From contig JAQGDQ010000001.1 in assembly GCA_030141605.1 (NCBI GenBank), positions 3,100,001 to 3,164,000 on the forward strand: a stretch of 64,000 bases of DNA, read 5' to 3'. Under the pieces are notes generated by a model. It made no database searches. It saw only the letters and a program-made list of their open reading frames with translations, and had not been told where the DNA came from. Positions 1 through 64,000 of the stretch are shown piece after piece. The stretch comes from Tubiluchus corallicola. Taxonomy: Eukaryota > Animalia > Priapulida. Positions within the stretch are counted from its first letter, which is position 1, and the number at the start of each line of letters is the position of its first letter. The position numbers were made by a program, and so were the translations under genes.

Positions 1-62
1 GTAACGTGAATCTAAATATATATAATTTTTTTTATCTGACAAAAAATAATTACAGCTATTCA

Positions 63-140
63 ATGTGTGTGTGTGTGTGCGTGTGCGCACGTGTGTGCAC
101 GTGTGCGTGTGCACACGCGTGCATGCGCATGTGTGCGTGC
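63..140. repeat. Imperfect (TG)n/(CG) microsatellite
   Basis: Alternating purine-pyrimidine tract tgtgtgtgtgtgtgtgcgtgtgcgcacgtg... Confidence 0.9.
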
Positions 141-878
141 GTTTTGTGATTTCTTGATGTTTTATTGATGCTTACATTCTCAAATAGCAAATTCATGTTT
201 TGGTATAATTAGTATTTTGTTTAAAGAAACGTTTCGTCAGTTAGTATTTGTCATCGTAAAAATTGAACACAAGTCGTTGTTCACTTTTCAACTTCCACTT
301 TAAATAACAACGGTAGCGGTAGCGGCGATGATTTCCGTTTCTGTTCGCTGCAGCTTTAAAGCTTTTTGATATCGGTGTGACAGTGACCCGTTTGGTGTTC
401 TAGTGGTGCCCGTTACTGTTCATCAAACTGGCTTGAGTGCTGTATAATACATTCCCTCCCTTGTGATACTTGCGATATTCTTGCCCAGTCAAGCGGACTG
501 TTTTGCAATTTCCGTTCCTGCTGCTGTCCAAAGATTAGGAAAGTTGATTTTTGAAAAAGTGAAGCCGTCATTTCCCTGGGATGTCTAAACAAAGTCCTCT
601 GTTTTGCATATCATCACATCACAAACAGCAACTCATCGAAATTCTCTAGCAATTTTTATTCTTTTCTGATGATATCTGCCTTGCCGCTGGGGTTATTGAT
701 TACGCGTTTGTGGCGGCCAATCTTCAACAAATGATCGTGTTTTATCGTCCATTTACCGAAGTTTTGTCAAAATGACAGGTTTTGATAAATCATGGCAGAA
801 GAAAAGAATGCCAAGGCTTTGGCACGTTGAATAACGTTCAATTCATCGGGAGCGTTAATTCAACGCCTTCACAGACAG

Positions 879-930
879 AATTAACGCTTCAGCCTTCGCG
901 GACAAAATTAACGCTTCAGCCTTCGCGGAC
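879..930. repeat. 27-bp tandem repeat, ~2 copies plus a degenerate copy upstream
   Basis: aattaacgcttcagccttcgcggac occurs twice in tandem. Confidence 0.85.
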
Positions 931-999
931 GAGTTTTTTAAATTTCTTTTTAAGCACACCGGCTCTCCTATTGTATCTTGAGACGCGATTATTAACTCT

Positions 1000-2800
1000 G
1001 AATCCGTTTGCTTCAGCAAATTTTGCTTTTTACATATTTTTTTCTAGTACCAGACAGATGCTCAACGTCATTTACTATCTTAAATTTAAGATGGCGGCAT
1101 TGGCGTAATTTCTAGTTCTCGATCTCGAGTTCAACCAGTTTCTTGGCCAGTAGTTCGAGTCAAACATTTTTTTGCACCCGAGTCTCAGCTCCCTTATCTT
1201 AATATGATACACACTTAATTGCTCTTGGAGAAGCATAAAACAAATTACAAAAACAATGATGACAGGTAATATTTTGCAGAAGAAAGTTCCTAATTTCTCA
1301 GTGTATTTGCAAATTCATACCTTGTTGTTTATTGTTTAAAGTTTCTCATGCATAAAAAGCAGCCGTTACCTTAGTTAAACAATTTGTAAATTCAAGTGCG
1401 CATTTTTGTAATTTGAAAGAAATCCTATTCCAGACTCGTTCGCTAAGTGACTGTAATGATTGACTGAGCGCATTCGTTTGATCGTTTGACTGCCGGATCG
1501 AAATTTTTATTTAGAATGAGTGCTTTCGAATAATGCGAATAAAAAACGTATGTAAGACGATGCTTCCTGTCAATTTAGTCCAGTCTTCCTTCTGTCTGTG
1601 TACCATCGAAATTGCACGGACTCTGTTGTAACCTAGTACATTGCAAAAATGATTCTAAAATGTTTATTTCTCAAAATACGCTAATGTTTTTGTTAGCAAA
1701 ATAAAATAAAACTTAGTCAAACAAAACTTAAGTACAACTATGATCAGATTCATTAGAAGCGATGTTTTAATATATTGAATCTTATCTGGCACGAATACAA
1801 GCGACTACATCTTTAGTCCATCAAGGTACTGTAAAGCTTCTAACATTTCTTCTAACTCGCGAACGCAAGCAGCAGTAAAAATATCAACTGAGAACATTAA
1901 TTTGACAATAAAGGCGACAAATTGCTTGTATTGCGTGCTTGGACTTCATGAGCGCCTCGTATTTATATTCGCTTTGATTTCTTCGCTGTCGTTTTCGGCA
2001 TTCGACGTGATTAGTTAAATTTCACAGTGTGTATGAGCTTAAAGGCTTACACATTGTTCCTTGTGAAGAAGTTGGCGTGCTCTAAGTACATTAACGCAAC
2101 ATCCGTCCCATCGATCAAATTTTAATGAGCTTTTCTGATGTACTGGCGTTCACTTTCCAAACCATAAATGTGGCTTTGTTACTCAGCGTGTTGAATATTT
2201 CAAACATTTGTATCAACTTGTGAACAACAGTGAGCGAGCGACAGAGAGAGAATCATTATCTTCGTTCACATGACTGGACTTTGGGTAAAATTCATTGCAA
2301 ATGCGTTCACACGACAATTGACGTCTAACATAATATTAATCATTTTCGTTGACTGCCCATTCAGCGTGCAAGTTATTTCACACACCCCTGCAGCAAGTAC
2401 GTTCGGGACATTTAGCTACGTCTAATGCTGTTATGAAAAATGCTCAACTTTTCATTAGCTTACCTCTATTACATTTCACATCACGCGGTGCATTGTTTTC
2501 ATTCTTGTTTTGTCTGTATCAGTAGTAACTCACACGCTGTTCACACGAGCAGAGCACTTCGAAATGAGAGATCATTTTTTCTGCAACTTTACTGCTGTGA
2601 ACTTTTCGTTTTTTAAATGGTTTTCATGGTTAAAATGGTTAAATGCATTTTTTGACGAATTTTGTTTTTGTGTATTCTTTCTAAGAGTTTTCTTATAGCA
2701 CTTTTCATTTTGATATATTTGCCCGTCTTCGTCGCACATACAAAATATGTCTAAGATCATTCCTCTTTATTATTGCATAAAAACCTCTTTCCGGTTTTTC
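1000..2800 (-). mobile_element. Possible heavily decayed DNA-transposon (hAT-like) relic in a CLK intron
   Basis: Less AT-rich and more CpG-rich than the flanking intron. Minus ORF 2572-2760 has a loosely BED-finger-like Cys/His pattern, and an RW-like motif (DRWDG) reads on the minus strand near 2105. No intact ORF or TIR identified; boundaries approximate. Confidence 0.25.
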
Positions 2801-3917
2801 GATACACATTTATTAGTATTTCTTGTATTTGTATAATGGACAGTCATGACAACTGTCAGATGACTCAGTTCACTTAAGGTACTCTTGGGTCAATAATGTA
2901 AGAATGAGGAATCGCTTTCTAGTGCTGCCTTTCATGTGTCTGATCTTACATAAATTGATCTTAGGCAAATTGAGAGCTAACTGGTTTTACTAATGGCATC
3001 ATTTACATTTGCCTTAAACTCTCAAAGGTTTATTGGGAGCTTTAGTGGCACAGAAGTTTCACTGTGCTGAGGAAGACCACTAACATTTGACCGATGTCCT
3101 GTACTCTAGAGGATCTGAGTCAGTTTTGATCAAAGTTTCATACGACTTGCTGTAATTAAATGAAGGGCGTTATCGCTACCATAAATGAAATTGCTTTTGT
3201 CACTGGTTGTACTATAATTGGTAGCCTATAATTTGAAATCATTGACTCTTCTATTACAGTTATTAATATAAGTAGACAGTGAACTGCAATGTGCATATGT
3301 TTATTATATTTTAGTAAATGAACATTAGCACATTGCTTGTTTTATTGTACTAACATGAAAGTGCTAGTAATAGAACTTTGGTCTAGGCCTGATTAAATGT
3401 TTAAAAACTGGTATATGCTGTTCTTCATTTTATTTGATCTCTTTAGTGTATATAAACATGTTACAACAGCTTTAGATATTTAAATTAGAAACGTAATCCT
3501 TCATGATCTTCTTATAGTGATTGCTGTAATTCTGTTTCCAATCTAATAGGACACTCGACATACCATTCAGCTATTTTGAGTTCTTAATTTTGTGGAATAC
3601 AAGCAATATACTGCTGTATATGCAAGAAAGCAAATTATTTAAGCATTAATTTTTGCATTAGATAATTAAACTGCAAATTTCATATGTAAGTTTTAAATGA
3701 TTTGCTGAATTTAAATTTTATATCATCTCAAAATTAAACTATTCACTGTTTTCGGCGTGTTCTATTTGACAAAAAGCTCTTGAAATGGCATTCATTCGTG
3801 TACATCATTTTTTAAATGTAACTCGGTTATTTTGTTTACAGTGAAAGAAGAGTTTATTATGTCTGCGACGTGAAGTCTTCACAGAAATTTTATATTTTTA
3901 CTCTGTTGTTTTTTCAG

Positions 3918-6900
3918 TTTGTGCGTACGAATGTTGGATTGGTTTGACTACCACGGTCACATGTGCATCTCATTTGAAATGCTGGGCCTGAGTGTCTTTG
4001 ACTTCTTGGTATGCATATGTAATGCTCCACCAAACCTTAATATAAACATTGCTTTAGGTAGAGCTGAAAATAATATTACAGCAAAACAGCTTTGATTGAT
4101 TAGCCTGCTTGTGTAGTAAAAACAGTTTTGTAAATAATTAAATTATGGAACTGTTTTTGGGAGGCTTAGCCCTATGTTAAGTTAGCAATTTAATAACTTA
4201 TTTTGCTGTTTCATTTTATTATCAGCAGGAGGCCCTATATGTCTTTCTCCCCCAGTAATCTTTATGTGTAGGTGTATTAGGATTATGACTCTTATAATTC
4301 ATAATTTTGTGAAAATGTTTAGCTCTAGTCTTGAGTGTGGTTAGTTGCTACTATTATTGTAATAAAGTGTGTTTTTTATTACAGAAAGACAATAATTACC
4401 AGCCGTATCCACTAGAGCAAGTGAGGCATATTGCCTATCAGTTGTGTCATTCCGTCAGATGTAAGTAGGATAGCATGGTATAAAGTATTTTTTGGTTCTA
4501 ATCACAACATTTGTAATTTAATTTCTTAGGATGCGTTTGTGTTCAGTGCTTTAACGTAAAGGTATGTTTTTCACATTGTATGTAAATAAAATTGTAACAG
4601 TTGTGTTAGAAGTTTTGACTATGTTTTATTGTAGACATTTACCATAATAACTGTAAATTGGCAGATAATTATTTTCTGAAGAAATTCTAGGCTCTGAATA
4701 ATATTTCATTTTGTTTTTTGCATAGCTCTAAGTAAAAGATGCAAGTAATGGTACAGTATAATGTGTGCTTTTTATTTTGGTGTTTTACATCTTGTGAATC
4801 ATAATATTTTAAATCATTTTGCATCTTTGCCATTTGCTTTGTCAGTTTGTCCTCTAAATGCGGTAATCATCAGTGAGCATTGTTGATTTTTACAGTGTTC
4901 AGCAGCCTGCCATTAAGCAGTAAATTATTTAAGGCATCTTTTTATTGGAAAAGCTGTAAATGTAATGGCAACATCCAAAACGTCTTTGCCAAAAAGAATT
5001 TATTGCTAGGGAAATATCTGCTGGAGAATGTTTTTCTCTTCCTATGGTTTACATAGGCTTAGAAGAGAATGTTTTTTTGTGAGAATTTTCTGTAGTTTTC
5101 TGGAAAACTATAGATTTTCTTAGCCCGGCATTTCTCTATGCCACAACAACTTGTCATTACCAAGAGCCGAGGGCAATTTGTATCTGGATTTCCAGATTAT
5201 TGCATTTCCTGTTGTCTGGCAAAATTGCAATTAAGTTACCATGCTCTCGTTAGTCAGGATGTGCAGGTCTTAAAAGTGATTGTAAAAGTTGTAGTGACAT
5301 TTTGACATAAATAATTAGACACTGTTGGAATCTAATCACATTTCAGAATTTGCCGTTGGTATGACCTTAAGGATCTATAACTTTGTTCAATAGCTTTTAA
5401 ATTAAATTTTTCTCATTTCCTAAAATTACTTTTGTCACCAAATGGGTTTAGCCATTGATTCATTTTGTGTACTTGTATGAAACAAGAATAATATGTAGGA
5501 GATACAGCCTAGATGTTCTGTTTTCTTGCTAATGCATGTACACTAGATATTGCTTTAAGCACTGGTGTCCTCATCTACTACATTTTTGTTGAACTAATGG
5601 AAGCTAGATTTTAAGTGTTCCTGTATCTGCAGAAAATCCTGCAAATTACTTGGCTTAGTTTGCCAAAGTGTTTTGGCTCAGTTTCTTATCTTTAACATGG
5701 GTCATTTGCAATCTATAGAGCACTTGTTGAGTCATTTTATACTAGTGAGTGAAGTGCCAGGAAATAAGTTTAAGACAAAGCCTGTTGGACTTAAGAAGAG
5801 CACAGACTATACTAAGTCGTACTTTACTAAGTCACCATTTCATAATGTAATGATTTCTCTAACCTTGTTGGACTTCAATATCATGTCTTCAAATTGTAGT
5901 GCCCTTATCAGCAGACAGCACTCCCCAAAGGAGATCAAGTAGCAAATGTGAAACAAAGTTGCCATGTGTGGGATTATATTTGATTCCTTGCCCTGCATTT
6001 ACAACCACAAAGCAACCAACGTAAAGCTGTTAATGCAAAGGAAAAGTAGCTTGAGATTTATTTCATTACATTTTCGAAGGCTACTTTTGCAAATCTATGT
6101 GGTCACTTAGAATTGCATCTTAGTTTCATTCTACGGTTGCCTACTAGTCAGACAATTGTGTAGTCAGTCCAATAAGTATTCCTATATTAAGTAACACAAA
6201 AACCATTAAATGAGATGCTTTTCATCTAAACTCACTTTTTACAAACAGCCCCAAGTAAAAACAGTGGCCACTCAAGGTAAGTTGCTACAAAAGAGAAAAA
6301 ACTGAAAAAATATCCGGAAAAATGGAATTATTGTAACTAAAGTTTGGTAGTGACTAGTGACATATGGAGATGAGATTATAGTTAATGATCATAGAAAAAC
6401 AATTTTCTAGTAAAGAAATCTGCTGGTGAGGTTTCTACAGTAACAAATAAGGTATAGCAATAAATGATACATGGCATATTAACAATGGTTATACAATATG
6501 AATGCTATAGTTTTTTTGGCAAAAAGTTGCTAAAGTTGACCTTGGTATTATACTACATTTTGATAGATGTATTGTTAAAATGGTCTACAGACACAGTATC
6601 AGGAAGCTCAGTTCTTCCTCTTTTCAAAGCTTTCCTCTTTTGAGCTCTCTCTGTCAAGGTTCTATGAAGCCGTAATCATATCACTAAAGTGTAATTCATG
6701 CAGACAGTCTGTAAGGTAATTTATAGAAAAATGTAAATTTGTTTTTTCAGTTCTTCATGAAAACCACTTGACACATACCGACCTAAAACCAGAGAACATA
6801 TTGTTTACAAGCTCAGAGTATTCTGTGGAGCAGCATCCAAAGCGGGTTTGTATTCCCTTGTATTTAGATAAAATTACCAAATATTCCTATTTTTAGACTA

Positions 6901-9900
6901 ATTAATCATTTCTTTTGATGAACATTTGATATGTGCATTTCATTTTTGTTTTACAAATGTTAACAATAAATTTTGTGGAGACAATCGCATAAGTTGTTAA
7001 TAGGTTACTAAAGTTGAGGTTTTTTAGTAAGTATATGTAAAATTTGCTTATGATACCCAAGACTAAATATCGATTTTGTCTTGTTTTGTTTTCACTGTTT
7101 CTCACTGCACACCCTTTTTAATGTTGAGCTCACGTCACATGGATCTACTTCGATACTTGCCTTGCTAACATATCACTGAGTTGTCACTCAAGTCAGAAAA
7201 TTATCTGGCATGAGCTCCTTTGTACAGGTAGTGTGGGTGACCTTAAACTTGCTGGTAGTATTCTCAAATCAGATAAGAGAGAATTGAACAATTTATTTAT
7301 GAAATAGTTTTGCCAGCAGTCACAGACACTTTTCTAGACAGTGGGTTTTGTTGTGTGATACGATTTAATTTTCGTAACTATTGTTTAGTTGGCAGTAAAT
7401 AAAATAAGTAATTATTCATGACACTAGTTAATTTATTTTTGTTCGTCTGTTCCAATGTATGTTTTGTTTAGTGTATGTTTGGTTCCTTGTATTCCACCTA
7501 TAGTATTTAGTGATGCACTTTCATTACAAGTGTATGTACACACTGCTATGTACAGCAGTTTAAACTATAGGAATTAAATCCTCGGCAGGCTGAAAAGAGA
7601 AGCCAAATTAGTATGTTCCGAATTGTGGTTGGGCAATACAGGTTGGAACTATGGTTTTGGCCACAAAATCACTCTCTGTAGTCTAGCAGATTGCTATTAA
7701 TACATTAATAAATCGAATAGCTATCCCAGCAAATTAGTTACCATAATAGCAGTAGCAATATGAATTAAAAAATAGCTTTAGTAAAAAAGGGGTGAAAATT
7801 CACTTCTCATTTTAGAGACCTACCTACAAAATGCATTTTCAGTGAGGTAGAACAACCCCTCCTTTTGCTGGAATACGAATTACCCATCAACCTAGACAAT
7901 GCAAAAATGTCATCTGGGAATGCAGTACGTGGCATAGGAGGGTGATTCTGCTCTTAGCTGTGGTAATAATGCCTACACTACAGAATATAGACTTAATAAA
8001 GAGAGTTGGGTAACTCTCTTTACTTTGTGACCTACACAAAGATTTTGTCTAATGAAGCTGCCTGAAGTTGGGAACTTTCATGCAGTTTGAGAATCGAAAG
8101 TTAATTATTCATGATATGTCAAGCCTTTCATAAATGACACAACTGAGTTTAAACAAAATTATACAGAAACCGAATTTTAGACATTTTGAGTTAATTTTGA
8201 CTTGAATGTTTAAAGCAATCTTTCTTCTCTGGTAGAGTATTTGTGCATTTGAAAAACAAAATGCCAGAAGCATTTTCTAAGTATCTAGAAATGTAGGAAT
8301 GCTCTTTGAAAGAGTTAAAAAGTGCTGTGTGAAAGGTATTTCTACTGCCAGGCATAGTCTTACATTATTCTGATATAGTTCATTTTGTTAAAAATCAAAT
8401 ATACTGATTTTACACGAGCCTGCCAGTTTAGTGTGTTTACCGTGAAATACTAAGCCCATGCTCCTTGTGCTTTATTTATCAAGTTTAACAACGCGTCCGT
8501 CTTTGCAAATTAAGTTAACAATTGTGGAATATTTCACTTTTTGCTCAGTGGTGTAGCAAGTTAGGGGAGCAAGCACATAAAAAAGCATCTTGAGGCAATG
8601 TTTGCTATTCCACAACAGACAGTATCAGCGTATACATCAAAGAATATATTATAATAATTATATTTGGGTTAATTTAATCCTTGATTCAATCAGTTAACCT
8701 TGACAAATGAGTTTTGCGTAAATGCACGCTTATTTTAAAAACACGGGAGGCAGGTTGGTCAAACAAAGTAATATAGCAAGTTGTTGAAAAGGTGCCAGTT
8801 TTGAAAAATGTGATCGGGGGAGCAGTTGCTCCCCTATTAGCTATGTTATTGTGTTTGCTTATTGGGGTTTTTAGGAAATGTTTACTTGATTTTTAAAGGG
8901 AAAGGTTTTATTTTACCAAAATATAAGCTAGTGTACAGGTTTTCCCGAACAGAGTTGTTCAGCTGAACAAAAATGAGCAAAGGTATTAAATGCCCATGAT
9001 TTTATTTTGACAGCTGGCAAATTATCATGTCAACATAATGACTTGGGATGAAGTTAGTAAACGGTGTTAAACTGCATTAATGTTGATGTTATAGTTTCTG
9101 CTAGCAGTCTCATTCACATAGTGCTATAACATTCGCCTAATCTTCAATTTGCAAAAGTCAGTTTAAATCAAACTTTCAGTTTTAATATAAGACTGTGAAG
9201 GCAATAAACTGCAAGACTATATATGGCGGAGTGTTTTTATTGTTGTTCATTAGTCTTTTTTTACATCCCATTTTTAGCAATATGGACAGTACTTGCAAGA
9301 GTTTCTCCAGGTAACAAAGTAAATTTGACTACTGAAAATGAATTTAAAATTGAGAAAAACATAAACTTTTTTAGCTATTATGATTGTTTTAACCTTCTGA
9401 GAATACTGCACATGGTGCGGTGAAAGAGCAAAAATGTGAAAAGTACGGCAACTGCTCAGTCATGAGTAAACCACACTGGACCAGACATACTCTAGTGATA
9501 AACGCAGTCATGCACCCAGATTATACTCTGAATTCATTCGGTCTTGTTACCTCTCCAAAGACTAAAGGCATGTAAAGAATTCTTTAATGATATCAAGTTC
9601 TTGAGGAAAGCTAGTTCTTTTTTATTTGCACAATACCTTGCATTATGATTTGCATTTTCAAATTGCAGTTTTGTTAAACAAGATAAAGCTTTTTGATAAC
9701 GCTGATATCATTTTTCTAGAAACGTGAATATAAGAGAGTGAAAAACACTGAAATTCGCCTGATAGACTTTGGATCAGCAACATTTGATCATGAGCATCAC
9801 AGCACAATTGTCTCCACTAGGCATTATAGAGCACCAGAGGTGATTTTGGGTAAGTTTTGCTAGTTTAAAATAAATGAAATAGAATACTGTACAGTGACAG

Positions 9901-12437
9901 GTTGCAGTTTGTTATAAATGAGATGTTTAATTAAATGTTTGTAAGTTACTATATAAAAAGCAATGAGGTGTTTGTCGATATTGTACATTTAACATCTTTT
10001 CGTGTTAAAGGCAGTTAAGACAATAAAACCAAACCAAACGACCAACAGTTTTTCACAAACATATTTTAGCTTTTGTATTGAGAGTATCGTTATGTAAATT
10101 TATAAAAATATAACTGATATTAAATTTCAACTTTAAATTCAAATTACCAAAACAACATTGCATTCTTACAGCATCTCCGTTCTTTTCTATTCGCACTCTT
10201 TGTACTACTTAATATAAATATATGTCCCTTTTTATATTCTTTTTGTTTAATTTCCCTCTGTCTGCTATTAATTTTTTCATTTCATTTTTAGAACTGGGTT
10301 GGTCTCAACCATGTGATATTTGGAGTATTGGATGCATTATTTTTGAACTTTATCTTGGGATCACTATGTTTCAGGTGACTATTTGCATAATTTTTCATTT
10401 TATTTAATCTGATATAAGTAATTGTAGTCAAGCGTTTCTGGGAATGTTCATGTGCCTGGAATTAAGAGCTCACTTTATTATGTGTAATTTTAAAATTGCA
10501 TTATTTTTTCACTTACCTGAAAGGTTTTTGTTCCTAGTAACACGTTTTAGTAGTGCCTAAATTGGTAACATTTCTTACAATCAGGTCCACTTAATTCGTA
10601 TCACCTGGGACTAAAGAAACCATTACACATTATGTGAAATATAGGTTAGGTGATTATCAGTAGGTAACCAAATCTATGGGTTGTGTATTGTCTCAGGGTT
10701 CCAGGTATACTGACTTTGGCATTGTTATGCATGATTCAAGTTTGTAACATTATTACTGTTTCATTTTTCAGTTCCACAGGTGATGTAGTTTTAATGTAGT
10801 ATGAATCTTAGGTCTTTATCAAATTATGTTGATGCTGAAGCCAATGTTGTGTACCACTGTGAGCAACTGTTTGCCTAGTGCCTGTGCATATCAGCTCTCT
10901 GCTCAGTTTCTTGCATGAGGCTGCTGCCGCATTACTCATTTTACAAAATAAAAAAAATAAACACTGCAACTTCTGCTATCCTTGTCTTGGTGAATTTGTG
11001 TGTGCAGTTAAGCCTGTGCTCAGAGGCCTGCCTTTCATTAAAATTCGTTCAACCTGTTAAGGAATGCAGCATAGTGTAGGTGGCTTATGAATAATAAATC
11101 TGCTTGGCTAGGTCAGCAGCAAAGTATCTATAGATATTGCTACTTTAAAATTTCCATGATGAATTATTTTCCCTCACTGAGTTTTCACTTCTGATTGTGT
11201 GGAACTTCTTCAGCTGCTGAATGCATGATTTGTGCTTGGTTGCACATAAACAGAAACTGTGTATAAATTACGAGCAGCATAAATCAGCCTGCTGTCTACA
11301 GAAAACACGTAATTAAATACGCATAATTTTATTGATTAGTTGTATCAAAGTATTATTACAAAACTGAAAAGCTCTGGACCTCAATTGTTTGTGAGAAGAC
11401 CATCAGTAGTTCGTAACATTCCACTGATTCAAGTAACTTAGACTCGGGAGGGGGGCACGTCGTGAATCATTGAAACTGTTTCATTACTGTACTATGACAT
11501 ACCGGTATAACAATCTTCCTCTAATGTCTGCTTGGATTTGTTTAAACAACGATGCTTAATATTTTGAGATTTGCCACCTAATTTATATACGAAATATACA
11601 GAAAAATCTACGTGTAATGCACAAATGGCCCAGATATTAATAATGTATTAAGTGGAAATACAAGTCACACAGTACAATTTAAGTAATTTTTATTTAGTAC
11701 ATTAGGTTAGGAGCTCAGTGGGACTTTTAGGTGCGATATGAATTTACTGAAATTTCAAATTAACCAGATCCTTGATAAACTGAGTTAATTGTAATACAAT
11801 CATAGTTAGCATACTGCATTTGTAAGTTAGGAAACGTGGGGTGGGTTTCAGAAAGCCGTCACTAAGTTAACGACATCGTCGTTATTAATAGTGCCAGTCA
11901 TTTGAGTATTGTTTGAATGTCAAACTATGCATTATTGTTTAGACGCATGATAACAAGGAGCATTTGGCTATGATGGAACGCATCTTGGGACCGCTTCCTT
12001 ACCGCATGTGTCGTCGATCAAAAACCAAATATTTTTACCACGGTCGCCTTGACTGGGATGAGCGAAGCTCAGCTGGTCGCTATGTCAGGGAGAATTGTAA
12101 ACCTTTGAAGGTGAGATAAATATAAAGCTTTCTTTTTAAATATATTTATTGTTCACAAATAGGAGGGATGTTGCCTTTGTAATGCGTGATTACCCTAGGA
12201 AAATAATACGTTTCGTTATTTTATTAATTTCAGCGTTACATTTTACGAGATGATGATGAACAGCGAGAACTATTTGACCTCATTGAAAGAATGCTTGAAT
12301 ACGAACCATCGCTACGCATCACACTTCGTGAGACACTCAAGCATCCATTCTTTGACAGATTACCTGATAAATATAAATTAGAAAATGTCGGTTCAAAAAA
12401 CTACAATCGCGAGCGCTCACATAGCCTAAGCCGATAA
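3918..12437 (+). CDS. Doa: Dual-specificity LAMMER kinase (CLK/Doa family), 3' part; 5' exons lie upstream of the window
   Basis: Seven GT-AG exons join in frame: 3918-4008 ([30 protein letters not shown]), 4385-4460 ([25 protein letters not shown]), 6751-6845 ([18 protein letters not shown]), 9720-9849 ([32 protein letters not shown]), 10292-10374 ([16 protein letters not shown]), 11943-12110 ([16 protein letters not shown]), 12234-12437 (ends RERSHSLSR*). [11 protein letters not shown] is the diagnostic family motif. Confidence 0.97.
8546..8850. mobile_element. Degenerate hAT-type MITE
   Basis: Begins cagtggtgtagc...ggggagcaa and ends ttgctcccctattagctatgttattg, an imperfect inverted match resembling CAGTGGCGTAGC-type TIRs. 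Confidence 0.35.
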
Positions 12438-15400
12438 CAAGGTTTTTAATCAGAATTGGAGTGAGTACTTGATCAATATACTTTGTTGTGACATTAAGCT
12501 TGTACAGTCAAATTTGCTTAATTCATATCTGCTTAATTCGGATTTCCTCTTAATTCCAGATCTGAACTTTCAAAAGGCTCCAATATAGTGTGGCCCAGAA
12601 AAAATATGATGAAGTTTATACTACTTTGACATTAGAAGCTGGTGACCTACAAAGTTGAAATTTCACAGCATGATATTAAAATAAATTGACTTTTGGCTGT
12701 GAAATTTGCAATTTTATAATTTTAGTCGTTTTCAAGTTATGACCGAAAAGCTTTTGCATGTTAAAAAATTAAATGCCAGAACAAGTCAGCTAATCATCCA
12801 AAAACCGGCAACGTTCAGTGATGTATATCACGCAATACATGGAGCAAAACAATAAAAACAGTTAACCACTTTATGTCATGGTTATCATGAAAGAACGTAA
12901 AGTGATGATAAAGATTTGTTGCCAAGAAAAAATGGGACATAATCCTCTGGATTATGGTATCTGAAATTCCATTAAAGAGAAAGTGTACAATGGCCGCACC
13001 GATTCGTTTGATGCAGAGGAACTAAAAGCAAAATTGTTGAATGCTGATATCAAATACTTCTTGAAAAAGTGAGCAACTTATTTTTTTGACTTGTTTTAAA
13101 ACATGTATCTTTGAAAATTTAAGGGAATGACCTAAATTTTTTTAATGTTTGAACATGAGTGTCTGTAACGTGAGAGTGATGATTTTCAAGCGATTTTGTT
13201 ATTTTATTATAATATAGTGATCAATACTTTGGCACAAATGCACCAGCTGATATATTAATGTAGCTGTGCAACTGCATTTTATTTAACTTGTGCTTTCTTC
13301 AGTTGCACTGATATGAAGTAATTAGAGTTGGCTATTTTAATTTGATGTTGGTGTGACACGCATTAAGAAACATGCTACTTAGATACAAATTCTTTTATTT
13401 GCCAGTGTTCATAGTGGTCAGGGTGGTAACTTAGTACAATTAAATACAAAGATCAAGTACTTCATCTCCAGCTCTGGAGGCTTGCATGCAAGTTCACCTC
13501 AGGAGTGATTATGTCGTATTTTATATATACGATATGTATTTATTTGCTTTAAATAAGAGATAAACGTGAAGCATTTTTAAACAATTATAAATTTGGTATT
13601 TTATTTTCTCAAGTTCCTAGGACTTGCAAGTCATGCAGCAGTGGATTTATTTATGCATTTCATGCGGACAAAACCTGATCTATACTTGTATTTACCATGT
13701 ATAGAATTTGACACGATAGCTTATAATATCCATCCGTGTAGACCTTCAGAGTCTAAACAAAAATATGTAGTGGATTTAGTTTTGTGCATAAATTGTGCAC
13801 ATATATACTCATATCTACCGCACGTAGAAATTGACACTGTAGTATATAAAAAGCATTCGCTGCAAGCCTTTGAAGTGGAAATAGGAATAAAATGCCGGAC
13901 TTGATTGTTTCGAAATTGATTTGCAAGAGTACAACAGTTATAAATACTCAATTTCAACTGGAGAACAGTTACTTGATCATAAGCTAGTAAAAAAGGCAAG
14001 AGGAAAGAACTGATTATTCCTGGGATGTATTTGCATGCTGTTTCAGTTTATACAATATGCAAACAGTGAATTTTATTTATAATGTGATTTGCAACTTTTT
14101 GTGATCTGTGTTGAGGAAAAGGTGTTACTTAACAGAAGTCTTAAATTATTTTACCTATTAAATAATTATGTCTAAGCCTTATCGCTTTTCAATTCCCAAT
14201 TTTATGCTGCCTTACTGGTATTCTCTCATAATACTTACGCTTATGTACTCAGTATGCTGTACAATTTCTACTCTTCAGCAATTGCTAATTTCTGTGTTGT
14301 TTAGGCAGTTTTTCAAAGTGCTCGAATTGTGCTGATTCACCGTGGCAGTTACACAAATGGCTTTCGATCATTTAAAAGCTCAAGTGAACTTGGTAAATTA
14401 AAATCTCGAGTTACAACTGTAGAATGTAAAATATTGTGCAATAGTTGTCTCATGTTTTAGTGGCCATTGCTGAGACAATAAAAATAAGGTACAAGTTGAA
14501 CTGATGCTATACAAGGTGCTTTGTAGCTCATAATAGATCTTTGTCTCCTAACCAGTGCCACTAATGATACGTTGGTCGGAGACTGGAGTTTTCAGCTGTG
14601 ACAACGTTCTTTTCTTCATTCACATACAGTAATTTGAAGAGAAATGTAACAAAAATGCTACAAAGTAATGGCAAATTAAATCTCCAGCAAGTGCAATACG
14701 TGCTCGATTAATAAATAAAATCTGTTTGTGGTATTTGATTTGCATATTATGTTAACTGAATTTTGTGCAGCGCTCGCTATCATTAAAACATGCATACAGT
14801 TTGTAGGAACTATGTAGTATTTGTATATATACTATCTTATTTTTAAAATATTGTACAGTCGTCGTTTGAAATGAACTTTGTAACTATTGGAATAATTTTT
14901 TTGATTGTCATTTGAAAGTTATAAACCAATATTGAATTCAATATGTACATAGACAATAATAATTCATTTTGTATTATTTCAGTATTACAATCTTTAAAAG
15001 GCCCACCATATAATTATGATATGGCATAGAGTTCCTTTTCATAATTTCGTGGCTTCGTAATAGTGCAAAGAATAAAATTGTTGTTTTGGAATCACAATTT
15101 TATTAAATTATTTTGAGTCACATATGATAAGCTTTGTGCAATTTGAACAAGGTTTCAGAAAAAACTTGTTAGAATCGGCAAGTTGTGTTATTGTATTTAG
15201 GATGGGTAAATACTTTATGACTGTACCGCATTTAAATGGAGAGCTGTACTTATATTTTTAAAATAGTGCAGTGATTGTTTGTAAAAGGGTATTCTAAACG
15301 TGTGCAGCATTTAATGCAAAGGACAATACTTATTTACAAGGAGAATGAACATAAAATTGTTGTTATTTATACAAAACTTATATAAAGCAGAAGCTGAAGT

Positions 15401-16871
15401 GAAATATCTCTCATGTTTGATTACAGTTCTATCATACTTCTTTGTTTACACAGAAAACACATTGTGTACAGTTGTTCTATGCACCCCTCACTGATACTTG
15501 CTCTAAATTTTAAAGTATAGTAGTTTTGTGCCAGTTTTAACTGCCACCATCACTGCAATGTGCAGTAGTTACATGGGCTACAGGTAGAAAAGAATTTTTT
15601 TAACTTTGCTGAAGAAATTAATTGCGTGGTGGTGACCTTCCCTCTGTACTCTATCAATACCATACCAGGATTTATGTTCCAAATAGGAAAATTTTAAAGA
15701 TCACAAACTGCCTTTATGTCAATATCTAATGATAGATAATAAATTATTCTGGAACTAATATGCTTGTTAATGTGCATTAATGAACGTTTTTGCTCATGCA
15801 ACATACGTAGTCAATTGCTAAACGAAATATGGGATGCAGCATCAGCTTAAGAGGCTGAAAACATTTGCTGGAAATGGAAACATTATTTTAGAGATGGAAA
15901 CAAATTATTCATTTTTACCATGTTTCATAGAACAGTTCTTGGAACTTCTTTTGACTTCTCCAGTCTTTAACATACCATATTGTTCATGCAGCATCTGCTT
16001 AACAGTTGCCACCAAGCCTGCTATTCTAGCAAACAGCAGAATAACATAAACTGTTGTTTTCGAAGACAAGCTAAGCATAGAAAGATCTGCTGGTTTATAC
16101 CAATTCTGGCTTTTTTATTATATACATTTGCAATTTCAAGTTTAAAATCTGAAATATAATAGACTGGAAGATTTTTTGTGTTACTACATAATTTAAAATT
16201 CATAAATATGATCGTCAGCTTTTTTTTAGTTCATTGTTGAAGTACATGACGACAAACTTGGAATTGGTTTCAAATGGCCCGAATAATAAAATGCAGATTT
16301 ATTGTTTAAATAAAAAGCTTGCATTATTATAGCTTTTTGCAATTTGCATAAAAACTCATGCCCTGTCCACGGATTTCTCTTAGGCACTCTTGTAAAACTC
16401 AGACTCTGATCTCATCTTTGTGAGACTTTCTTTACCGTATACACCAACCATTCTTGTTTATACGACCATTACAGCTGAAACCAGTCATCGTATCAATGAC
16501 CTTCCTCCTGCTCATCTTCGTAAATAGCCTCCAAAAATTGAATTAATACAACAAACAACTTTTCCGTTAAGGAGTTTACGCCTTGCCTAGGTTCTATGCT
16601 TCTGGTATTTCCAAATCCAAATGTCTCTGGTTGCATAGCAGTTTTTCATACTTAGTGTCATAGCCTCTCAACTGTTTTAAGCCATGTTAATTGCTTTATG
16701 AAGACCAATCTTTTAATGGAACATGCGTTCAGTTCCTACAGTTCATTGTTACTGACAATGGTTCACTAAGTTCACTTCTTATTCCAAATTTCAATGACAC
16801 ATCACGACATACTCAAAACCACTGAATACTGGCATACAAGTTTTCTCAAGCTTCAAAAGTAGTGTGAATGT

Positions 16872-19800
16872 CTAAATATCGATGATCACATACACATCGT
16901 GCCAGTTAGGCAAGTCGTGTATTTGCATATTCGAATAAGTTATTGCCTTTACCTCTGTGCCCTAAAAAAAAATCGCCTTCATCATCTTAGTGCCGGCTAT
17001 TGTTAGTAAAACTCTTTACAAGAAGTTATACATGTTCAAGTACAAAATTAACTATGTAATTTTATTTTTTGTCCACCGATGTTGCTAAAACGCATACAAC
17101 GTGATAAAACAAAGTGCAGGTTGTTTCAAGGAATCTTGATATGGGCTTAATATAAATTTTGTGGTGGTGAGCCCTTTTGAAACTTGTCACATTGCTTTTA
17201 CATGAGGGCAAGCTGTAGTTAAGCTGGTGTAAGGTAATGGCAAAGCACAAAGGACTGATACAGAAGGGAAACTCGGACCTTTCAAAAACAACTATTCTTG
17301 CATCTTTTTAATTTAAACATGAAAAAATAAGCAACAGCGAATGCTAGCTTGCTATTTAAGGGATGAACTTTTGACTGACTTGACCACTGAGAAATGTGGC
17401 GGCCTAATGGTTAAGGCATTTGCAATGTCTTGCTGATAATGCTAATTTTGCTAATAATGTAAGCAAAAACTCCCTGGTTCAAATCGAGGCTGCATCCTAT
17501 TTTTTCACATTTCCTGTCATTCAAGTTTGTATCAAAATTAATTTATTGTGGTTTATAACATGAATAGTAATAATCTTGACATTAAGATTATAAAATTAAT
17601 ATGTACAGGCATTACCTGAGGATGCTTACTGATGTCAAATTCGTCTCCCCAGCCTTTGGCCTTAATTCTAAAATTTTCTCTGTCAAACTCAATTATTTTG
17701 ATTTTCTGAAAATATAAATCAAAGTTACAAAAAAAATGAACAAAAATTGTAAAAATTAAATGCGTAAACTTTGGCAAATATGTACACAACAATGCAATGC
17801 AGCTTTGAGTACAAGTATAGGCAAATGGAATTTATGGTAGGCAGTGCTGCGTCAGTTACTTTTAAACTGTAGCACCACTACAAGTGCAATTACTCTCTTG
17901 ACAAGTAATCATGCTATTGCTACAATTACTTTTTTAAAAAATAGTTGTAGCAACTACAATTACTGTATGAAAGTAGACTCACTTTGCGCCAACTTCTGAG
18001 CATCGTTGATATAGTACACTCCAAAATGCAAGTGGCACGTTAAAAGGCCTCTTAATAGAGATAATTAAATTATTAGCGAAATCTGTGTACAAACACAAAT
18101 TGCAGCTAATTTTAGTAGTGACACTACATAGCAGGTAGTGGCATTACTACTCAGAACTGCCCAGCTCCAGTGCCTGCCTCATTTGCTATTAGCCTATTGC
18201 AAAATTTAGTTTTCCCAAACAAAAAATAAACAACTATAATAGTACTTATGCTTACAAAGGGATTTCATAGTACTGTAAAGTGCAAGTGTATTGTTACAAA
18301 TACAAAGAAAATTAAAATCTCAAACAACAAACTTCTTTAATACAACTTACGTAAAAACCAAAAGCTAGTATTGATCACAAAATGCATTTTGAATAAAATT
18401 TGATCATAAAAACTTGGTCGTACAACATGGAGTCACCCAAATTAAATGGACAAACTTGAACAAAAAACCCTTAATTGTCATTGAAATTCAACCACCAAAC
18501 TGTTCTAATCCAGATGATCGACTGCCCTAATTTTTGCAAAGTGGATGGAATTTGTAAAATCATACGTGACTTCTGATTATGCGAGGGTGCAGTTTGGATG
18601 AGTCTGCTTAGGAGTGGCTGTAAGTAATTAGCCAATCACAAACTGGAACTGTTGCACAGTGTTAGCTCTGCGATGGACAGAGTGATTGAGTAAATGAAGG
18701 AAGTACCAATTTTCTAGGATCCAAATTGATGCCTGGGAAAGACTGTACAAAAGTTTAGAAACTCCCACAGTTGAAAGCTTTACTTATACAGACTTATTAA
18801 AAAGCAGCTCTTGACTTCATACCACTAAAACTGCTGTTTGTATAGTTTTTCTCAATTGGAGCTTATCCCTTGAGTGCCAATAAGACAGCCTACATAGTCA
18901 GTGCCACTATCAGGAATTATGCTGCATTCCAAATGCTTTCCAACATTTAAGCCAAGAAAATTTTCCTCTATGTTTTGACAATGATGTAAGCAAAGTCTTT
19001 ATAATAATTACGTCGTTTATTATAACTAATTGTCCCATACAACATTATATGAACAACTACAGCTTTCCTTACCAATTCACAGTGAGTATTTTATTGATTT
19101 GGTACTTACCCTAGGAATGAAAAAAGGTTCAGCACTAAAAGCAAACAACCATTCATCAAGATAAGAATAAAGCAGAGACTCCATATCATGCCCTATGCAT
19201 GTAAAAACAAATATATTAAAGAGCTCACCTATTAGGGTTATCAATATTATACTGTCACAAAATCTCTCTTTACTTAGTTTTGACATTATTCAATTGTGCC
19301 AAAGCAATTAGGATTTTAAGGGTCATATTAGATTTGGTTATTCTAATTGCAAATTAACACTTCTGCTTACTACTTCTCTGTAGTGACCAGAATATAACTA
19401 TGAAAAATTAATTCTACTATTTCGTAAAAGGCAATTTTAAAGACAACTTTTGAAACCACCAGCTTTGAAAAGATTAAGCATTTGGAAAGATTAAGCCTTT
19501 GTACATATACAAAATAAAAGTAAATAAAACAGTATTTCATATTTTAGTTGCAGGTTATAAAGTCTATAAAGTAATTAAGATTAATTTTCTTCTGCAAGTT
19601 AAATGATTACAATTCAATTTACAAATAATAATTACTATCGAATCTCAAGGGACCAAAATATTTTTTTGTATTAAGCAGGTTTCATACTCACAGCTTTTTA
19701 TTATAATGTAAAATAGTAATTAATGGACATGTAGTCTTTTTTCATCAGTTTTCTTTTGTCACGAGCATAATTTAACCTTGCTTAACCCCGTTTTGCATGA

Positions 19801-22800
19801 GTACAAACTGCAAAATTATGACAATGTGTTGCCGGTCAGTTGTTCTGGTTAGCCTAAAGCAAACCTGCAAGCAAGAGGTTAGCGGTGGCAGAGAGTCTGC
19901 AGTATGTTGTGACCGCGAATGTACAGTCTGTAATGTAATACATCACAATGTTAATACCCACCTATGCAAAAAAAAACTTTACTACAGCCGCTGCTATGGT
20001 ATTACAATTGAATACATGGAAGCGAAGCCTAGCTGTTTAGGGATGGGAAGCCAGGCAGTCATAAGCACTAGTCTTAAACTACCACAGTAGTGTTTTGGAA
20101 ATCAACAATTTGACTGCAGGTAGTTGTTTGTACACTAATTTCAAAGATTAATTCTTAAATTGTAAAAATTTTTAACCTGAAAAAATCTATCAAAGTAAAA
20201 ATGCACTGTAATTAACTACCTCACATTTTATAACTTGAAGAAATCAGTAATTTTATTGTTTTGCATTTATACAAGCAAAATTTGTAATGAAGTCATTTAA
20301 ACCTTGCACTGAACGTATTGACTAATTCAAACCACTTTCAAAATTTAAATTAAACTGTGACAAAATGTTGCGTCTGTGTGGACAATTTGGCACAATTAAC
20401 TAATTTTAGACCACCTATAAAGTTTAAACTAAACTATGACAAAATGTTGCATCTGCATGCTAACGTAAGTGCATTTTATTATGATACACAATGGTTGTAA
20501 AAAAGCATAGCGATGGTTACCGTGACAGCAGGTGAAGAGTGTCTAGAGTCTAGATGGGGCAGACCACAGCAGAAATCTTATTACAAGTGTTTATTTGTAT
20601 TAAAATTATATTGGCAGGACTTTGGCTGGCAAAATGTCGTATAAATGGTGTTTTCATAATAACAACTTTCGCAGTAACCATACGTGATTACCTATGTTTT
20701 GTTATAAGCTTGGCAGAGACATAATACAGCATCGTGCTACTGAGAGTTTCGTTATGAGCCAAATTGTATTATCGGGATTCGACTGAGTATCAAAGCTCAA
20801 ACTCAAATTTTAAATTTATTATTTTAATGCCTTACTTACCTTCGGCTTCAATGCCATGTGTCATCTTAAATTCCACGTATTCCAATTCTGTCATGTACCC
20901 AAACATGGCCATTGAAACCTAAAAACAAAGTGTAAAATCTTTAATCCTTAAAAAACCAGCCTGCATACTGCATGGTGTCACAAGTTCAGTCAAGGCAAAA
21001 TATTAAATAGTAATTAAATGCAAATGCATCTCAGTAACTTATGCCTGCTTGGCAAGCAAACTTGGACAGGGTGTTTATTAAAGTTTCAGGCTATATGTAA
21101 TGAGGTGAGGTGCCTCACAAAATTTAACTTGGTAGCATTATTAAGTCTCAAGCATAGAGCATACGACTTCCAGGAAGGAGCTATAAATCATGTCAAAGTG
21201 CCAGTCTCAGATTTTTAAGTGCGTTATTTAGCTTTTTTGAGCAGTACGCCGTCTTCTCACTTAGATTTTAACTGGCTAAAACTGGCTTAAAAAATATTTC
21301 CTATGGATGTAAGGGCCTATATAAAAACATTAGTACCCAGAGGAGCCACTGTAATTAATAGTTGAACATAAACCAGTTATACCACTGGCTTCAGTTATCA
21401 GCAAACCATGGCTAGCTAAACAAACAAAAGAATGTGTTAAAATTCATTTGTCAAAATGGTACAAAAGTTTGTTACATGATGTAAAACTACTCATGTTGCA
21501 TAAAGTAGTACCTGTTCAAAGGCTTCTTGTAAATCATTGCCCCATGCATGCAACCTAAAACAACGAGTAGAATCATTATAAATGTTAATTAAGTTAGAAC
21601 TTTAACAGTGTTGCCTATGTCATAGACTTCTTTTTCTCTGGCTTGCTGACAGCAATGTCAGTAAAGCTTTGGCAAGGAAGAGTTGCAATTAATAATGTTG
21701 CAAAATTGATCACTACTTAATAACTTTTGCTTTGTTGCATTGTTTGGACTGCCTCCAGAACAAGAAATGTTGAAAAGTGTCATGACATGATAATTATACT
21801 TACTGGACATCAGCAGTATGATCCAAGTCTGAAATAAACAACAGCACTTGAGAAAGAAGATTTCAATTTTCATATTTATATTATTACACATACCAGGGTA
21901 AAAAAATTCAATTAAAGGCCTACATAACCCAAACAGACATTGAAGTTTTTTTAGTGCATTATTATGATTACACAAAGAATTCGTAATTATTATTAAACAA
22001 AAGAAAGTTATAAATTAAATAACTTGCCCTTTTATGGCAAATTTTGAATGCATTGTCGTAAAGATCACCATGTATCGCGGCTCTTGCGTGAGTGAGCAAG
22101 AATAACGTACTTAGTACAGAAAGTGTCTTTGATTACCGATGTTTTCCGATCTTTGGTGACCTCCTGTCTGTCTCGTGCAACGAAAAATTGCCTTCAAATT
22201 TTATACCGCTAACAACAAAGTGATAAAAAAACAGGTTTTACGGTAAGTTTATGATAAAACAAATTGAATATTTGTAACGAGAGTAGGATTTTACGTTGTA
22301 AGTAGGGTTTAGTTTGACTATAATATTTCAAATTTTCGAATTGTAACAACAATAACTGAAAAAACATTTCTGCAAGCCAAAATGAAGATAATAAATATTA
22401 TGCTTTTACTTATTGTAGTAAAAGGACTATTAAACATATACTAAGAAAGTACTGACACACTTAATTTAACTTCTCTGAATCTTTACAACAGCAACAAGAT
22501 TAATCTTCACATGACTTGATGCTGGTAAGCAGACTGCTATATAAACTTAAGGTTCTAACAGTATGAGCAATTAAGATTAACTATAAGATTTTAGAAATAC
22601 TAACTTAGAGTAAAAATGACGAAGATAACTACTTTATTTTTTGTTTAAGAACTGTAAATGCACTGTGTGTTTCATAACGAAAACAGTATTTCCATTTAAT
22701 TACCACTGTGGTAATTAGGGTCATTCTCTATTTGTTAGTAACACTATTACGATAATTAATTTGGTAGACAAAACAGAGATTGAATGAATCAACAGAATTC

Positions 22801-22886
22801 AACAATAATTTAGAGAATGAATGCTTACATTCATATTTAATTTCTGGCAGCTCATAATCTTCTTCTGAAAACTCGTAGTTTTCCAT
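16872..22886 (-). CDS. ZBTB8OS: Protein archease (cofactor of the RTCB tRNA-splicing ligase), complete, 155 aa
   Basis: Minus-strand GT-AG exons 22886-22829 (MENYEFSEEDYELPEIKYE), 21828-21804 (YLDHTADVQ), 21554-21512 (LHAWGNDLQEAFEQ), 20918-20840 (VSMAMFGYMT), 19192-19110 (SLLYSYLDEWLF), 17705-17616 (GWGDEFDISKHPQ), 16961-16872 (GTEVKAITYSNMQ...VIIDI*). Total 468 nt with all phases consistent. DHTAD, EVKAITY and terminal DI are archease hallmarks. Confidence 0.97.
17396..17500 (+). mobile_element. tRNA-derived SINE-like / pseudo-tRNA relic in an archease intron
   Basis: A-box-like GGCCTAATGGTTAAGGC and B-box-like GGTTCAAATC. The tail tccctggttcaaatcgaggctgcat resembles a reverse-strand copy at 58486-58548. 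Confidence 0.5.
17842..18158. mobile_element. Degenerate hAT-type non-autonomous element
   Basis: Left end cagtgctgcgtcagttac; right end attactactcagaactg (reverse complement cagttctgagtagtaat); internal ctacaattact repeats. Confidence 0.35.
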
Positions 22887-23400
22887 TTTCGTGGTTTTGA
22901 AAAATTAACAACCAATGCAGTCTTCACACTATACTCTGTAGACTCCTGGTCGTAAAGTTTTAATTACGATGAATTCAGTCACATATCACTGTTGCATTTG
23001 CTGTAACTAGTAGCAGAACACAAATACACCGTCACTATTAAAAAACTATAACAGTATAAAGTATAATAAAGGCTAAAATGATACATTTTAATTCATACAC
23101 TTCAATCTAAAAGTTAGAATTGTACTTGTAATACTATAATTTATGATAATCGGTAGGGTTATTCTGTAGTACTAGTAGTACTAATACTAGTAGTAATAAC
23201 ACTACCGATTATTAAACTGGTAATCTTGTGTAGCTTTTCTGGATTCACAAAAAATCTCAACTTCACATACATCTTCAATCATTAGTTCCAAACAGCTCAG
23301 TTGACTGACTGAGACTTTATAGCGATCCTAAGGTATTGCACCATTCACAACATTAATTGGAAATTTGTTCTGTTTCACTCCACGTGAAACATACTATTAT

Positions 23401-24134
23401 GTAGGGCGCCGAGTAATCCATTAGCCGAAGTAGGACACTTCCGGTAAAACGCATGTGCTAAATTTGCGGAAAAGCAGCGTCGTGCATGGGCAGCCCAAGT
23501 AGGGCGATTGCTGTCGAGAATTATGACATAATGAAACGTAAAGCTAAATTTGTTTTAGAAAAAAGTAACTTTATAATAATGATGGATATTCCTTGACAAT
23601 TTACAATGTGTTTTTTACAGTAATATCATCACTATTATTAGCTCCATTAATATCATCATAACATTCAACTAAGTATCTAATGCTTTAAAGAGAGGAACTA
23701 TGTAGGGCACATAGCTCGCTAGCCCATTTACTTAGTAGAAAACAATTATTTGTCCAAGATGTAGTGAAACGGGTCATCTGTCTGTGAAGCGATCCAAAAT
23801 ATAAATGATATACCTTAAGCAAATGTTGGAATCGAATCGGTAACGAATCGCCTAAGAAGTGGGCTTATTTCACTTCAAAAAGATTAATATCCAAGCCAAA
23901 TTTAATATTGGAAATTTTACTAACTCAAAATAAAATTCTTTTATTTTTCCAGATATATAATAAATTATTCAACGTTTTTGACGTTTTCAGTTCTTATTAT
24001 TAAATAAACAAGGACAACGGGTGCTGCCAGTACGGTTAACGACTCAATTTGTGACCTGACTCTAATGTCCTACTTGGGCTAGCCCATGTACGCCAATTGT
24101 CCTACTTCGGCTAGTAGATTACTCGGCGCCCAAC
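23401..24134. mobile_element. MITE (~730 bp) with ~37-bp terminal and ~24-bp subterminal inverted repeats
   Basis: gtagggcgccgagtaatccattagccgaagtaggaca (23401) pairs with tgtcctacttcggctagtagattactcggcgcccaac (ends 24134). catgggcagcccaagtagg (~23485) pairs with cctacttgggctagcccatg (~24069). Confidence 0.85.
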
Positions 24135-24959
24135 GTACTAAAAAGAGTAGACATGGGAGCTCTTTCCGGCATTCGAAAGTTTTCGTTAACTGCTGATAAT
24201 TTCTAAGATTTCTGTGGTCAGCTGTTTTGGTCACTTCAGTGGGTGCCTGTGGGTTGTCAGTGTCTAATAGTTGTGGCCAGGGAAGTTTTAGTATGGTTAA
24301 CAGTCTATCGTGGTAGTGGCAGTAGGGGTAGTAGTATATCGCCAGGAATTATAAATATAGGTTACTTTTCAGATAAGTAGTTCTTTCATTGTAATTATGA
24401 AAAATTCCACGAACGTTACCTGTTATCTAGGTAGTCCCACTGGCAAATTTTGCGCGCACCACTTATTTTGAGTCAGTAAAGAGTGGTTCTGTGGCTACGC
24501 AAAATCTCCTGCTTTTTAGCTCAGTTAGGGACTGTTGAGTTTTTTTGCACGTGAAGCAGGCTACTGGGTAACAAGTTTTGCATGTTTTTGGCTTAGGTAT
24601 AATATAATTTATTGTATTATATTGCTTGCAGACGTGTGGATATGTTAAAAAAACTCCCTCTAAGTGGGGTGATTTATAATGAAAAACAAGTGAATTCCGT
24701 AATTTATGTAGCGATAAAATCGTAAAAAGCACAGCTGTACGACCATTACATTAGTTTTGAGATAAACTAAAGGACTCGGAAGTTATTTAGCAAAAACTTT
24801 CATATCAAAAGCTATGAAATCAAAGCTGCTTTGTTTGTGGCTGCTGCACATGCAGAGAAACTTCATTAGTGTGATCAGGTAGCTTTTTTCCTAGCACAAT
24901 AACCAGTCACAAGCTACTAAACCTGGGGAAACAGTAGAGTCAGTCTCATCAAGCCTGCC

Positions 24960-27900
24960 AGGTAGCAATAATCTTGTTTACAGTATTACATTGCCAAAGA
25001 ATTGCTGCTATGCTATTGTGCTAACTATTTGCATAATAGCAGTCTAGAGAACCTGAAGAAAGTTTTATTCATTTTTTATCCATCCAGTGCAATCACCGAC
25101 GTTAAAATATCGCTATGGTAACTCTGTGAAGAGTTCTTGTTTGATAAGCCCAACAGATGCTCTTCCAGGGCAAAAGCTTTGCATTAAGCTGAACTACAAC
25201 ACATTGTTGAAGGGTTAAAAATGCTAGACAGTATTGATGATAGAGACTAATTTTTTTTCTGTGCAAAAAATCTGGAGAACACCCCTAAATGTGGACCCAA
25301 ATAAATTAACCTGTATTACCTGGTAGAGAGACTTGCAACAATCGAGAAACAAGTGGATAAATATAAATCAATGACTTTAAAAGACCGAGAGAAAATAAGT
25401 GAAATGGAAATAGGATTTACTTACAAGAGAAGTGCCAACTACTATACTAGGACCGGTACCTAGCTAAGATGACAAGTGCGTGAATATCAACAATGAACAC
25501 GCAAATATACCGTATTTTCCCGTGTATAAGAGACCCTTTTTTGCTCAGAATTTTCACTTTAAAAATAGGGGGTCTCTTATACATGGGAGTAAGTCTTTTC
25601 AATAAGATGCATAAATTGTGACACTAATGATTTTAAAAGAAATAAGTGCTCTACAACTGTTTTGCGTGTGGCGTTCGACTATGAAGCGGTTGTAAGCAAT
25701 ACAAGCATCGTGACACAGGCATTATCTCCTCGTTTTCTCTTTTCCTGTTACAGAGGTTTGCAGGTACGCACTTTAATATATACCAGTACTCTTTTTCTAC
25801 AACACATTAACTGGTTTTATTTTGTTTTCAGTACCGCACTGAGTTGAAAAAAGTTGTACTTTACCCTCTAAAAATGTCCATCTGAAAAAACTTTTTTCCA
25901 GAATTTTTGCCTAAAAATTGAAGGGGTCTCTTATACACAAGGTTCTCTTATACACGGGAAAATACGGTAGATGGCGGTAGCGCTTCAGCATCGTATGTGA
26001 CAAGAAAGATTCAAGAAGGTGATAGCAGTGATGGAGAAAAGTATGATCCCTTCAGATTTAAGTTACCAAAAGATCAATTAAAAAATGGATCAAGCAACAA
26101 AATAAAAAAGAAACGGAGAGCGGTCCTGGGAATGGTAACATCAAGTATTTCGTTAGGTGCACCTTTGACGAAAGATTTGTTTGTTTTTCGGGTGGGAAAC
26201 AAGTCAGTGATGATGAGGTGAAAAACATGCTTATTGAACAAAATGTGACACCATTCGAGTTTAACAGAATTTCACATGATGACTCAACATACAAGTCATA
26301 CAGAGTAACAATAAATGGTTCACACACGGACACAATGATAAAATGCGAACAGTACTTTTTCAGAAACGAAAAGCTTACTGAACTGTGTGTACATAACAAA
26401 TCACGCGATCTTTTCAAAGAGTTCAGTGAAGCAACGGGTAAAAATAGGCTATCTTCTAAATGTATTAATAGTGAAACAGTTCCGATAGTCATTGCCGAAA
26501 CGTTTGCTAGCGATTTTAATTCTTTATACAATATAGTATGTTTTAACCAATTAGAGATGACAGAGATCTAATCTAAGCTCTGTGATAATATCAATACTCA
26601 CGACTTGCCTTGTGTTATCTCTGTTGCGGATGTCTTATCTGTTCTGCCCAGATTGAAACCCACTAAATCTTATGGCAACTTTGGTTTAATGTCTGATCAC
26701 TTACTACATGCCCCTTTACATTTTTTATACACTTATGTCTATTGATGAATATGATGCTAATCCACATTACCCCTGATGATTTAAAATTCTCTAATATTTA
26801 TTCCATTCCTAAAGATCAACAAGGCGATTTAAGTAGTAAAGACAATTACCATGTGTTGTTGTCACCCGTTGGTAAATTGCTTGATTGGATAATTATAACA
26901 AAATACGAAAATCTGATATCCAGTTTTGACCAACAGATCTAAGATACAGCTGTATATTGTTGTCCAATTGATGCTTCGAAAACTTTTGATAAAAGTTAAT
27001 TTCTGTAAACTATTTTCACTTCTTACCAAACCTAATATGCGTTCACTGATTACCAGATTATTGTTACACATGTATTCCACACAGAAAGTCCAAGTGAATT
27101 GGCATGGTAAATCTTCTGCAACTTTTACTGTTACAAATGGACTACAACCAGGAGCTGTGCTTTCTCTACTCATAGAACTGTCAAAATCCAACTTTGGGTG
27201 TTGTGTAGGTTTGTAGTGCTGTTTCTTATGCTGATGATCTTACTTTGCTTGCACCTTGTGTTAAAGCATTACATGAAATGTTAAAAATATGTGAAGCTTA
27301 TGCTTTTAAATATAGTATCTCATCCGTTAACATACAACTATTAAGATTAAGAGCAAATGCATTGTTTAAAAAAAATAGGTGTGAGACAGTTATGGAAACT
27401 TCCAAGAAAATCTTCCCCTTATTTTCTTCCCCTTATTTGCAATATGATAAAGCCCAGTATTCAGATAATTAAAAATGTGTAAACTTCTTTTATACATGTT
27501 ATCATAGCAGTAATAGTCTGGTTTCTTTTTTTGCTCGACAAAGTTGCTATTCAGTTTTATTCTATATGGGAAATAATGTGAAATACATATGCCAAAAATA
27601 CAATATACATTTTGCATTGATGATACCTAGGCTAAAGCTTGTACGATCACGTGCATTTAAAGAGGAATGCAAACTAACTGAGGATCAAATTTATAAAGTA
27701 TCTCTGGTGATGGATATTTTAAATACCATAGAAGCAAGAGATTTCTCTTTTTATAGCTTGAGTAGATTGAATGAACTTTTAGCATTTATCATGGAAGATT
27801 AATTAGATACACATAATTTTATGGTATTTTTAAGTATAATTTTTAAAGTTAAATGATTGTCATTTCTGTCTTTTTATAATTTTTTCGATGTGTTATTTTT
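24960..27900 (+). mobile_element. Decayed CR1-like non-LTR retrotransposon (ORF1 remnant plus RT remnant)
   Basis: ORF1-like fragments (YCANYLHNSSLENLKKVLFIFYPSSAITDVKISLW; DLFVFRVG; SYRVTI) and RT motifs YCCPIDASKTFDKVN (~26950), NGLQPGAVLS (~27140) and YADDL (~27228), with many frameshifts and stops. Boundaries approximate. Confidence 0.8.
25510..25967. mobile_element. Tc1/mariner-pogo (Tc2-like) MITE, 458 bp, TA target duplication, nested in the LINE
   Basis: TA|CCGTATTTTCCCGTGTATAAGAGA ... TCTCTTATACACGGGAAAATACGG|TA form perfect terminal inverted repeats; internal ggggtctcttataca subterminal repeats. Confidence 0.92.
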
Positions 27901-29557
27901 GGTGTGTCATGTATGTGTAATGTGCCAACCAATTGTATAATTTTGTAAACATTACTAGTGTGCAGTGTGTCTGTGTTGTGTTAATGTACTTTTTCACTCC
28001 ATCATCACATTATGGTGTCAGGAGTAGGATATTGACTTTCTTTGGTGTAAGTCGGTAAGAATAAATTCTTTGTCAGCATTTATGAAAATTCAATGATATT
28101 TACTTTTAGGTAATTAGTTACATACAAGGCTCAAAATACCTGGATTCGCATCGCAATTCGCTCCATAAATTATTGCTGTTGCTCCTGTTTTTAGTCTTTC
28201 AGGGCAATAGCTGCTCCACAAAAACTTTGGTGTTTTCACTTCAGATTATGTAAATAAATGTATAATAACAGGAAAAAAGTTTAATGAATACATGTCTGTC
28301 ACAAAATGTTTTGCCTATTAAATATTTTACCAAATTGTTTAAAAACTTTCGGCTTCATTATTAATTCACGGAAAATCTTTTTATGTGCAGCCGCTTCCAC
28401 CAGGCTAGGTGGCACTTAATAAATGCAGATGAAAAGCAGGATGCAAAGTAAAGTAATGTAATTACATAGAAAATGATGCTTAATAGGTCTCTTTGATTTA
28501 TAAATCCAACCACTTAATAAATCCATTTAGTTTTGCATCTAGATGGATTTATTAAGCAGAGCACACTGTACCTAAATTTGCTGATATTACTGGCAAGATT
28601 TGTATTTGTTTGCACAATAAAACACAATCTAACTTCCTGAATGTATTCAATTTTCTGCTTTATGGTGACATACTAATAATCATACTAATTTGTTTCAATC
28701 ATCGTATTTATTATAGATCAACGATGGAGTATACTTTTAAATTTATGCCAGACGATAGCAAATATGGACATTGTGAAAGAGAAAGTACATTTGCTTATAA
28801 GAGACCACATGACTTTTTGCGAAAAGATTTGCATCTTTATTGAGTGAAGTACAGAAACGAAAACTTCTAATAAGCCAGACGAATTAGGTTTGGTAATTTC
28901 CAGAAAGACAGAGGTGCCATCTTGCAAAACAAGTCCAAATGAATAACTTAGACATTTTCTGTCATGTTTACATTTACCAAGATCGACCTAAGCAAAAAGT
29001 GATCTTGATTCGAACTTTTGAAGCTATAGCAGCTGTGGACTTATGTCCTAATTTACCCATACACAGCACTTTTTTGCACTGTGTATAATAAAACGTTATA
29101 CACCTTAGGCACCGTAGACAGTAATGACCATGGAGATCCTTTGTAAGTTTAGTAACCGCACATGATTAAATTTACTTGATCAGTGAAATCTGGAGGTTTG
29201 GGCTTTCTTGTAACTAATGAACTTTGTGTATAAAAATGAGAATTTAGCTAATTTGTGAATTCTACGTATTGCTTGCCTATATACATAACAGAACTTGCTG
29301 TATGTATTAATACCTGTTAAAAACTTGTTTTTACATTTGGTTGAACTAGCTGGATTAATTTTGCTTCATATTTCCTAGTTTAGCCTATTTATGCCTATTG
29401 TCTCATTATCTAAAGTTATAGTCTTTAAAGTGTTCTAGTTATTGAAATTGTATAATTATACTTTTTGCCACCTGATTTTCTCATTTGTTATTAACTTATA
29501 AATTATTATTATGATCGATTCTATTACAGACACAATGTAAGAAATGATGTTAGCAAC

Positions 29558-32500
29558 ATGACTAAAGAACGAGTGAATGTGATCAATAGTTACTTTGTGA
29601 GGGCAATGTCATTGCATCAGGTATGTTAGAATAATTTGAAAATGAAACAAATAGGGAGTGAAAAACTGCAAAGAAGTGTTTTTATTATGATTGTTTTCTG
29701 CCAAGCTTTTCTTAACATCATAAAGGTAAATATACATGATGCATATAAGTAGCAGTACTAGACTAAGATAACAATATTACTTGCAAGTAATTTTTGTACA
29801 AGCTCATTCATTGGGAATTTTAATCTTAGAATAGGTAATATGACTAAAAGGATATATTTTAACATTTAGTTAAAATGCATCATTTTTGTCTTTTAGGAAA
29901 CAGCACATGATAATGGAATAATCAGAAGTCCATTTCCAGATGTCTCAATTCCTAGTGATGTCACTATTTTTCAGAGTGTATTTAATAATTTGGATATTTA
30001 TGCACATAGCACTGCTGTAGTAGATGCCATAAGCGGGAGATCATACACATATCTTGACTTATCTTTAGCTGTAAAGAAATTTAGCAGTGCTTTGGCGCGG
30101 AACGGATTCAAAAAGAGTGATGTTTTTGCCATTTGCATGCCCAACTGCCCTGAATTTGTCATTTTCTTTTTTGCTGTAATTGGCTTAGGTGGAACAGTCA
30201 CGCCAATAAATCCGGCATACACTACTAGAGAAATCCGTAATCAGTTATGTGATTCTGAAGCAAAATGGATAATATCTGTGCAAGAATTAGAAAAAAAGAT
30301 TTGTAATGCTACATCAAACATCGCTGCAATAAAACACAAAATATTTATGGGAGGAAAATCCTCTGAAAAGAATTTTTCTGCTGAAGAATTACTTCAAGAT
30401 AATGGTTCTTGCTTTCCAAAACATGTACCAATTGATGTCCAAACGGATGTTGCAATTTTACCATATTCTTCTGGTACAACTGGTAAGCCCAAAGGTGTAA
30501 TGCTGACGCACTATTCTATAGTTGCAAATCTTCACCAAACAAAGATACAATGGCCATTTCGACCCGGAGACAAATACATTTGCTTTGTGCCAATGTACCA
30601 TGCATATGGTATTTACTTGACGTTGGGTGCTTTAAGTAATGGTTCCAGTGTGTATTATTTGCCAAAGTTTCACCCAGATACTTTTCTTGGAACTATCCAG
30701 AAATACAAAATTACTCATGCACACCTTGTTCCTCCAGTGATTATTTTCCTTGTCAAGTCTCCATTAGTGGAAAAGTACGATTTATCATCATTTCAGACTG
30801 CGTACAGTGGCTCAGCACCATTAGGTAATTTTTAATATATGATTTACTCAGTTTTGCAATGTAAATGTCATTACAGATAGTTACTTCTTATATTAATTAG
30901 TTTTATTTTGTTGTGCAATTGTCAACATTTTTGTTGATAAAAAATGATTTGAAGATTGAACATTCTCTGTCTGAAAACACAATTGAGCAAATTTGCATTG
31001 TGTAATATCATGTGATTCCTTATAATTTCATATAGTTCTTAAATCAATTTTGTAATTAGCAAACGTATGACAATTTATTGATATCTAAATTTTGTAAATA
31101 ACTGCAAACTGTGTGTATTGAACTTTGCTCTAGATTTTACTATGCACAAATCTATTTCAGTTAAATATTTTAAATTTCTAAAATATTCTTAGTTTGTTAG
31201 ATCTAATATGTTACTGCAAGTTATGTAGTAAGAATTTATAATATTTTTATTGATATTTAGCAAAAGAAATAAGCGATGCTTTTGTGAGAAAGTTTTCTCA
31301 CTTAAAAACCTTTCAACAAGGTTATGGAATGACAGAAACAAGTCCTGTCGTATGTGCTACACCAGAATGGGAGATTTTGCCTTCTACTGTTGGATACGTT
31401 GTGCCAAATTCAGAAGCAAAGGTAATGTCAGTTGTATAAGTTTCAGTGAAGTTTCTAAAGCAATTTTTATGATGCGAAAAACGTATTGTAGATGTTTATA
31501 TGGCCTGTCGTGCTATTACTTTAGTGTTTTCTCTTAGTTGCAAAGTACTGTGATGTTTGCATTGTGTAATATCATGTGATTCCCTATAATTATATAATTC
31601 GTAAATCAATTTTGTAACTGGCAAGCGCAAAGTGGCATTTACCAGACATTCGGAATGCTTAATGCATTTTGTGTTATCCACCTGCGGAATAGCTCCTTAT
31701 AAAAAATCAATAGGAAATAGCTGCAGAAAAAAATAATGTATATTGCAGGTCTGATAAACGGGTGCATTGAAAACAGTGTGAACCGATTTTATCTATTCTG
31801 CATCTGCATAAAGCATAAACATTCCAGATGTCTAGTAAATGAAACTTCATATGGCTGGCATATAGCATATTGCATACGATCAGGTGAACTACTGGCGAAG
31901 CTGTTAGTTTCGTTGATGGACTACCAAGCTTTTTTTGTATGTGGCATAGCGCCATTTAATCATCTATTTGTATGCAACTCGTAATTGCAGTGGGCACCAC
32001 CTAATTTGAGTATGCTAGCAGTTGATTGACGAGCACATTTGTTTTATTCTAGCTCTAACAAACCAAAGTGGTTCTTATTCAGGTTGTTGATTTAAAGACT
32101 GGTGAAGCGCTTGGTCCTAATAAAGAAGGAGAGATATATGTAAGAGGTCCTCATATCATGAAGGGTTATTTGAACAATTCTTCTGCTACTGCTGAAGCTA
32201 TAGATTCTGAAGGATTTCTTCATACTGGGGATACTGGCTATTATGATGAAGAGGGGTATGTCACATATTAAATATCGCCATTTGTACAGTTTAGCAACAA
32301 TATTCCAAGAAGGGAATAAAAAATGACTAAAATGACTTTTAAAAGTTGACGTTGAACTTTTAAAAATCTGCATGCGTTATTAATAGTAGAGCATCTTAAT
32401 TAGTTAAACAGACCTGCGAATTCTCATTACATTAATTAGGTATGTATCACCAATGCACATGCACATTCGAATCAGATTTTAGTACTGATGCATTCCACAA

Positions 32501-33964
32501 CTTCACATGCAAGTTTGCACATTGCTTGGCTTCCTTTGCCATTAGTATGCCTGCTACTCTCAATAATATAGTAGCGCTTATAGTCCTATAATGTATGTTA
32601 TACTAAAGGGTATTACAATTATTGGAAATTAAGCACTTTTGGGTATTACTGAGCTTTTTTCATATACCGACTATAATACATTAGTAGTACACCTGCTACT
32701 CTCAATAATAGAGTAGCGTTTATGAGTCTTATAATGTATATTATACTAAAGGGCATTACAATTATTGAAAATTAAGCATTTTTGGGTGCTACTGAGCTTT
32801 TTTCATATGTACAAAGGAACATATTTATACGTATAGCATAGTGAGCTATAATAACAGCTCAGTAGTACCATAAAATTGTCTTAATTTTAATTTTTTGCCT
32901 TAACTTTTTCGTAATTTGATTTTGATAATTAAAAATGCAAAAATTTCTGCAGCAAAATTTGTCACCTGGACCCCTGCCAGAGCGAGATGATCCCCGGGCT
33001 TTCTACATTTCACACCCGTTTTTACTTCAAATAATTGGGAAGTCTTGTTAAGATAAAGCATATCTATTTAAAGGTCTTTGATGTTTTTCAAAATCAGTGC
33101 ATTTTCTTGCGCTTGTTGACATACACATTGTATGTGACTAGGTCTTAATAGTTCATAAAAAATTAAAAAAATATTCTTATAATATTGTCAAGTCTTTAAA
33201 TTACTTGCACTAAATTGTGTATGTTGTTCTGCATATTATTTTAGTGAAACTTGGTTAGTACAATAAAGTAGCAGTTAACTTGCCCACTAATTTTGGTACT
33301 ACCCAACTAACTGTCTCATAACAAACTCCTAATTTAAGAAAGTTACATGTGATATTGCAGTTCTCCTAAAATGCTGCACAGATTTACTTGTTTTTTATAG
33401 CGAATCACATAAATAAAAATGAATAAAGCCAAAATACTGAAGAAGAATAAGAGAAAAATAAAGCCAAAATACTGCAGACTTACAGTATTGAATACTGAAT
33501 ACTGCAAACTTGCATTCATAATGATTTAAAGGTACTAAAATTATGATTTGCTTATTACTTAGTGGTAAACAATGTGAACTGAAACATTATTTAGCAATAT
33601 CTTATTAATTTGCAGGCATTTCTTCATAGTTGATCGAGTAAAGGAGTTAATCAAATATAATGCATACCAAGTGGCACCAGCAGAGCTTGAAGCATTGCTC
33701 CTTTCTCATCCGTATGTAGCTGATGCCGCTGTTATAGGAATTCCTAATGAACGCACTGGGGAGCTTCCTAAAGCATACATAGTAAAAAAGAACATCGACC
33801 TGACAAGAAGAGAAGTTCAGAAGTTTATAGAGAAAAATACAGCACCATTCAAGTGGCTCAGAGGTGGAGTGGAGTTTGTGTCAGAAATACCGAGATCTGC
33901 TAGCGGGAAAATTTTGCGAAAGTCTTTGCGTGATAGAGCAAGAAATACTAATGCAAAATTATAA
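29558..33964 (+). CDS. Luciferase-like / 4-coumarate-CoA-ligase-like acyl-CoA synthetase, paralog 1 (C-terminal PTS1 AKL)
   Basis: Exons 29558-29620 ([21 protein letters not shown]; acceptor at 29530), 29897-30824, 31261-31421, 32083-32255, 33616-33964; 557 aa from this ATG. Motifs: [40 protein letters not shown]. The true start may be further upstream. Confidence 0.93.
32541..32807. repeat. Imperfect ~140-bp tandem duplication in the last intron of paralog 1
   Basis: attagta..cctgctactctcaataatat..gtagcg...actgagcttttttcatat occurs twice. Confidence 0.85.
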
Positions 33965-36092
33965 AACTTGCTGACTATAAAAATGTTGTGTAACTCATCA
34001 GGTATATAATTTGATGTTTAACATTTCAGTATTTCCTTTTTGGATACAATTATGTACATGTTAATTTATATGTTGTCTTAACAATGCATTTTTGTTACAT
34101 TTTGACGTTATTTTGGCTACTGTTTTTGTAAAGATTCTGCATGTAGCATTACAGTAAAATGCAAAGAAACTTGTTTATCAGAATTGTGTGACAAAATACA
34201 CAAGATAACTACAAGACAAGTTAGATGTGATAAGCAAAAATTTGCATGCTAAAACAAGTGTTACTCGAAATACTGGACTACTGGTCAAGTGTTTCATCGA
34301 ACTCAAGATTGTGGATCAAAAATCCAACTCCGCTAATAGATGTGAAATGTTCTAGTATATTTCTTCGCAGGTTTAGATTTAAGTTTAGGTTTTGTAAAAA
34401 CTTAGATGGGTCATTGCTCTACTTGAATTCATGATGGGAAATCGAAAATCCGAATCCGACTCTGTCAATCGAATCTAAGTTGATACAGAATTCATTCTAG
34501 TGTGTGTCCTATAAAGTTTTATGATGATCCGTTGCTAACTGGTGGAGCTGTAGCCTTTTTTGAATATCATATTGCTGTAAGTTTGAATTCAAAATGGCAG
34601 ATCGAAACAAGGACTATGTCAATCGATTCGGAGTTCATTCTAGTATATTCCTGTAATGTTTCTTGACAATCTACTATAAATTCGCATTTAGAAAAAGGCT
34701 TAAGGTTCCACCAATTCACAGCAAATCGAGACAAAATTATATAGGAATATACTAGAATGAGTTCCACATCAACTGGTGGAATAAGATTTTTGATATGTCA
34801 TTTTGAATTTAACATGATGACAACATAATCATTTTCAACACATCATCATGAAATTTCACAGCTAAAACAAATTCTGCATCAACTGACGGAGTCCTATTTT
34901 CAATCTGCTATTTTAAATTCAAAATGGCAATGATGGTGCCATTTTCAAAAAAATACAAAGGTTTTTTTGAAAACAACAACAACATCCAGGTGAGTAGGGA
35001 TTTGGTTTGATCCATCGACCATGAAGTGATATAGTCTGGAGTGTTTGAAGGCATAATACTGTGGATCAAATTTTTTCGTGCAAATTGTCATATGCATGTT
35101 GCATGAACAGTATTAGAATGTTTCAGTACATAAACTTTGGATTTCGTTGTTTATAAATTCCTCTGGTTAGAATTAGAACAGAAAATTATTGATTATGTCA
35201 ATTTTATGAAGTTGTTCATTTTTTGTTGATTTTTGTATGGTTGTTGGTTTTGTTTGACGTTTGATTGTTAAATATTTAGAAATTAATTATTTAAATTTTA
35301 ATTGTTTGTTGCCTATATAGAATTTTGTGAAAGCATTGCAAAATGTGTTAATAATCTTATTTTTCGTTAATAATGAAATAAAATAATTATTTTAATTTGT
35401 GTTTGTTAGAATTTTAGGAAACGGATTATGTAAAAGAAAAATAATTTGACAGTGTTTGAATAAAGAATGTTAACCACATACAGAAATAACATTGCAATAA
35501 TAATAATAATAACAATAATAGTAAGTTTTCTATTTCTTTTTGAATATTTACAAGCACTTGTCTAAATGCCTAGTAGCAAATTGTTTTTGTGTTTGCAGTC
35601 ATTAGTTTTTGAGTACAAAGATTATATTGTTTTAGTATTACTAATTTGTTGTGTTTTGAGTACTTGACATTAGCACTGCTGATTTATAATGCAAAATGAA
35701 CTTTTGATATAGCAAATACGTTGCTAGATGGCAGTAATGGGGTTGGCAGTAGCTCTATTTTCAATACTATATGTGGGAAAAAGGAGTGAAGCAAAGAATT
35801 ACATTTTTGGTTAAAGCAAGTTTATCTGTTGCTTTGTTTTTAAGTTGTCGTTTTCCAATTTACCATCTGTTTCACCGTTGACATTTGGATAAGGTCCCAT
35901 TCCAGTGCAATCTATCCACATCTCCATTGCCTGAAATGTAAACCTTGTTAGTTTGGATGTACTTACTTTAGCCATTACATTTTTGTAGTTATTGAATACT
36001 TAAGTAAGTCACACCATTGACTGATAACTGTGACCTTCTAACCGGAGGCTCCTGCTAATTATATAATAAGCCTTTTCATGTTTTCGTTGTGC

Positions 36093-36218
36093 GCACACGT
36101 AGTTGCTGTAGGTCAAATGTTAAGTGTACTACAGCAACGCATCTTAACTACAACTGCACACGTAGTTGCTGTAGGTCAAATGTTAAGTGTACTACAGCAA
36201 CGCATCTTAACTACAACT
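36093..36218. repeat. Perfect 63-bp tandem duplication; each unit contains a 10-bp inverted repeat
   Basis: gcacacgtagttgctgtaggtcaaatgttaagtgtactacagcaacgcatcttaactacaact x2; gttgctgtag pairs with ctacagcaac. Confidence 0.92.
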
Positions 36219-37372
36219 GTCACACGACATGTAGGTAAAGCAAAGGGTCTGCCACACCAGTTCAGTAACTTTAGATGTTTTACGTCTACTTTACTTAATT
36301 ATGCATTAGTCTGTGTGTAGAGTGATTTACTAGTAGGATCTTGCTTGGTAACAAGAAAAAATGAACTAGGTAAGGTTCTAGTTAGGTGTTAAAACTGTTA
36401 ATGTTATAGTTGCTTAGGCTGCGAGGCATTGTCAAGTGTACACAAATGCTTTGTCTGGTATACTTAACCTTTGACTTTTCATGATCATCATCAATTACTG
36501 AAACTGTGAAAATGCTTATTAATCAACATGTTTCCTGTTTGTTTTCTATTATGTTGTCTGAAAGTTTTTCATGCACCTGACTAATGCACTCATTCACTTA
36601 TTGAGCTGATCTTATTTTTATGTTTAGCCTAACATATGACCCAGTTTCACTTATTTTTTCGAACATATTTAATGCATATCTGTCTCACATTGACACGAAA
36701 ACTGTTTCATGCATGTTTGTAAACACAGGCATTTCACAACTATTACTATTTTACAAGAGTTACAATTTCACAACTGTCACTATTTCACAAATGTCTCTTC
36801 TTATGCTCTTGTTGTCGTAATTATGTATTTAAACATAGTACATTAGTACATGTTTTTATAAAAGTGCACATAATTTTTGATTAATGGTTTTTAGTGCTGC
36901 AGAGCACAGTATAATAAACTTGGAAAATCACCGTAATCTTCTACTCTCTATACTTATACCTATATTTGAATAGGAACAGCTTTAATTATTGAGATCTATA
37001 CTCATTTCGTTGCATAGGAATGTTTGTATTTAGAAGGTGCAAGTACTTTTGTATATATACATTAAGCCAAACTGCAAATTCGTATAGTATATGTGAGTGT
37101 TCAAGGATTAATAGTGTAGTGACATTAGTTAAACACGTTATGGACATTATACTCTGTCAGTATGATGATTGCCAAGAGTGGAACTGAAATAAATGTATAC
37201 AGATCATTAAGCTGTGATTTCTCACTTAGCTGCAGCTGGAACGTACTTTACTTTTGTACTGATTGGGCCAATGTTAACTTAATAGTGTATAATGTCATTT
37301 GTGAACTTTCAGAACACGAGGACGAAATACACTATGCTTTAATTCAACGTACCATACTTATTGGAAACTACA

Positions 37373-40300
37373 ATGAAGAGCATGTGGAAAATGCCATCTG
37401 CGAATGCTAGTGAAAGGCTTGGCAGGATATCTTCACATTTGTGTGATGACAGGACATCTTATGTTGTAAGTACTATTAATCAATTTTATTTTTCTTGATG
37501 GTGAAAACGAGTCATAGCACACAAAGAATTGTAATGCTTTCCTTTTGACTTGTCATGCAGCTCTGATCTTTTCCTTTCTTAGCTGACTCCAGCTTATAGT
37601 AACAGTCGCTTTATGTACATACTCACACATGTGCGCCCGTGTGTGTGCGCTTGCATGTGTACACACGTGTGTGTAATCAATAGAAACATGTTGTCATGCT
37701 AATCTTAAGATTCACATTTAAAAATGCATACAAATATAGATATTTGTTCCTCACAAACGTTTTAGATGCTTCAGAGGTTTACGTATTTATTTCTCACGTT
37801 AAGGTCTATGTTTAATGCCTTGAGTCTGGACATGAACAGATTGCCAAAATAACAATACACGTTAAGAAGTCTTTTGGAGATTGTCAGTCTTATCCATGTG
37901 TTTACCTCTTTGCTTATTGTAAGAGGTAGCATTAGTAGTTCTCAAAGTAGAAATTGCAAAATTTATGAAAGTTTGTGTGAAATATAATGAAACGTAAAAT
38001 TTGATTGTTTTTTTATAGACAAATCGACTATGCCATGAGGCCAGTTCATGCGAGTTAATTGTGAGAAGCCCATTTCCTGATGTCTTTATTCCTAACAACT
38101 TGCCACTCTATCAGTTGCTCTTGAAAGCTGGCACAAAATACCCAAACAACTTAGCCGTAGTTGACGCTGTAACTGGACAATCATATACGTATCATCAGTT
38201 ACACAAAGTAGTCAGAAAACTTAGCAGTGCTTTAACCAGACAGGGGTTTAGAAAGGGTGACACCCTTGCGTTATGTGTTCGCAACTGTCCGGAGTTCGTT
38301 ATAGTCTTTCTTGGTGTTGTGGGCATTGGTGGAATATTATCACCAATTAATCCTTTATACACATCTTATGAAATACGTAGTCAGCTGCTGGACTCGGGGG
38401 CGAAATGGATCATAACGGAAGTGGAAGTTCAAGAGAAGGTTCGTGACGCAGCAGCAAGACTGTCTGGAATGCGAGGTTTTTTTATTGTGAATGATAAAGC
38501 ATTTCAAAAGAAGTCTTCATTTGGTGGATTGCTAGAGGATGATGGTTCTGCTATTCCTGAGTGCATAAGAATTGACGTTAAGTATGATGTAGCTGTACTA
38601 CCCTACTCATCAGGAACTACAGGACTGCCCAAGGGAGTTATGCTAACCCATTACAATTTGGTAGCCAACATTCACCAAGCTCAAGCTGCATGGCCTTTTC
38701 TGCCAAACAATAAGTACATTTGCTTTCTGCCAGCTTTCCATTCATATGGCATATTTCTCTTACTTGGTGCACTAAGTCATGGATCTGGCATATATATGCT
38801 TCCTGGGTTTCAACCAGAGACTTTCTTGAGTAGCATACAAAAATACAGGATCACGCATGCTCATCTAGTACCTCCTGTGATCACATTCTTAGTTAAATCA
38901 GCAATGGTGGATAATTATGACTTGTCTTCTCTGCAGACTATTTACAGTGCTGCAGCTCCCTTAGGTAGTAAATGATATGACCTTTTCTTATTTGTTTTTC
39001 TGTTAATGTTTGACTTTTCTAAATAGTGCAAATAATTCTAATAGCTTTTTCTTTTTAAAATTTTTCATAGAGTTCTCAAAATATCGAATTTAAGAAGAAA
39101 ATGGCAGTATTTTTCATTAGATATAGAGTCAATATTTTAGACATGTAACCATCAGTGACTATTAATTGCTTTAGTACATATCATTTGCTCACCATTGATC
39201 ACACTGTACTTCACATTGGGCTGTGAGTGACATTAGGTTGACCAAATTGTAGGCCTAATTTGCTGCTGGAACTTCGAAAGCTATCTTTGTTTACCTGCAA
39301 AAGAGCAAGAAAGGAATCATGCAAAAATTACCAAGTTTAGTTGGTATTATTGTTCATTCAGAATCAGCCTTTTATTCAGATATTGTGTTGCAATCAGAAA
39401 AATTACGCAGATAATCAGAAACTAATAAAAGCATTTGCAGACAATGTTTAAATTTTAAGGTAGTATCTTTGCCTATAGTACATATCCTGTAAATGTTATG
39501 AGTGCATTTCTTTAGATACATCAGTTTTATTATACCTTTTTGGTGTCAACAATTGATGGATTGTCACTGTTTGTTTAGCGAAAGACATTGGTATGGCGTT
39601 AATGAGAAAATTTTCGCACCTCAGGGCTTTTCAGCAAGGTTATGGTTTGACAGAAACGAGTCCAGTCGTAACAGCTACACCGGAATGGGAAATCATGCCG
39701 GCTACATCAGGTTATCTTATACCAAATACAGAAGTCAAGGTACATACAGATTTTGGTTTTTATGGAATCTTAACTGAGCAGTAATTAAAAGTATTAAGAG
39801 GTTTTGTTAATCCTTGATAGCCAGAGTAATAATCATGCCCTGTATTTAGTTTCACATTATCTTGAGTATAACGCATGAATTAAAGTAAATTTCCAGTTGC
39901 TTTGTTAGGTTTCAGCTAAGTTGAATCAAACTAGTTTCTTCATTAGTTTCAATCAAGTATTTTTTACTTCAATAGTAGCATTTAGTTTTTGATATACAGC
40001 TGTACTTGCATCATTGTGAATAATATTAAACTGTGGCTACGTAACTTGCTAAGAATTTTTGTATCTCATTACAAGTATTTTGATTAGTTTAGAGTCAGAG
40101 CAGCCATTAATTTAAGGTTCTTTTAATTTGCGAATTCTGGCTGATGAAAGGGAAATGTTTAAGTAGGCACAATCAATGCCTTGCAAACTGGTGCTTAAAA
40201 TGAAGTTTCAAAATTTCATTTGCCATGTTTACAAATTATGTGCCTTGTTGAGGGAAGATACAATGTTTTGCACATGTATCTGAATGCAGCTACTGTATAA

Positions 40301-43300
40301 ACAATCTGTGCTGATTTAATGTTTTCTCACCTTCATGAACTTCATCACCTTTCAGCAGCCCTTTCAACAAGTGCTAGATCCCGCTTGCAGGGTGATAAAC
40401 AGCATAAAAAGTGGCTGGTATTATAAAGAAAATGAACATTTTGACTACATTATAATGTGCATATTAATATCAATTATAACACAGTTTTCTTTATGTTAGG
40501 TTGTACATCTTGAAACTAAGGCAATAGTTGGGCCAAATGTGGAAGGAGAAATCTGTGTGAGAGGCCCTCAAGTGATGAAAGGATATTTGAATAATCTAAA
40601 AGCCACCAGTGAAAGTGTTGATGCAGATGGTTTTTTCCATACAGGTGATACTGGATATTATACTAACGATGGGTAAGAAATTTGGCATAGTGTGTATTGG
40701 TGTTACATAATGTTAGTTTTAGGCCACGGCATGTGCGTAAAAGCAATTGGGAAGGAGGAAGATAGTGGTCAGTTTTTTGCGACTGAGTTTGATTAAAATT
40801 TAGATTAATGAACCAACAGTCTTCTTGCATTTCTGTTCTGTGTACGATGGAGGGGCGGTTGGAGGGGCGGTTATACTTAGATAAGATCTAGTAGTTATAA
40901 TGCACAGAATAAAAGTAAAATTTGATCTATCATTAATTGAAAAATGAATAAACATCATTCGAAAATATGGAGCAGTTAAGCTGAAAACTGTTACATGATT
41001 TGTTATTAAGGGATTTCTGTTTGATTGTTGCACTGTTACAGGTGCTAATCATTTGCTGGCACACAAATGGTGAATGGCATGAATGGCTACACTGCTCACA
41101 GTGGTTAAAACAATGTGCAAGTTGGAGCATTATTCCAGTAACACAACAGTTAAAAATCAATCATTATAGATTTTAATGTTCAGATATAAAACCATCCCAA
41201 AAACAAGCATTTACATTGAACTACTGTTGAAGTGTGTTTTGGTTATTTATTTATTTATTAAATATACCCACAACGATCATTACAGCATAGCACGTAAAAG
41301 AATTTAATATCATATTTATCATTATGTACACAAGATGCCAAGCTGCAAATGATCCGTGGGATACTCAAGAAGTAATTACTTGTTCAGAGCACCCCAAATG
41401 AATGTGGATTGAGTGTAGTAGAAAAGAACAGTAAATGAGTAGAAAGGAAAAGTTAATAGGGAATAAAAAGAAAGAGAAAGATGTGATGGTATCTGTATGA
41501 AGTAATGCGAACTATAGAAATGTAAAAATCGACATAGATAGCAACGCGATGGATCCCGACAGGGACAGCAACATAATTAGCCAAATTTATTTCTTCTATA
41601 TAATTAGAAAAGATTTCACTTTTACAATTTCTTTTGAAGTTGTTTATAGATAAGAATTTTTTATGTATTCGTTGATGTTATTCTAAAGTCTAGGACCAGT
41701 GTTAGTGATGAAGTGCCTTGCCGCATCAGTCCTGCAATACTTAATTAGAAATTCATTAGATCTTGTTTAGTAATGTCTTACATTAGTAGATAATGGGTTT
41801 AAAAAGAAAGTGGGAAGTAGCTTATGTTTGGTTTTGTATATGTAAATAGTGGTATTTAGATTTATTTGATCATTTAGTGCTAGGATAGAATAGTTCTTAA
41901 AAAGATTAAGACCTACATTTTTACGCTTGTTCAAATTAGCTATCAATCTTATGAACTTACATTGTAGAGAGTTTAATTTAAGTATAGATGAAGGGTAGGT
42001 GTGCCCCCAAAATATATTACAGTAGGTTAAGTATGGCAGTACTAGACAATTATAAAGTGTGATAAGATGTTCTTTAGTAAAATAATGTTTCACTCACGTT
42101 TAACGCAATTTTAGAATGAATCATATTTAAGTGTGGTTTCCAATGTAAGCGTTCATTTAAGATAACACCTAAGAACTTCATTTCATTTACTTGTTCTACT
42201 GCATTGCCATTAATTTTTATAATACTGTTCATATTTATATATTGTTACTAGCTCTGAATAAACTGTATTTACTTTTTGTTGAATTTAATGCAAATTTGTT
42301 GATTATAAACCAGGCTGTAATTTTACCGAGTTCACTATTAATAGTGTCAAGTAGCTTGCTGTTTATCCTGAAGATAATACTTGTGTCATCAGCAAATTGG
42401 AAGACCTTTCCATTGTCAGTAATACAGTTTTGTAAGTCATTAATATATATTAAAAGCAACAGAGGTCGAAAAATAGATCCCTAGGGTACGCCATGTGTGA
42501 CTATTGCTTCATTGGGAAGGACATTGTTACATCTGACTACTTGAATTCGGTCCTTGAGGTTATTAGCATTCCATGAGTATGCCACCCTTCTAATGCCATC
42601 CTGGAATAATTTATCTAGCAAAACATCATGATTAACTGTATCAAAGGCCTTAGAGAGGTTGCAAAAATGCCAATGGCAACAGTGTTTTGTTCTAATGAAT
42701 TAATTATGTTGTTTATTATATTAATTAGGGCTAGCCGTGTAGAACTGCCCTTTCTAAAGCCATGCTGATGATTATAAGGTGCATTTTCTATGGTCAAGTA
42801 GTCTAATAATCTTTTATAGACAATTTTTTCTAATATTGTAGCAAAAAAAGCTAATAATAATATAGGTCTATAGTTATTAATATTTAAGGAGTCTTTAACC
42901 TTAAATAAAGGAATAATTACTGATTTGTTTTTAGTTGATAAGGTAATATTCCTGTTGTCAATGAGCGATTTGTTATATGTGTTAAAGGAGCAGCTAAGTT
43001 ATCAATTAAATCAATTATGACTTTGGGTAGAAAATTATCAAAGCCTGCCCCTTTATTATGGTTGAAAGATTTACAAGTAGATTTTAATTCATTTATTGTA
43101 ACAGGACTGAACATAAAAGCAGATTAATAATCACCCTTAAGATAAACTTTAGGGTTAGCACCAGTATTTGGAATTTCTGCAGCTAATTTTTGACTAATCT
43201 GCAAGAAATGCTCGTTGAAAGCACAAGTGACAGGTTAATTGTCAGTTATTATAACTTGCTCTTACCTTTAAGGGCATATGAACCAGATTTTCTATCTGAC

Positions 43301-44851
43301 TGTATAATTTCTTTCATAATAATCCACGTTTTCTTCAAGTTAGTTTTAACATGTTCTAGTTTGTTTTGATAATAATTAGATTTAGAGAATTTTATCATAT
43401 TGTTTAACCTATTACGATACTGTTTGTATTCATGAATAGTGAGATCATAATTAATATCATTCTTGAGAAGTTGAGTATACATCTTATTTTCACATTTAAT
43501 GCTATTTAAGATGGCAGGTGTTATCCATGGCTTTTTAATGGCACCAGAATTTATATTAGTGTTGTTAATTGTAGTTATATTGTTATTGTACATCATTTAA
43601 AATTTATCTAAAAATAAATTATATGCTTCTTGTGGTTCAGATGTAGTATACACATCATTCCAATCAATGTTATCCAAGTCAGAAGCTAACTTGCGTTTGT
43701 TGAATGTTGAATGTTGAACTATTAGGCGTTATACGTGTGGTAAGGTAAATTATAAGGAAATAAGTTTTGCAAGCAGATGTGGCAATACCAAACAACACCA
43801 GCAGCTGGTAGTTTATCTTTTAAAGAAAAATAAGTACATTTTAGATGAATAATTCTGCCGCAGCAGTCGCAGTTCAACCGCCTGCTGGTTGCGTCGAATA
43901 CATTTATCGCATATTGGACAAAAACTGTGTACAGGTACCATCAAAAAGCGCAGGGAAAATCAGGGTTAAAGAGATTACAGAATAGAAAAAGAATAAAAAA
44001 ACAGAATAAAATATCGCTAGAGGAGTGTAAGTTTAAAATATGAAAAAAAGTCATATAATCACATAAAGTCACTACTTTATGTAAGTGCAATACCACTTTT
44101 ATTAGCATTGCACAGAAGCAACTTCTTTGGGTCGTATGACCACATTTTTGAAGAAGTACTAAAACTTGTGAAATATCTGCAGTAGTTACATCAAAATTAT
44201 TAAAAGCGAAATGTCAAAAGTTGTACTTTATTGACATAAAAGGTTACGTTTTAGTGCACTACACTATTTGTATATAGCCACATGTGCAGTTTGTCATGCA
44301 AATTGGCTTGCAGTCTTGTAATTGATTATACCATGGATGCTCCTTTCTTTGTGCTTTGTTCTTAGCTCATTATTTTTAATGTTATTTTTTTGTCCTTAGA
44401 TAATTCTGTCGTAAGACCATATGTAATTAAGCATAAAAAATAGTTACTATTAGATTAGCAGTTTTTATAGACTAACTATTTTCTCTCTCATTCTTTTTTT
44501 AGACATTTCTTTATTGTTGATCGGGTAAAAGAGCTCATCAAATACAATGCATACCAAGTGGCACCAGCTGAACTTGAAGCTTTGCTTCTTTCTCAGCCAG
44601 GCATAGCTGACGCTGCTGTTATTGGAATTCCAAATCAGCGCACAGGAGAATTGCCTAAGGCATACATCGTGAAAAAGAATGAACAGCTGACCGAAGAAGA
44701 AGTTAAGAAAGTTATAGAGGAAAAACTGGCAGCATTTAAATGGCTTAGAGGAGGTGTACAATTCACAACAGAGATCCCAAGATCCATAAGTGGTAAGATC
44801 TTGAGAAAAGTGCTGCGGGACATTGAGAGGAAAAAGTGCCAGGTATTATAA
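37373..44851 (+). CDS. Luciferase-like / 4CL-like acyl-CoA synthetase, paralog 2 (N-terminal PTS2, no PTS1)
   Basis: Exons 37373-37465 ([31 protein letters not shown]; in-frame TAA upstream at 37340), 38019-38964, 39579-39739, 40500-40672, 44503-44851; 573 aa. Motifs: [31 protein letters not shown]; ends KKCQVL*. Confidence 0.93.
41243..43720 (-). mobile_element. 5'-truncated CR1/L2-clade LINE (RT and C-terminal region), antisense in the last intron of paralog 2
   Basis: Minus-strand fragments [74 protein letters not shown]; (TAAA)n tail at 41243-41260; multiple stops and frameshifts. Confidence 0.9.
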
Positions 44852-45967
44852 TAATTACTTATAACTGCTACAGTGTTACAACTAGTGGGCAAATTGTGTA
44901 AAAAGTTGAGACTTCTGCAACGTAGAAAGGAAATGTGGAGGACAAAGACCAAGAAATAACAATATAATTGCTCATGACTGTTATAGTTTGTCATCTCTAG
45001 TCCTGTAGCTGACCAATAAACCAAATTTGTTAGTGTGTTTTCAATAATAAGTTGGCTACAGACTACTGTGTGTTAAAAAAGTTTTGCACTACAGCTGAAA
45101 AAGTGACAAGCATTACAGATCTGTTCAAACCTTTTCTTTACTGCCATAGTTTTTTGCTTAGTTGGAGGAGCTCAGTGATATGGTGAGATGCTACTAACTA
45201 TATACTGAAGACTTAGTGACTACTGTGCACAGTTTCCTTTGCATGGCTGCAGCTGTGCCAGAAATGTTAGAAAAAGATAGCTGCAGCTCGGCATGGTCAT
45301 GGCATGCCTGGGAGTGTTAAGACGCATGTTAAATGATGCTGTTTAGTGCTCCAAAAGGAAACAAGACATTATGTTTGTGCATCTATCAGGGTGTCCATAA
45401 ATGTGTTTAATTCAGTTGACCAAAAATTGGCTACAAACATCTGCTACTGTTGTAATAAGCACTATGTAACAATCATTACAACTTATTAATTGTGTTATCA
45501 ATAATTACCATTTCTTGTCCTGTATTAATTATTTTTTACAATTTTGCACACTGCAATTTAATATCTACCATGCACTTTTGACAGAATTCATTTATTATAT
45601 CGTTGGCTGATGCACTGTTAGAATCTTTCTTGTTAATGGTAGTACTTTTAAGTCTAACGTTGAGTCTGACAGAGGTGCTTTAGAAATCCTGCCGTATATG
45701 CAGATTTTACATAACAGCTTATCTCTCTTTTAATAGCTGAGTAAGTATTACTCTTTATTTTGTCACTCCCTCGCAAAAGGTTGTATTGTGTTATACCCCT
45801 ATAATATACCATGCTATTTTAATAGACTTATCCTGTTTGCAGCTAAAAATTAAAAGCTGATTTACTAAGGCTGAACCATAGGGTTAAGCTCAAACAAAGT
45901 TTTGCACTTTTGATTGAGGGCTGCACACTTTAAATGTGCATTTGTTTTAGTTTTTGTATGTCTTGGT

Positions 45968-46045
45968 ACCTGTGTGGTGTAATGGTTGCATATCTGCCCA
46001 GAAAGAGGAAGGTTTTGTGTTCGAGTCCTAGTTGAGATGCAAATT
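45968..46045 (+). mobile_element. tRNA-derived SINE-like relic
   Basis: A-box-like TGGTGTAATGG and B-box-like GTTCGAGTCC at tRNA spacing, followed by a T-run; no intact cloverleaf. Confidence 0.45.
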
Positions 46046-47109
46046 TTTTTGGATTTAATTTATTGACAGTTGTGCTTTCACATGTTTATCAGGTTGTGGG
46101 CGGAGCTTCAGCATGGAAAATTAACAAATGGATTGATTACCTCATACCCATGGAGCTTAAACTGAGAATTAAAATTGCCATGTTAGGCTAAATACCAGAT
46201 ATAGACAGTGCTGTAGCATGCATTTTTATTGTCCATGTGCATTATTGACGTTGATGTTGGCCAAAACGTATATTCTTTACAATCACTAGTACCAATATAC
46301 TTTTACACACTCAGTATCATTCTATTTTCGAAAATATATGCTACATTTGCGTCTGACATCAACTTGACGGTCTTGGTTCTCACCTTGTATACCATCACTG
46401 TGTACTACTACATCGGCATATTCATTGGTGCCATGTACCACGAGGTGGTACACGGCGAGCGACACATGGTGCTGTGGGACACAGCGAGGCAGTGCACATT
46501 ACAGTCGAGCAAGCCCAAACGCTCCAAATAGTGTAATTATGACAATTTTTTTATCGTCTTTTGTAGCAATTTTGGTTTCTTTAAAGCATGACTATTGTGA
46601 AGCCCTCAATCTCTCCTTGAAAGGTTTAAATTCGATATTATATTGAATCAGGTGAGCGAATTGGGTAAACAATTTATTTTCCAATAATCTGTTATTATAA
46701 TGTGATTGCAAGTCGTGGCGAATTTCTGTTTCGCAAAAATCGAGTTTAAAGGATTGCGCAAAACGTAAAGACGGCATTTGCGATTACCCGCATTGCCAGT
46801 TACAAACACTCGTGATTACGGTGATTTCAATGCTCATTATTTTCTACTTTTTTCTACAACTCGTAATTGTGGTTATTAGTTACCGCATCGGTAATTACCT
46901 TGGGTTAATACTTTTTTTAAAAACGTTTGCTCAGATATTGTGCTTTTTGGTAATTACTGGAAAAATAGTACCGGAAAGGGGATTCAGGCGGTTCACACCG
47001 GCCATACCATCAGAAAGTTAGTAGACTAATAGTAATACTGAGTAAAAGGAGCAGAAAGTAAAGGTCCTAATAGTAAACCATAAGAAGCATACATTCCGCG
47101 CTGCCCTAC

Positions 47110-47420
47110 ACCTAATCAGTAATCATTCTATGTTTTTAACACATTGGAATCGTGCGAAAAACATTGGAATCGTGCTTTATATAAAAAAACTTATTCTTCG
47201 CATTTATTTACACTCTTACTATACTTTAGTCCATCCGTACTTAAATTATGTGAGCTGTCTTTGGGGAATTACTTATACAACAAATCTAAATCTTTACGGT
47301 CACTCCAGAGAAAATGTCTTCGTTTATTTTATTGACTAAATAAATATTCTCGTATAAATGATACACATTTCAAAAATAGTAAACGTCTTGCTATTGATAA
47401 CTTGGTGGTTTACAACTCTA
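47110..47420 (+). mobile_element. Short fragment of a CR1/L2-type LINE ORF2 C-terminus
   Basis: YYTLVHPYLNYVSCLWG and SLQRKCLR resemble [18 protein letters not shown]...SLQCKFIR of the 41.2-43.7 kb LINE. Confidence 0.65.
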
Positions 47421-48487
47421 CAATTCTCGTTATTAGTCATGTCATACAAGAATGAAGGAGAAGAATAACCAGGAAGTATAGAAGAATTGACACCCTACTG
47501 ATTTTTGCAGTGACTCGGCTATTGATCTGTTTCTCTTTACATTCTCATGTGAATCTAATCTTCATTTTCACCATCATCTCATTCAGACTTCAGAACCAAT
47601 TAATTGAGTTCACCGAGCAAGTCATATAACAAGTTTTTTTTACAGTTGTATGCTTCCTAGAAAAATGTGTAAAATCATACCACTAACAGTCGCAACAGTT
47701 CCACTAATATCATGAAATAAGTAAACAATTATATAATTACTAAGTACAGGTTGTGAGCAATCCATCTGCTAATAAATAGCAGCAACTGTGCCAACCTCAA
47801 AGATTTTTCATATTACTGCAACGATTTTTCGTCATTTTGCTGTCATGGTTGCTTATAACGCAATCTGTCTGCCAACAGATACTGTTGTGTCAGCCCCATA
47901 TAATCCCCTTTTTGGTGAGCCAGCTATGCCTTGCAGGGCTGCACACATTGAAATTTAAAAAGGCCTACGTCTTTATTAATGTTATTATAGTTGTGAATTT
48001 TGGTCCTTGCCCCTGCAAAACAGTGTATGTGCTCCTGTCACTGAAAGACAAAATTCTGTGGCTTACGGATGCACTACAGTTTTTGAAATCAGTTGTAAAA
48101 CCTTCTAAATTTTCTTTTAAATTTTTTCTTCATGGTTCATGTTAGAACACAAAATTGTCTAGAACACTAAGAATGGCTGCGATGTGAAAACTCGTTCATT
48201 TGTGAAAAAGTTCCAGGAACTTTTTCCATTTTTTGTGAACTTACAAACTTGACAAATGTTGGAAAAAGAAAACTTGAAGTTGAATGTTGAACGAGTTATT
48301 CATTGAGAAGGCAAACTTGAACTTGAGTTCCAACTTCAGGTTCATCGGCCAAACTAGAAATGAGACAAAAAGGGAAAACCTAATAATATCTGTTATTCGA
48401 GTCACAGGAAATTACGTGTTAATCATGATTTTGTGCTGCTTCAAAGCTGAATATGCTAGATCTTCGGGCAGCATAGCCAGGTAATGA

Positions 48488-48793
48488 AGCCAGATGATTT
48501 GAGTGCAAAATTTAGCTAACATATATTAAAACTGCAAGGAGAATTTCAGAATGCTAGTTAAATAATTAAATAATAGTTGTTTAAGTGACTACAGTATTAT
48601 TTTTTATAAGCAGAAGTTAAGTCTTAAAAAATCACGAGCCAAGTGCAGCCAAATTTGAGTGCGAAAAATAGCTAATGTATATTAAAACTGTAAGGAGAAT
48701 TCCAGAATGGTAGTTAAATAATTAAATAACAGTTATTTAAGTGTCTAAAGTCTTACTTTTTATAAGTAATAACTAAGTATAAAAAATCGTGAG
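48488..48793. repeat. Imperfect ~160-bp tandem duplication
   Basis: agcca...tttgagtgc.aaa...agctaa...tattaaaactg.aaggagaatt.cagaatg.tagttaaataattaaataa occurs twice. Confidence 0.85.
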
Positions 48794-49880
48794 ATCTGAG
48801 CCCCATGATGTGAATGTTCTGATTTTCTTATTTCTGTTTACAAATATTAATAAAGTGAGGAAGTTCTATAAACTTTGATCATATAAAATGCAAATATAAC
48901 TTGTCTTTAGTAAGTTTTTGCAACATATATTCACTGCAAATGTGAATGCGAGAGGATGAGTTGATTTGCTTGGAACATTACTCTCTTTTTTAAAAGCTGG
49001 GTACTTCACCAGCATTACTGTTATAGTCAAGTGCCAGTTGAACAGTAGCTGCAGGTTCAGGAAAATATTCTTTTTGGGGTGAAATTGAAAATCTTGATGT
49101 TTAGTGTGGATCACTAACCTGGTGTTGTCGCTAAATAAGGCACTGTCATTAGGCTGATTTTGCTTAAGCATATTTTATACTTATTTTTATCCTTTAATGG
49201 ACGAAACATGAAAAGTCCAAAGAAAATTCAAGAAAACTCAAAAAAAAAAATCAAGGAAATTCAAAAAGACAAATTCTACATATTTAAAGGCCTCTCAATA
49301 GTAACAAAGATTGGCTATGTAATTGAAATTGTTATTATGATTATATAGTTTGCATGTCACATTAAAATTGACAAAATGATTTATGTACTTCCTCAATAAA
49401 ACAATTGAAATTGCAAACTGAGGCATAAGTTCAAAGTTCAAGATTATGAAGTGCAAGCTCTTGAACAGGATCAATAAATTCCAAATGGACTCATCCAAAC
49501 AAAAACCAGTGGCTAAAGAATGACTTTATACGTGTTTTTGCTAAAATGTTTTTTAAAACACAAAAACTTTGTATAACTAAGCTTTTGTGTGAGGTGCAAA
49601 CTGCAGTCTGTGTTTTGGCTCATTGCATTTCTGCTGCCATTTACTAATGATGCAATAAACCCGTTGAGCTTGTTTTATTTACATAGATTATTACTTTTTT
49701 TAGTTAGTTCCCAAAATGCAAACTGGCATCACTTTACTATAGAGTGGTCTAGGAGTACTATATCTGGCAACACAGGAGTTCATTAATTTGTTACAGAAAT
49801 CCCTACTATGTAAGTATAGCTAGAAAGACTGGAAATTGTTGTGCTTGTTCAATAATTAAGATTTTTATATGTACAGATCA

Positions 49881-49904
49881 ATGGTCAGTTGCTTCAAGAT
49901 TCAG
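49881..49904 (+). CDS. Candidate initiator micro-exon of paralog 3 (MVSCFKIQ)
   Basis: tacag|ATCAATGGTCAGTTGCTTCAAGATTCAG|gtacta. The ATG at 49881 ends in phase 0 and joins in frame to the acceptor at 51181 or at 51966. Confidence 0.4.
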
Positions 49905-50648
49905 GTACTATCCGTTTGGAGTTTTTGTTAATGTAAATGGATTCTTATGGTTATTTAACAAATGGATTGCCATTTCTACCAGCATTTTTTGCATTTTCAT
50001 TTTTTGAGTCTACTCGGCACCTAATTTAATTACCATTCACAGTTGTGAACACGTGGGGTTACTTTTATTTTGTAATCACCTGACTGTACATCAACAAGGC
50101 ATTTGTGACTTTATACGCCAGCTACTTGTTGTCTTGTACTAGCCAAAAAATTGATTTACTCTAAGTTTAAGTGTAATTTAACTGGGAAAGTTCTGAATCC
50201 CGTCATGAATAGTGTATTACTATGCTTTCACCATGTTTCTTTTCGTGCACTTCTAAGGCAGCTCACGTGTAGTTTTGTGTACGTAGTGCCTTCCTCATCA
50301 TACTCAGGGTTGCCAGACGTCCCTTATATACGGGGCATATACGGAGCAATCAATTATCCTATGTTTGATAATTTTGTCCCCTGTCTCTTTCCTGACCTTT
50401 CAGGAAAACCCAAATGTCCAGTTTTTAGTTCATTTTCAAATTTTGTAATAAAAATATATTTTTACTACCTTCTTACGGTTCTTATTAGTAACTTTTCTCA
50501 GATTCTCTTGATGAAAATAATTCAAATGTAACAATTAAATAATAATAATATTTTTCTGTTGGCTGTGTTAAATAATTTTCAAATGATTTTGCTTTTTTTC
50601 CACACAACCAGTTAAAATCCTTGCTTTATGTTTTTAACTTGTCTCTAT

Positions 50649-50752
50649 ATATTGGTTTCATATAATTATATATATAAAGTTATATATATCATGTATCATG
50701 ATATTGGTTTCATATAATTATATATATAAAGTTATATATATCATGTATCATG
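50649..50752. repeat. Perfect 52-bp AT-rich tandem duplication
   Basis: atattggtttcatataattatatatataaagttatatatatcatgtatcatg x2. Confidence 0.9.
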
Positions 50753-51180
50753 TATAAATATAAATATAATTATATATAAAACATATATATATGGTAAGGT
50801 ATAGTAATTTACATTGAAAATAATTGGCAAATAGAAAACTTGCTGGAGATTTTAACAATAGCAAATTTTTTTCCGTTATTTATTTTTTGTCTTGTTGTTT
50901 TAAAACTTCTGCATCTTAGGAAGAACCTAAGAAAATGTTCTAAAATTTTTGATGTTTATACCTAACTGCTTGAACATCAGTCTGGTAAAATTTTAAGTGA
51001 CTCTGTTGTTTTCTATATGTAATATCATAATCAAAATTTTTGCACATTTTTGAGCCACTTGATGTATGTATAAAAGCAAAAATTCATTGGCTTTATGTCT
51101 CATGTATTAAAGCACTTACATTAGCAAGCAAAAGCATAAAATCTTGACCAGTTTTATCTCGAGTAGTTTCATTGATTCAG

Positions 51181-54100
51181 CTTTGTAACTTCAGGTTGTC
51201 GAGTCGTATTGACTGGGTTAGAGAGACAGTTAAAACAGGTACATCTTTATCAGCAGCTGAGAGATTGAAAGGGCTAAAGGGACACCTATCTTGCCATTCT
51301 TTGGTATGATGCCTGATCATTACTGACTTATAATCTTAAGATTCTATAATCTTAATATTAAGATTATTATTAATGATGGTACAAATCTGCAGTTTATTGT
51401 ATCTAAAGACCATATGTGAAAAATAGGTTAAAGTGTTACCAGTAGGGGAACTGCAGGCTCAACATTAAAATTAATTCAATTAGTAGTTAGAACTGCTCTA
51501 GTATGAGTGATCTAACTTTGGAAATGCTGAACTGGCGGACCAGCTACAAGTGATTAACTTTGGATTGTTACAATTGGAACTGATTAGTCTAATGGCTTTG
51601 ACATCTGCTTTGTCAGCAGATAGTCCCTTTTCAAATGCAGACTATGTTCGAGCTTTTTTACATTTCTTGATTTTCAAGTTCAATTTTCTAAATTCAGTTA
51701 ATTGTTTCTTTGTACCATTGCATCTGACTGTGTAGCTCATTAAACAGTATTACGAAAATGAAGAAACATTTATGTTAATCAATTTTAATTTGGGATAACA
51801 GTATTAACTCTTAATTCATATCTTTTATAAAGTGTTAATAAATTATAATTATTTGCCTTACTGCCAAAAAGCAAAATCGTGATGCCGATTTTGAGAAAAG
51901 GATGATTCACTAATGTATAGTACATACGTAGGGTGCATGGACATTAAAATAATTTTGTTTTTCAGCAAACAGTTGGTTGTAGCAGCTCTAGTCAGTTCTT
52001 CGTTCGCTGCCCATTTCCAGAAGTTTCCTTGCCTGATAATGTAACTGTATCTCAGTTCTGCTTACACGAATGTGACAAACATCCTGATCGCGTTGCCTTA
52101 ATTGATGCAAATACAGGTTTGATGTACACTTATGGGAAGTTAAAAATTTTAGTGAGAAATTTTGGCTACTCACTGGTGCAGCTGGGTTTTAGAAAAGGTG
52201 ACGTATTTGCGATATGTTCTCCGAACTCTCCAGAATACATTATCGTTTTCTTGGCAGCTGTTCAACTTGGAGGTATTATAACAACTACTAATCCAGAAAA
52301 CACTGATCATGAGCTGTATGGCCAGTTTGTAGATTCGGGCGCAAAGTGGGTGTACACAACGTCTTTGATACAAGAAAAGGTTGGTAGTGCAGCTATAAGG
52401 ACTGGTCAAATACGGAAGATTATAGTTTTGGGAAATGCACATTTTAAGGACACTGTAACATTTGATGACTTGCTTCAAAGCGATGCACCAGCATTTCTAA
52501 ATCAATGTAAAATTAATGTAAAAGCTGACTTGGCAATATTGCCGTATTCTTCGGGAACTACAGGAAAGCCGAAGGGAGTTCAGTTGACACACTACAATGT
52601 TGTAGCGAACAATCTCCAGGCTCAACTGCAATGGCCATTCAGACAAGAAAACAAGTATCTTTTTCTTGTGCCAATGTTTCACATTTATGGCACTTTTCTT
52701 ATACTTGGAATTCTGCATAGTGGTGCTGCTTGTGTCATCTTGCCCAAGTTTCACCCACCTGATTTCTTGAACACCATCCAGAAGTACAAGATAACTCATG
52801 TTCATCTTGTTCCACCAATCATTAATTTTTTGGTGAAATCTAGCATGCCAAATACCTATGACTTGTCATCATTACAAACTATTTATTGCGGTGCAGCACC
52901 TTTAGGTAAGATTTTCACATCTTTTCCGAAGATCTATTTTTTTAGTAAAGTATGTCTCAGAAGTTGGTTTACATTTTGATGCTGCTTACGGTTACAAGAG
53001 TTAATGCATCAACCAAAATATAGGTGTTTAAAATAAGGTCAAAATTTTTAGCCAGATATTCATTAAGAAATAATGGAAACATTGGCATATGTTGTCATCG
53101 TTAAAATGAACTGTTGTTATATGGGGAGTTGTTTTAACTCTCTCCATCACTTTCAATATTGAATGATAAATTCAGAAACCAAAGTTGCCGTAAGAGGTTG
53201 TTAAAAATAAGAGCTTGACTGCTTTTAGATATTCTTGAAACTATATGTACGTGTGGCTTTGTGGCTGTTTTTTAACCTCTAACATTAAGGTTTTGACAGT
53301 TTAACATCTCATGAGTCTTTTATTAAAAGAAAAGTCATGGCTGTTGTTGGCAAGTTGACTTATTTTAACATCTGAGAAAAATGTTATAAAGTTTAAGCAA
53401 TAAAATTCCCATAAGCGCCTCTTGTAATTAGTGGCAGCAATTTGAAGTAGTGATCATTTCACGCTATTCATTGGGTGCACTCATTATGAATGAAAAATGA
53501 CATCGTTCGGTTACTGTGCAATATCAACCCTTCAGTGCTTCATAGTGTTTAAGCGAACTTTTGCAAATGCAGGCACTGTTATTAACTATAAACTATCCAA
53601 AATATTAAAGGAGAGATTATAAATACTGTTTTTTTATTAATCTGGTTGCCCACTGTGTAAGGAAAGCAATTACTGATGACAGAACAGTAATACGAAAATC
53701 TGGCTAGTTAACTCCCAGAGAGCAACAGAATAATTAGTTTAATAAGCTAAAACTCAACTTTATAAGCTAGGTAACCCACCTGACATCAGTACGTAGGTGC
53801 AAAATTGCACGCTTGTCTAAAAGTCAACATATATCTGTATGTCCAGTACAATACTTGCGATTTTTAAGATATAATCCTGTGAATTAAAACTGTGGAATAA
53901 GGTAACATAACAAGTATTAGCAATGTAAGTTGATGCTAATTGAGCGGATGACTAATTTTTACAAAAACATAATTAAACACAAAGATTTAATCAGCTAGTG
54001 AGTGAACTCCAGAAATTTTGCTATGCGTGCCTTCGTGCTGTCTGCTAGCTTATGTAATTTTTTTCAAATGTGCCCGCAGTGAGGCTCGCTTAGTGGGAAA

Positions 54101-55991
54101 TAAGAATTTAAATTTCTCTTGCATTTTAACAAGGTGTTTTATGCACGCATATTGTGTAATAATTTTAATATTTTTAATTGCTTATTAAGATACAATGAAT
54201 GTCGTTTGAGATTAGTTTTCCTTTTAAATTCGAGTTTGTGGAATATGAATTTTAGCTTTAATTTATTGTTGCTTCATTGGATAAATCTTTCTTACAAAAT
54301 TATTATCACTGCTGACTTAACCACTGACCTGAACTGCAAGTGCTTAAACCAAAGTTTTACGGCAGGTTTATCCATCTAACTGACACTTTTTCTCGTTTCT
54401 TATTAGCAAAAGAAGTAGGAGATGAGCTGTTAAAAAAATTTCCAACTTTGAAGACTTTCCAGCAAGCTTGGGGTATGACTGAGACAAGTCCTATTGGCAC
54501 GGCTATGCCGGAAAACGAGGCATTTTCTGGCTCAGTTGGCTACCCTGTGTTAAATACAGAAATGAAGGTACTTATTTAAACGCAGTTACAAATCCTATAA
54601 GAATTTTTGTTCTAACGCTTCTGCCCTGTTTCGTAATTACGTTAGTGTTGATTGTGAATTGCCAAATGTTTTTTAAGTATTGTTAATGTTGATTTAGGTT
54701 GTTGACTTTGAAACGGGTGTATCGCTTGGTCCGAACAAAGAGGGTGAACTGTGGCTTCGAGGACCTCAAGTGATGAAGGGCTACCTCAACAACCAGACCG
54801 CAACTAACGAATGCATTATGGCCGATGGATTTCTGCGAACTGGAGATACTGGATATTACACTGAGGATGGGTAAGTATTTGTTCAACACATTTCAAAGCT
54901 CATATAAATCTTAAGTGGTGACTTATGACTGATTATTTTCTTTTAACTTTTGAACAGATTGTTCAAAATGGAGTTTGTAAACTAACATAGATGTAGCAAA
55001 AGCAGCAATAATAGTATGTTAATTTTAAACCACTTAAGAAAGTAAAAGGGTTTTCCTTTATTTTTGGTTCCATTTCAACATGGCTTTAGTTGCAAAAATG
55101 ATCATCTAAATGTGGATACAAAAATTTTGAAAACTGTTTAGTAGGAATTGCTCAATGAGAATCGAATTTTCTGTAGCTTTTTTCTTTGAAGAAACCATGG
55201 ATAGGGTTAATGATGGTACAAACCCCACAATTAATGAAAGAAAGATAGGAAATGTGAAAAGTTGTAATACAACCAAGATTTGAACCAATACCTGCAATAT
55301 TGAAAATGCTGAATTTGGGTGGCCATCTATAAGGCTGTACTTTGGACTGCCTTGATCACTGAGAATTCAGTTGCCTAGTGGTCTAAGGCATCTGACTTTT
55401 AAACAGGGTCCCTGCCACCTGGTTCGAAGTCAAACTGTTTTCTCAACTTTTTCAAATTTTCACTCATTCAAGCTTCTATTAAAATTTAATTGTTGCTTTT
55501 GTACCATCACCATTAATAATAATAATAATGATAATCATGAACAATCTTATTATTATAATAATTAATGGGTAGGATTAAATTGTGGAGAGGTAAGACGAGT
55601 TATGAAAAAACTGTAGGAAGGTAAATGGCAATTGCTTGTTTTCATTTATAGGCATTTCTTTATCATTGATCGAGTAAAAGAGCTCATTAAGTACAATGCA
55701 TATCAAGTAGCACCAGCTGAGTTGGAAGCGCTGTTGCTGACGCATCCTGGTGTAGAAGACGTTGCTGTAATTGGAATTCCAAATGAATGGTCAGGAGAAG
55801 TACCAAAAGCCTTTGTTGTGAGGAAGCATGACAATGTGACAAAGAGAGAGTTGATCAAGTATGCTGAGCAGAGACTTGCACGTTATAAATGGATCAGGGG
55901 CGGTATTGAATTTGTACCAGAAATTCCTAAATCACCAAGTGGAAAAATCTTAAGAAAAGTTTTACGGATGAAAGAAAAAAGTAAACTTTAA
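51181..55991 (+). CDS. Luciferase-like / 4CL-like acyl-CoA synthetase, paralog 3 (PTS2 and PTS1 SKL); start-codon exon probably further upstream
   Basis: Exons 51181 (or 51195)-51303 (...AAERLKGLKGHLSCHSL), 51966-52905, 54407-54567, 54698-54870, 55652-55991. Motifs: [31 protein letters not shown]; ends KSKL*. The PTS2 exon has no in-frame ATG. Confidence 0.92.
55366..55440 (+). mobile_element. tRNA-derived SINE-like / pseudo-tRNA relic in the last intron of paralog 3
   Basis: TTGCCTAGTGGTCTAAGGC (A-box/D-arm-like) and GGTTCGAA (B-box); stems degenerate. Confidence 0.45.
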
Positions 55992-58485
55992 TGTTTTAAA
56001 GTAAGTTAATGTAGATTTTTGAATGCTAATAAGTGCCAAATGACCACATATCAAACGCACATTCTAATAAGATTTTCTTGCAACTTTCAATAGAAGTTAA
56101 CTAAAGTTACTACGTAAAGCTGTTAACATTATCAATATCTGATGAATGATCTAAGTATTTTTTGTAAGAATTTAAGTAGTAGTTGTGTTGCATTCATCTT
56201 TCCATGAGGAATGTAGTTTAGCATTATGTCGATAAAACTGTTAAATTATTTTTAGAGATGTAATTATAAAAAAAACTAACATATATACTGTAATTGGAGT
56301 AAGACGTTACACAAATGTAACTAGTACCAAAAAGTTGTTCCAAATTTGTGGAACTGTAATTGTAACTTTTCCTTTTTTATTGTAATTTGCAATGGAAATA
56401 TCAGTTACTTGTACTATTACATTTGTGTAGAATGAAACGAATGGTTTGTCATACTGCAAGTTGTAACGTACTGTTTAATGTTGTACATTTGTACTCTGCC
56501 CATTACATTCATCTTTTACTACTTTACAATAGATTGTGATACAGTAGTTTCTGTTGTACAAGCCAGCAGCCTGACCTTTATTCTAGAATGAACTTTGATG
56601 CCTCATACCCATTCCAAACATGATAATTTCATGTAACAGCTGCTTTTTATAAGAAATGTAACTGTAACTAATTACTTTACAGATGGTGGGGAAGAAGTGT
56701 AACTGTGACCAGTTACTTTTTTTGACAGTGTACCTGTACCAAGTTATATTTTCAAGCATACATCTGTAATGGTAACTGATATTGTTGTACATTAATAAAT
56801 GAACTATTCCAATACTGCGTACATATATAATAGATTTTGAGGGTCTTCTGTCAGTTTAATAAGCAGTCGTTTTTGCATTACTGGTAACATGAACTACAAT
56901 TTGTTTTAGTCTGTTGCAAATGTTGTTGCTTTACATGGTGGTGTTGGAGATTTTATATTTTTTTGCCAAATTGTGATAATAATAGTCTTTGGAAATTTTC
57001 AAAAACAGCATTTTTATGCACATAATATTATAGAAACTAATATATTTATGAATGCATGAAATTAGCTAATTAAGAAAAAAATTTACGATAAGTTTTTTAA
57101 AATTACAACTATGTCTTGTCAAAATAAAAATATTATAAAGATCATTGTCAGTTATACGGAAATTTAAAGCATAAATAAAGACTAGTTTTATTATTTCTGG
57201 CTATAAGTCACTACTGGTATGTTTCCAACCACCAAATTCATGACAATTTTAGCATTTAGTTACACTAAGCCAAAAGTAACAGCAAGAAAGCAGTATCATC
57301 GAATTGTTACTTGTCATGAACTATTTAGTACAACAATAATGTTGACAGCACTTGATGGTAAAGACTGGATGCTGGCTCATAGATAGGATCGATCAAACTC
57401 ACTAATTTACCATAATATGGTTTCAATTTATATTTGTTTATGTACTCAGATTTGGGGTCTACTCTAGTGCCACTCAGTTCAGCTTAATGTCATCATTGCA
57501 GTTGTGGGCTTGTGGCAGCCATCTGAATTAGGCATAACATTTTTAAAAATAAGTTAGGCCTATCTGTTACTATAATTATCAAATTTTCTTAAGTTTTTTT
57601 CACTAGTCTGTGCCGCAGACATGTTGGCCTTTCTTTTGTCATTTAACATGAACTGTGTCACAACAAATTATTATATGTCTAGCTGGTTGGAATGTTCTTC
57701 GTTTGGCCACCTACCTTTTCGCATATTGGTGCACATTTGCTATGCACAAATCACAAGTTTATTTAAAGTCAAATACTGTATAACAGTTAATAACCTAGTT
57801 GACCTGATGAATAAACAAAATAGCAAATTATTTTTCCTTCAAAATTTGGTTGTAAGTATGCTACTTCACACATATCGATTGAGCTATAAAGCTAGGACTG
57901 CTTGAGTTCTGGTAGACAGTTGCAAAGATTTGCTTAAAAAATTGCAAAAAAGGTTGCGCGATTAATGATTCAGTATCGATGACATCGTGAGCCTATGCGA
58001 ACTCATAGTAGTAACTTATAAGCCTTCACAGTAGTTTACTAAATTGAATATGCTAAGTAGTTAGAATGCAGTCAAACGTCTTTGTTCCATCCACATTGGG
58101 ACTGTAAAAAAGTTGGCAGTACAGCGAGTTTGACATTACAACGAAGTGCATTAATACATACATGTTTATCCAAATAATATTATAGGCATTTTATTTTGCT
58201 AAACATTTGGGCATTGAGCGAGGACAGCAGTATAAAGTGGGGCGTTATAATGAGGATTTACTGTAGTTGCTTAATGTGTTCTTGTATTCTTATCAAAAAA
58301 GTTAAAAAGGTCAGATGGTTATGTTTAGGATTTTCGGTCTTACCAAATGTCAGTGCTCTACTTGGTGTCATTGTGTTCGTTAGCTGGTTTATTTGTGTTA
58401 CAAAACCACCTATGTTATTTATGTTTAATTATGTTAACTGAATTTTGATTCCAAACTGGAAAATGTATGAAAGAGAAAAGGTTTG

Positions 58486-58548
58486 AATGCATCCTGGATT
58501 TGAACAAGGGAGTACTGGGCCTCCATACAATCAGTTATCGAGGCAGCC
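58486..58548 (-). mobile_element. tRNA-derived SINE-like fragment
   Basis: The reverse complement contains ctcccttgttcaaatccaggatgcat, matching the copy at ~17470. Confidence 0.4.
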
Positions 58549-58749
58549 CAAGTTAATCCCTTATGGCTGTCCTATTAAATTAGTCAGCATTTCCACGCAT
58601 GTGATTAATTAATTATCATAACTTAATGAGTTAACTAGTGAATTTGTGCTTAATTGCTTGATACTAGGTGGCGCAACGAGCCGCATGTTCGCAGGCTATA
58701 GCGAATTTTCGTTACCTGGTGTTGGCGAAATACAGCAGGTAGGTCGAAG

Positions 58750-58937
58750 TTTTGCTGGGTTCATCAACAATGGTTAACACCTTCGTAAGACGCTTCGTAC
58801 AGTTTTTTGTTTTCTTAAAGTTGTGATCGCATCTAATAACCTCTACGAAACTTTTGCTAATTCCATGATAAGCCTAGGAATGTTCTTACCATTCGAATGA
58901 TCTTACGTTCGTAAGAAATTTAGTGAATCCGCGCCCT
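58750..58937. mobile_element. Possible PIF/Harbinger-type MITE remnant
   Basis: The right end reads GGGCGCGGATTCACTAAA on the minus strand, resembling Harbinger TIRs, with cttacg/cgtaag subterminal motifs. The left end is unclear. Confidence 0.3.
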
Positions 58938-59190
58938 GGTTTTTATTTAGGATATTCATAAATCATATTTATTCACAGAAATGGGCGAAGAGGTGTGGGT
59001 ATAACATGTTAATTTAAAGGCGAATACTACACGTAATACGTGCACCACTTCTTTACAGGTTTATCAGGGTAACAGATCGTCTAGCTGGCTAAAAAATTAC
59101 CGACTTGTATAAAAAGTTACTGGCATATAAGACTAGTTTACACATTTTTATGTATTGGTTCGTTACAAAGAGTTAATATAATTATATGTA

Positions 59191-59326
59191 TAGATCTCAG
59201 CATGATATTGCACTACACAGATGTGTGTGAGCTACATATATATATTAGGTTTCACATATGTGTGTATGACCCATGAACATTACGAGCTACACACGTCTGT
59301 GTGGTGCAATATCATGCTGAGATCTA
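59191..59326. repeat. Near-perfect 136-bp hairpin (~40-bp arms), probable miniature foldback element
   Basis: tagatctcagcatgatattgcactacacagatgtgtgt pairs with acacacgtctgtgtggtgcaatatcatgctgagatcta; TA at both ends. Confidence 0.88.
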
Positions 59327-59437
59327 CCTCTTTATTTACTAGCTTATTTCAAATATTTCTCTTTGAGTTTAATTGCAATAGAACTTTTAACAATTGCTGC
59401 AGTTTGTATTGTACAAATTATGTTTTCAGCATTAGAT

Positions 59438-62400
59438 ATGGCAAACAGAAATTACTTATCATTACCAAGCAAGCCAGTTGAGGAACAACTGCAAAGAACA
59501 TTTGGACACACGGTCAAACCAGCAGCTCTGGTATGTTAAATTTGCTAGTTGATTATGATATCAATTGCATTACTATAGGTGTTCATATGCTTTTACTTTG
59601 AAATGTTTGGATGTTTTGACATGTTAGCAGCATTGCAGCAGCCACACTTTGTTTAAAAATTTCAATGCCATGGCAGCACATCCAGACATTACAAAATAAG
59701 AATTATGAGAATGGTCATCTTTTTGAACTGTCGGTTCAATGATGGCCAAACACATGACTTGTTGATTATATCTATGATACTGTTTGAAAGTTCTGTTGAA
59801 GCTAATAAAAACATGCAGTGTTACTTCTCCAGATAATTTACAAAGACTTTTAATTTCAAATCATCTAACAAAAGTTATTATTTGGAAAAAACTTAATATT
59901 TCATTTTTGATCACTACAGATGCTATAGGCTGTATGATTTTCGGAAAAATGATAAATATTTTTAGATAAAGAAAATTTATTAAACGTTATTATTAGAATA
60001 TTTTTTTCAGAAAATTGCATCGTGTAGTGCACAAGGTAACATCATCAGAAGTCCATTTCCCGATGTTGATATACCAGATGTTTCAGTTTATCAGCTTTTT
60101 CTGAACAGTTGTTTTGCATACCCACAAAATTTAGCAGTCGTTGATGCTGAAAATGGCCAAGCATATACCTATGAACGATTACTGAGATGCGTAAAAAAAT
60201 TTGGCAGTGCTCTTGTACGGAGAGGATTTAGGAAAGGTGACATATTGGCAATATGTGTTCCCAACTGCCCAGAGTACGTAATACCATTCTTTGCTACAGT
60301 GGCTATTGGCGGAATAGTAACAACAATAAATCCTGTTTATACTGCAAATGAAATATATCATCAATTGCAAGATTCTCAGCCAAAATGGATAGTGACAGCA
60401 CCTGAAGTACTAGAACGTGTCTCTCAAGCTGTTGATATGAAAATGGGAAATGAAGTAGTCATTGTTATTGGGGAAGAAGTGACTAAAAAGCATTTGTTGT
60501 TTTACAACTTATTAAAAGATGATGGAAACGCCTTCCCAGAATGTGTTCCAATAAATGTGCAAAACGATGTAGCCATTTTGCCATATTCGTCAGGTACCAC
60601 AGGGAAGCCAAAAGGAGTAATGTTAACACATTACAATTTAGTAGCCAGTGTGCATCAGACAAGAATGTGTTGGCCTGTTGCACAAGAAAACAGATATATT
60701 TGTTTTCTACCTATGTTCCATTTATATGGAATCTTTTTAACTCTGCTTGCGCTAAGTCATGGAGCATGTATCTATTATCTTTCAAAGTTTGAACCAAGGT
60801 TATTTCTTCAAACACTGGAAAAGTACAAGATAACACATGCACACCTTGTACCACCCGTTGTTAACTTCTTGGTCAAGTCGCCACTTACAATGAAATATGA
60901 TTTGTCAAATCTTGAGAAAGCTTACTGTGGAGCTGCTCCATTAGGTAGGTGTGTAGTGCAAGTTGCTTATTTTTCTTCAATAGTCCGATCATCATCACAG
61001 TAACTTTTAACAAAGAAGTCAGCGCTAGTAAAAATGGTTATAAGAACATCCGCATTGATTTGGCAATTGTGGTAGGCCTGATCTAATATGGGGATGATTT
61101 ACACTTTTTGTACTTTCAGGAAAAGAAACTAGTGAAGAACTTCTACGAAAAATTTCGTCATTGCAATTGTTGCAGCAAGGTTTTGGCATGACAGAAACAA
61201 GCCCTGCTATCACCGTCTGTCCAGAAACAGAAATGATTCCATCTACTGTAGGATATGTTGTGCCAAACTCTGAAGTGAAGGTAACTAGTAAAAGTGGTTT
61301 TTAACTCTTATTCAGTTAGGGAACATTTATATTTCCGAAATTACGTTAAATTTTTATAACATTTCTGATTATTGTTGTAGGTTGTTGACTTACATAGCGG
61401 AAAAGTTCTTGGCCCAAATGAGGAAGGTGAGATCTGTGTACGAGGTCCCCAAGTGATGAAGGGGTATCTGAATAATCCAAAAGCAACAAATGAAACTATT
61501 TATCCTGATGGTTTTTTGCATACTGGTGATACTGGTTACTACACTGATAAAGGGTCTGTACTAATGGAATTTGATAATTTAGAGTTTAAATACCACAGAC
61601 CCCTAATGTGCAATTTACATCACAGTAACAGCAGTGCACAAGAGTGTGTTGGCCTGTTGTATGAATGTATTGTATTACATTCATGACAAGTAAAATACAC
61701 TACATTAATCCCATATTGCAGCAACACATTTTACCACATTTACGATTATTCATCTATTTTTTGTGTAAGAAATGTCCTAAGTGATATCTTGCTGCTGCAT
61801 ACTTCTTACAGATTACAGTCAGTCAACAAAATTGAACAAATATAGTTAATACAGTGTGATTTTGCAACCTATTACTATTATTATTAGTTACTTAAACTTT
61901 GCTGATAGTGGCTATTATTTAATATTTCCCTAACAGCTTTTTTCATGCCATTATAATAATGATCCACCAACTTTTCTTAAACTTCTGTGGTTCATCAAAC
62001 CAGCAATTTTGTTATTGTTGTCTAGTTATTGGCATCTGAGCTTTTAATTTTATACAGTGTCATAAGAATGTGAATTGAGAGCTTCCAATTTTTTGATACA
62101 GCTGAAAATTGTTTAGTTACAAATTTTGCAGCATGATTTCTGTTGACATCTGTAATCGTTGAGATTTTGTTCATTTAAGCACCAGATTCAGATTTCGGGA
62201 TTAATAATTGCTTGTTGTAATATAGGTTTTTTTTCAGTAAAATATTTTCTCATGAAGTGTTATGGAAGTTAAACGTTGAGAATTGATGGTTTGGGTAAAT
62301 AGGTGCCACACACTTAGTAACCTTTGTTCACTTGCATTGATATATCTTTTCAGACTTTTCTACATTGTTGACAGAGTGAAAGAACTCATAAAGTACAACG

Positions 62401-62702
62401 CGTACCAGGTAGCACCAGCTGAATTGGAAGCATTACTAATATCCCATCCTGGTATAGAAGATGCAGCTGTAATTGGAATTCCTGATATGAGAACTGGTGA
62501 AGTCCCAAAAGCATTTATAGTGAAAAAAGACAAGACCTTAACTGGAGAACAAATTAAGATGTTTGTGAAGCAAAATGTTGCAAATTTCAAACAACTGAGA
62601 GGTGGACTAGAATTTGTGACTGAAATTCCAAAGTCGGGCAGCGGTAAGATTCTCCGAAGGATACTGCGGGAGAGAGAGCAACAAATTCGTAGTAAATACT
62701 GA
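59438..62702 (+). CDS. Luciferase-like / 4CL-like acyl-CoA synthetase, paralog 4 (degenerate PTS2, non-canonical SKY terminus)
   Basis: Exons 59438-59530 (MANRNYLSLPSKPVEEQLQRTFGHTVKPAAL), 60011-60944, 61120-61280, 61381-61553, 62354-62702; 569 aa. Motifs: [31 protein letters not shown]; ends IRSKY*. Confidence 0.93.
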
Positions 62703-64000
62703 ACAGAACGCGTAATCAGAAAAAACTGTGATTTTCTGACTTATTCATAAGTGAAGTACAAAATATAGTTTATCTGTGTAAATGGCATTTATACAGTACA
62801 TGTAGTAACACTACAAACATATAAAACAGTAGAACTTTATTAAAGTAATGTTTAGTGTACCTATGTGTGAATCATGGCCATCATGACGGCATTACATGTA
62901 AATCATGCTGTTTCTGAAAGCATCCTTTGTAGTTGCAAGCATAGTTTGTTTATAGTGTATTGTTTAAAAATTTGCAGTTTAAAGCTTGATTATTTACATT
63001 GATATATGAATAATGAAAATAAAACAATCACAATATATAAGCAATTACAAAATAATAAAAAAATGACAGTGAAAATCTTGTTAGTTTGACACTAGTTCAC
63101 CAAAACACAGCGGTTTAACTATTTCTTACTGTTATGCACAGGTTATGGCATGAGCTATTTTTAACAAAATAATGGTAATGGCCACTTGCTGAATGTTATG
63201 CTGAACAACAAGAAAACTGTACAAAGAACATAAACTCTAATAAAGAAATTAGCTGAATGACAGAAACAGATTTGTACCATACATTTTGTACAATATGTTT
63301 TGTGTGCTTGTACAAATATAAACAATACATAATTTCAGCTCTGTACTGCATTAAAAAAGAACTTTCACATTCAGTTACTATATTAAATAAAGTTAGTATT
63401 AACTTGAAATAAAATATCATTCTGAAAATACCTCACTTTAACGTTAAGTCCCATTTACTTTGCTATTTATCTTTCATTTACAGTATGTACATGCAAATGT
63501 TTAACATAGAAACAGTGTTTGTTTACTCAGTTTTGTGTATCACAAAGTACAAGTAAACCGCACTTTTCCCAGGTCCATCTCTATGTAGACAAGGTACATG
63601 ACTATACGTGCCAAGTTTCTTGTTTTCTTTTAAATGGCAAATGTCAAGTAAGTAGCTATCCTGACATATTATGTAGATTTTTAATTTTTATATGACGTTT
63701 AACATTTTACTAGACTTCATTCTTAGTGAGATTTACATTCTTCGTCACAAAAAAATTGCTTTTGGTCAGTTAGTGTGCGCTGTATGTATAAAGTCAAAAA
63801 GGTAATAGCCAAGAGGTCAAAGTGTCTGCTTATAACCGAAATTAAGCAGTGCTGAAGTTGGTCAGTGAATGGCTGGATAATCACCAGGCTCATACTCGAT
63901 CTGGGAAGTTTCATGTATCATAGTGATTCTGGCAGGTTTACCTTGTTGGCCATTGTTGAGAGAACATATTCACGTGGCTTAAACACAGTACCAGTTCAGT

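Follow-up and report, generated by a model that had tools for sequence, protein, structure and literature searches.

The window, the whole stretch of 64,000 nucleotides that was analysed, contains four 4CL/luciferase-like ligase genes in tandem, which share a five-exon plan with GT-AG introns in phases 0, 1, 0 and 2 and without internal stops. In each gene a small first coding exon, carrying a nonapeptide that resembles the peroxisomal signal PTS2, runs to a GT donor, and its join to the large exon that follows (928, 946, 940 and 934 nt in genes 1 to 4 respectively) is in phase 0. An earlier reading made from the letters of the window (here, the sequence-only reading) had reported the four nonapeptides, the phase-0 joins to exons of ~930 nt and the C-termini AKL, QVL, SKL and SKY, and the gene models reproduce each of these. 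The features are as follows.

29558..29620, + strand: gene 1, predicted coding exon 1 of 21 aa, from its ATG to a phase-0 donor
29570..29596, + strand: gene 1, degenerate PTS2 RVNVINSYF, with Tyr (TAC) at the His position
29897..33964, + strand: gene 1, exons 2-5 (29897-30824, 31261-31421, 32083-32255, 33616-33964); 557 aa, ends AKL (PTS1)
37373..37465, + strand: gene 2, predicted coding exon 1, 31 aa, with three in-frame ATGs ahead of PTS2
37415..37441, + strand: gene 2, PTS2 RLGRISSHL, matching the classic and the extended consensus in full
38019..44851, + strand: gene 2, exons 2-5 (38019-38964, 39579-39739, 40500-40672, 44503-44851); 573 aa, ends KKCQVL (without PTS1; CaaX-like)
51062..51069, + strand: gene 3, candidate upstream donor after 51063, which would form a split ATG with acceptor 51194/51195 across a 131-nt intron
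51208..51210, + strand: gene 3, ATT codon aligned to Met1 of the ortholog P0001, outside X1 and X2 cover
51208..51303, + strand: gene 3, small coding exon without ATG; exon 1-2 join confirmed in P0001, X1 contig identical at 51221-51371
51262..51288, + strand: gene 3, PTS2 RLKGLKGHL, matching at the five key positions, with Lys at X4 outside the quoted extended consensus
51966..55991, + strand: gene 3, exons 2-5 (51966-52905, 54407-54567, 54698-54870, 55652-55991); ends SKL (PTS1)
59420..59530, + strand: gene 4, coding exon 1, with an ATG at 59438 and another, in frame, at 59420; X2 contig matches 59423-59530
59486..59512, + strand: gene 4, degenerate PTS2 QLQRTFGHT, altered at X3 and at both the first and the last key residue
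60011..62702, + strand: gene 4, exons 2-5 (60011-60944, 61120-61280, 61381-61553, 62354-62702); 569 aa, ends SKY (possible weak PTS1)

Gene models and enzyme identity

Splicing of exon 1 to exon 2 is supported directly in gene 3 by P0001, the spliced ortholog of a relative. In gene 4 the match to an RNA-like X2 contig stops exactly at the donor at 59530, the joint itself not being among the rows shown, which supports the small exon, and X2 contigs bridge introns 2 and 3. The read alignments (X1, X2) covered 44900-64000 and 50800-52300; the X1 run contains 0.45 of the window's words and the X2 run was chosen by species label. By a matrix built from 12 introns, the proposed exon-1 donors of genes 1 to 4 rank 4/139, 37/193, 8/149 and 17/157, and other phase-0 donors that have an ATG compete with them, for example those at 29725 and 37803. 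The four copies are intact and old, with paralog divergence at dN 0.29-0.39 and dS from 1.7 to saturated. No tRNA or Rfam match was found.

Exon 2 of gene 1, exon 5 of gene 4 and P0001 gave matches to the Pfam domains PF00501 (AMP-binding) and PF13193 (AMP-binding_C), and in the alignment the P-loop, TGD, hinge and catalytic lysine motifs are intact in all four models. All five members of the clade (the window genes and P0001) have YNA where 129 of 167 motif matches have YKG. Among solved structures, the top sequence match, 3a9u (E 1e-113), and the top fold match, 5bst (E 4e-65, TMq 0.85, ~41% identity), are both 4CLs. Luciferases, at 33-37% identity, rank below 4CL on both measures, and a luciferase identity, which the earlier label had suggested, was rejected. 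Because they are closer to 4CL, the enzymes probably turn fatty or aromatic acids into CoA esters, and light emission would not be expected.

Peroxisomal signals at the two termini

The pattern (R/K)(L/V/I)x5(H/Q)(L/A) is matched by genes 2 and 3 and by P0001, and failed by genes 1 and 4. A large hydrophobic residue occupies X3 in genes 1, 2 and 3, and X4 fits the extended consensus of PMC4585086 in gene 2 only; in the consulted part of that source neither Lys at X4 nor Phe in last place is allowed. The PTS2 pattern of the sequence-only reading has 14 other occurrences among the 69,780 stop-free six-frame 9-mers of the window, and the chance of its falling in two of four exons of ~31 codons is P about 1e-4. 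When each segment was left out in turn, all four, initially chosen by eye, ranked first among the stop-free 13-mers upstream of the large exon (1/2548, 1/1638, 1/3082 and 1/1725), the margins being slim in gene 1 (10.7 vs 8.0) and gene 4 (12.0 vs 10.3). A phase-0 donor lies 4-10 codons downstream, a spacing set after the data had been seen, for 348 of 11,245 stop-free 9-mers, 95 of them with an upstream ATG as well.

In the AF2 model of P0001, pLDDT is <50 at residues 1-40, where residues 16-23 form a helix, and from about residue 41 there is a confident fold; the PTS2 stretch stands outside it. A Cys follows the nonamer by 10-13 residues in genes 2, 3 and 4 and in P0001, gene 1 having none, and Cys close to PTS2 cleavage sites has been described (PMC3830196, consulted in part). 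Gene 3 and P0001 agree at 7/9 positions of the nonamer and at 24/32 of the rest of exon 1; conservation of the nonamer is thus no higher than that of its surroundings and does not demonstrate selection on PTS2.

At the other terminus the canonical PTS1 tripeptide is present in gene 1 (AKL), gene 3 and P0001 (both SKL), and gene 2 fails it. A hidden PTS1 for gene 2, reached through a cryptic donor after 44842, was considered and rejected, since 0/158 downstream acceptors yield one in phase 0. Gene 2 ends instead in KKCQVL, its stop being at the same position as in genes 1 and 4. The CaaX rule asks for Cys fourth from the end and an aliphatic penultimate residue, and the Cys-x-aliphatic-Leu that here follows basic residues makes a putative pattern of this kind; Cys is 1.7% of residues. 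Gene 4 had been read as carrying neither signal or weak ones; the former is unproven, as SKY is canonical, canonical and non-canonical at its successive positions in the extended plant PTS1 formula tabulated in the consulted part of PMC12316961. No animal test of SKY as a PTS1 was found in the literature searched for it.

The small exon of gene 3 contains no ATG, and its first in-frame ATG is residue 85, within the fold, preceded by three out-of-frame ATGs. Translation from the ATT would give 569 aa, the same length as P0001, and in-frame AGG, TTG and ATT codons occur upstream of the PTS2. Alternatively, the donor after 51063, which is strong, would place a split ATG five codons earlier; a donor of this kind occurs within 60-300 nt at 4% of random sites, and the acceptor at 51181 competes with that at 51195 and is the stronger. 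The interval 51164-51220 lies outside both X1 and X2 cover. Gene 3 was said to bear both signals, and RLx5HL and SKL are indeed there, but for both to be used, the start codon must lie upstream or be split by an intron, initiation must occur at a non-AUG codon, or the ATT must be an allelic variant or an assembly error. Since that state depends on a start codon absent from the small exon, and since SKY fits a PTS1 formula, the earlier statement that the cluster samples all four signal states was too strong.

Homologs and phylogeny

P0001 is 89.5% identical to gene 3 and keeps both RLx5HL and SKL. In the tree the window clade has support of 99/97, and within it gene 3 and P0001 are sister to genes 1, 2 and 4 (97/91); the tree excluded six tandem or fused rows (P0258, P0274, P0314, P0319, P0321 and P0334), P0312, all NRPSs and most bacterial matches. 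The sister sequence P0002 has a mitochondrial-like N-terminus with 8 basic residues and 1 acidic residue in 35. PTS2 was seen in 1/160 full-length homologs fetched, most of which are bacterial, and many animal homologs have a basic N-terminal extension and no PTS1. The representative search was dominated by NRPSs; of 149 other rows only 24 were under 1200 aa, and the PTS2 pattern occurred within residues 1-90 in 0/24 of these non-NRPS representatives.

Orthologs of genes 1, 2 and 4 were absent from the best 120 of 3676 matches at 188-601 aa, from 16 matches to the N-terminal region, and from the best 120 of 215 fragment matches (best 45%). Metagenome contigs returned 148 pattern matches with no relative among them and 0 matches to the exon-1 pattern, and an atlas search with P0001 residues 1-75 returned short clusters only.

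Proposed origin and loss of the signals

Our essential contention, which we consider probable, is that these are old tandem 4CL-like copies descended from an ancestor with an N-terminal PTS2 and a C-terminal PTS1, that each has tended to drop one or other redundant signal, and that genes 1 to 3 are accordingly predicted to have stayed peroxisomal and gene 4 to be weakly imported. An ancestor with both signals, proposed in the sequence-only reading, is supported because gene 3 and P0001, which carry both, are sister to genes 1, 2 and 4, and because the PTS2 is intact in gene 2 and damaged at different positions in genes 1 and 4. The losses would be mostly neutral, which we assume. Gene 1 would enter by PEX5 through its AKL. 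Gene 2 would enter by PEX7 only, through RLx5HL, its unstructured presequence of ~40 residues probably being trimmed near the Cys. Gene 3 could be imported by either route if translation begins upstream of the PTS2, and gene 4 may be imported weakly through SKY, piggy-back on another protein or remain partly cytosolic. On this best reading there has been little relocalisation among the copies.

It is possible, if doubtful, that gene 3 has lost its start in this genome (ATG to ATT), leaving a weak or null allele or an inefficient near-cognate start and its dual state unrealised. The alignment of the ATT with Met1 of P0001, the equal lengths and the lateness of the first in-frame ATG all point this way, as does the lack of X2 contigs on gene 3 exons, itself no sign of silence; in Ustilago Pgd1 a PTS2 extension is translated from a near-cognate AUU (PMC7214817, in the part consulted). 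Yet the remainder of gene 3 is intact, with 476/525 residues identical to P0001 over residues 45-569, and the split ATG offers a way out, though the stronger acceptor at 51181 counts against it. Bacterial-type gene callers, moreover, write GTG and TTG starts as Met, and the Met of P0001 may reflect such a start. A lost start would touch gene 3 only and is compatible with loss from a dual-signal ancestor in genes 1, 2 and 4. A different objection, that genes 1 and 4 have unrelated or mis-assigned small exons which never held a PTS2, the signal being common to genes 2 and 3 only, strikes us as improbable. By chance, 10-17% of peptides the size of such an exon contain a three-of-four match like that of gene 1, the leave-one-out margins are slim, gene 4 tying with another 13-mer when compared with the intact motifs, and nearby donors are stronger; but the segments of genes 1 and 4 both rank first, each with an ATG in frame and, at a corresponding distance, a phase-0 donor, they stand 17-18 residues from the start of the fold just as in gene 3, and the X2 match ends at the gene 4 donor. 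Gene 2, furthermore, groups with genes 1 and 4, and their common ancestor therefore had a PTS2 unless it originated twice.

Selection for relocalisation, with gene 4 made cytosolic and gene 2 anchored to membranes by a CaaX-like KKCQVL in place of PTS1, we regard as unlikely. It would account for the three altered key PTS2 positions and non-canonical last residue of gene 4, and for a rare Cys placed before an aliphatic residue and Leu at an otherwise unshifted stop in gene 2. However, the PTS2 of gene 2 is still perfect, the CaaX match was spotted post hoc with no gene 2 ortholog among the listed matches, a literature search for CQVL with prenylation returned nothing, and SKY fits the extended formula, as far as its source was consulted. 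We likewise give little credence to a species without PEX7, in which the motifs of genes 2 and 3 would be remnants or would belong to a different N-terminal signal, for instance a mitochondrial presequence. Basic extensions without PTS1 are found in many animal homologs and in the sister P0002, and PTS2 resembles other N-terminal signals (PMC4585086, in part); an exact RLx5HL in two paralogs saturated at synonymous sites and in an ortholog would be unlikely to last without its receptor, however, and acidic residues number 2-3 in 35 at the N-termini of the window proteins, compared with 0-2 in the mitochondrial-like set.

A more speculative proposal, to which we attach a low probability, is that the PTS2 arose by conversion of a mitochondrial-type presequence, kept in P0002, which produced a new class of animal cargo with PTS2 and PTS1 whose copies then separated into one using PEX5 alone, one using PEX7 alone and bearing a prenylated tail, one with dual import governed by a split or non-AUG start, and one in the cytosol. 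Gradual change from presequence to PTS2 was termed not yet studied in 2015 (section 25 of PMC4585086, consulted in part), and the cluster would be a natural case of it were this true; the N-terminus of P0002 offers a test of PTS2 origin.

Mammalian PTS2 cargoes named in the consulted part of PMC3830196 are thiolase, alkyl-DHAP synthase and phytanoyl-CoA hydroxylase, and our literature search, which covered neither subscription papers nor supplements, found no animal 4CL/luciferase-like ligase with a PTS2. Should import be confirmed, the cluster would add a new animal PTS2 cargo family, and four sister proteins would gauge how cheaply one signal drops while the other remains. Plants already offer examples of paralogs that retain different peroxisomal signals; the fresher point is the rarity of PTS2 among the homologs fetched, together with a sister that has a mitochondrial-like N-terminus.

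Comparison with known systems

4CL-like proteins from marine invertebrates (Aplysia XP_012942397.1, Pecten XP_033752286.1, Owenia CAH1791176.1 and CAH1786802.1, Ciona XP_002127963.1 and an Ephydatia cluster) are 41-46% identical to P0001 or gene 3 but differ in having either a basic N-extension and no PTS1, or SKL/SRL and no such extension. Beetle luciferases and insect peroxisomal acyl-CoA synthetases (CG6178, PACS/ACS) share the fold of the window ligases, and the parts of PMC7522259 and PMC10798137 consulted describe paralogs among them of which some have a peroxisomal signal and others lack one. No PTS2 on these proteins was found in the portions of the literature examined; the PTS2 route is missing in some animals, Drosophila among them (PMC7710942, in part).

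The Pgd1 gene of Ustilago maydis resembles gene 3 in having a PTS2 frame without an upstream AUG, translation starting at AGG AUU (PMC7214817, as consulted), but there a downstream AUG gives the main, cytosolic form, whereas the next in-frame ATG of gene 3 is inside the fold. Plant 4-coumarate:CoA ligases and 4CL-like peroxisomal acyl-activating enzymes of the ANL superfamily are the best matches by sequence and fold, with motifs in common; the Arabidopsis and rice 4CL-like rows consulted carry PTS1 only, unlike the window genes, which are animal-type, contain introns and have the additional PTS2 exon. An analogue in signal use is the pair of Arabidopsis peroxisomal acyl-CoA synthetase paralogs LACS6, with PTS2 only, and LACS7, with both signals; together with ACX3 and ACX6, which lose PTS1 in rice, they show that PTS1 can be gained or lost from one species to another (PMC3355810, in the part consulted). 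They belong to another ANL subfamily, in plants, and form no four-gene tandem cluster, but by analogy they provide a precedent for switching of the import route without a change of organelle.

Gene models and age of the paralogs

Four paralogs are present (tblastn within the window), each with five exons, GT-AG introns of phases 0, 1, 0 and 2, a large second exon of 928-946 nt and a reading frame free of internal stops throughout; the predicted proteins of genes 1 to 4 measure 557, 573, 569 (gene 3, start taken at an ATT) and 569 aa. The nonapeptides and C-termini agree in position with those of the sequence-only reading. Pairwise protein identity is 52-61%, and since synonymous sites are near saturation (dS at least 1.7) while dN is 0.29-0.39, the duplications must be old and the coding cores under purifying selection. 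Identity as luciferases is rejected, the genes being nearer 4CL by sequence and fold, and the enzymes probably make acyl-CoA esters. The source appears to be an animal, to judge by its spliceosomal introns, LINE fragments and a CLK kinase closest to human CLK2. The exon 5 hinge motif is YNA in genes 1-4 and in P0001, the gene 3 ortholog from a relative (7/167 matches overall), and YKG in 129/167. Features in and around the cluster are:

10213-12434 (+): CLK-family protein kinase exons (top PDB match CLK2, E 1e-12)
19080-19289 (-): exon weakly matching archease (PF01951, E 2e-4, under cut-off)
23146-23212, and 59191-59326 directly upstream of gene 4: imperfect palindromes, 77-84% self-complementary
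29511-29562 (+): short out-of-frame upstream ORFs directly before the gene 1 ATG, which one of them overlaps; possibly a brake on translation or a trace of an older start
41770-43596 (-): broken LINE-like reverse transcriptase pieces (RVT_1, E 2e-5) within the 3.8-kb last intron of gene 2
44831-44851 (+): gene 2 end KKCQVL, at the PTS1 site of the other genes, which we take to be a CaaX-like geranylgeranylation pattern

Evidence for the small exons

The proposal that a small exon is spliced to each large one holds for gene 3, as observed in a relative: P0001, a 569-aa protein on a 2211-nt contig with 89.5% identity to gene 3, crosses from small to large exon at the predicted join and keeps both RLx5HL and SKL. 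For gene 4 the support is a contig from X2, a presumed RNA run that, being only about 84-94% identical to the window, derives from a relative; this contig matches 59423-59530, ending at the predicted exon-1 donor. Other X2 contigs bridge introns 2 and 3 of gene 4, and none of the X2 matches listed spans its exon 1-2 joint. The small exons of genes 1 and 2 are predicted from sequence alone. In leave-one-out scoring against the remaining three, every segment comes first of the 1638-3082 13-mers upstream, by a narrow margin in genes 1 and 4; a phase-0 donor lies 4-10 codons downstream of 348/11,245 random 9-mers, 95 of which have an upstream ATG too. That the small exons of genes 1 and 4 are mis-assigned is a rival reading, and rival ATG-donor pairs near exon 1 count against the proposed exons, whose donors rank 4, 37, 8 and 17 (of 139-193) under a small matrix, none being top-scoring.

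The start of gene 3

The sequence-only reading overlooked a defect: the gene 3 small exon has no ATG. Met1 of P0001 aligns to ATT at 51208, and may itself be a GTG or TTG called as a start by a bacterial-type gene finder. The first in-frame ATG of gene 3 is residue 85, within the folded core and behind three out-of-frame ATGs, and the gene could be disabled. On rough judgement there is close to an even chance that the ATT is a start-loss allele or an assembly error. The sequencing run X1 is identical to the window over 51221-51371, leaves 51164-51220 uncovered, and differs in exon 2 at 51996, 52524-52525 and 52625 (two amino-acid changes, one silent), so that it likely represents another haplotype or individual. 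A start through an upstream exon is a serious possibility, roughly estimated: a strong donor after 51063 (preceded by AT) and an acceptor to 51195 (followed by G) would enclose a 131-nt intron and create a candidate split ATG five codons before the ATT. Such a donor occurs within 60-300 nt of a random site in 4% of cases, and a stronger rival acceptor at 51181, 14 nt upstream, would not create the ATG. Initiation at a near-cognate codon, by which Ustilago Pgd1 is reported to produce its PTS2 form (PMC7214817), seems by the same rough reckoning unlikely.

The targeting signals

A PTS2 pattern (the N-terminal, PEX7-route signal) in two of four small exons has P of about 1e-4, with the window itself as background. 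The gene 2 nonamer, RLGRISSHL, fits the classic consensus and the extended one as quoted in an excerpt of PMC4585086; that of gene 3, RLKGLKGHL, fits at all five key positions, with Lys at X4. In gene 1 (RVNVINSYF) His is replaced by Tyr, one transition from a His codon, and in gene 4 (QLQRTFGHT) Gln replaces Arg, with Thr at X3 and at the last position. A Cys, known at PTS2 cleavage sites from the portion of PMC3830196 available, lies 10-13 residues past the nonamer in genes 2, 3, 4 and P0001, and not in gene 1. An AF2 model of P0001 (77-sequence alignment, mean pLDDT 90) has residues 1-40 below pLDDT 50 and a helix at 16-23, as would be expected of a presequence. Between P0001 and gene 3 the nonamer is conserved at 7/9 positions and the whole of exon 1 at 24/32; being no better conserved than its exon, the nonamer is not demonstrably under selection in this pair.

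At the C-terminus (PTS1, the PEX5 route), AKL of gene 1 and SKL of gene 3 are canonical. QVL of gene 2 is not canonical, and none of 158 acceptors gave a hidden PTS1 exon. SKY, the end of gene 4, is rated canonical, canonical and non-canonical in a table excerpted from PMC12316961 and occurs as an internal motif in plants (PMC12125578); the literature searched held no animal test of it.

Ancestry and interpretation

The final tree, built on 36 rows and 556 columns, supports the window clade at 99/97 and places gene 3 with P0001 as sister to genes 1/2/4 at 97/91, the order within the latter having no resolution. Because intact PTS2 and canonical PTS1 each occur on both sides of this first split, the dual-signal ancestor previously proposed is indeed the simplest reading. 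Outside the window clade PTS2 was found in 0/24 non-NRPS representatives; among 160 homologs of 450-700 aa only P0001 carries it, most of the others being bacterial and of no use for the question. The sister of the window clade, P0002 (98/93), is a 362-aa protein that stops near the large-exon end and so does not include the C-terminus. Its first 35 residues hold 8 basic and 1 acidic and no PTS2, a composition we judge mitochondrial-like; they show no visible alignment to the small exons, so that conversion of a presequence into PTS2 is only a hypothesis. Such gradual change was called unstudied as of 2015 in section 25 of PMC4585086, and its occurrence here together with true relocalisation of copies appears improbable.

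The most likely history is one of two redundant signals that decayed independently once the ancestral gene had duplicated. Gene 1 would then be imported by PEX5, gene 2 by PEX7 and gene 3 by either, gene 4 being predicted to import weakly or stay partly cytosolic. The earlier interpretation was right about the feature and its place and overstated its meaning in part. Four old copies, each starting with two signals to lose, should show a variety of states, and a move to a new compartment is required of gene 4 alone. Relocalisation under selection is a rival account, for which the CaaX-like end of gene 2 is the sole hint. PEX7 might also be absent from the species, as it is from some animals according to the available part of PMC7710942.

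Comparison with known systems

The literature searched (few subscription papers; supplements, where lists of predicted PTS2 could stand, excluded) yielded no animal 4CL-like ligase with PTS2. The Aplysia, Pecten and Ephydatia cluster homologs have a basic N-terminal extension and lack PTS1, whereas those of Owenia and Ciona end in SKL/SRL and lack the extension. Beetle ligases occur both with and without a peroxisomal signal, in the passages seen of PMC10798137 and PMC7522259. That paralogs of peroxisomal acyl-CoA synthetases can differ in which of PTS1 and PTS2 they retain is itself already known: the text available of PMC8133310 adds nothing further on it, and that of PMC3355810 describes LACS6 with PTS2 only, LACS7 with both, and gains and losses in rice.

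Follow-up and report, generated by a model that had tools for sequence, protein, structure and literature searches.

An old tandem array of four 4CL-like acyl-CoA synthetase genes with differing predicted peroxisomal targeting signals

In beetles, the Luc1/PACS/ACS tandem cluster shows gain and loss of the peroxisomal targeting signal PTS1 among clustered copies, as described by Fallon et al. 2018 (PMC6191289). Such tandem ligase arrays were the raw material of beetle luciferases, and a separate array in another lineage is a useful comparison because beetle luciferases arose in this way; arrays and homologues are common, and alone they are uninformative about light. The Drosophila protein CG6178 is described as a non-luminous C8-C20 fatty acyl-CoA synthetase (PMC10327219), and C. 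elegans ACS-7 as a PTS1-bearing synthetase with a role with indole-carbonyl ascarosides (PMC5986272). The four tandem genes described here (g1-g4) resemble the beetle cluster in that neighbouring paralogues belong to the same ANL branch and only some of them carry PTS1. In contrast, the beetle Luc/PACS genes have seven exons, whereas g1-g4 have five coding exons, and the beetle luciferase pattern at residues 346-348 is missing in the array. The array also contains a PTS2 pattern, whereas Drosophila lacks PTS2 import (PMC8919083). CG6178 (7kyd) was the best-scoring animal structure for P0001, the orthologue of g3, and by analogy g1-g4 are likely to have CG6178-type activity, although the Ser347 position is Leu in CG6178 and Pro in the array. 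ACS-7, which brings a special substrate into peroxisomal beta-oxidation, is likened to the array by role and not by sequence.

The window, the whole 64-kb stretch of DNA that was analysed, was found to contain four five-exon genes on the plus strand that encode proteins of 557-573 residues with 53-61% identity among paralogues (Table 1). An earlier note on this DNA had described four co-oriented, full-length ANL ligase genes with exons free of stops, and the spliced models indeed contained 0 internal stops. Its term full-length holds for the open frames of all four genes but is less certain for the start of g3, which has no ATG in its first coding exon. The P-loop, TGD, DR and SGKILR motifs, the last with the catalytic Lys, were located in each protein, in line with the same note. 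All 16 introns had GT..AG boundaries and lay at four homologous positions with phases 0, 1, 0 and 2. The introns had been called TE-laden and unalignable by eye. Among the 16 introns, blastn revealed only two repeat pairs, both within a gene, with no alignment between introns of different paralogues, and g2 intron 4 held a LINE remnant (RVT_1, E 1.7e-5, under the Pfam cut-off). No fifth copy was detected in the window by tblastn, and the only other genes identified there were a CLK-type kinase and archease, together with transposon remnants. Among 85 candidates, an exon of the CLK gene showed 64% identity both to a centipede and to a nemertean.

Table 1. Genes, targeting motifs and repeat remnant of the array, with positions counted within the window
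Feature	Position	Strand	Remark
g1, 4CL-like acyl-CoA synthetase, 557 aa	29558..33964	+	PTS1 (AKL), decayed PTS2
g1 exons	29558-29620, 29897-30824, 31261-31421, 32083-32255, 33616-33964	+	
g1 decayed PTS2 homologue, R-V-x5-Y-F, His to Tyr	29570..29596	+	alignment; no consensus match
g1 PTS1, AKL	33953..33961	+	C-terminus
g2, 573 aa	37373..44851	+	PTS2 intact, without PTS1
g2 exons	37373-37465, 38019-38964, 39579-39739, 40500-40672, 44503-44851	+	
g2 PTS2 nonapeptide, R-L-x5-H-L	37415..37441	+	consensus; matched by 0.2% of exon-1 shuffles
Broken LINE (reverse transcriptase) remnant, g2 intron 4	41767..43596	-	RVT_1
g2 C-terminus CQVL after basic residues, CaaX-like, no PTS1	44837..44848	+	
g3, 569 aa if read from the ATT aligned with the P0001 Met	51208..55991	+	PTS2 and PTS1
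g3 exons	51195/51208-51303, 51966-52905, 54407-54567, 54698-54870, 55652-55991	+	
g3 PTS2 nonapeptide, R-L-x5-H-L	51262..51288	+	1.4% of shuffles match
g3 PTS1, SKL	55980..55988	+	same in P0001
g4, 569 aa	59438..62702	+	decayed PTS2, C-terminus SKY
g4 exons	59438-59530, 60011-60944, 61120-61280, 61381-61553, 62354-62702	+	
g4 decayed PTS2 homologue, Q-L-x5-H-T	59486..59512	+	alignment; no consensus match
g4 C-terminus SKY	62691..62699	+	outside even the broad PTS1 consensus

Judged from their sequences, g1-g4 belong to the ANL adenylate-forming enzymes and, within these, to the 4CL-like/luciferase-like acyl-CoA synthetases. P0001 matched the Pfam domains AMP-binding and AMP-binding_C above cut-off, while none of the NCBIfam models among the matches listed reached its own. 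When P0001 was ranked against PDB entries, plant 4CLs scored highest (384-366 bits), followed by CG6178 (348), AncLamp (347) and the extant luciferases (at most 312); by sequence, the 4CL-family proteins, CG6178 and the luciferases were nearest, ahead of FadD, ACSF and NRPS proteins. In the trees, which were built without beetle, plant or nematode sequences, g1-g4 and P0001 fell on one side of a branch with support of 92/91 in one tree and 88 in the other, values under the starred threshold. Two homologue searches revealed no protein besides P0001 above 48% identity. The representative search, which was dominated by multi-domain proteins of NRPS size, gave no single-domain match above 47% other than P0001, and the best 40 of 1023 records in the plasmid search included no luciferase, actinobacterial ligases being at the top with about 40%. 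The nearest invertebrate relatives were '4-coumarate--CoA ligase 1-like / luciferin 4-monooxygenase-like' proteins such as Owenia P0005, Anneissia P0091, the Ephydatia-coded P0014 and Saccoglossus P0007. These and bacterial 4CL-family proteins showed 43-48% identity where full-length ones were compared and had the SP[VAI] loop in common with the array but, unlike g2 and g3, no PTS2 pattern. Sponge-like relatives carried long N-terminal extensions that by eye resembled mitochondrial presequences. The array probably represents an expansion, within one lineage, of CoA ligases for hydrophobic acids, with likely relocalisation. Bacterial contamination or recent transfer was ruled out by the spliceosomal introns, the animal neighbours and the separate branch of 36 bacterial-type rows. 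We also considered the YNAY hinge motif as a clade marker and rejected it, as it occurred in 16 of 226 matches. Searches of titles and the beginnings of abstracts, with most subscription journals outside their reach, returned nothing on this array, on PTS2 in 4CL-like proteins or on a 4CL expansion among invertebrates in connection with luciferase and sponges.

Saturated synonymous sites (pS 0.70-0.79 and pN 0.25-0.32 between paralogues) and a dN/dS of 0.09-0.16 in the four of six pairs for which it was finite show that the array is old and has evolved under purifying selection. Recent gene conversion was excluded, as the longest identical run between paralogues was only 12-23 nt; even where the hinge peptide was identical, 8-17 of its 23 third positions differed. 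Both the family placement and the age and constraint proposed in the earlier note thus stand. That note had also set one-to-one orthology of all four genes across distant animals against its reading; because the clade is lineage-restricted, no such orthology was seen with the distant animals sampled.

To compare targeting signals, a C-terminal (S/A/C)(K/R/H)(L/M) was taken as the PTS1 consensus and an N-terminal (R/K)(L/V/I)x5(H/Q)(L/A) as that of PTS2. Only g1 and g3 matched the PTS1 consensus, with g2 and g4 outside even its broad version, and only g2, g3 and P0001 matched the PTS2 consensus in exon 1. The four consensus positions of the g3 PTS2 were unchanged in P0001, although two spacer residues differed. 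Among relatives, the PTS2 pattern was found in the first 70 residues of 2 of 124 full-length proteins, one of them P0001, while a PTS1-type tripeptide ended 43 of 120 C-terminal homologue fragments, and the 4CL-like family appears to be commonly peroxisomal. The end of g2 resembles CaaX, the prenylation-box consensus, and such an end was present in 0 of 240 homologue termini. Within 2 kb, none of 15 acceptor candidates gave an alternative last exon of g2 that restored PTS1, and the search with the last exon yielded no close relative for comparison of CQVL (best match 65%). A PTS2-like motif can be non-functional, as in a zebrafish example that failed to target (PMC8919083). The targeting pattern was absent from the earlier note.

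Upon comparison of the substrate pockets, we found that the 346-348 site reads SPV, SPV, SPI and SPA in g1-g4, respectively, and none of TSA, CCA, CSA or LVA. A site of the SP type recurs in 114 of the 116 relatives that could be read at this position, which were mostly bacterial and sponge-like, with worm proteins also represented. The position of luciferase Arg337, which we take to be a residue at the beetle luciferin pocket, is Gln in all four proteins and in 1 of 116 readable matches. The plant 4CLs that were the top PDB matches (Pt4CL1, 3a9u; Nt4CL2, 5bsm) have the ring-stacking Tyr239 and the Pro340 position in common with all four array proteins, whereas Ser243 is replaced by Leu, Gly339 by Ser, Met344 by Ala or Val and Lys303 (3a9u) by Tyr, the last seen in 2 of 119 readable matches. 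The array thus reads S-P-[VIA]-x-x-[AV] in place of the 4CL signature G339-P-V-L-x-M344. The g3 pocket differs most, as AW replaces the GY of the QGYG motif. An apolar pocket is predicted, one that would not accept D-luciferin or 4-hydroxycinnamates in the normal manner, and a different substrate for each copy is plausible from the pocket differences; however, pocket residues are poor predictors of substrate in 4CLs (PMC12917453).

We consider it probable that g1-g4 arose long ago by tandem duplication from a single gene for a 4CL-like acyl-CoA synthetase, and that the four enzymes likely convert hydrophobic carboxylic acids to their CoA thioesters at differing predicted locations in the cell. 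By analogy with the family, an acid and ATP would form acyl-AMP at the P-loop/TGD/Lys site before transfer to CoA, and the products may feed peroxisomal beta-oxidation or clear medium-chain, branched or aryl acids. The motifs suggest an ancestor with both PTS2 (in exon 1) and PTS1, of which g3 would have retained both, g1 PTS1 alone, g2 PTS2 alone and g4 neither, making g4 cytosolic; split location and some substrate change would then have kept all four copies. With all four PTS1/PTS2 combinations in four copies, the array offers a simple test of whether relocalisation preserves duplicates. A bolder version, which we consider rather unlikely, is that the lineage gained PTS2 and the copies were then sorted into a dual g3, a PTS1-directed g1, a g2 with PTS2 and a new CaaX membrane anchor and a cytosolic g4, each with a lineage-specific acid bound in a pocket that differs from those of the relatives sampled. 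If true, the array would be a compact natural example in which relocalisation drives the retention of duplicates in animal specialised metabolism.

It is rather unlikely that at least one copy is a dedicated specialised-metabolism enzyme for an acid that serves as a pheromone, in defence or as a toxin taken up with food. Such a role would fit the lineage-restricted clade with its identity gap, the rarity of the shared Tyr and Gln pocket residues and the divergent g3 pocket, and ACS-7 offers a precedent (PMC5986272). However, no tailoring or scaffold enzymes were found near the array within the window, where the CLK-type kinase and archease are the neighbours, and g1, g3 and g4 are preceded by CpG-rich stretches that may be housekeeping-type promoters; the specialised-metabolism cluster of the earlier note was not upheld. 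Its leaning towards luciferases also found no support, and the enzymes are likely to be ordinary metabolic ones. That one copy is an ATP-dependent luciferase with a non-beetle luciferin is extremely improbable, even though ANL enzymes were co-opted for light emission on more than one occasion (PMC4899746) and g1 exon 3 alone ranked firefly luciferase (35 bits) above plant 4CL (18 bits). The 346-348 site matches no luminous pattern, Arg337 is replaced, plant 4CL outscores the luciferases over the whole protein, the five exons differ from the beetle seven (PMC6191289), and homologues of this kind are expected in any animal (PMC5413902). The parallel drawn with squid luminescence also fails, as the squid luciferases are closest to ACSF2 (PMC4899746), on a different branch. 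Synthetic luciferins, already used in this way with CG6178, could serve to test the enzymes for latent luciferase activity.

Partial decay of the array, with the g3 start and the targeting of g4 or g2 lost by drift under relaxed constraint instead of a partition of function, is very unlikely. The g3 first coding exon has ATT where P0001 has Met, so that a full-length protein would have to begin in an upstream exon or at a codon other than AUG, and the start codon may have been lost in this genome. However, g3 is 89.5% identical to P0001 and outside exon 1 differs at just 52 of 537 residues; furthermore, an upstream AT|GT donor (49809), paired with an acceptor of its own, could supply a split ATG, although 5 of the 25 candidate donors do the same. 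We also used X2, a set of sequencing-run contigs from a diverged relative, the RNA nature of the run being a guess; among the runs listed, none was recorded as RNA. Against X2, g4 exon 1 showed 7 nonsynonymous and 2 synonymous codons, as decay would predict, whereas exon 2, where 14 of the differing codons listed were synonymous and 7 nonsynonymous, is under constraint, and the contigs skip g4 introns 2 and 3, that is, g4 is spliced in the relative. X2 contigs did not cover the g1 exons or g3 exons 2-5, which has no bearing on expression. For g2, X2 depth was observed in the bins with exons 2, 4 and 5 and at position 44548.

A six-frame motif scan of the window revealed P-loop, TGD, DR, PxELE and SGKILR motifs in four groups, which lie between 29.5 and 62.7 kb on the forward strand. 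The gene models built from the sequence gave four ligases (g1, g2, g3 and g4) of 557, 573, 569 and 569 residues, each with five exons and no internal stops; no fifth copy was found within the 64-kb window. All 16 introns were bounded by GT..AG, with homologous positions and phases 0, 1, 0 and 2. The four co-oriented, stop-free ligases with P-loop, TGD, DR and SGKILR described in the earlier note were thus borne out, as was its observation that introns of different copies cannot be aligned. A LINE remnant was present inside g2 intron 4. The copies shared 52.7-61.4% protein identity pairwise, and synonymous sites were saturated (pS 0.70-0.79; pN 0.25-0.32), with dN/dS of 0.09-0.16 in the four of six pairs having a finite value; these values agree with the old array under purifying selection proposed earlier. 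We found no sign of recent gene conversion among g1-g4.

The term "full-length" held for the five-exon models but is less certain for the g3 start, where ATT was aligned with the initial Met of the orthologue P0001 (a Logan record, 89.5% identical to g3). An acceptor-like site preceded every first coding exon, and a split ATG for g3 was possible with 5 of 25 candidate upstream donors, the best being 49809. A candidate 13-nt micro-exon involves 49797-49809 and 51195-51210; its last two bases, together with the base that opens the following exon, may possibly form the g3 start codon across the intron.

Among solved structures, P0001 matched plant 4CL best (384-366 bits), followed by Drosophila CG6178 (348 bits) and the ancestral luciferase AncLamp (347 bits), with extant luciferases at 312 bits or less; g4 exon 2 gave the same ranking. 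Other database relatives were 39-46% identical and comprised bacterial 4CL-family, sponge-like, annelid, hemichordate and crinoid proteins, and a last-exon search also matched corals, nematodes, molluscs, insects and one priapulid. In a 23-row tree, which included 19 hand-picked sequences of 120 database matches and was built without beetle, plant or nematode sequences, g1-g4 and P0001 lay on one side of a branch with support of 92/91, the whole-clade support being below the starred threshold; g1 grouped with g2 (96/91) and g3 with P0001 (100/100). A quick 60-row tree gave the same grouping of g1-g4 and P0001 (88). Because of this clade, and because no single-domain protein above 47% besides P0001 was found among the best 150 matches of a full HMMER search (1.84 billion representatives), the expansion looks restricted to this lineage. 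The relatives P0010 and P0071 have an identical longest-contig value (795904), and neighbouring copies may exist there too.

The short first coding exons aligned as E-[RQ]-[LV]-x5-[HY]-[LFT], and those of g2 and g3 matched the consensus of PTS2, the N-terminal peroxisome targeting signal (PMC5755239, excerpt), as did 0.2% (g2) and 1.4% (g3) of shuffled exon-1 peptides in 20000 trials. Exon 1 differed between g3 and P0001 at 8 of 32 residues; two of these lie in the PTS2 spacer, and the four consensus positions are identical. In the homologous segments, His was replaced by Tyr in g1, and Arg by Gln and the last Leu by Thr in g4. At the C-terminus, g1 and g3 end in AKL and SKL, while QVL (g2) and SKY (g4) fall outside even a broad pattern of the C-terminal signal PTS1 (PMC8919083, excerpt). 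With PTS2 matches in g2 and g3 and PTS1 in g1 and g3, all four combinations are predicted among the copies; these assignments are predictions, since PTS2 look-alikes can fail in cells (PMC8919083, excerpt). The earlier note had overlooked this pattern. A PTS2-like nonapeptide near the N-terminus occurred in 2 of 124 full-length relatives, one being P0001, and a PTS1-type tripeptide ended 43 of 120 C-terminal fragments. The g2 C-terminus has basic residues followed by CQVL, which we take to resemble a CaaX box; no such end occurred in 240 relatives, and a g2 last-exon database search found no orthologue for comparison. Clustered copies with and without PTS1 have already been described at the beetle luciferase locus (PMC6191289, excerpt), and no publication that links PTS2 to 4CL-like enzymes was found in literature mostly outside subscription journals. 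The relative P0002, which branches beside the array (89/82, 23-row tree), shares its rare pocket Tyr, stops at the intron 2 position and has a basic N-terminal extension with no PTS2 match. The sponge-like branch (P0004, P0008, P0014, P0018, P0019 and kin) has long N-terminal extensions resembling mitochondrial presequences and lacks PTS1.

Tyr239 of 4CL, a residue that stacks against the ring of the substrate (PMC12917453, excerpt), is retained in the array. The 4CL signature, Ser243 plus G339-P-V-L-x-M344 (bioRxiv 10.1101/2024.10.10.617703, excerpt), is absent: 243 is Leu, 339 is Ser and 344 is Ala or Val. The poplar Lys303 position is Tyr in g1-g4 and in 2 of 119 readable relatives. From these residues the pocket is predicted to be apolar; such residues are poor predictors of substrate (PMC12917453, excerpt). 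Pocket-neighbouring positions vary among copies, with g3 the most divergent.

Contigs of X2, a sequencing run that diverges from the window and is tentatively classed as RNA, skipped g4 introns 2 and 3, and one departed from the window sequence at the g4 exon-1 donor; X2 depth was also present in bins holding g2 exons 2, 4 and 5. Among the 40 of 77 X2 differences listed, 32 (30 codons) lay in g4 exons 1-2, with 14 synonymous and 7 nonsynonymous codons in exon 2 and 2 and 7, respectively, in exon 1. In the run X1, all 30 bins of 28500-46000 were covered, and long exon-matching pieces differed by about 1-2%.

The array probably represents acyl-CoA ligases of hydrophobic acids: one ligase gene would have been duplicated in tandem long ago, and the copies retained through shifts of compartment and substrate. 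A role devoted to one special metabolite, like that of the C. elegans acyl-CoA synthetase ACS-7 (PMC5986272, excerpt), is unlikely, and partial decay, to which the g3 ATT and the mostly nonsynonymous g4 exon-1 codons point, is very improbable.

That the array encodes luciferase is hardly credible, and the luciferase slant of the earlier note found no backing. In an alignment with Photinus luciferase 321-372, Gln occupies the Arg337 position in the array, and positions 346-348 read S-P-V, S-P-V, S-P-I and S-P-A. Luminous beetles have TSA, CCA, CSA or LVA at 346-348 and non-luminous beetle homologues TLA; even among beetles, the triplet at this site is no strict criterion (PMC10798137, excerpt). 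Ser347 contacts luciferin via a water (PMC10327219, excerpt). The SP pattern recurred in 114 of 116 readable relatives and is, by this comparison, family background. Beetle Luc and most peroxisomal acyl-CoA synthetase (PACS) genes have seven exons (PMC6191289, excerpt), in contrast to five here; g1 exon 3 alone, however, scores luciferase above 4CL. The squid crystal proteins are nearest ACSF2 and only 19-21% identical to firefly luciferase (PMC4899746, excerpt), hence not close kin of the array. A brittle-star paper points out that luciferase homologues of the kind found here should turn up in every animal (PMC5413902, excerpt).

The specialised-metabolism cluster proposed earlier showed no sign inside the window, as no tailoring enzyme genes were found there; the neighbours are a CLK/Doa-type kinase and an archease.

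Features neighbouring or interspersed with the ligase genes
Feature	Position	Strand or location	Remarks
CLK/Doa-type kinase gene	about 3900-12437	+	upstream of array
Archease (ZBTB8OS-like) gene	16875-22883	-	seven exons; two match Pfam Archease below cut-off
LINE-like degraded reading frames	25900-27800	between archease and g1	two pieces without Pfam match
Very high-copy short repeats	36060-36520, 41300-41900, 31680-31800		summed contig depth to about 10000 in X1; present in X2
tRNA-like, SINE-type stretches	55365-55440, 17395-17500, 45965-46040	introns and spacers	by eye

The last kinase exon was only 64% identical to its nearest database proteins (centipede and nemertean), a hint that sampling of this animal lineage is sparse. 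CpG-rich stretches lie upstream of g1, g3 and g4. The archease gene points away from g1, and the CpG-rich DNA between them (22000-24500) is possibly a shared two-way promoter. The high-copy repeats are likely SINE or MITE families.

Follow-up and report, generated by a model that had tools for sequence, protein, structure and literature searches.

A putative PTS2-bearing, PTS1-less acyl-CoA ligase of the 4CL/luciferase-like type in a tandem gene array of the priapulid Tubiluchus corallicola

The PTS2 pathway of peroxisomal import serves few proteins in animals. The established cargoes amount to about three enzymes, and some lineages have lost the pathway, which is missing in Drosophila and C. 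elegans (PMC8919083, PMC12339391). Among acyl-CoA synthetases, the excerpted part of PMC9328179 describes plant LACS7, which carries both PTS2 and SKL, and its tomato orthologue, which carries PTS2 only. The exchange of one targeting signal for another has been treated mostly by argument (PMC4585086, section 25). Here we describe four tandem paralogs, P1 to P4, in a window of 64,000 nucleotides of the T. corallicola genome (GCA_030141605.1, contig JAQGDQ010000001.1, positions 3,100,001 to 3,164,000), with emphasis on P2. All coordinates below refer to the forward strand of this window, whose sequence context comprises introns and LINE remnants.

Modelled from GT-AG sites, P2 is an intact five-exon gene with an open frame of 574 amino acids. 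Exon 1 (37373..37465; 31 codons, phase 0, donor GTAAGT) encodes an N-terminal extension with the PTS2 motif, and exon 2 (38019..38964) a cysteine-containing linker (C36, C42) followed by the AMP-binding domain (PF00501, E 5.6e-65), including a P-loop stretch of 12 residues. Exons 3 (39579..39739) and 4 (40500..40672) carry the QGYGLTE and GFFHTGD motifs and are 161 and 173 nt long, respectively, in all four paralogs. Exon 5 (44503..44851) encodes the C-terminal AMP-binding domain (PF13193, E 2.7e-17) with DRVKELIK and SGKILRK. Both Pfam matches exceed the curated cut-offs, and the adenylation motifs are all intact, namely the P-loop, GYG-TE, TGD, DR-KELIK and the catalytic lysine in SGKILR. 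P2 is predicted from these features to be a 4CL/luciferase-like acyl-CoA ligase.

The initial annotation had called the enzyme a member of the luciferase family. The best PDB matches of P2 by sequence are 4CL (E 1e-55). Similarly, the model of P0003, the orthologue of P3, shows 40-41% identity to 4CL vs 32-37% to luciferases in Foldseek alignments; its top fold match is 5bst (TM 0.85, 41%), and the Atlas look-up leads to plant 4CL clusters. By these comparisons the P2 enzyme appears nearer to 4CL than to beetle luciferases and would not be classed among the latter, and nothing here points to light emission for the P2 family.

The nonapeptide RLGRISSHL (37415..37441) occupies residues R15-L23 of P2 and fully matches the PTS2 consensus R-[LVIQ]-x-x-[LVIH]-[LSGA]-x-[HQ]-[LA] quoted in PMC4585086 and PMC12339391. 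The motif is free of proline, lies near the N-terminus and outside the fold, and is followed by a linker; homology to solved 4CL begins only at about residue 41, and the conserved core anchor is at residue 47. In the AlphaFold model of P0003, taken as a stand-in for P2, a helix at residues 16-25 spans most of the motif and gives way to an unstructured linker, which is the PTS2 arrangement described in PMC4585086, although the helix is soft, with a pLDDT below or near 50 over residues 1-40. Chance matches are rare: shuffling the residues of P2 1-45 200,000 times gave a rate of 0.0002 for the Petriv consensus, 0.00065 with X4 relaxed and 0.0017 for R[LI]x5HL, and 18,972 nucleotide shuffles of exon 1 without stops gave 0.0003-0.0012. 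The six-frame background held eight relaxed matches among 69,780 stop-free 9-mers, two of which are the exon-1 slots of P2 and P3. One chance consensus match occurred among 256 proteins of at least 500 aa, in the bacterial-clade homologue P0076.

The motif had previously been placed at residues 15-23 counted from the first ATG. The placement stands; the description of that ATG as the first does not, because it follows an in-frame uORF of two codons (ATG CTT TAA; 37334..37342). With its stop, this uORF rules out that the coding sequence extends further 5' by way of the acceptor-like AG before 37313, and AG is absent from 37343-37372, directly 5' of exon 1. The methionines of exon 1 (M1, M4 and M7) are all 5' of the motif and the next one is at residue 182, with an in-frame stop 5' of exon 2. 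Therefore, no same-frame start would drop the motif and yet keep the enzyme.

The short first exon with its PTS2 slot is common to all four paralogs. P3, whose start exon is missing, carries RLKGLKGHL (51262..51288), with the core intact and a lysine at X4 that is outside the Petriv list, together with the PTS1 SKL (55980..55988). P1 combines an eroded slot, RVNVINSYF (29570..29596), in which tyrosine takes the position of histidine, with the PTS1 AKL (33953..33961), and P4 combines the eroded slot QLQRTFGHT (59486..59512) with the non-canonical tail SKY (62691..62699). P0003, a spliced sequence 89.5% identical to P3, retains all five key positions (RLKRLRGHL), ends in SKL as well and confirms for the family that exons 1 and 2 are joined. 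Since P3 and P0003 have 24 of 32 residues in common in this region, the retention is weak evidence by itself. P2 and P3 are 54% identical overall. Their slot regions share six residues (A-3, E-1, R, L, H and L), all of them encoded by different codons in the two genes, X3 is isoleucine or leucine and the remaining positions differ, which indicates conservation of the PTS2 signature at the protein level. The motif conserved in P3 and P0003 argues that the PTS2 is under selection, and by these alignments PTS2 is a trait of the family rather than an invention of P2. The earlier designation of P2 as PTS2-only thus holds for its own sequence, but not the implication that PTS2 is peculiar to P2, as P3 has it beside SKL.

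In the tree, P0003 groups with the four paralogs in a single clade (SH-aLRT 100), in which P3 and P0003 separate from P1, P2 and P4 with a support of 80 and the P1/P2/P4 node is weak; the tree comes from a quick search, is root-dependent and did not resolve the fork at which the clade stands. The homologue searches, which were partly confined to the best ~8000 candidates and included a full search of 50% representatives, yielded P0003 as the sole close relative and no P2 orthologue; none of the contigs of sample X2 represents P2. RLx5HL, whose conservation in orthologs had been proposed earlier as a check, is kept in the paralog P3 and its orthologue.

At the other end of the protein, the last exon is 349 nt in P1, P2 and P4 and 340 nt in P3, so that QVL* occupies the place of AKL* and SKY*, just as first reported. 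Alignment with SKY is sound, but SKY itself fails the broad PTS1 pattern [ASCNPHTG][RKHQNSL][LMIVF] quoted in PMC8919083. QVL fails both this pattern and [SAC][KRH][LM], as does, by inspection, the variant QAL of sample X1. The absence of PTS1 is therefore upheld; its ascription to substitution alone is not, for the last 12 sense bases of P2 differ from P1 at 8 and from P4 at 9 positions, and compensating small indels are possible. Readthrough of the stop was considered and rejected, as two TAA codons stand in tandem. The tail reads RKKCQVL, in which CQVL (44837..44848) resembles a CaaX box; this likeness was absent from the initial annotation and may be more than the remains of a dead PTS1.

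We conclude that P2 probably enters peroxisomes by PEX7 alone, with a PTS2 inherited from a doubly tagged ancestor. The ancestral enzyme would have carried both PTS2 and PTS1, and tandem duplication would have been followed by reciprocal loss of the two redundant tags, whereby P1 retained PTS1, P2 retained PTS2, P3 kept both and P4 weakened both. The helix at residues 15-23 would be recognised by PEX7 together with a PEX5 co-receptor, and the presequence might be cut off at a linker cysteine by a protease of the TYSND1 type. This cysteine is a weak indication, being present in P2, P3, P0003 and also the eroded P4, and missing in P1. In the matrix P2 would activate carboxylic acids to CoA thioesters, whereas its freed tail would have drifted, the CaaX look being incidental. 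Neutral drift must count the GGTase-I substrate scores of both tail variants, CQVL and CQAL, as chance.

A different account of the tail, which we regard as unlikely, is that a working CaaX box took the place of PTS1. P2 would then carry a geranylgeranyl group at C571 and be kept at a membrane, on the inner peroxisomal face after PTS2 import or divided between peroxisomes and endomembranes. CQVL has the cysteine at -4, an aliphatic a2 and leucine as X, and four basic residues stand at -12 to -5, although the paralogs with PTS1 are equally rich in them. In a yeast GGTase-I screen (PMC11304957, File S1) CQVL scores 0.087 at 37 C, within a group below 0.2 (137 of 8000 motifs) that is mainly canonical geranylgeranylated, and CQAL scores 4.2 at 42 C, exceeding the validated CRPL (3.1). 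CQKL and CQRL score 0.12, close to the unmodified CASQ (0.06), implying that a PTS1-type lysine or arginine at -2 and prenylation are mutually exclusive; loss of the -2 lysine would then both have killed PTS1 and permitted prenylation. The coral-type two-domain homologues P0001 and P0002 both end in CCVII, with a score of 0 at 37 C, and plant LACS6/7 act partly at the lumenal membrane face (PMC4652930).

However, five of the ten CQxL motifs looked up behave as GGTase-I substrates, so that both variants would do so by chance about once in four times. An FTase-centred study found CQAL negative, with CQVL called by one of four predictors, and modification of the related CQLL by human GGTase-I reached only about 50%. 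P4 (CGT) and P0003 have arginine at -4 and CpG is depleted in the window (o/e 0.54), which makes arginine to cysteine an easy mutation. In X1 the cysteine is retained, but the sole coding difference within the last exon hits the box (CQAL) and would alter processing. The homologue searches gave no P2 orthologue in which the cysteine could be compared, and no prenylated PTS2 cargo was found in the literature searched. We would likewise give little credence to the stronger form of this proposal, in which in-place conversion of PTS1 to a geranylgeranylation box made P2 a lipid-anchored PTS2 cargo, fixed to the peroxisomal membrane or divided between organelles, with the V/A polymorphism switching CaaX processing.

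It is more doubtful still that the PTS2 is vestigial or misread and P2 cytosolic or mitochondrial, like many insect luciferase-like paralogs. The slot is eroded in two of the four paralogs, long N-terminal extensions that lack PTS2 and look by eye like mitochondrial presequences occur in many animal homologues, a PTS is missing from most beetle LL/4CL entries (PMC7522259), and a putative PTS2 can fail, as in zebrafish Uraha, which did not enter peroxisomes in a reporter test (PMC8919083). Yet the perfect motif is found precisely in the paralog without PTS1, and it was kept, on different codons, while the core diverged by 46%. Residues 1-35 of P2 contain six basic and three acidic residues, unlike mitochondrial presequences, from which acidic residues are nearly absent (PMC4585086). 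The hydrophobic moment of the slot (0.62 in P2, 0.56 in P4, 0.23 in P3) does not separate intact from eroded motifs. Finally, use of CAG|GTATTA (44840-44848) as a splice donor to a downstream exon with another C-terminus, possibly a PTS1, is highly improbable: with a matrix of the 16 paralog donors the sequence obtains 7.1 (leave-one-out 2.6-10.6), a score reached by 1.7% of 4021 GT sites, but no AG in 44893-51200 yields a canonical PTS1 in phase 0, for which reason an alternative last exon with PTS1 was rejected, X1 has GC for GT at the site, P2 stops in the same register as P1 and P4, and AATAAA lies beyond the stop, at 45015.

As PTS2 cargoes, P2 and P3 would extend the short list known from animals by an enzyme class that is new to it. 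The lineage would have put a PTS2 exon on a normally PTS1-type family, and four neighbours with PTS1, PTS2, both or neither provide a natural series for testing the exchange of targeting signals. If the tail were truly prenylated, a PTS1 could turn into a CaaX box in place, and the question would arise whether import by PEX7 is open to a lipidated protein, of which the literature searched offered no case.

Compared with known systems, P2 resembles ACAA1, PHYH and AGPS, the vertebrate PTS2 cargoes, in its N-terminal nonapeptide, linker and folded core, but none of these is an adenylate-forming ligase. CQVL shares the cysteine at -4, valine at a2, leucine as X and the score group with Rho-type GGTase-I substrates (CVLL, CAIL, CIIL), and differs in its glutamine at a1, polymorphic a2 and host, a metabolic enzyme with PTS2. 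The insect luciferase-like and 4CL-like enzymes, such as firefly luciferase and Drosophila CG6178, have the same fold and Pfam domains and, as here, expanded in tandem while gaining and losing PTS1 (PMC7522259, Data S19-S21); unlike P2, they use PTS1. The earlier statement that such a cargo is undescribed in animals was nearly right, as no tested case was found in the literature searched, but software called PTS2 in 5 of 490 luciferase-like/4CL entries of a beetle genome paper (PMC7522259). Plant 4CL and peroxisomal 4CL-like enzymes are the best PDB matches of the P2 family by sequence and fold, whereas the peroxisomal coumarate-CoA ligases of Arabidopsis and tomato in the excerpt of PMC9328179 all use PTS1. 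In the same excerpt, plant LACS6/LACS7 belong to the long-chain ACS subfamily and no CaaX-like tail is mentioned; like the P2 family, they are acyl-CoA synthetases with PTS2, in which a PTS2+SKL form stands beside a PTS2-only form. As in these plant enzymes, the tags at the T. corallicola locus were probably distributed by reciprocal loss, starting from an ancestor that bore both.

The window (G+C 33-34%) carries four tandem, plus-strand genes for 4CL/luciferase-like acyl-CoA ligases with a common five-exon plan: P1 (29558-33964), P2 (37373-44851), P3 (51195-55991, with no start exon located) and P4 (59438-62702). Their phases agree, their reading frames are open, exon 3 measures 161 nt and exon 4 173 nt throughout, and pairwise identities are 53-61%. 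Pfam detects AMP-binding in exon 2 of every paralog and AMP-binding_C in the last exon of P2, whose adenylation motifs are intact. The initial annotation described P2 as a luciferase-family enzyme, which holds for the family fold but not for the nearest relation: plant 4CL is the best solved match by sequence and also for the fold of P0003, a Logan protein that lacks introns and shares 89.5% identity with P3 (TM 0.85, 41%, versus 32-37% for luciferases). In a quick tree of 71 rows, hand-picked from 236 proteins of at least 500 aa, P1-P4 and P0003 form their own clade without a resolved sister. A codon-usage scan of 1-27000 gave no convincing additional protein-coding exon, and the ORFs tested at 25922-27472 have no Pfam match.

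As initially annotated, RLGRISSHL occupies R15-L23 of the P2 gene model, and it satisfies every position of the Petriv consensus given in PMC4585086 and PMC12339391. The sequence statistics argue that this PTS2 motif is real, beyond chance. When residues are shuffled, a match arises at a rate of 0.0002-0.0017, and when nucleotides are shuffled, at 0.0003-0.0012. The window's six frames contain 69,780 stop-free 9-mers, of which 8 match the relaxed form; two of these 8 lie in the exon-1 slot (P2 and P3). Among 256 homologues of at least 500 aa, many bacterial or unnamed, only P0003 and P0076 match within the first 70 residues, and P0076 is taken as chance because it groups with bacterial sequences. 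Upstream of exon 1 the P2 frame is closed by an in-frame stop at 37340, and another stop lies directly before exon 2. Beyond M7 the first Met is residue 182, so the gene model has no start that drops the motif yet keeps the enzyme; an unseen alternative first exon may exist.

The same slot, directly preceded by Glu, lies in a short phase-0 exon in all four paralogs, intact in P2 and P3 (RLKGLKGHL) and eroded in P1 (RVNVINSYF) and P4 (QLQRTFGHT, 59486-59512), always on the plus strand. Of 15 codons compared between P2 and P3, six encode the same residue (A-3, E-1, R, L, H and L), in every case with different codons, and X3 is I/L; in the core, codons differ at 160 of 287 identical residues. The PTS2 motif is a trait of the whole family, not of P2 alone. 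P0003 carries RLKRLRGHL at the slot and SKL at its C-terminus; in this relative the slot exon is thus joined to exon 2 by splicing, and the two predicted signals coexist. RLx5HL is kept in the paralog P3 and in the P3 orthologue P0003; homologue searches, some limited to about 8000 top-ranked candidates and one covering all 50% representatives, found no P2 orthologue. The low-confidence structure model of P0003 has a helix at 16-25 followed by a coil linker. The P2 linker contains C24, C36 and C42; in plants and mammals a Cys is reported to occur where PTS2 is cleaved (PMC3830196), a likeness that is suggestive only. The P3 PTS2 exon (51195-51303) lacks ATG, with ATT where P0003 starts with Met; translation must begin either in an upstream exon or at a non-AUG codon. 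Candidates exist, none established, and Pfam gives no match for the ORF at 50109-50531.

At the other end, the last exon is indeed 349 nt in P1, P2 and P4, and the tails read AKL (P1), CQVL (P2), SKL (P3) and SKY (P4; 62691-62699, plus strand). QVL fails canonical and broad PTS1 patterns, bearing out the proposed PTS1 loss. The simplest history, we infer, would be a doubly tagged ancestor with reciprocal loss among paralogs; the node separating P3 from P1/P2/P4 has a support of only 80, with no firm root. Since P4 combines an eroded slot with non-canonical SKY, it may no longer be peroxisomal at all.

P2 is thus probably, as judged from sequence, an acyl-CoA ligase that would be imported into the peroxisome matrix by PEX7, its tail drifting once PTS1 had gone. 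Ranked second, and unlikely, is the same import combined with a working geranylgeranyl anchor on the RKK-CQVL terminus. In a yeast GGTase-I screen of 8000 motifs (PMC11304957, File S1), CQVL scores 0.087 at 37 C, within a group of 137 described as mostly canonical geranylgeranylated motifs. A contig of sequencing run X1 covering 44494-45318 (depth 11.4, 6 differences) has one coding-exon difference, at 44844, giving CQAL, which is substrate-like in the same screen (a 42 C score of 4.2, as expected for a motif that is modified and left uncleaved); CQKL and CQRL score 0.12 there. Plant LACS6/7, of which a pool is located at the lumenal face of the membrane (PMC4652930), would offer a parallel to such an anchor. 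However, half of the CQxL motifs looked up in the screen (5/10) are substrate-like; Arg at -4 in P4 and P0003, with CpG depletion (o/e 0.54), may offer an easy route to Cys; and the missing P2 orthologue also weighs against it. CQAL is moreover negative in an FTase-centred set (PMC9231725 supplements), and human GGTase-I modified CQLL about half (PMC11152559). The bolder reading, conversion of PTS1 into a CaaX box in P2, is unlikely. Less probable still is a vestigial PTS2 motif, for which zebrafish Uraha, whose putative PTS2 failed (PMC8919083), is a precedent. Alternative splicing at the tail, whose bases resemble a splice donor, is very improbable, as a scan of 44893-51200 found no canonical PTS1 exon downstream and the GT is absent in X1.

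Cys at -4 occurs in 2 of 300 proteins below 1300 aa, both coral-type two-domain enzymes ending in CCVII, so other parts of the family may include prenylated enzymes. These two, P0001 (Acropora millepora) and P0002, are 4CL-like with two full AMP-binding units and this strongly CaaX-like tail, in clusters of 52 and 19 sequences, possibly representing a coral two-domain ligase with conserved prenylation. Another X1 contig, which matches 44517-44633, differs there at 23 of 117 bases; its flanks resemble none of P1-P4, and it likely marks a fifth paralog outside the window. A contig from run X2 matching 44507-44579, where it differs at 13 of 73 bases, links sequence resembling exon 4 to sequence resembling exon 5 and is a spliced transcript either from a different member of the family or from a different organism. 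P2 intron 4 (3830 nt) contains a decayed LINE-like element (41770-43940, minus strand), whose reverse-transcriptase fragments and PHD-finger-like segment all score under the Pfam cut-offs. A high-copy repeat upstream of P2 (about 36040-36520) shows very high X1 contig depth.

The open-access literature searched yielded neither a PTS2 shown by test in an animal 4CL/luciferase-like enzyme nor a prenylated PTS2 cargo. The claim of a cargo class undescribed in animals thus stands for tested cases but not for software calls, which cover 5 of 490 insect luciferase-like/4CL entries (PMC7522259 Data S21; total summed from Data S20), including IluPACS9 with a canonical-looking PTS2 motif and SKL; the Data S19 entries examined include no call for cloned luciferases. 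P2 would represent a PTS2 cargo in a normally PTS1-using family whose four paralogs form a series of signal losses, and its nearest precedent, alongside the insect calls, is plant LACS6/7 (PMC9328179).
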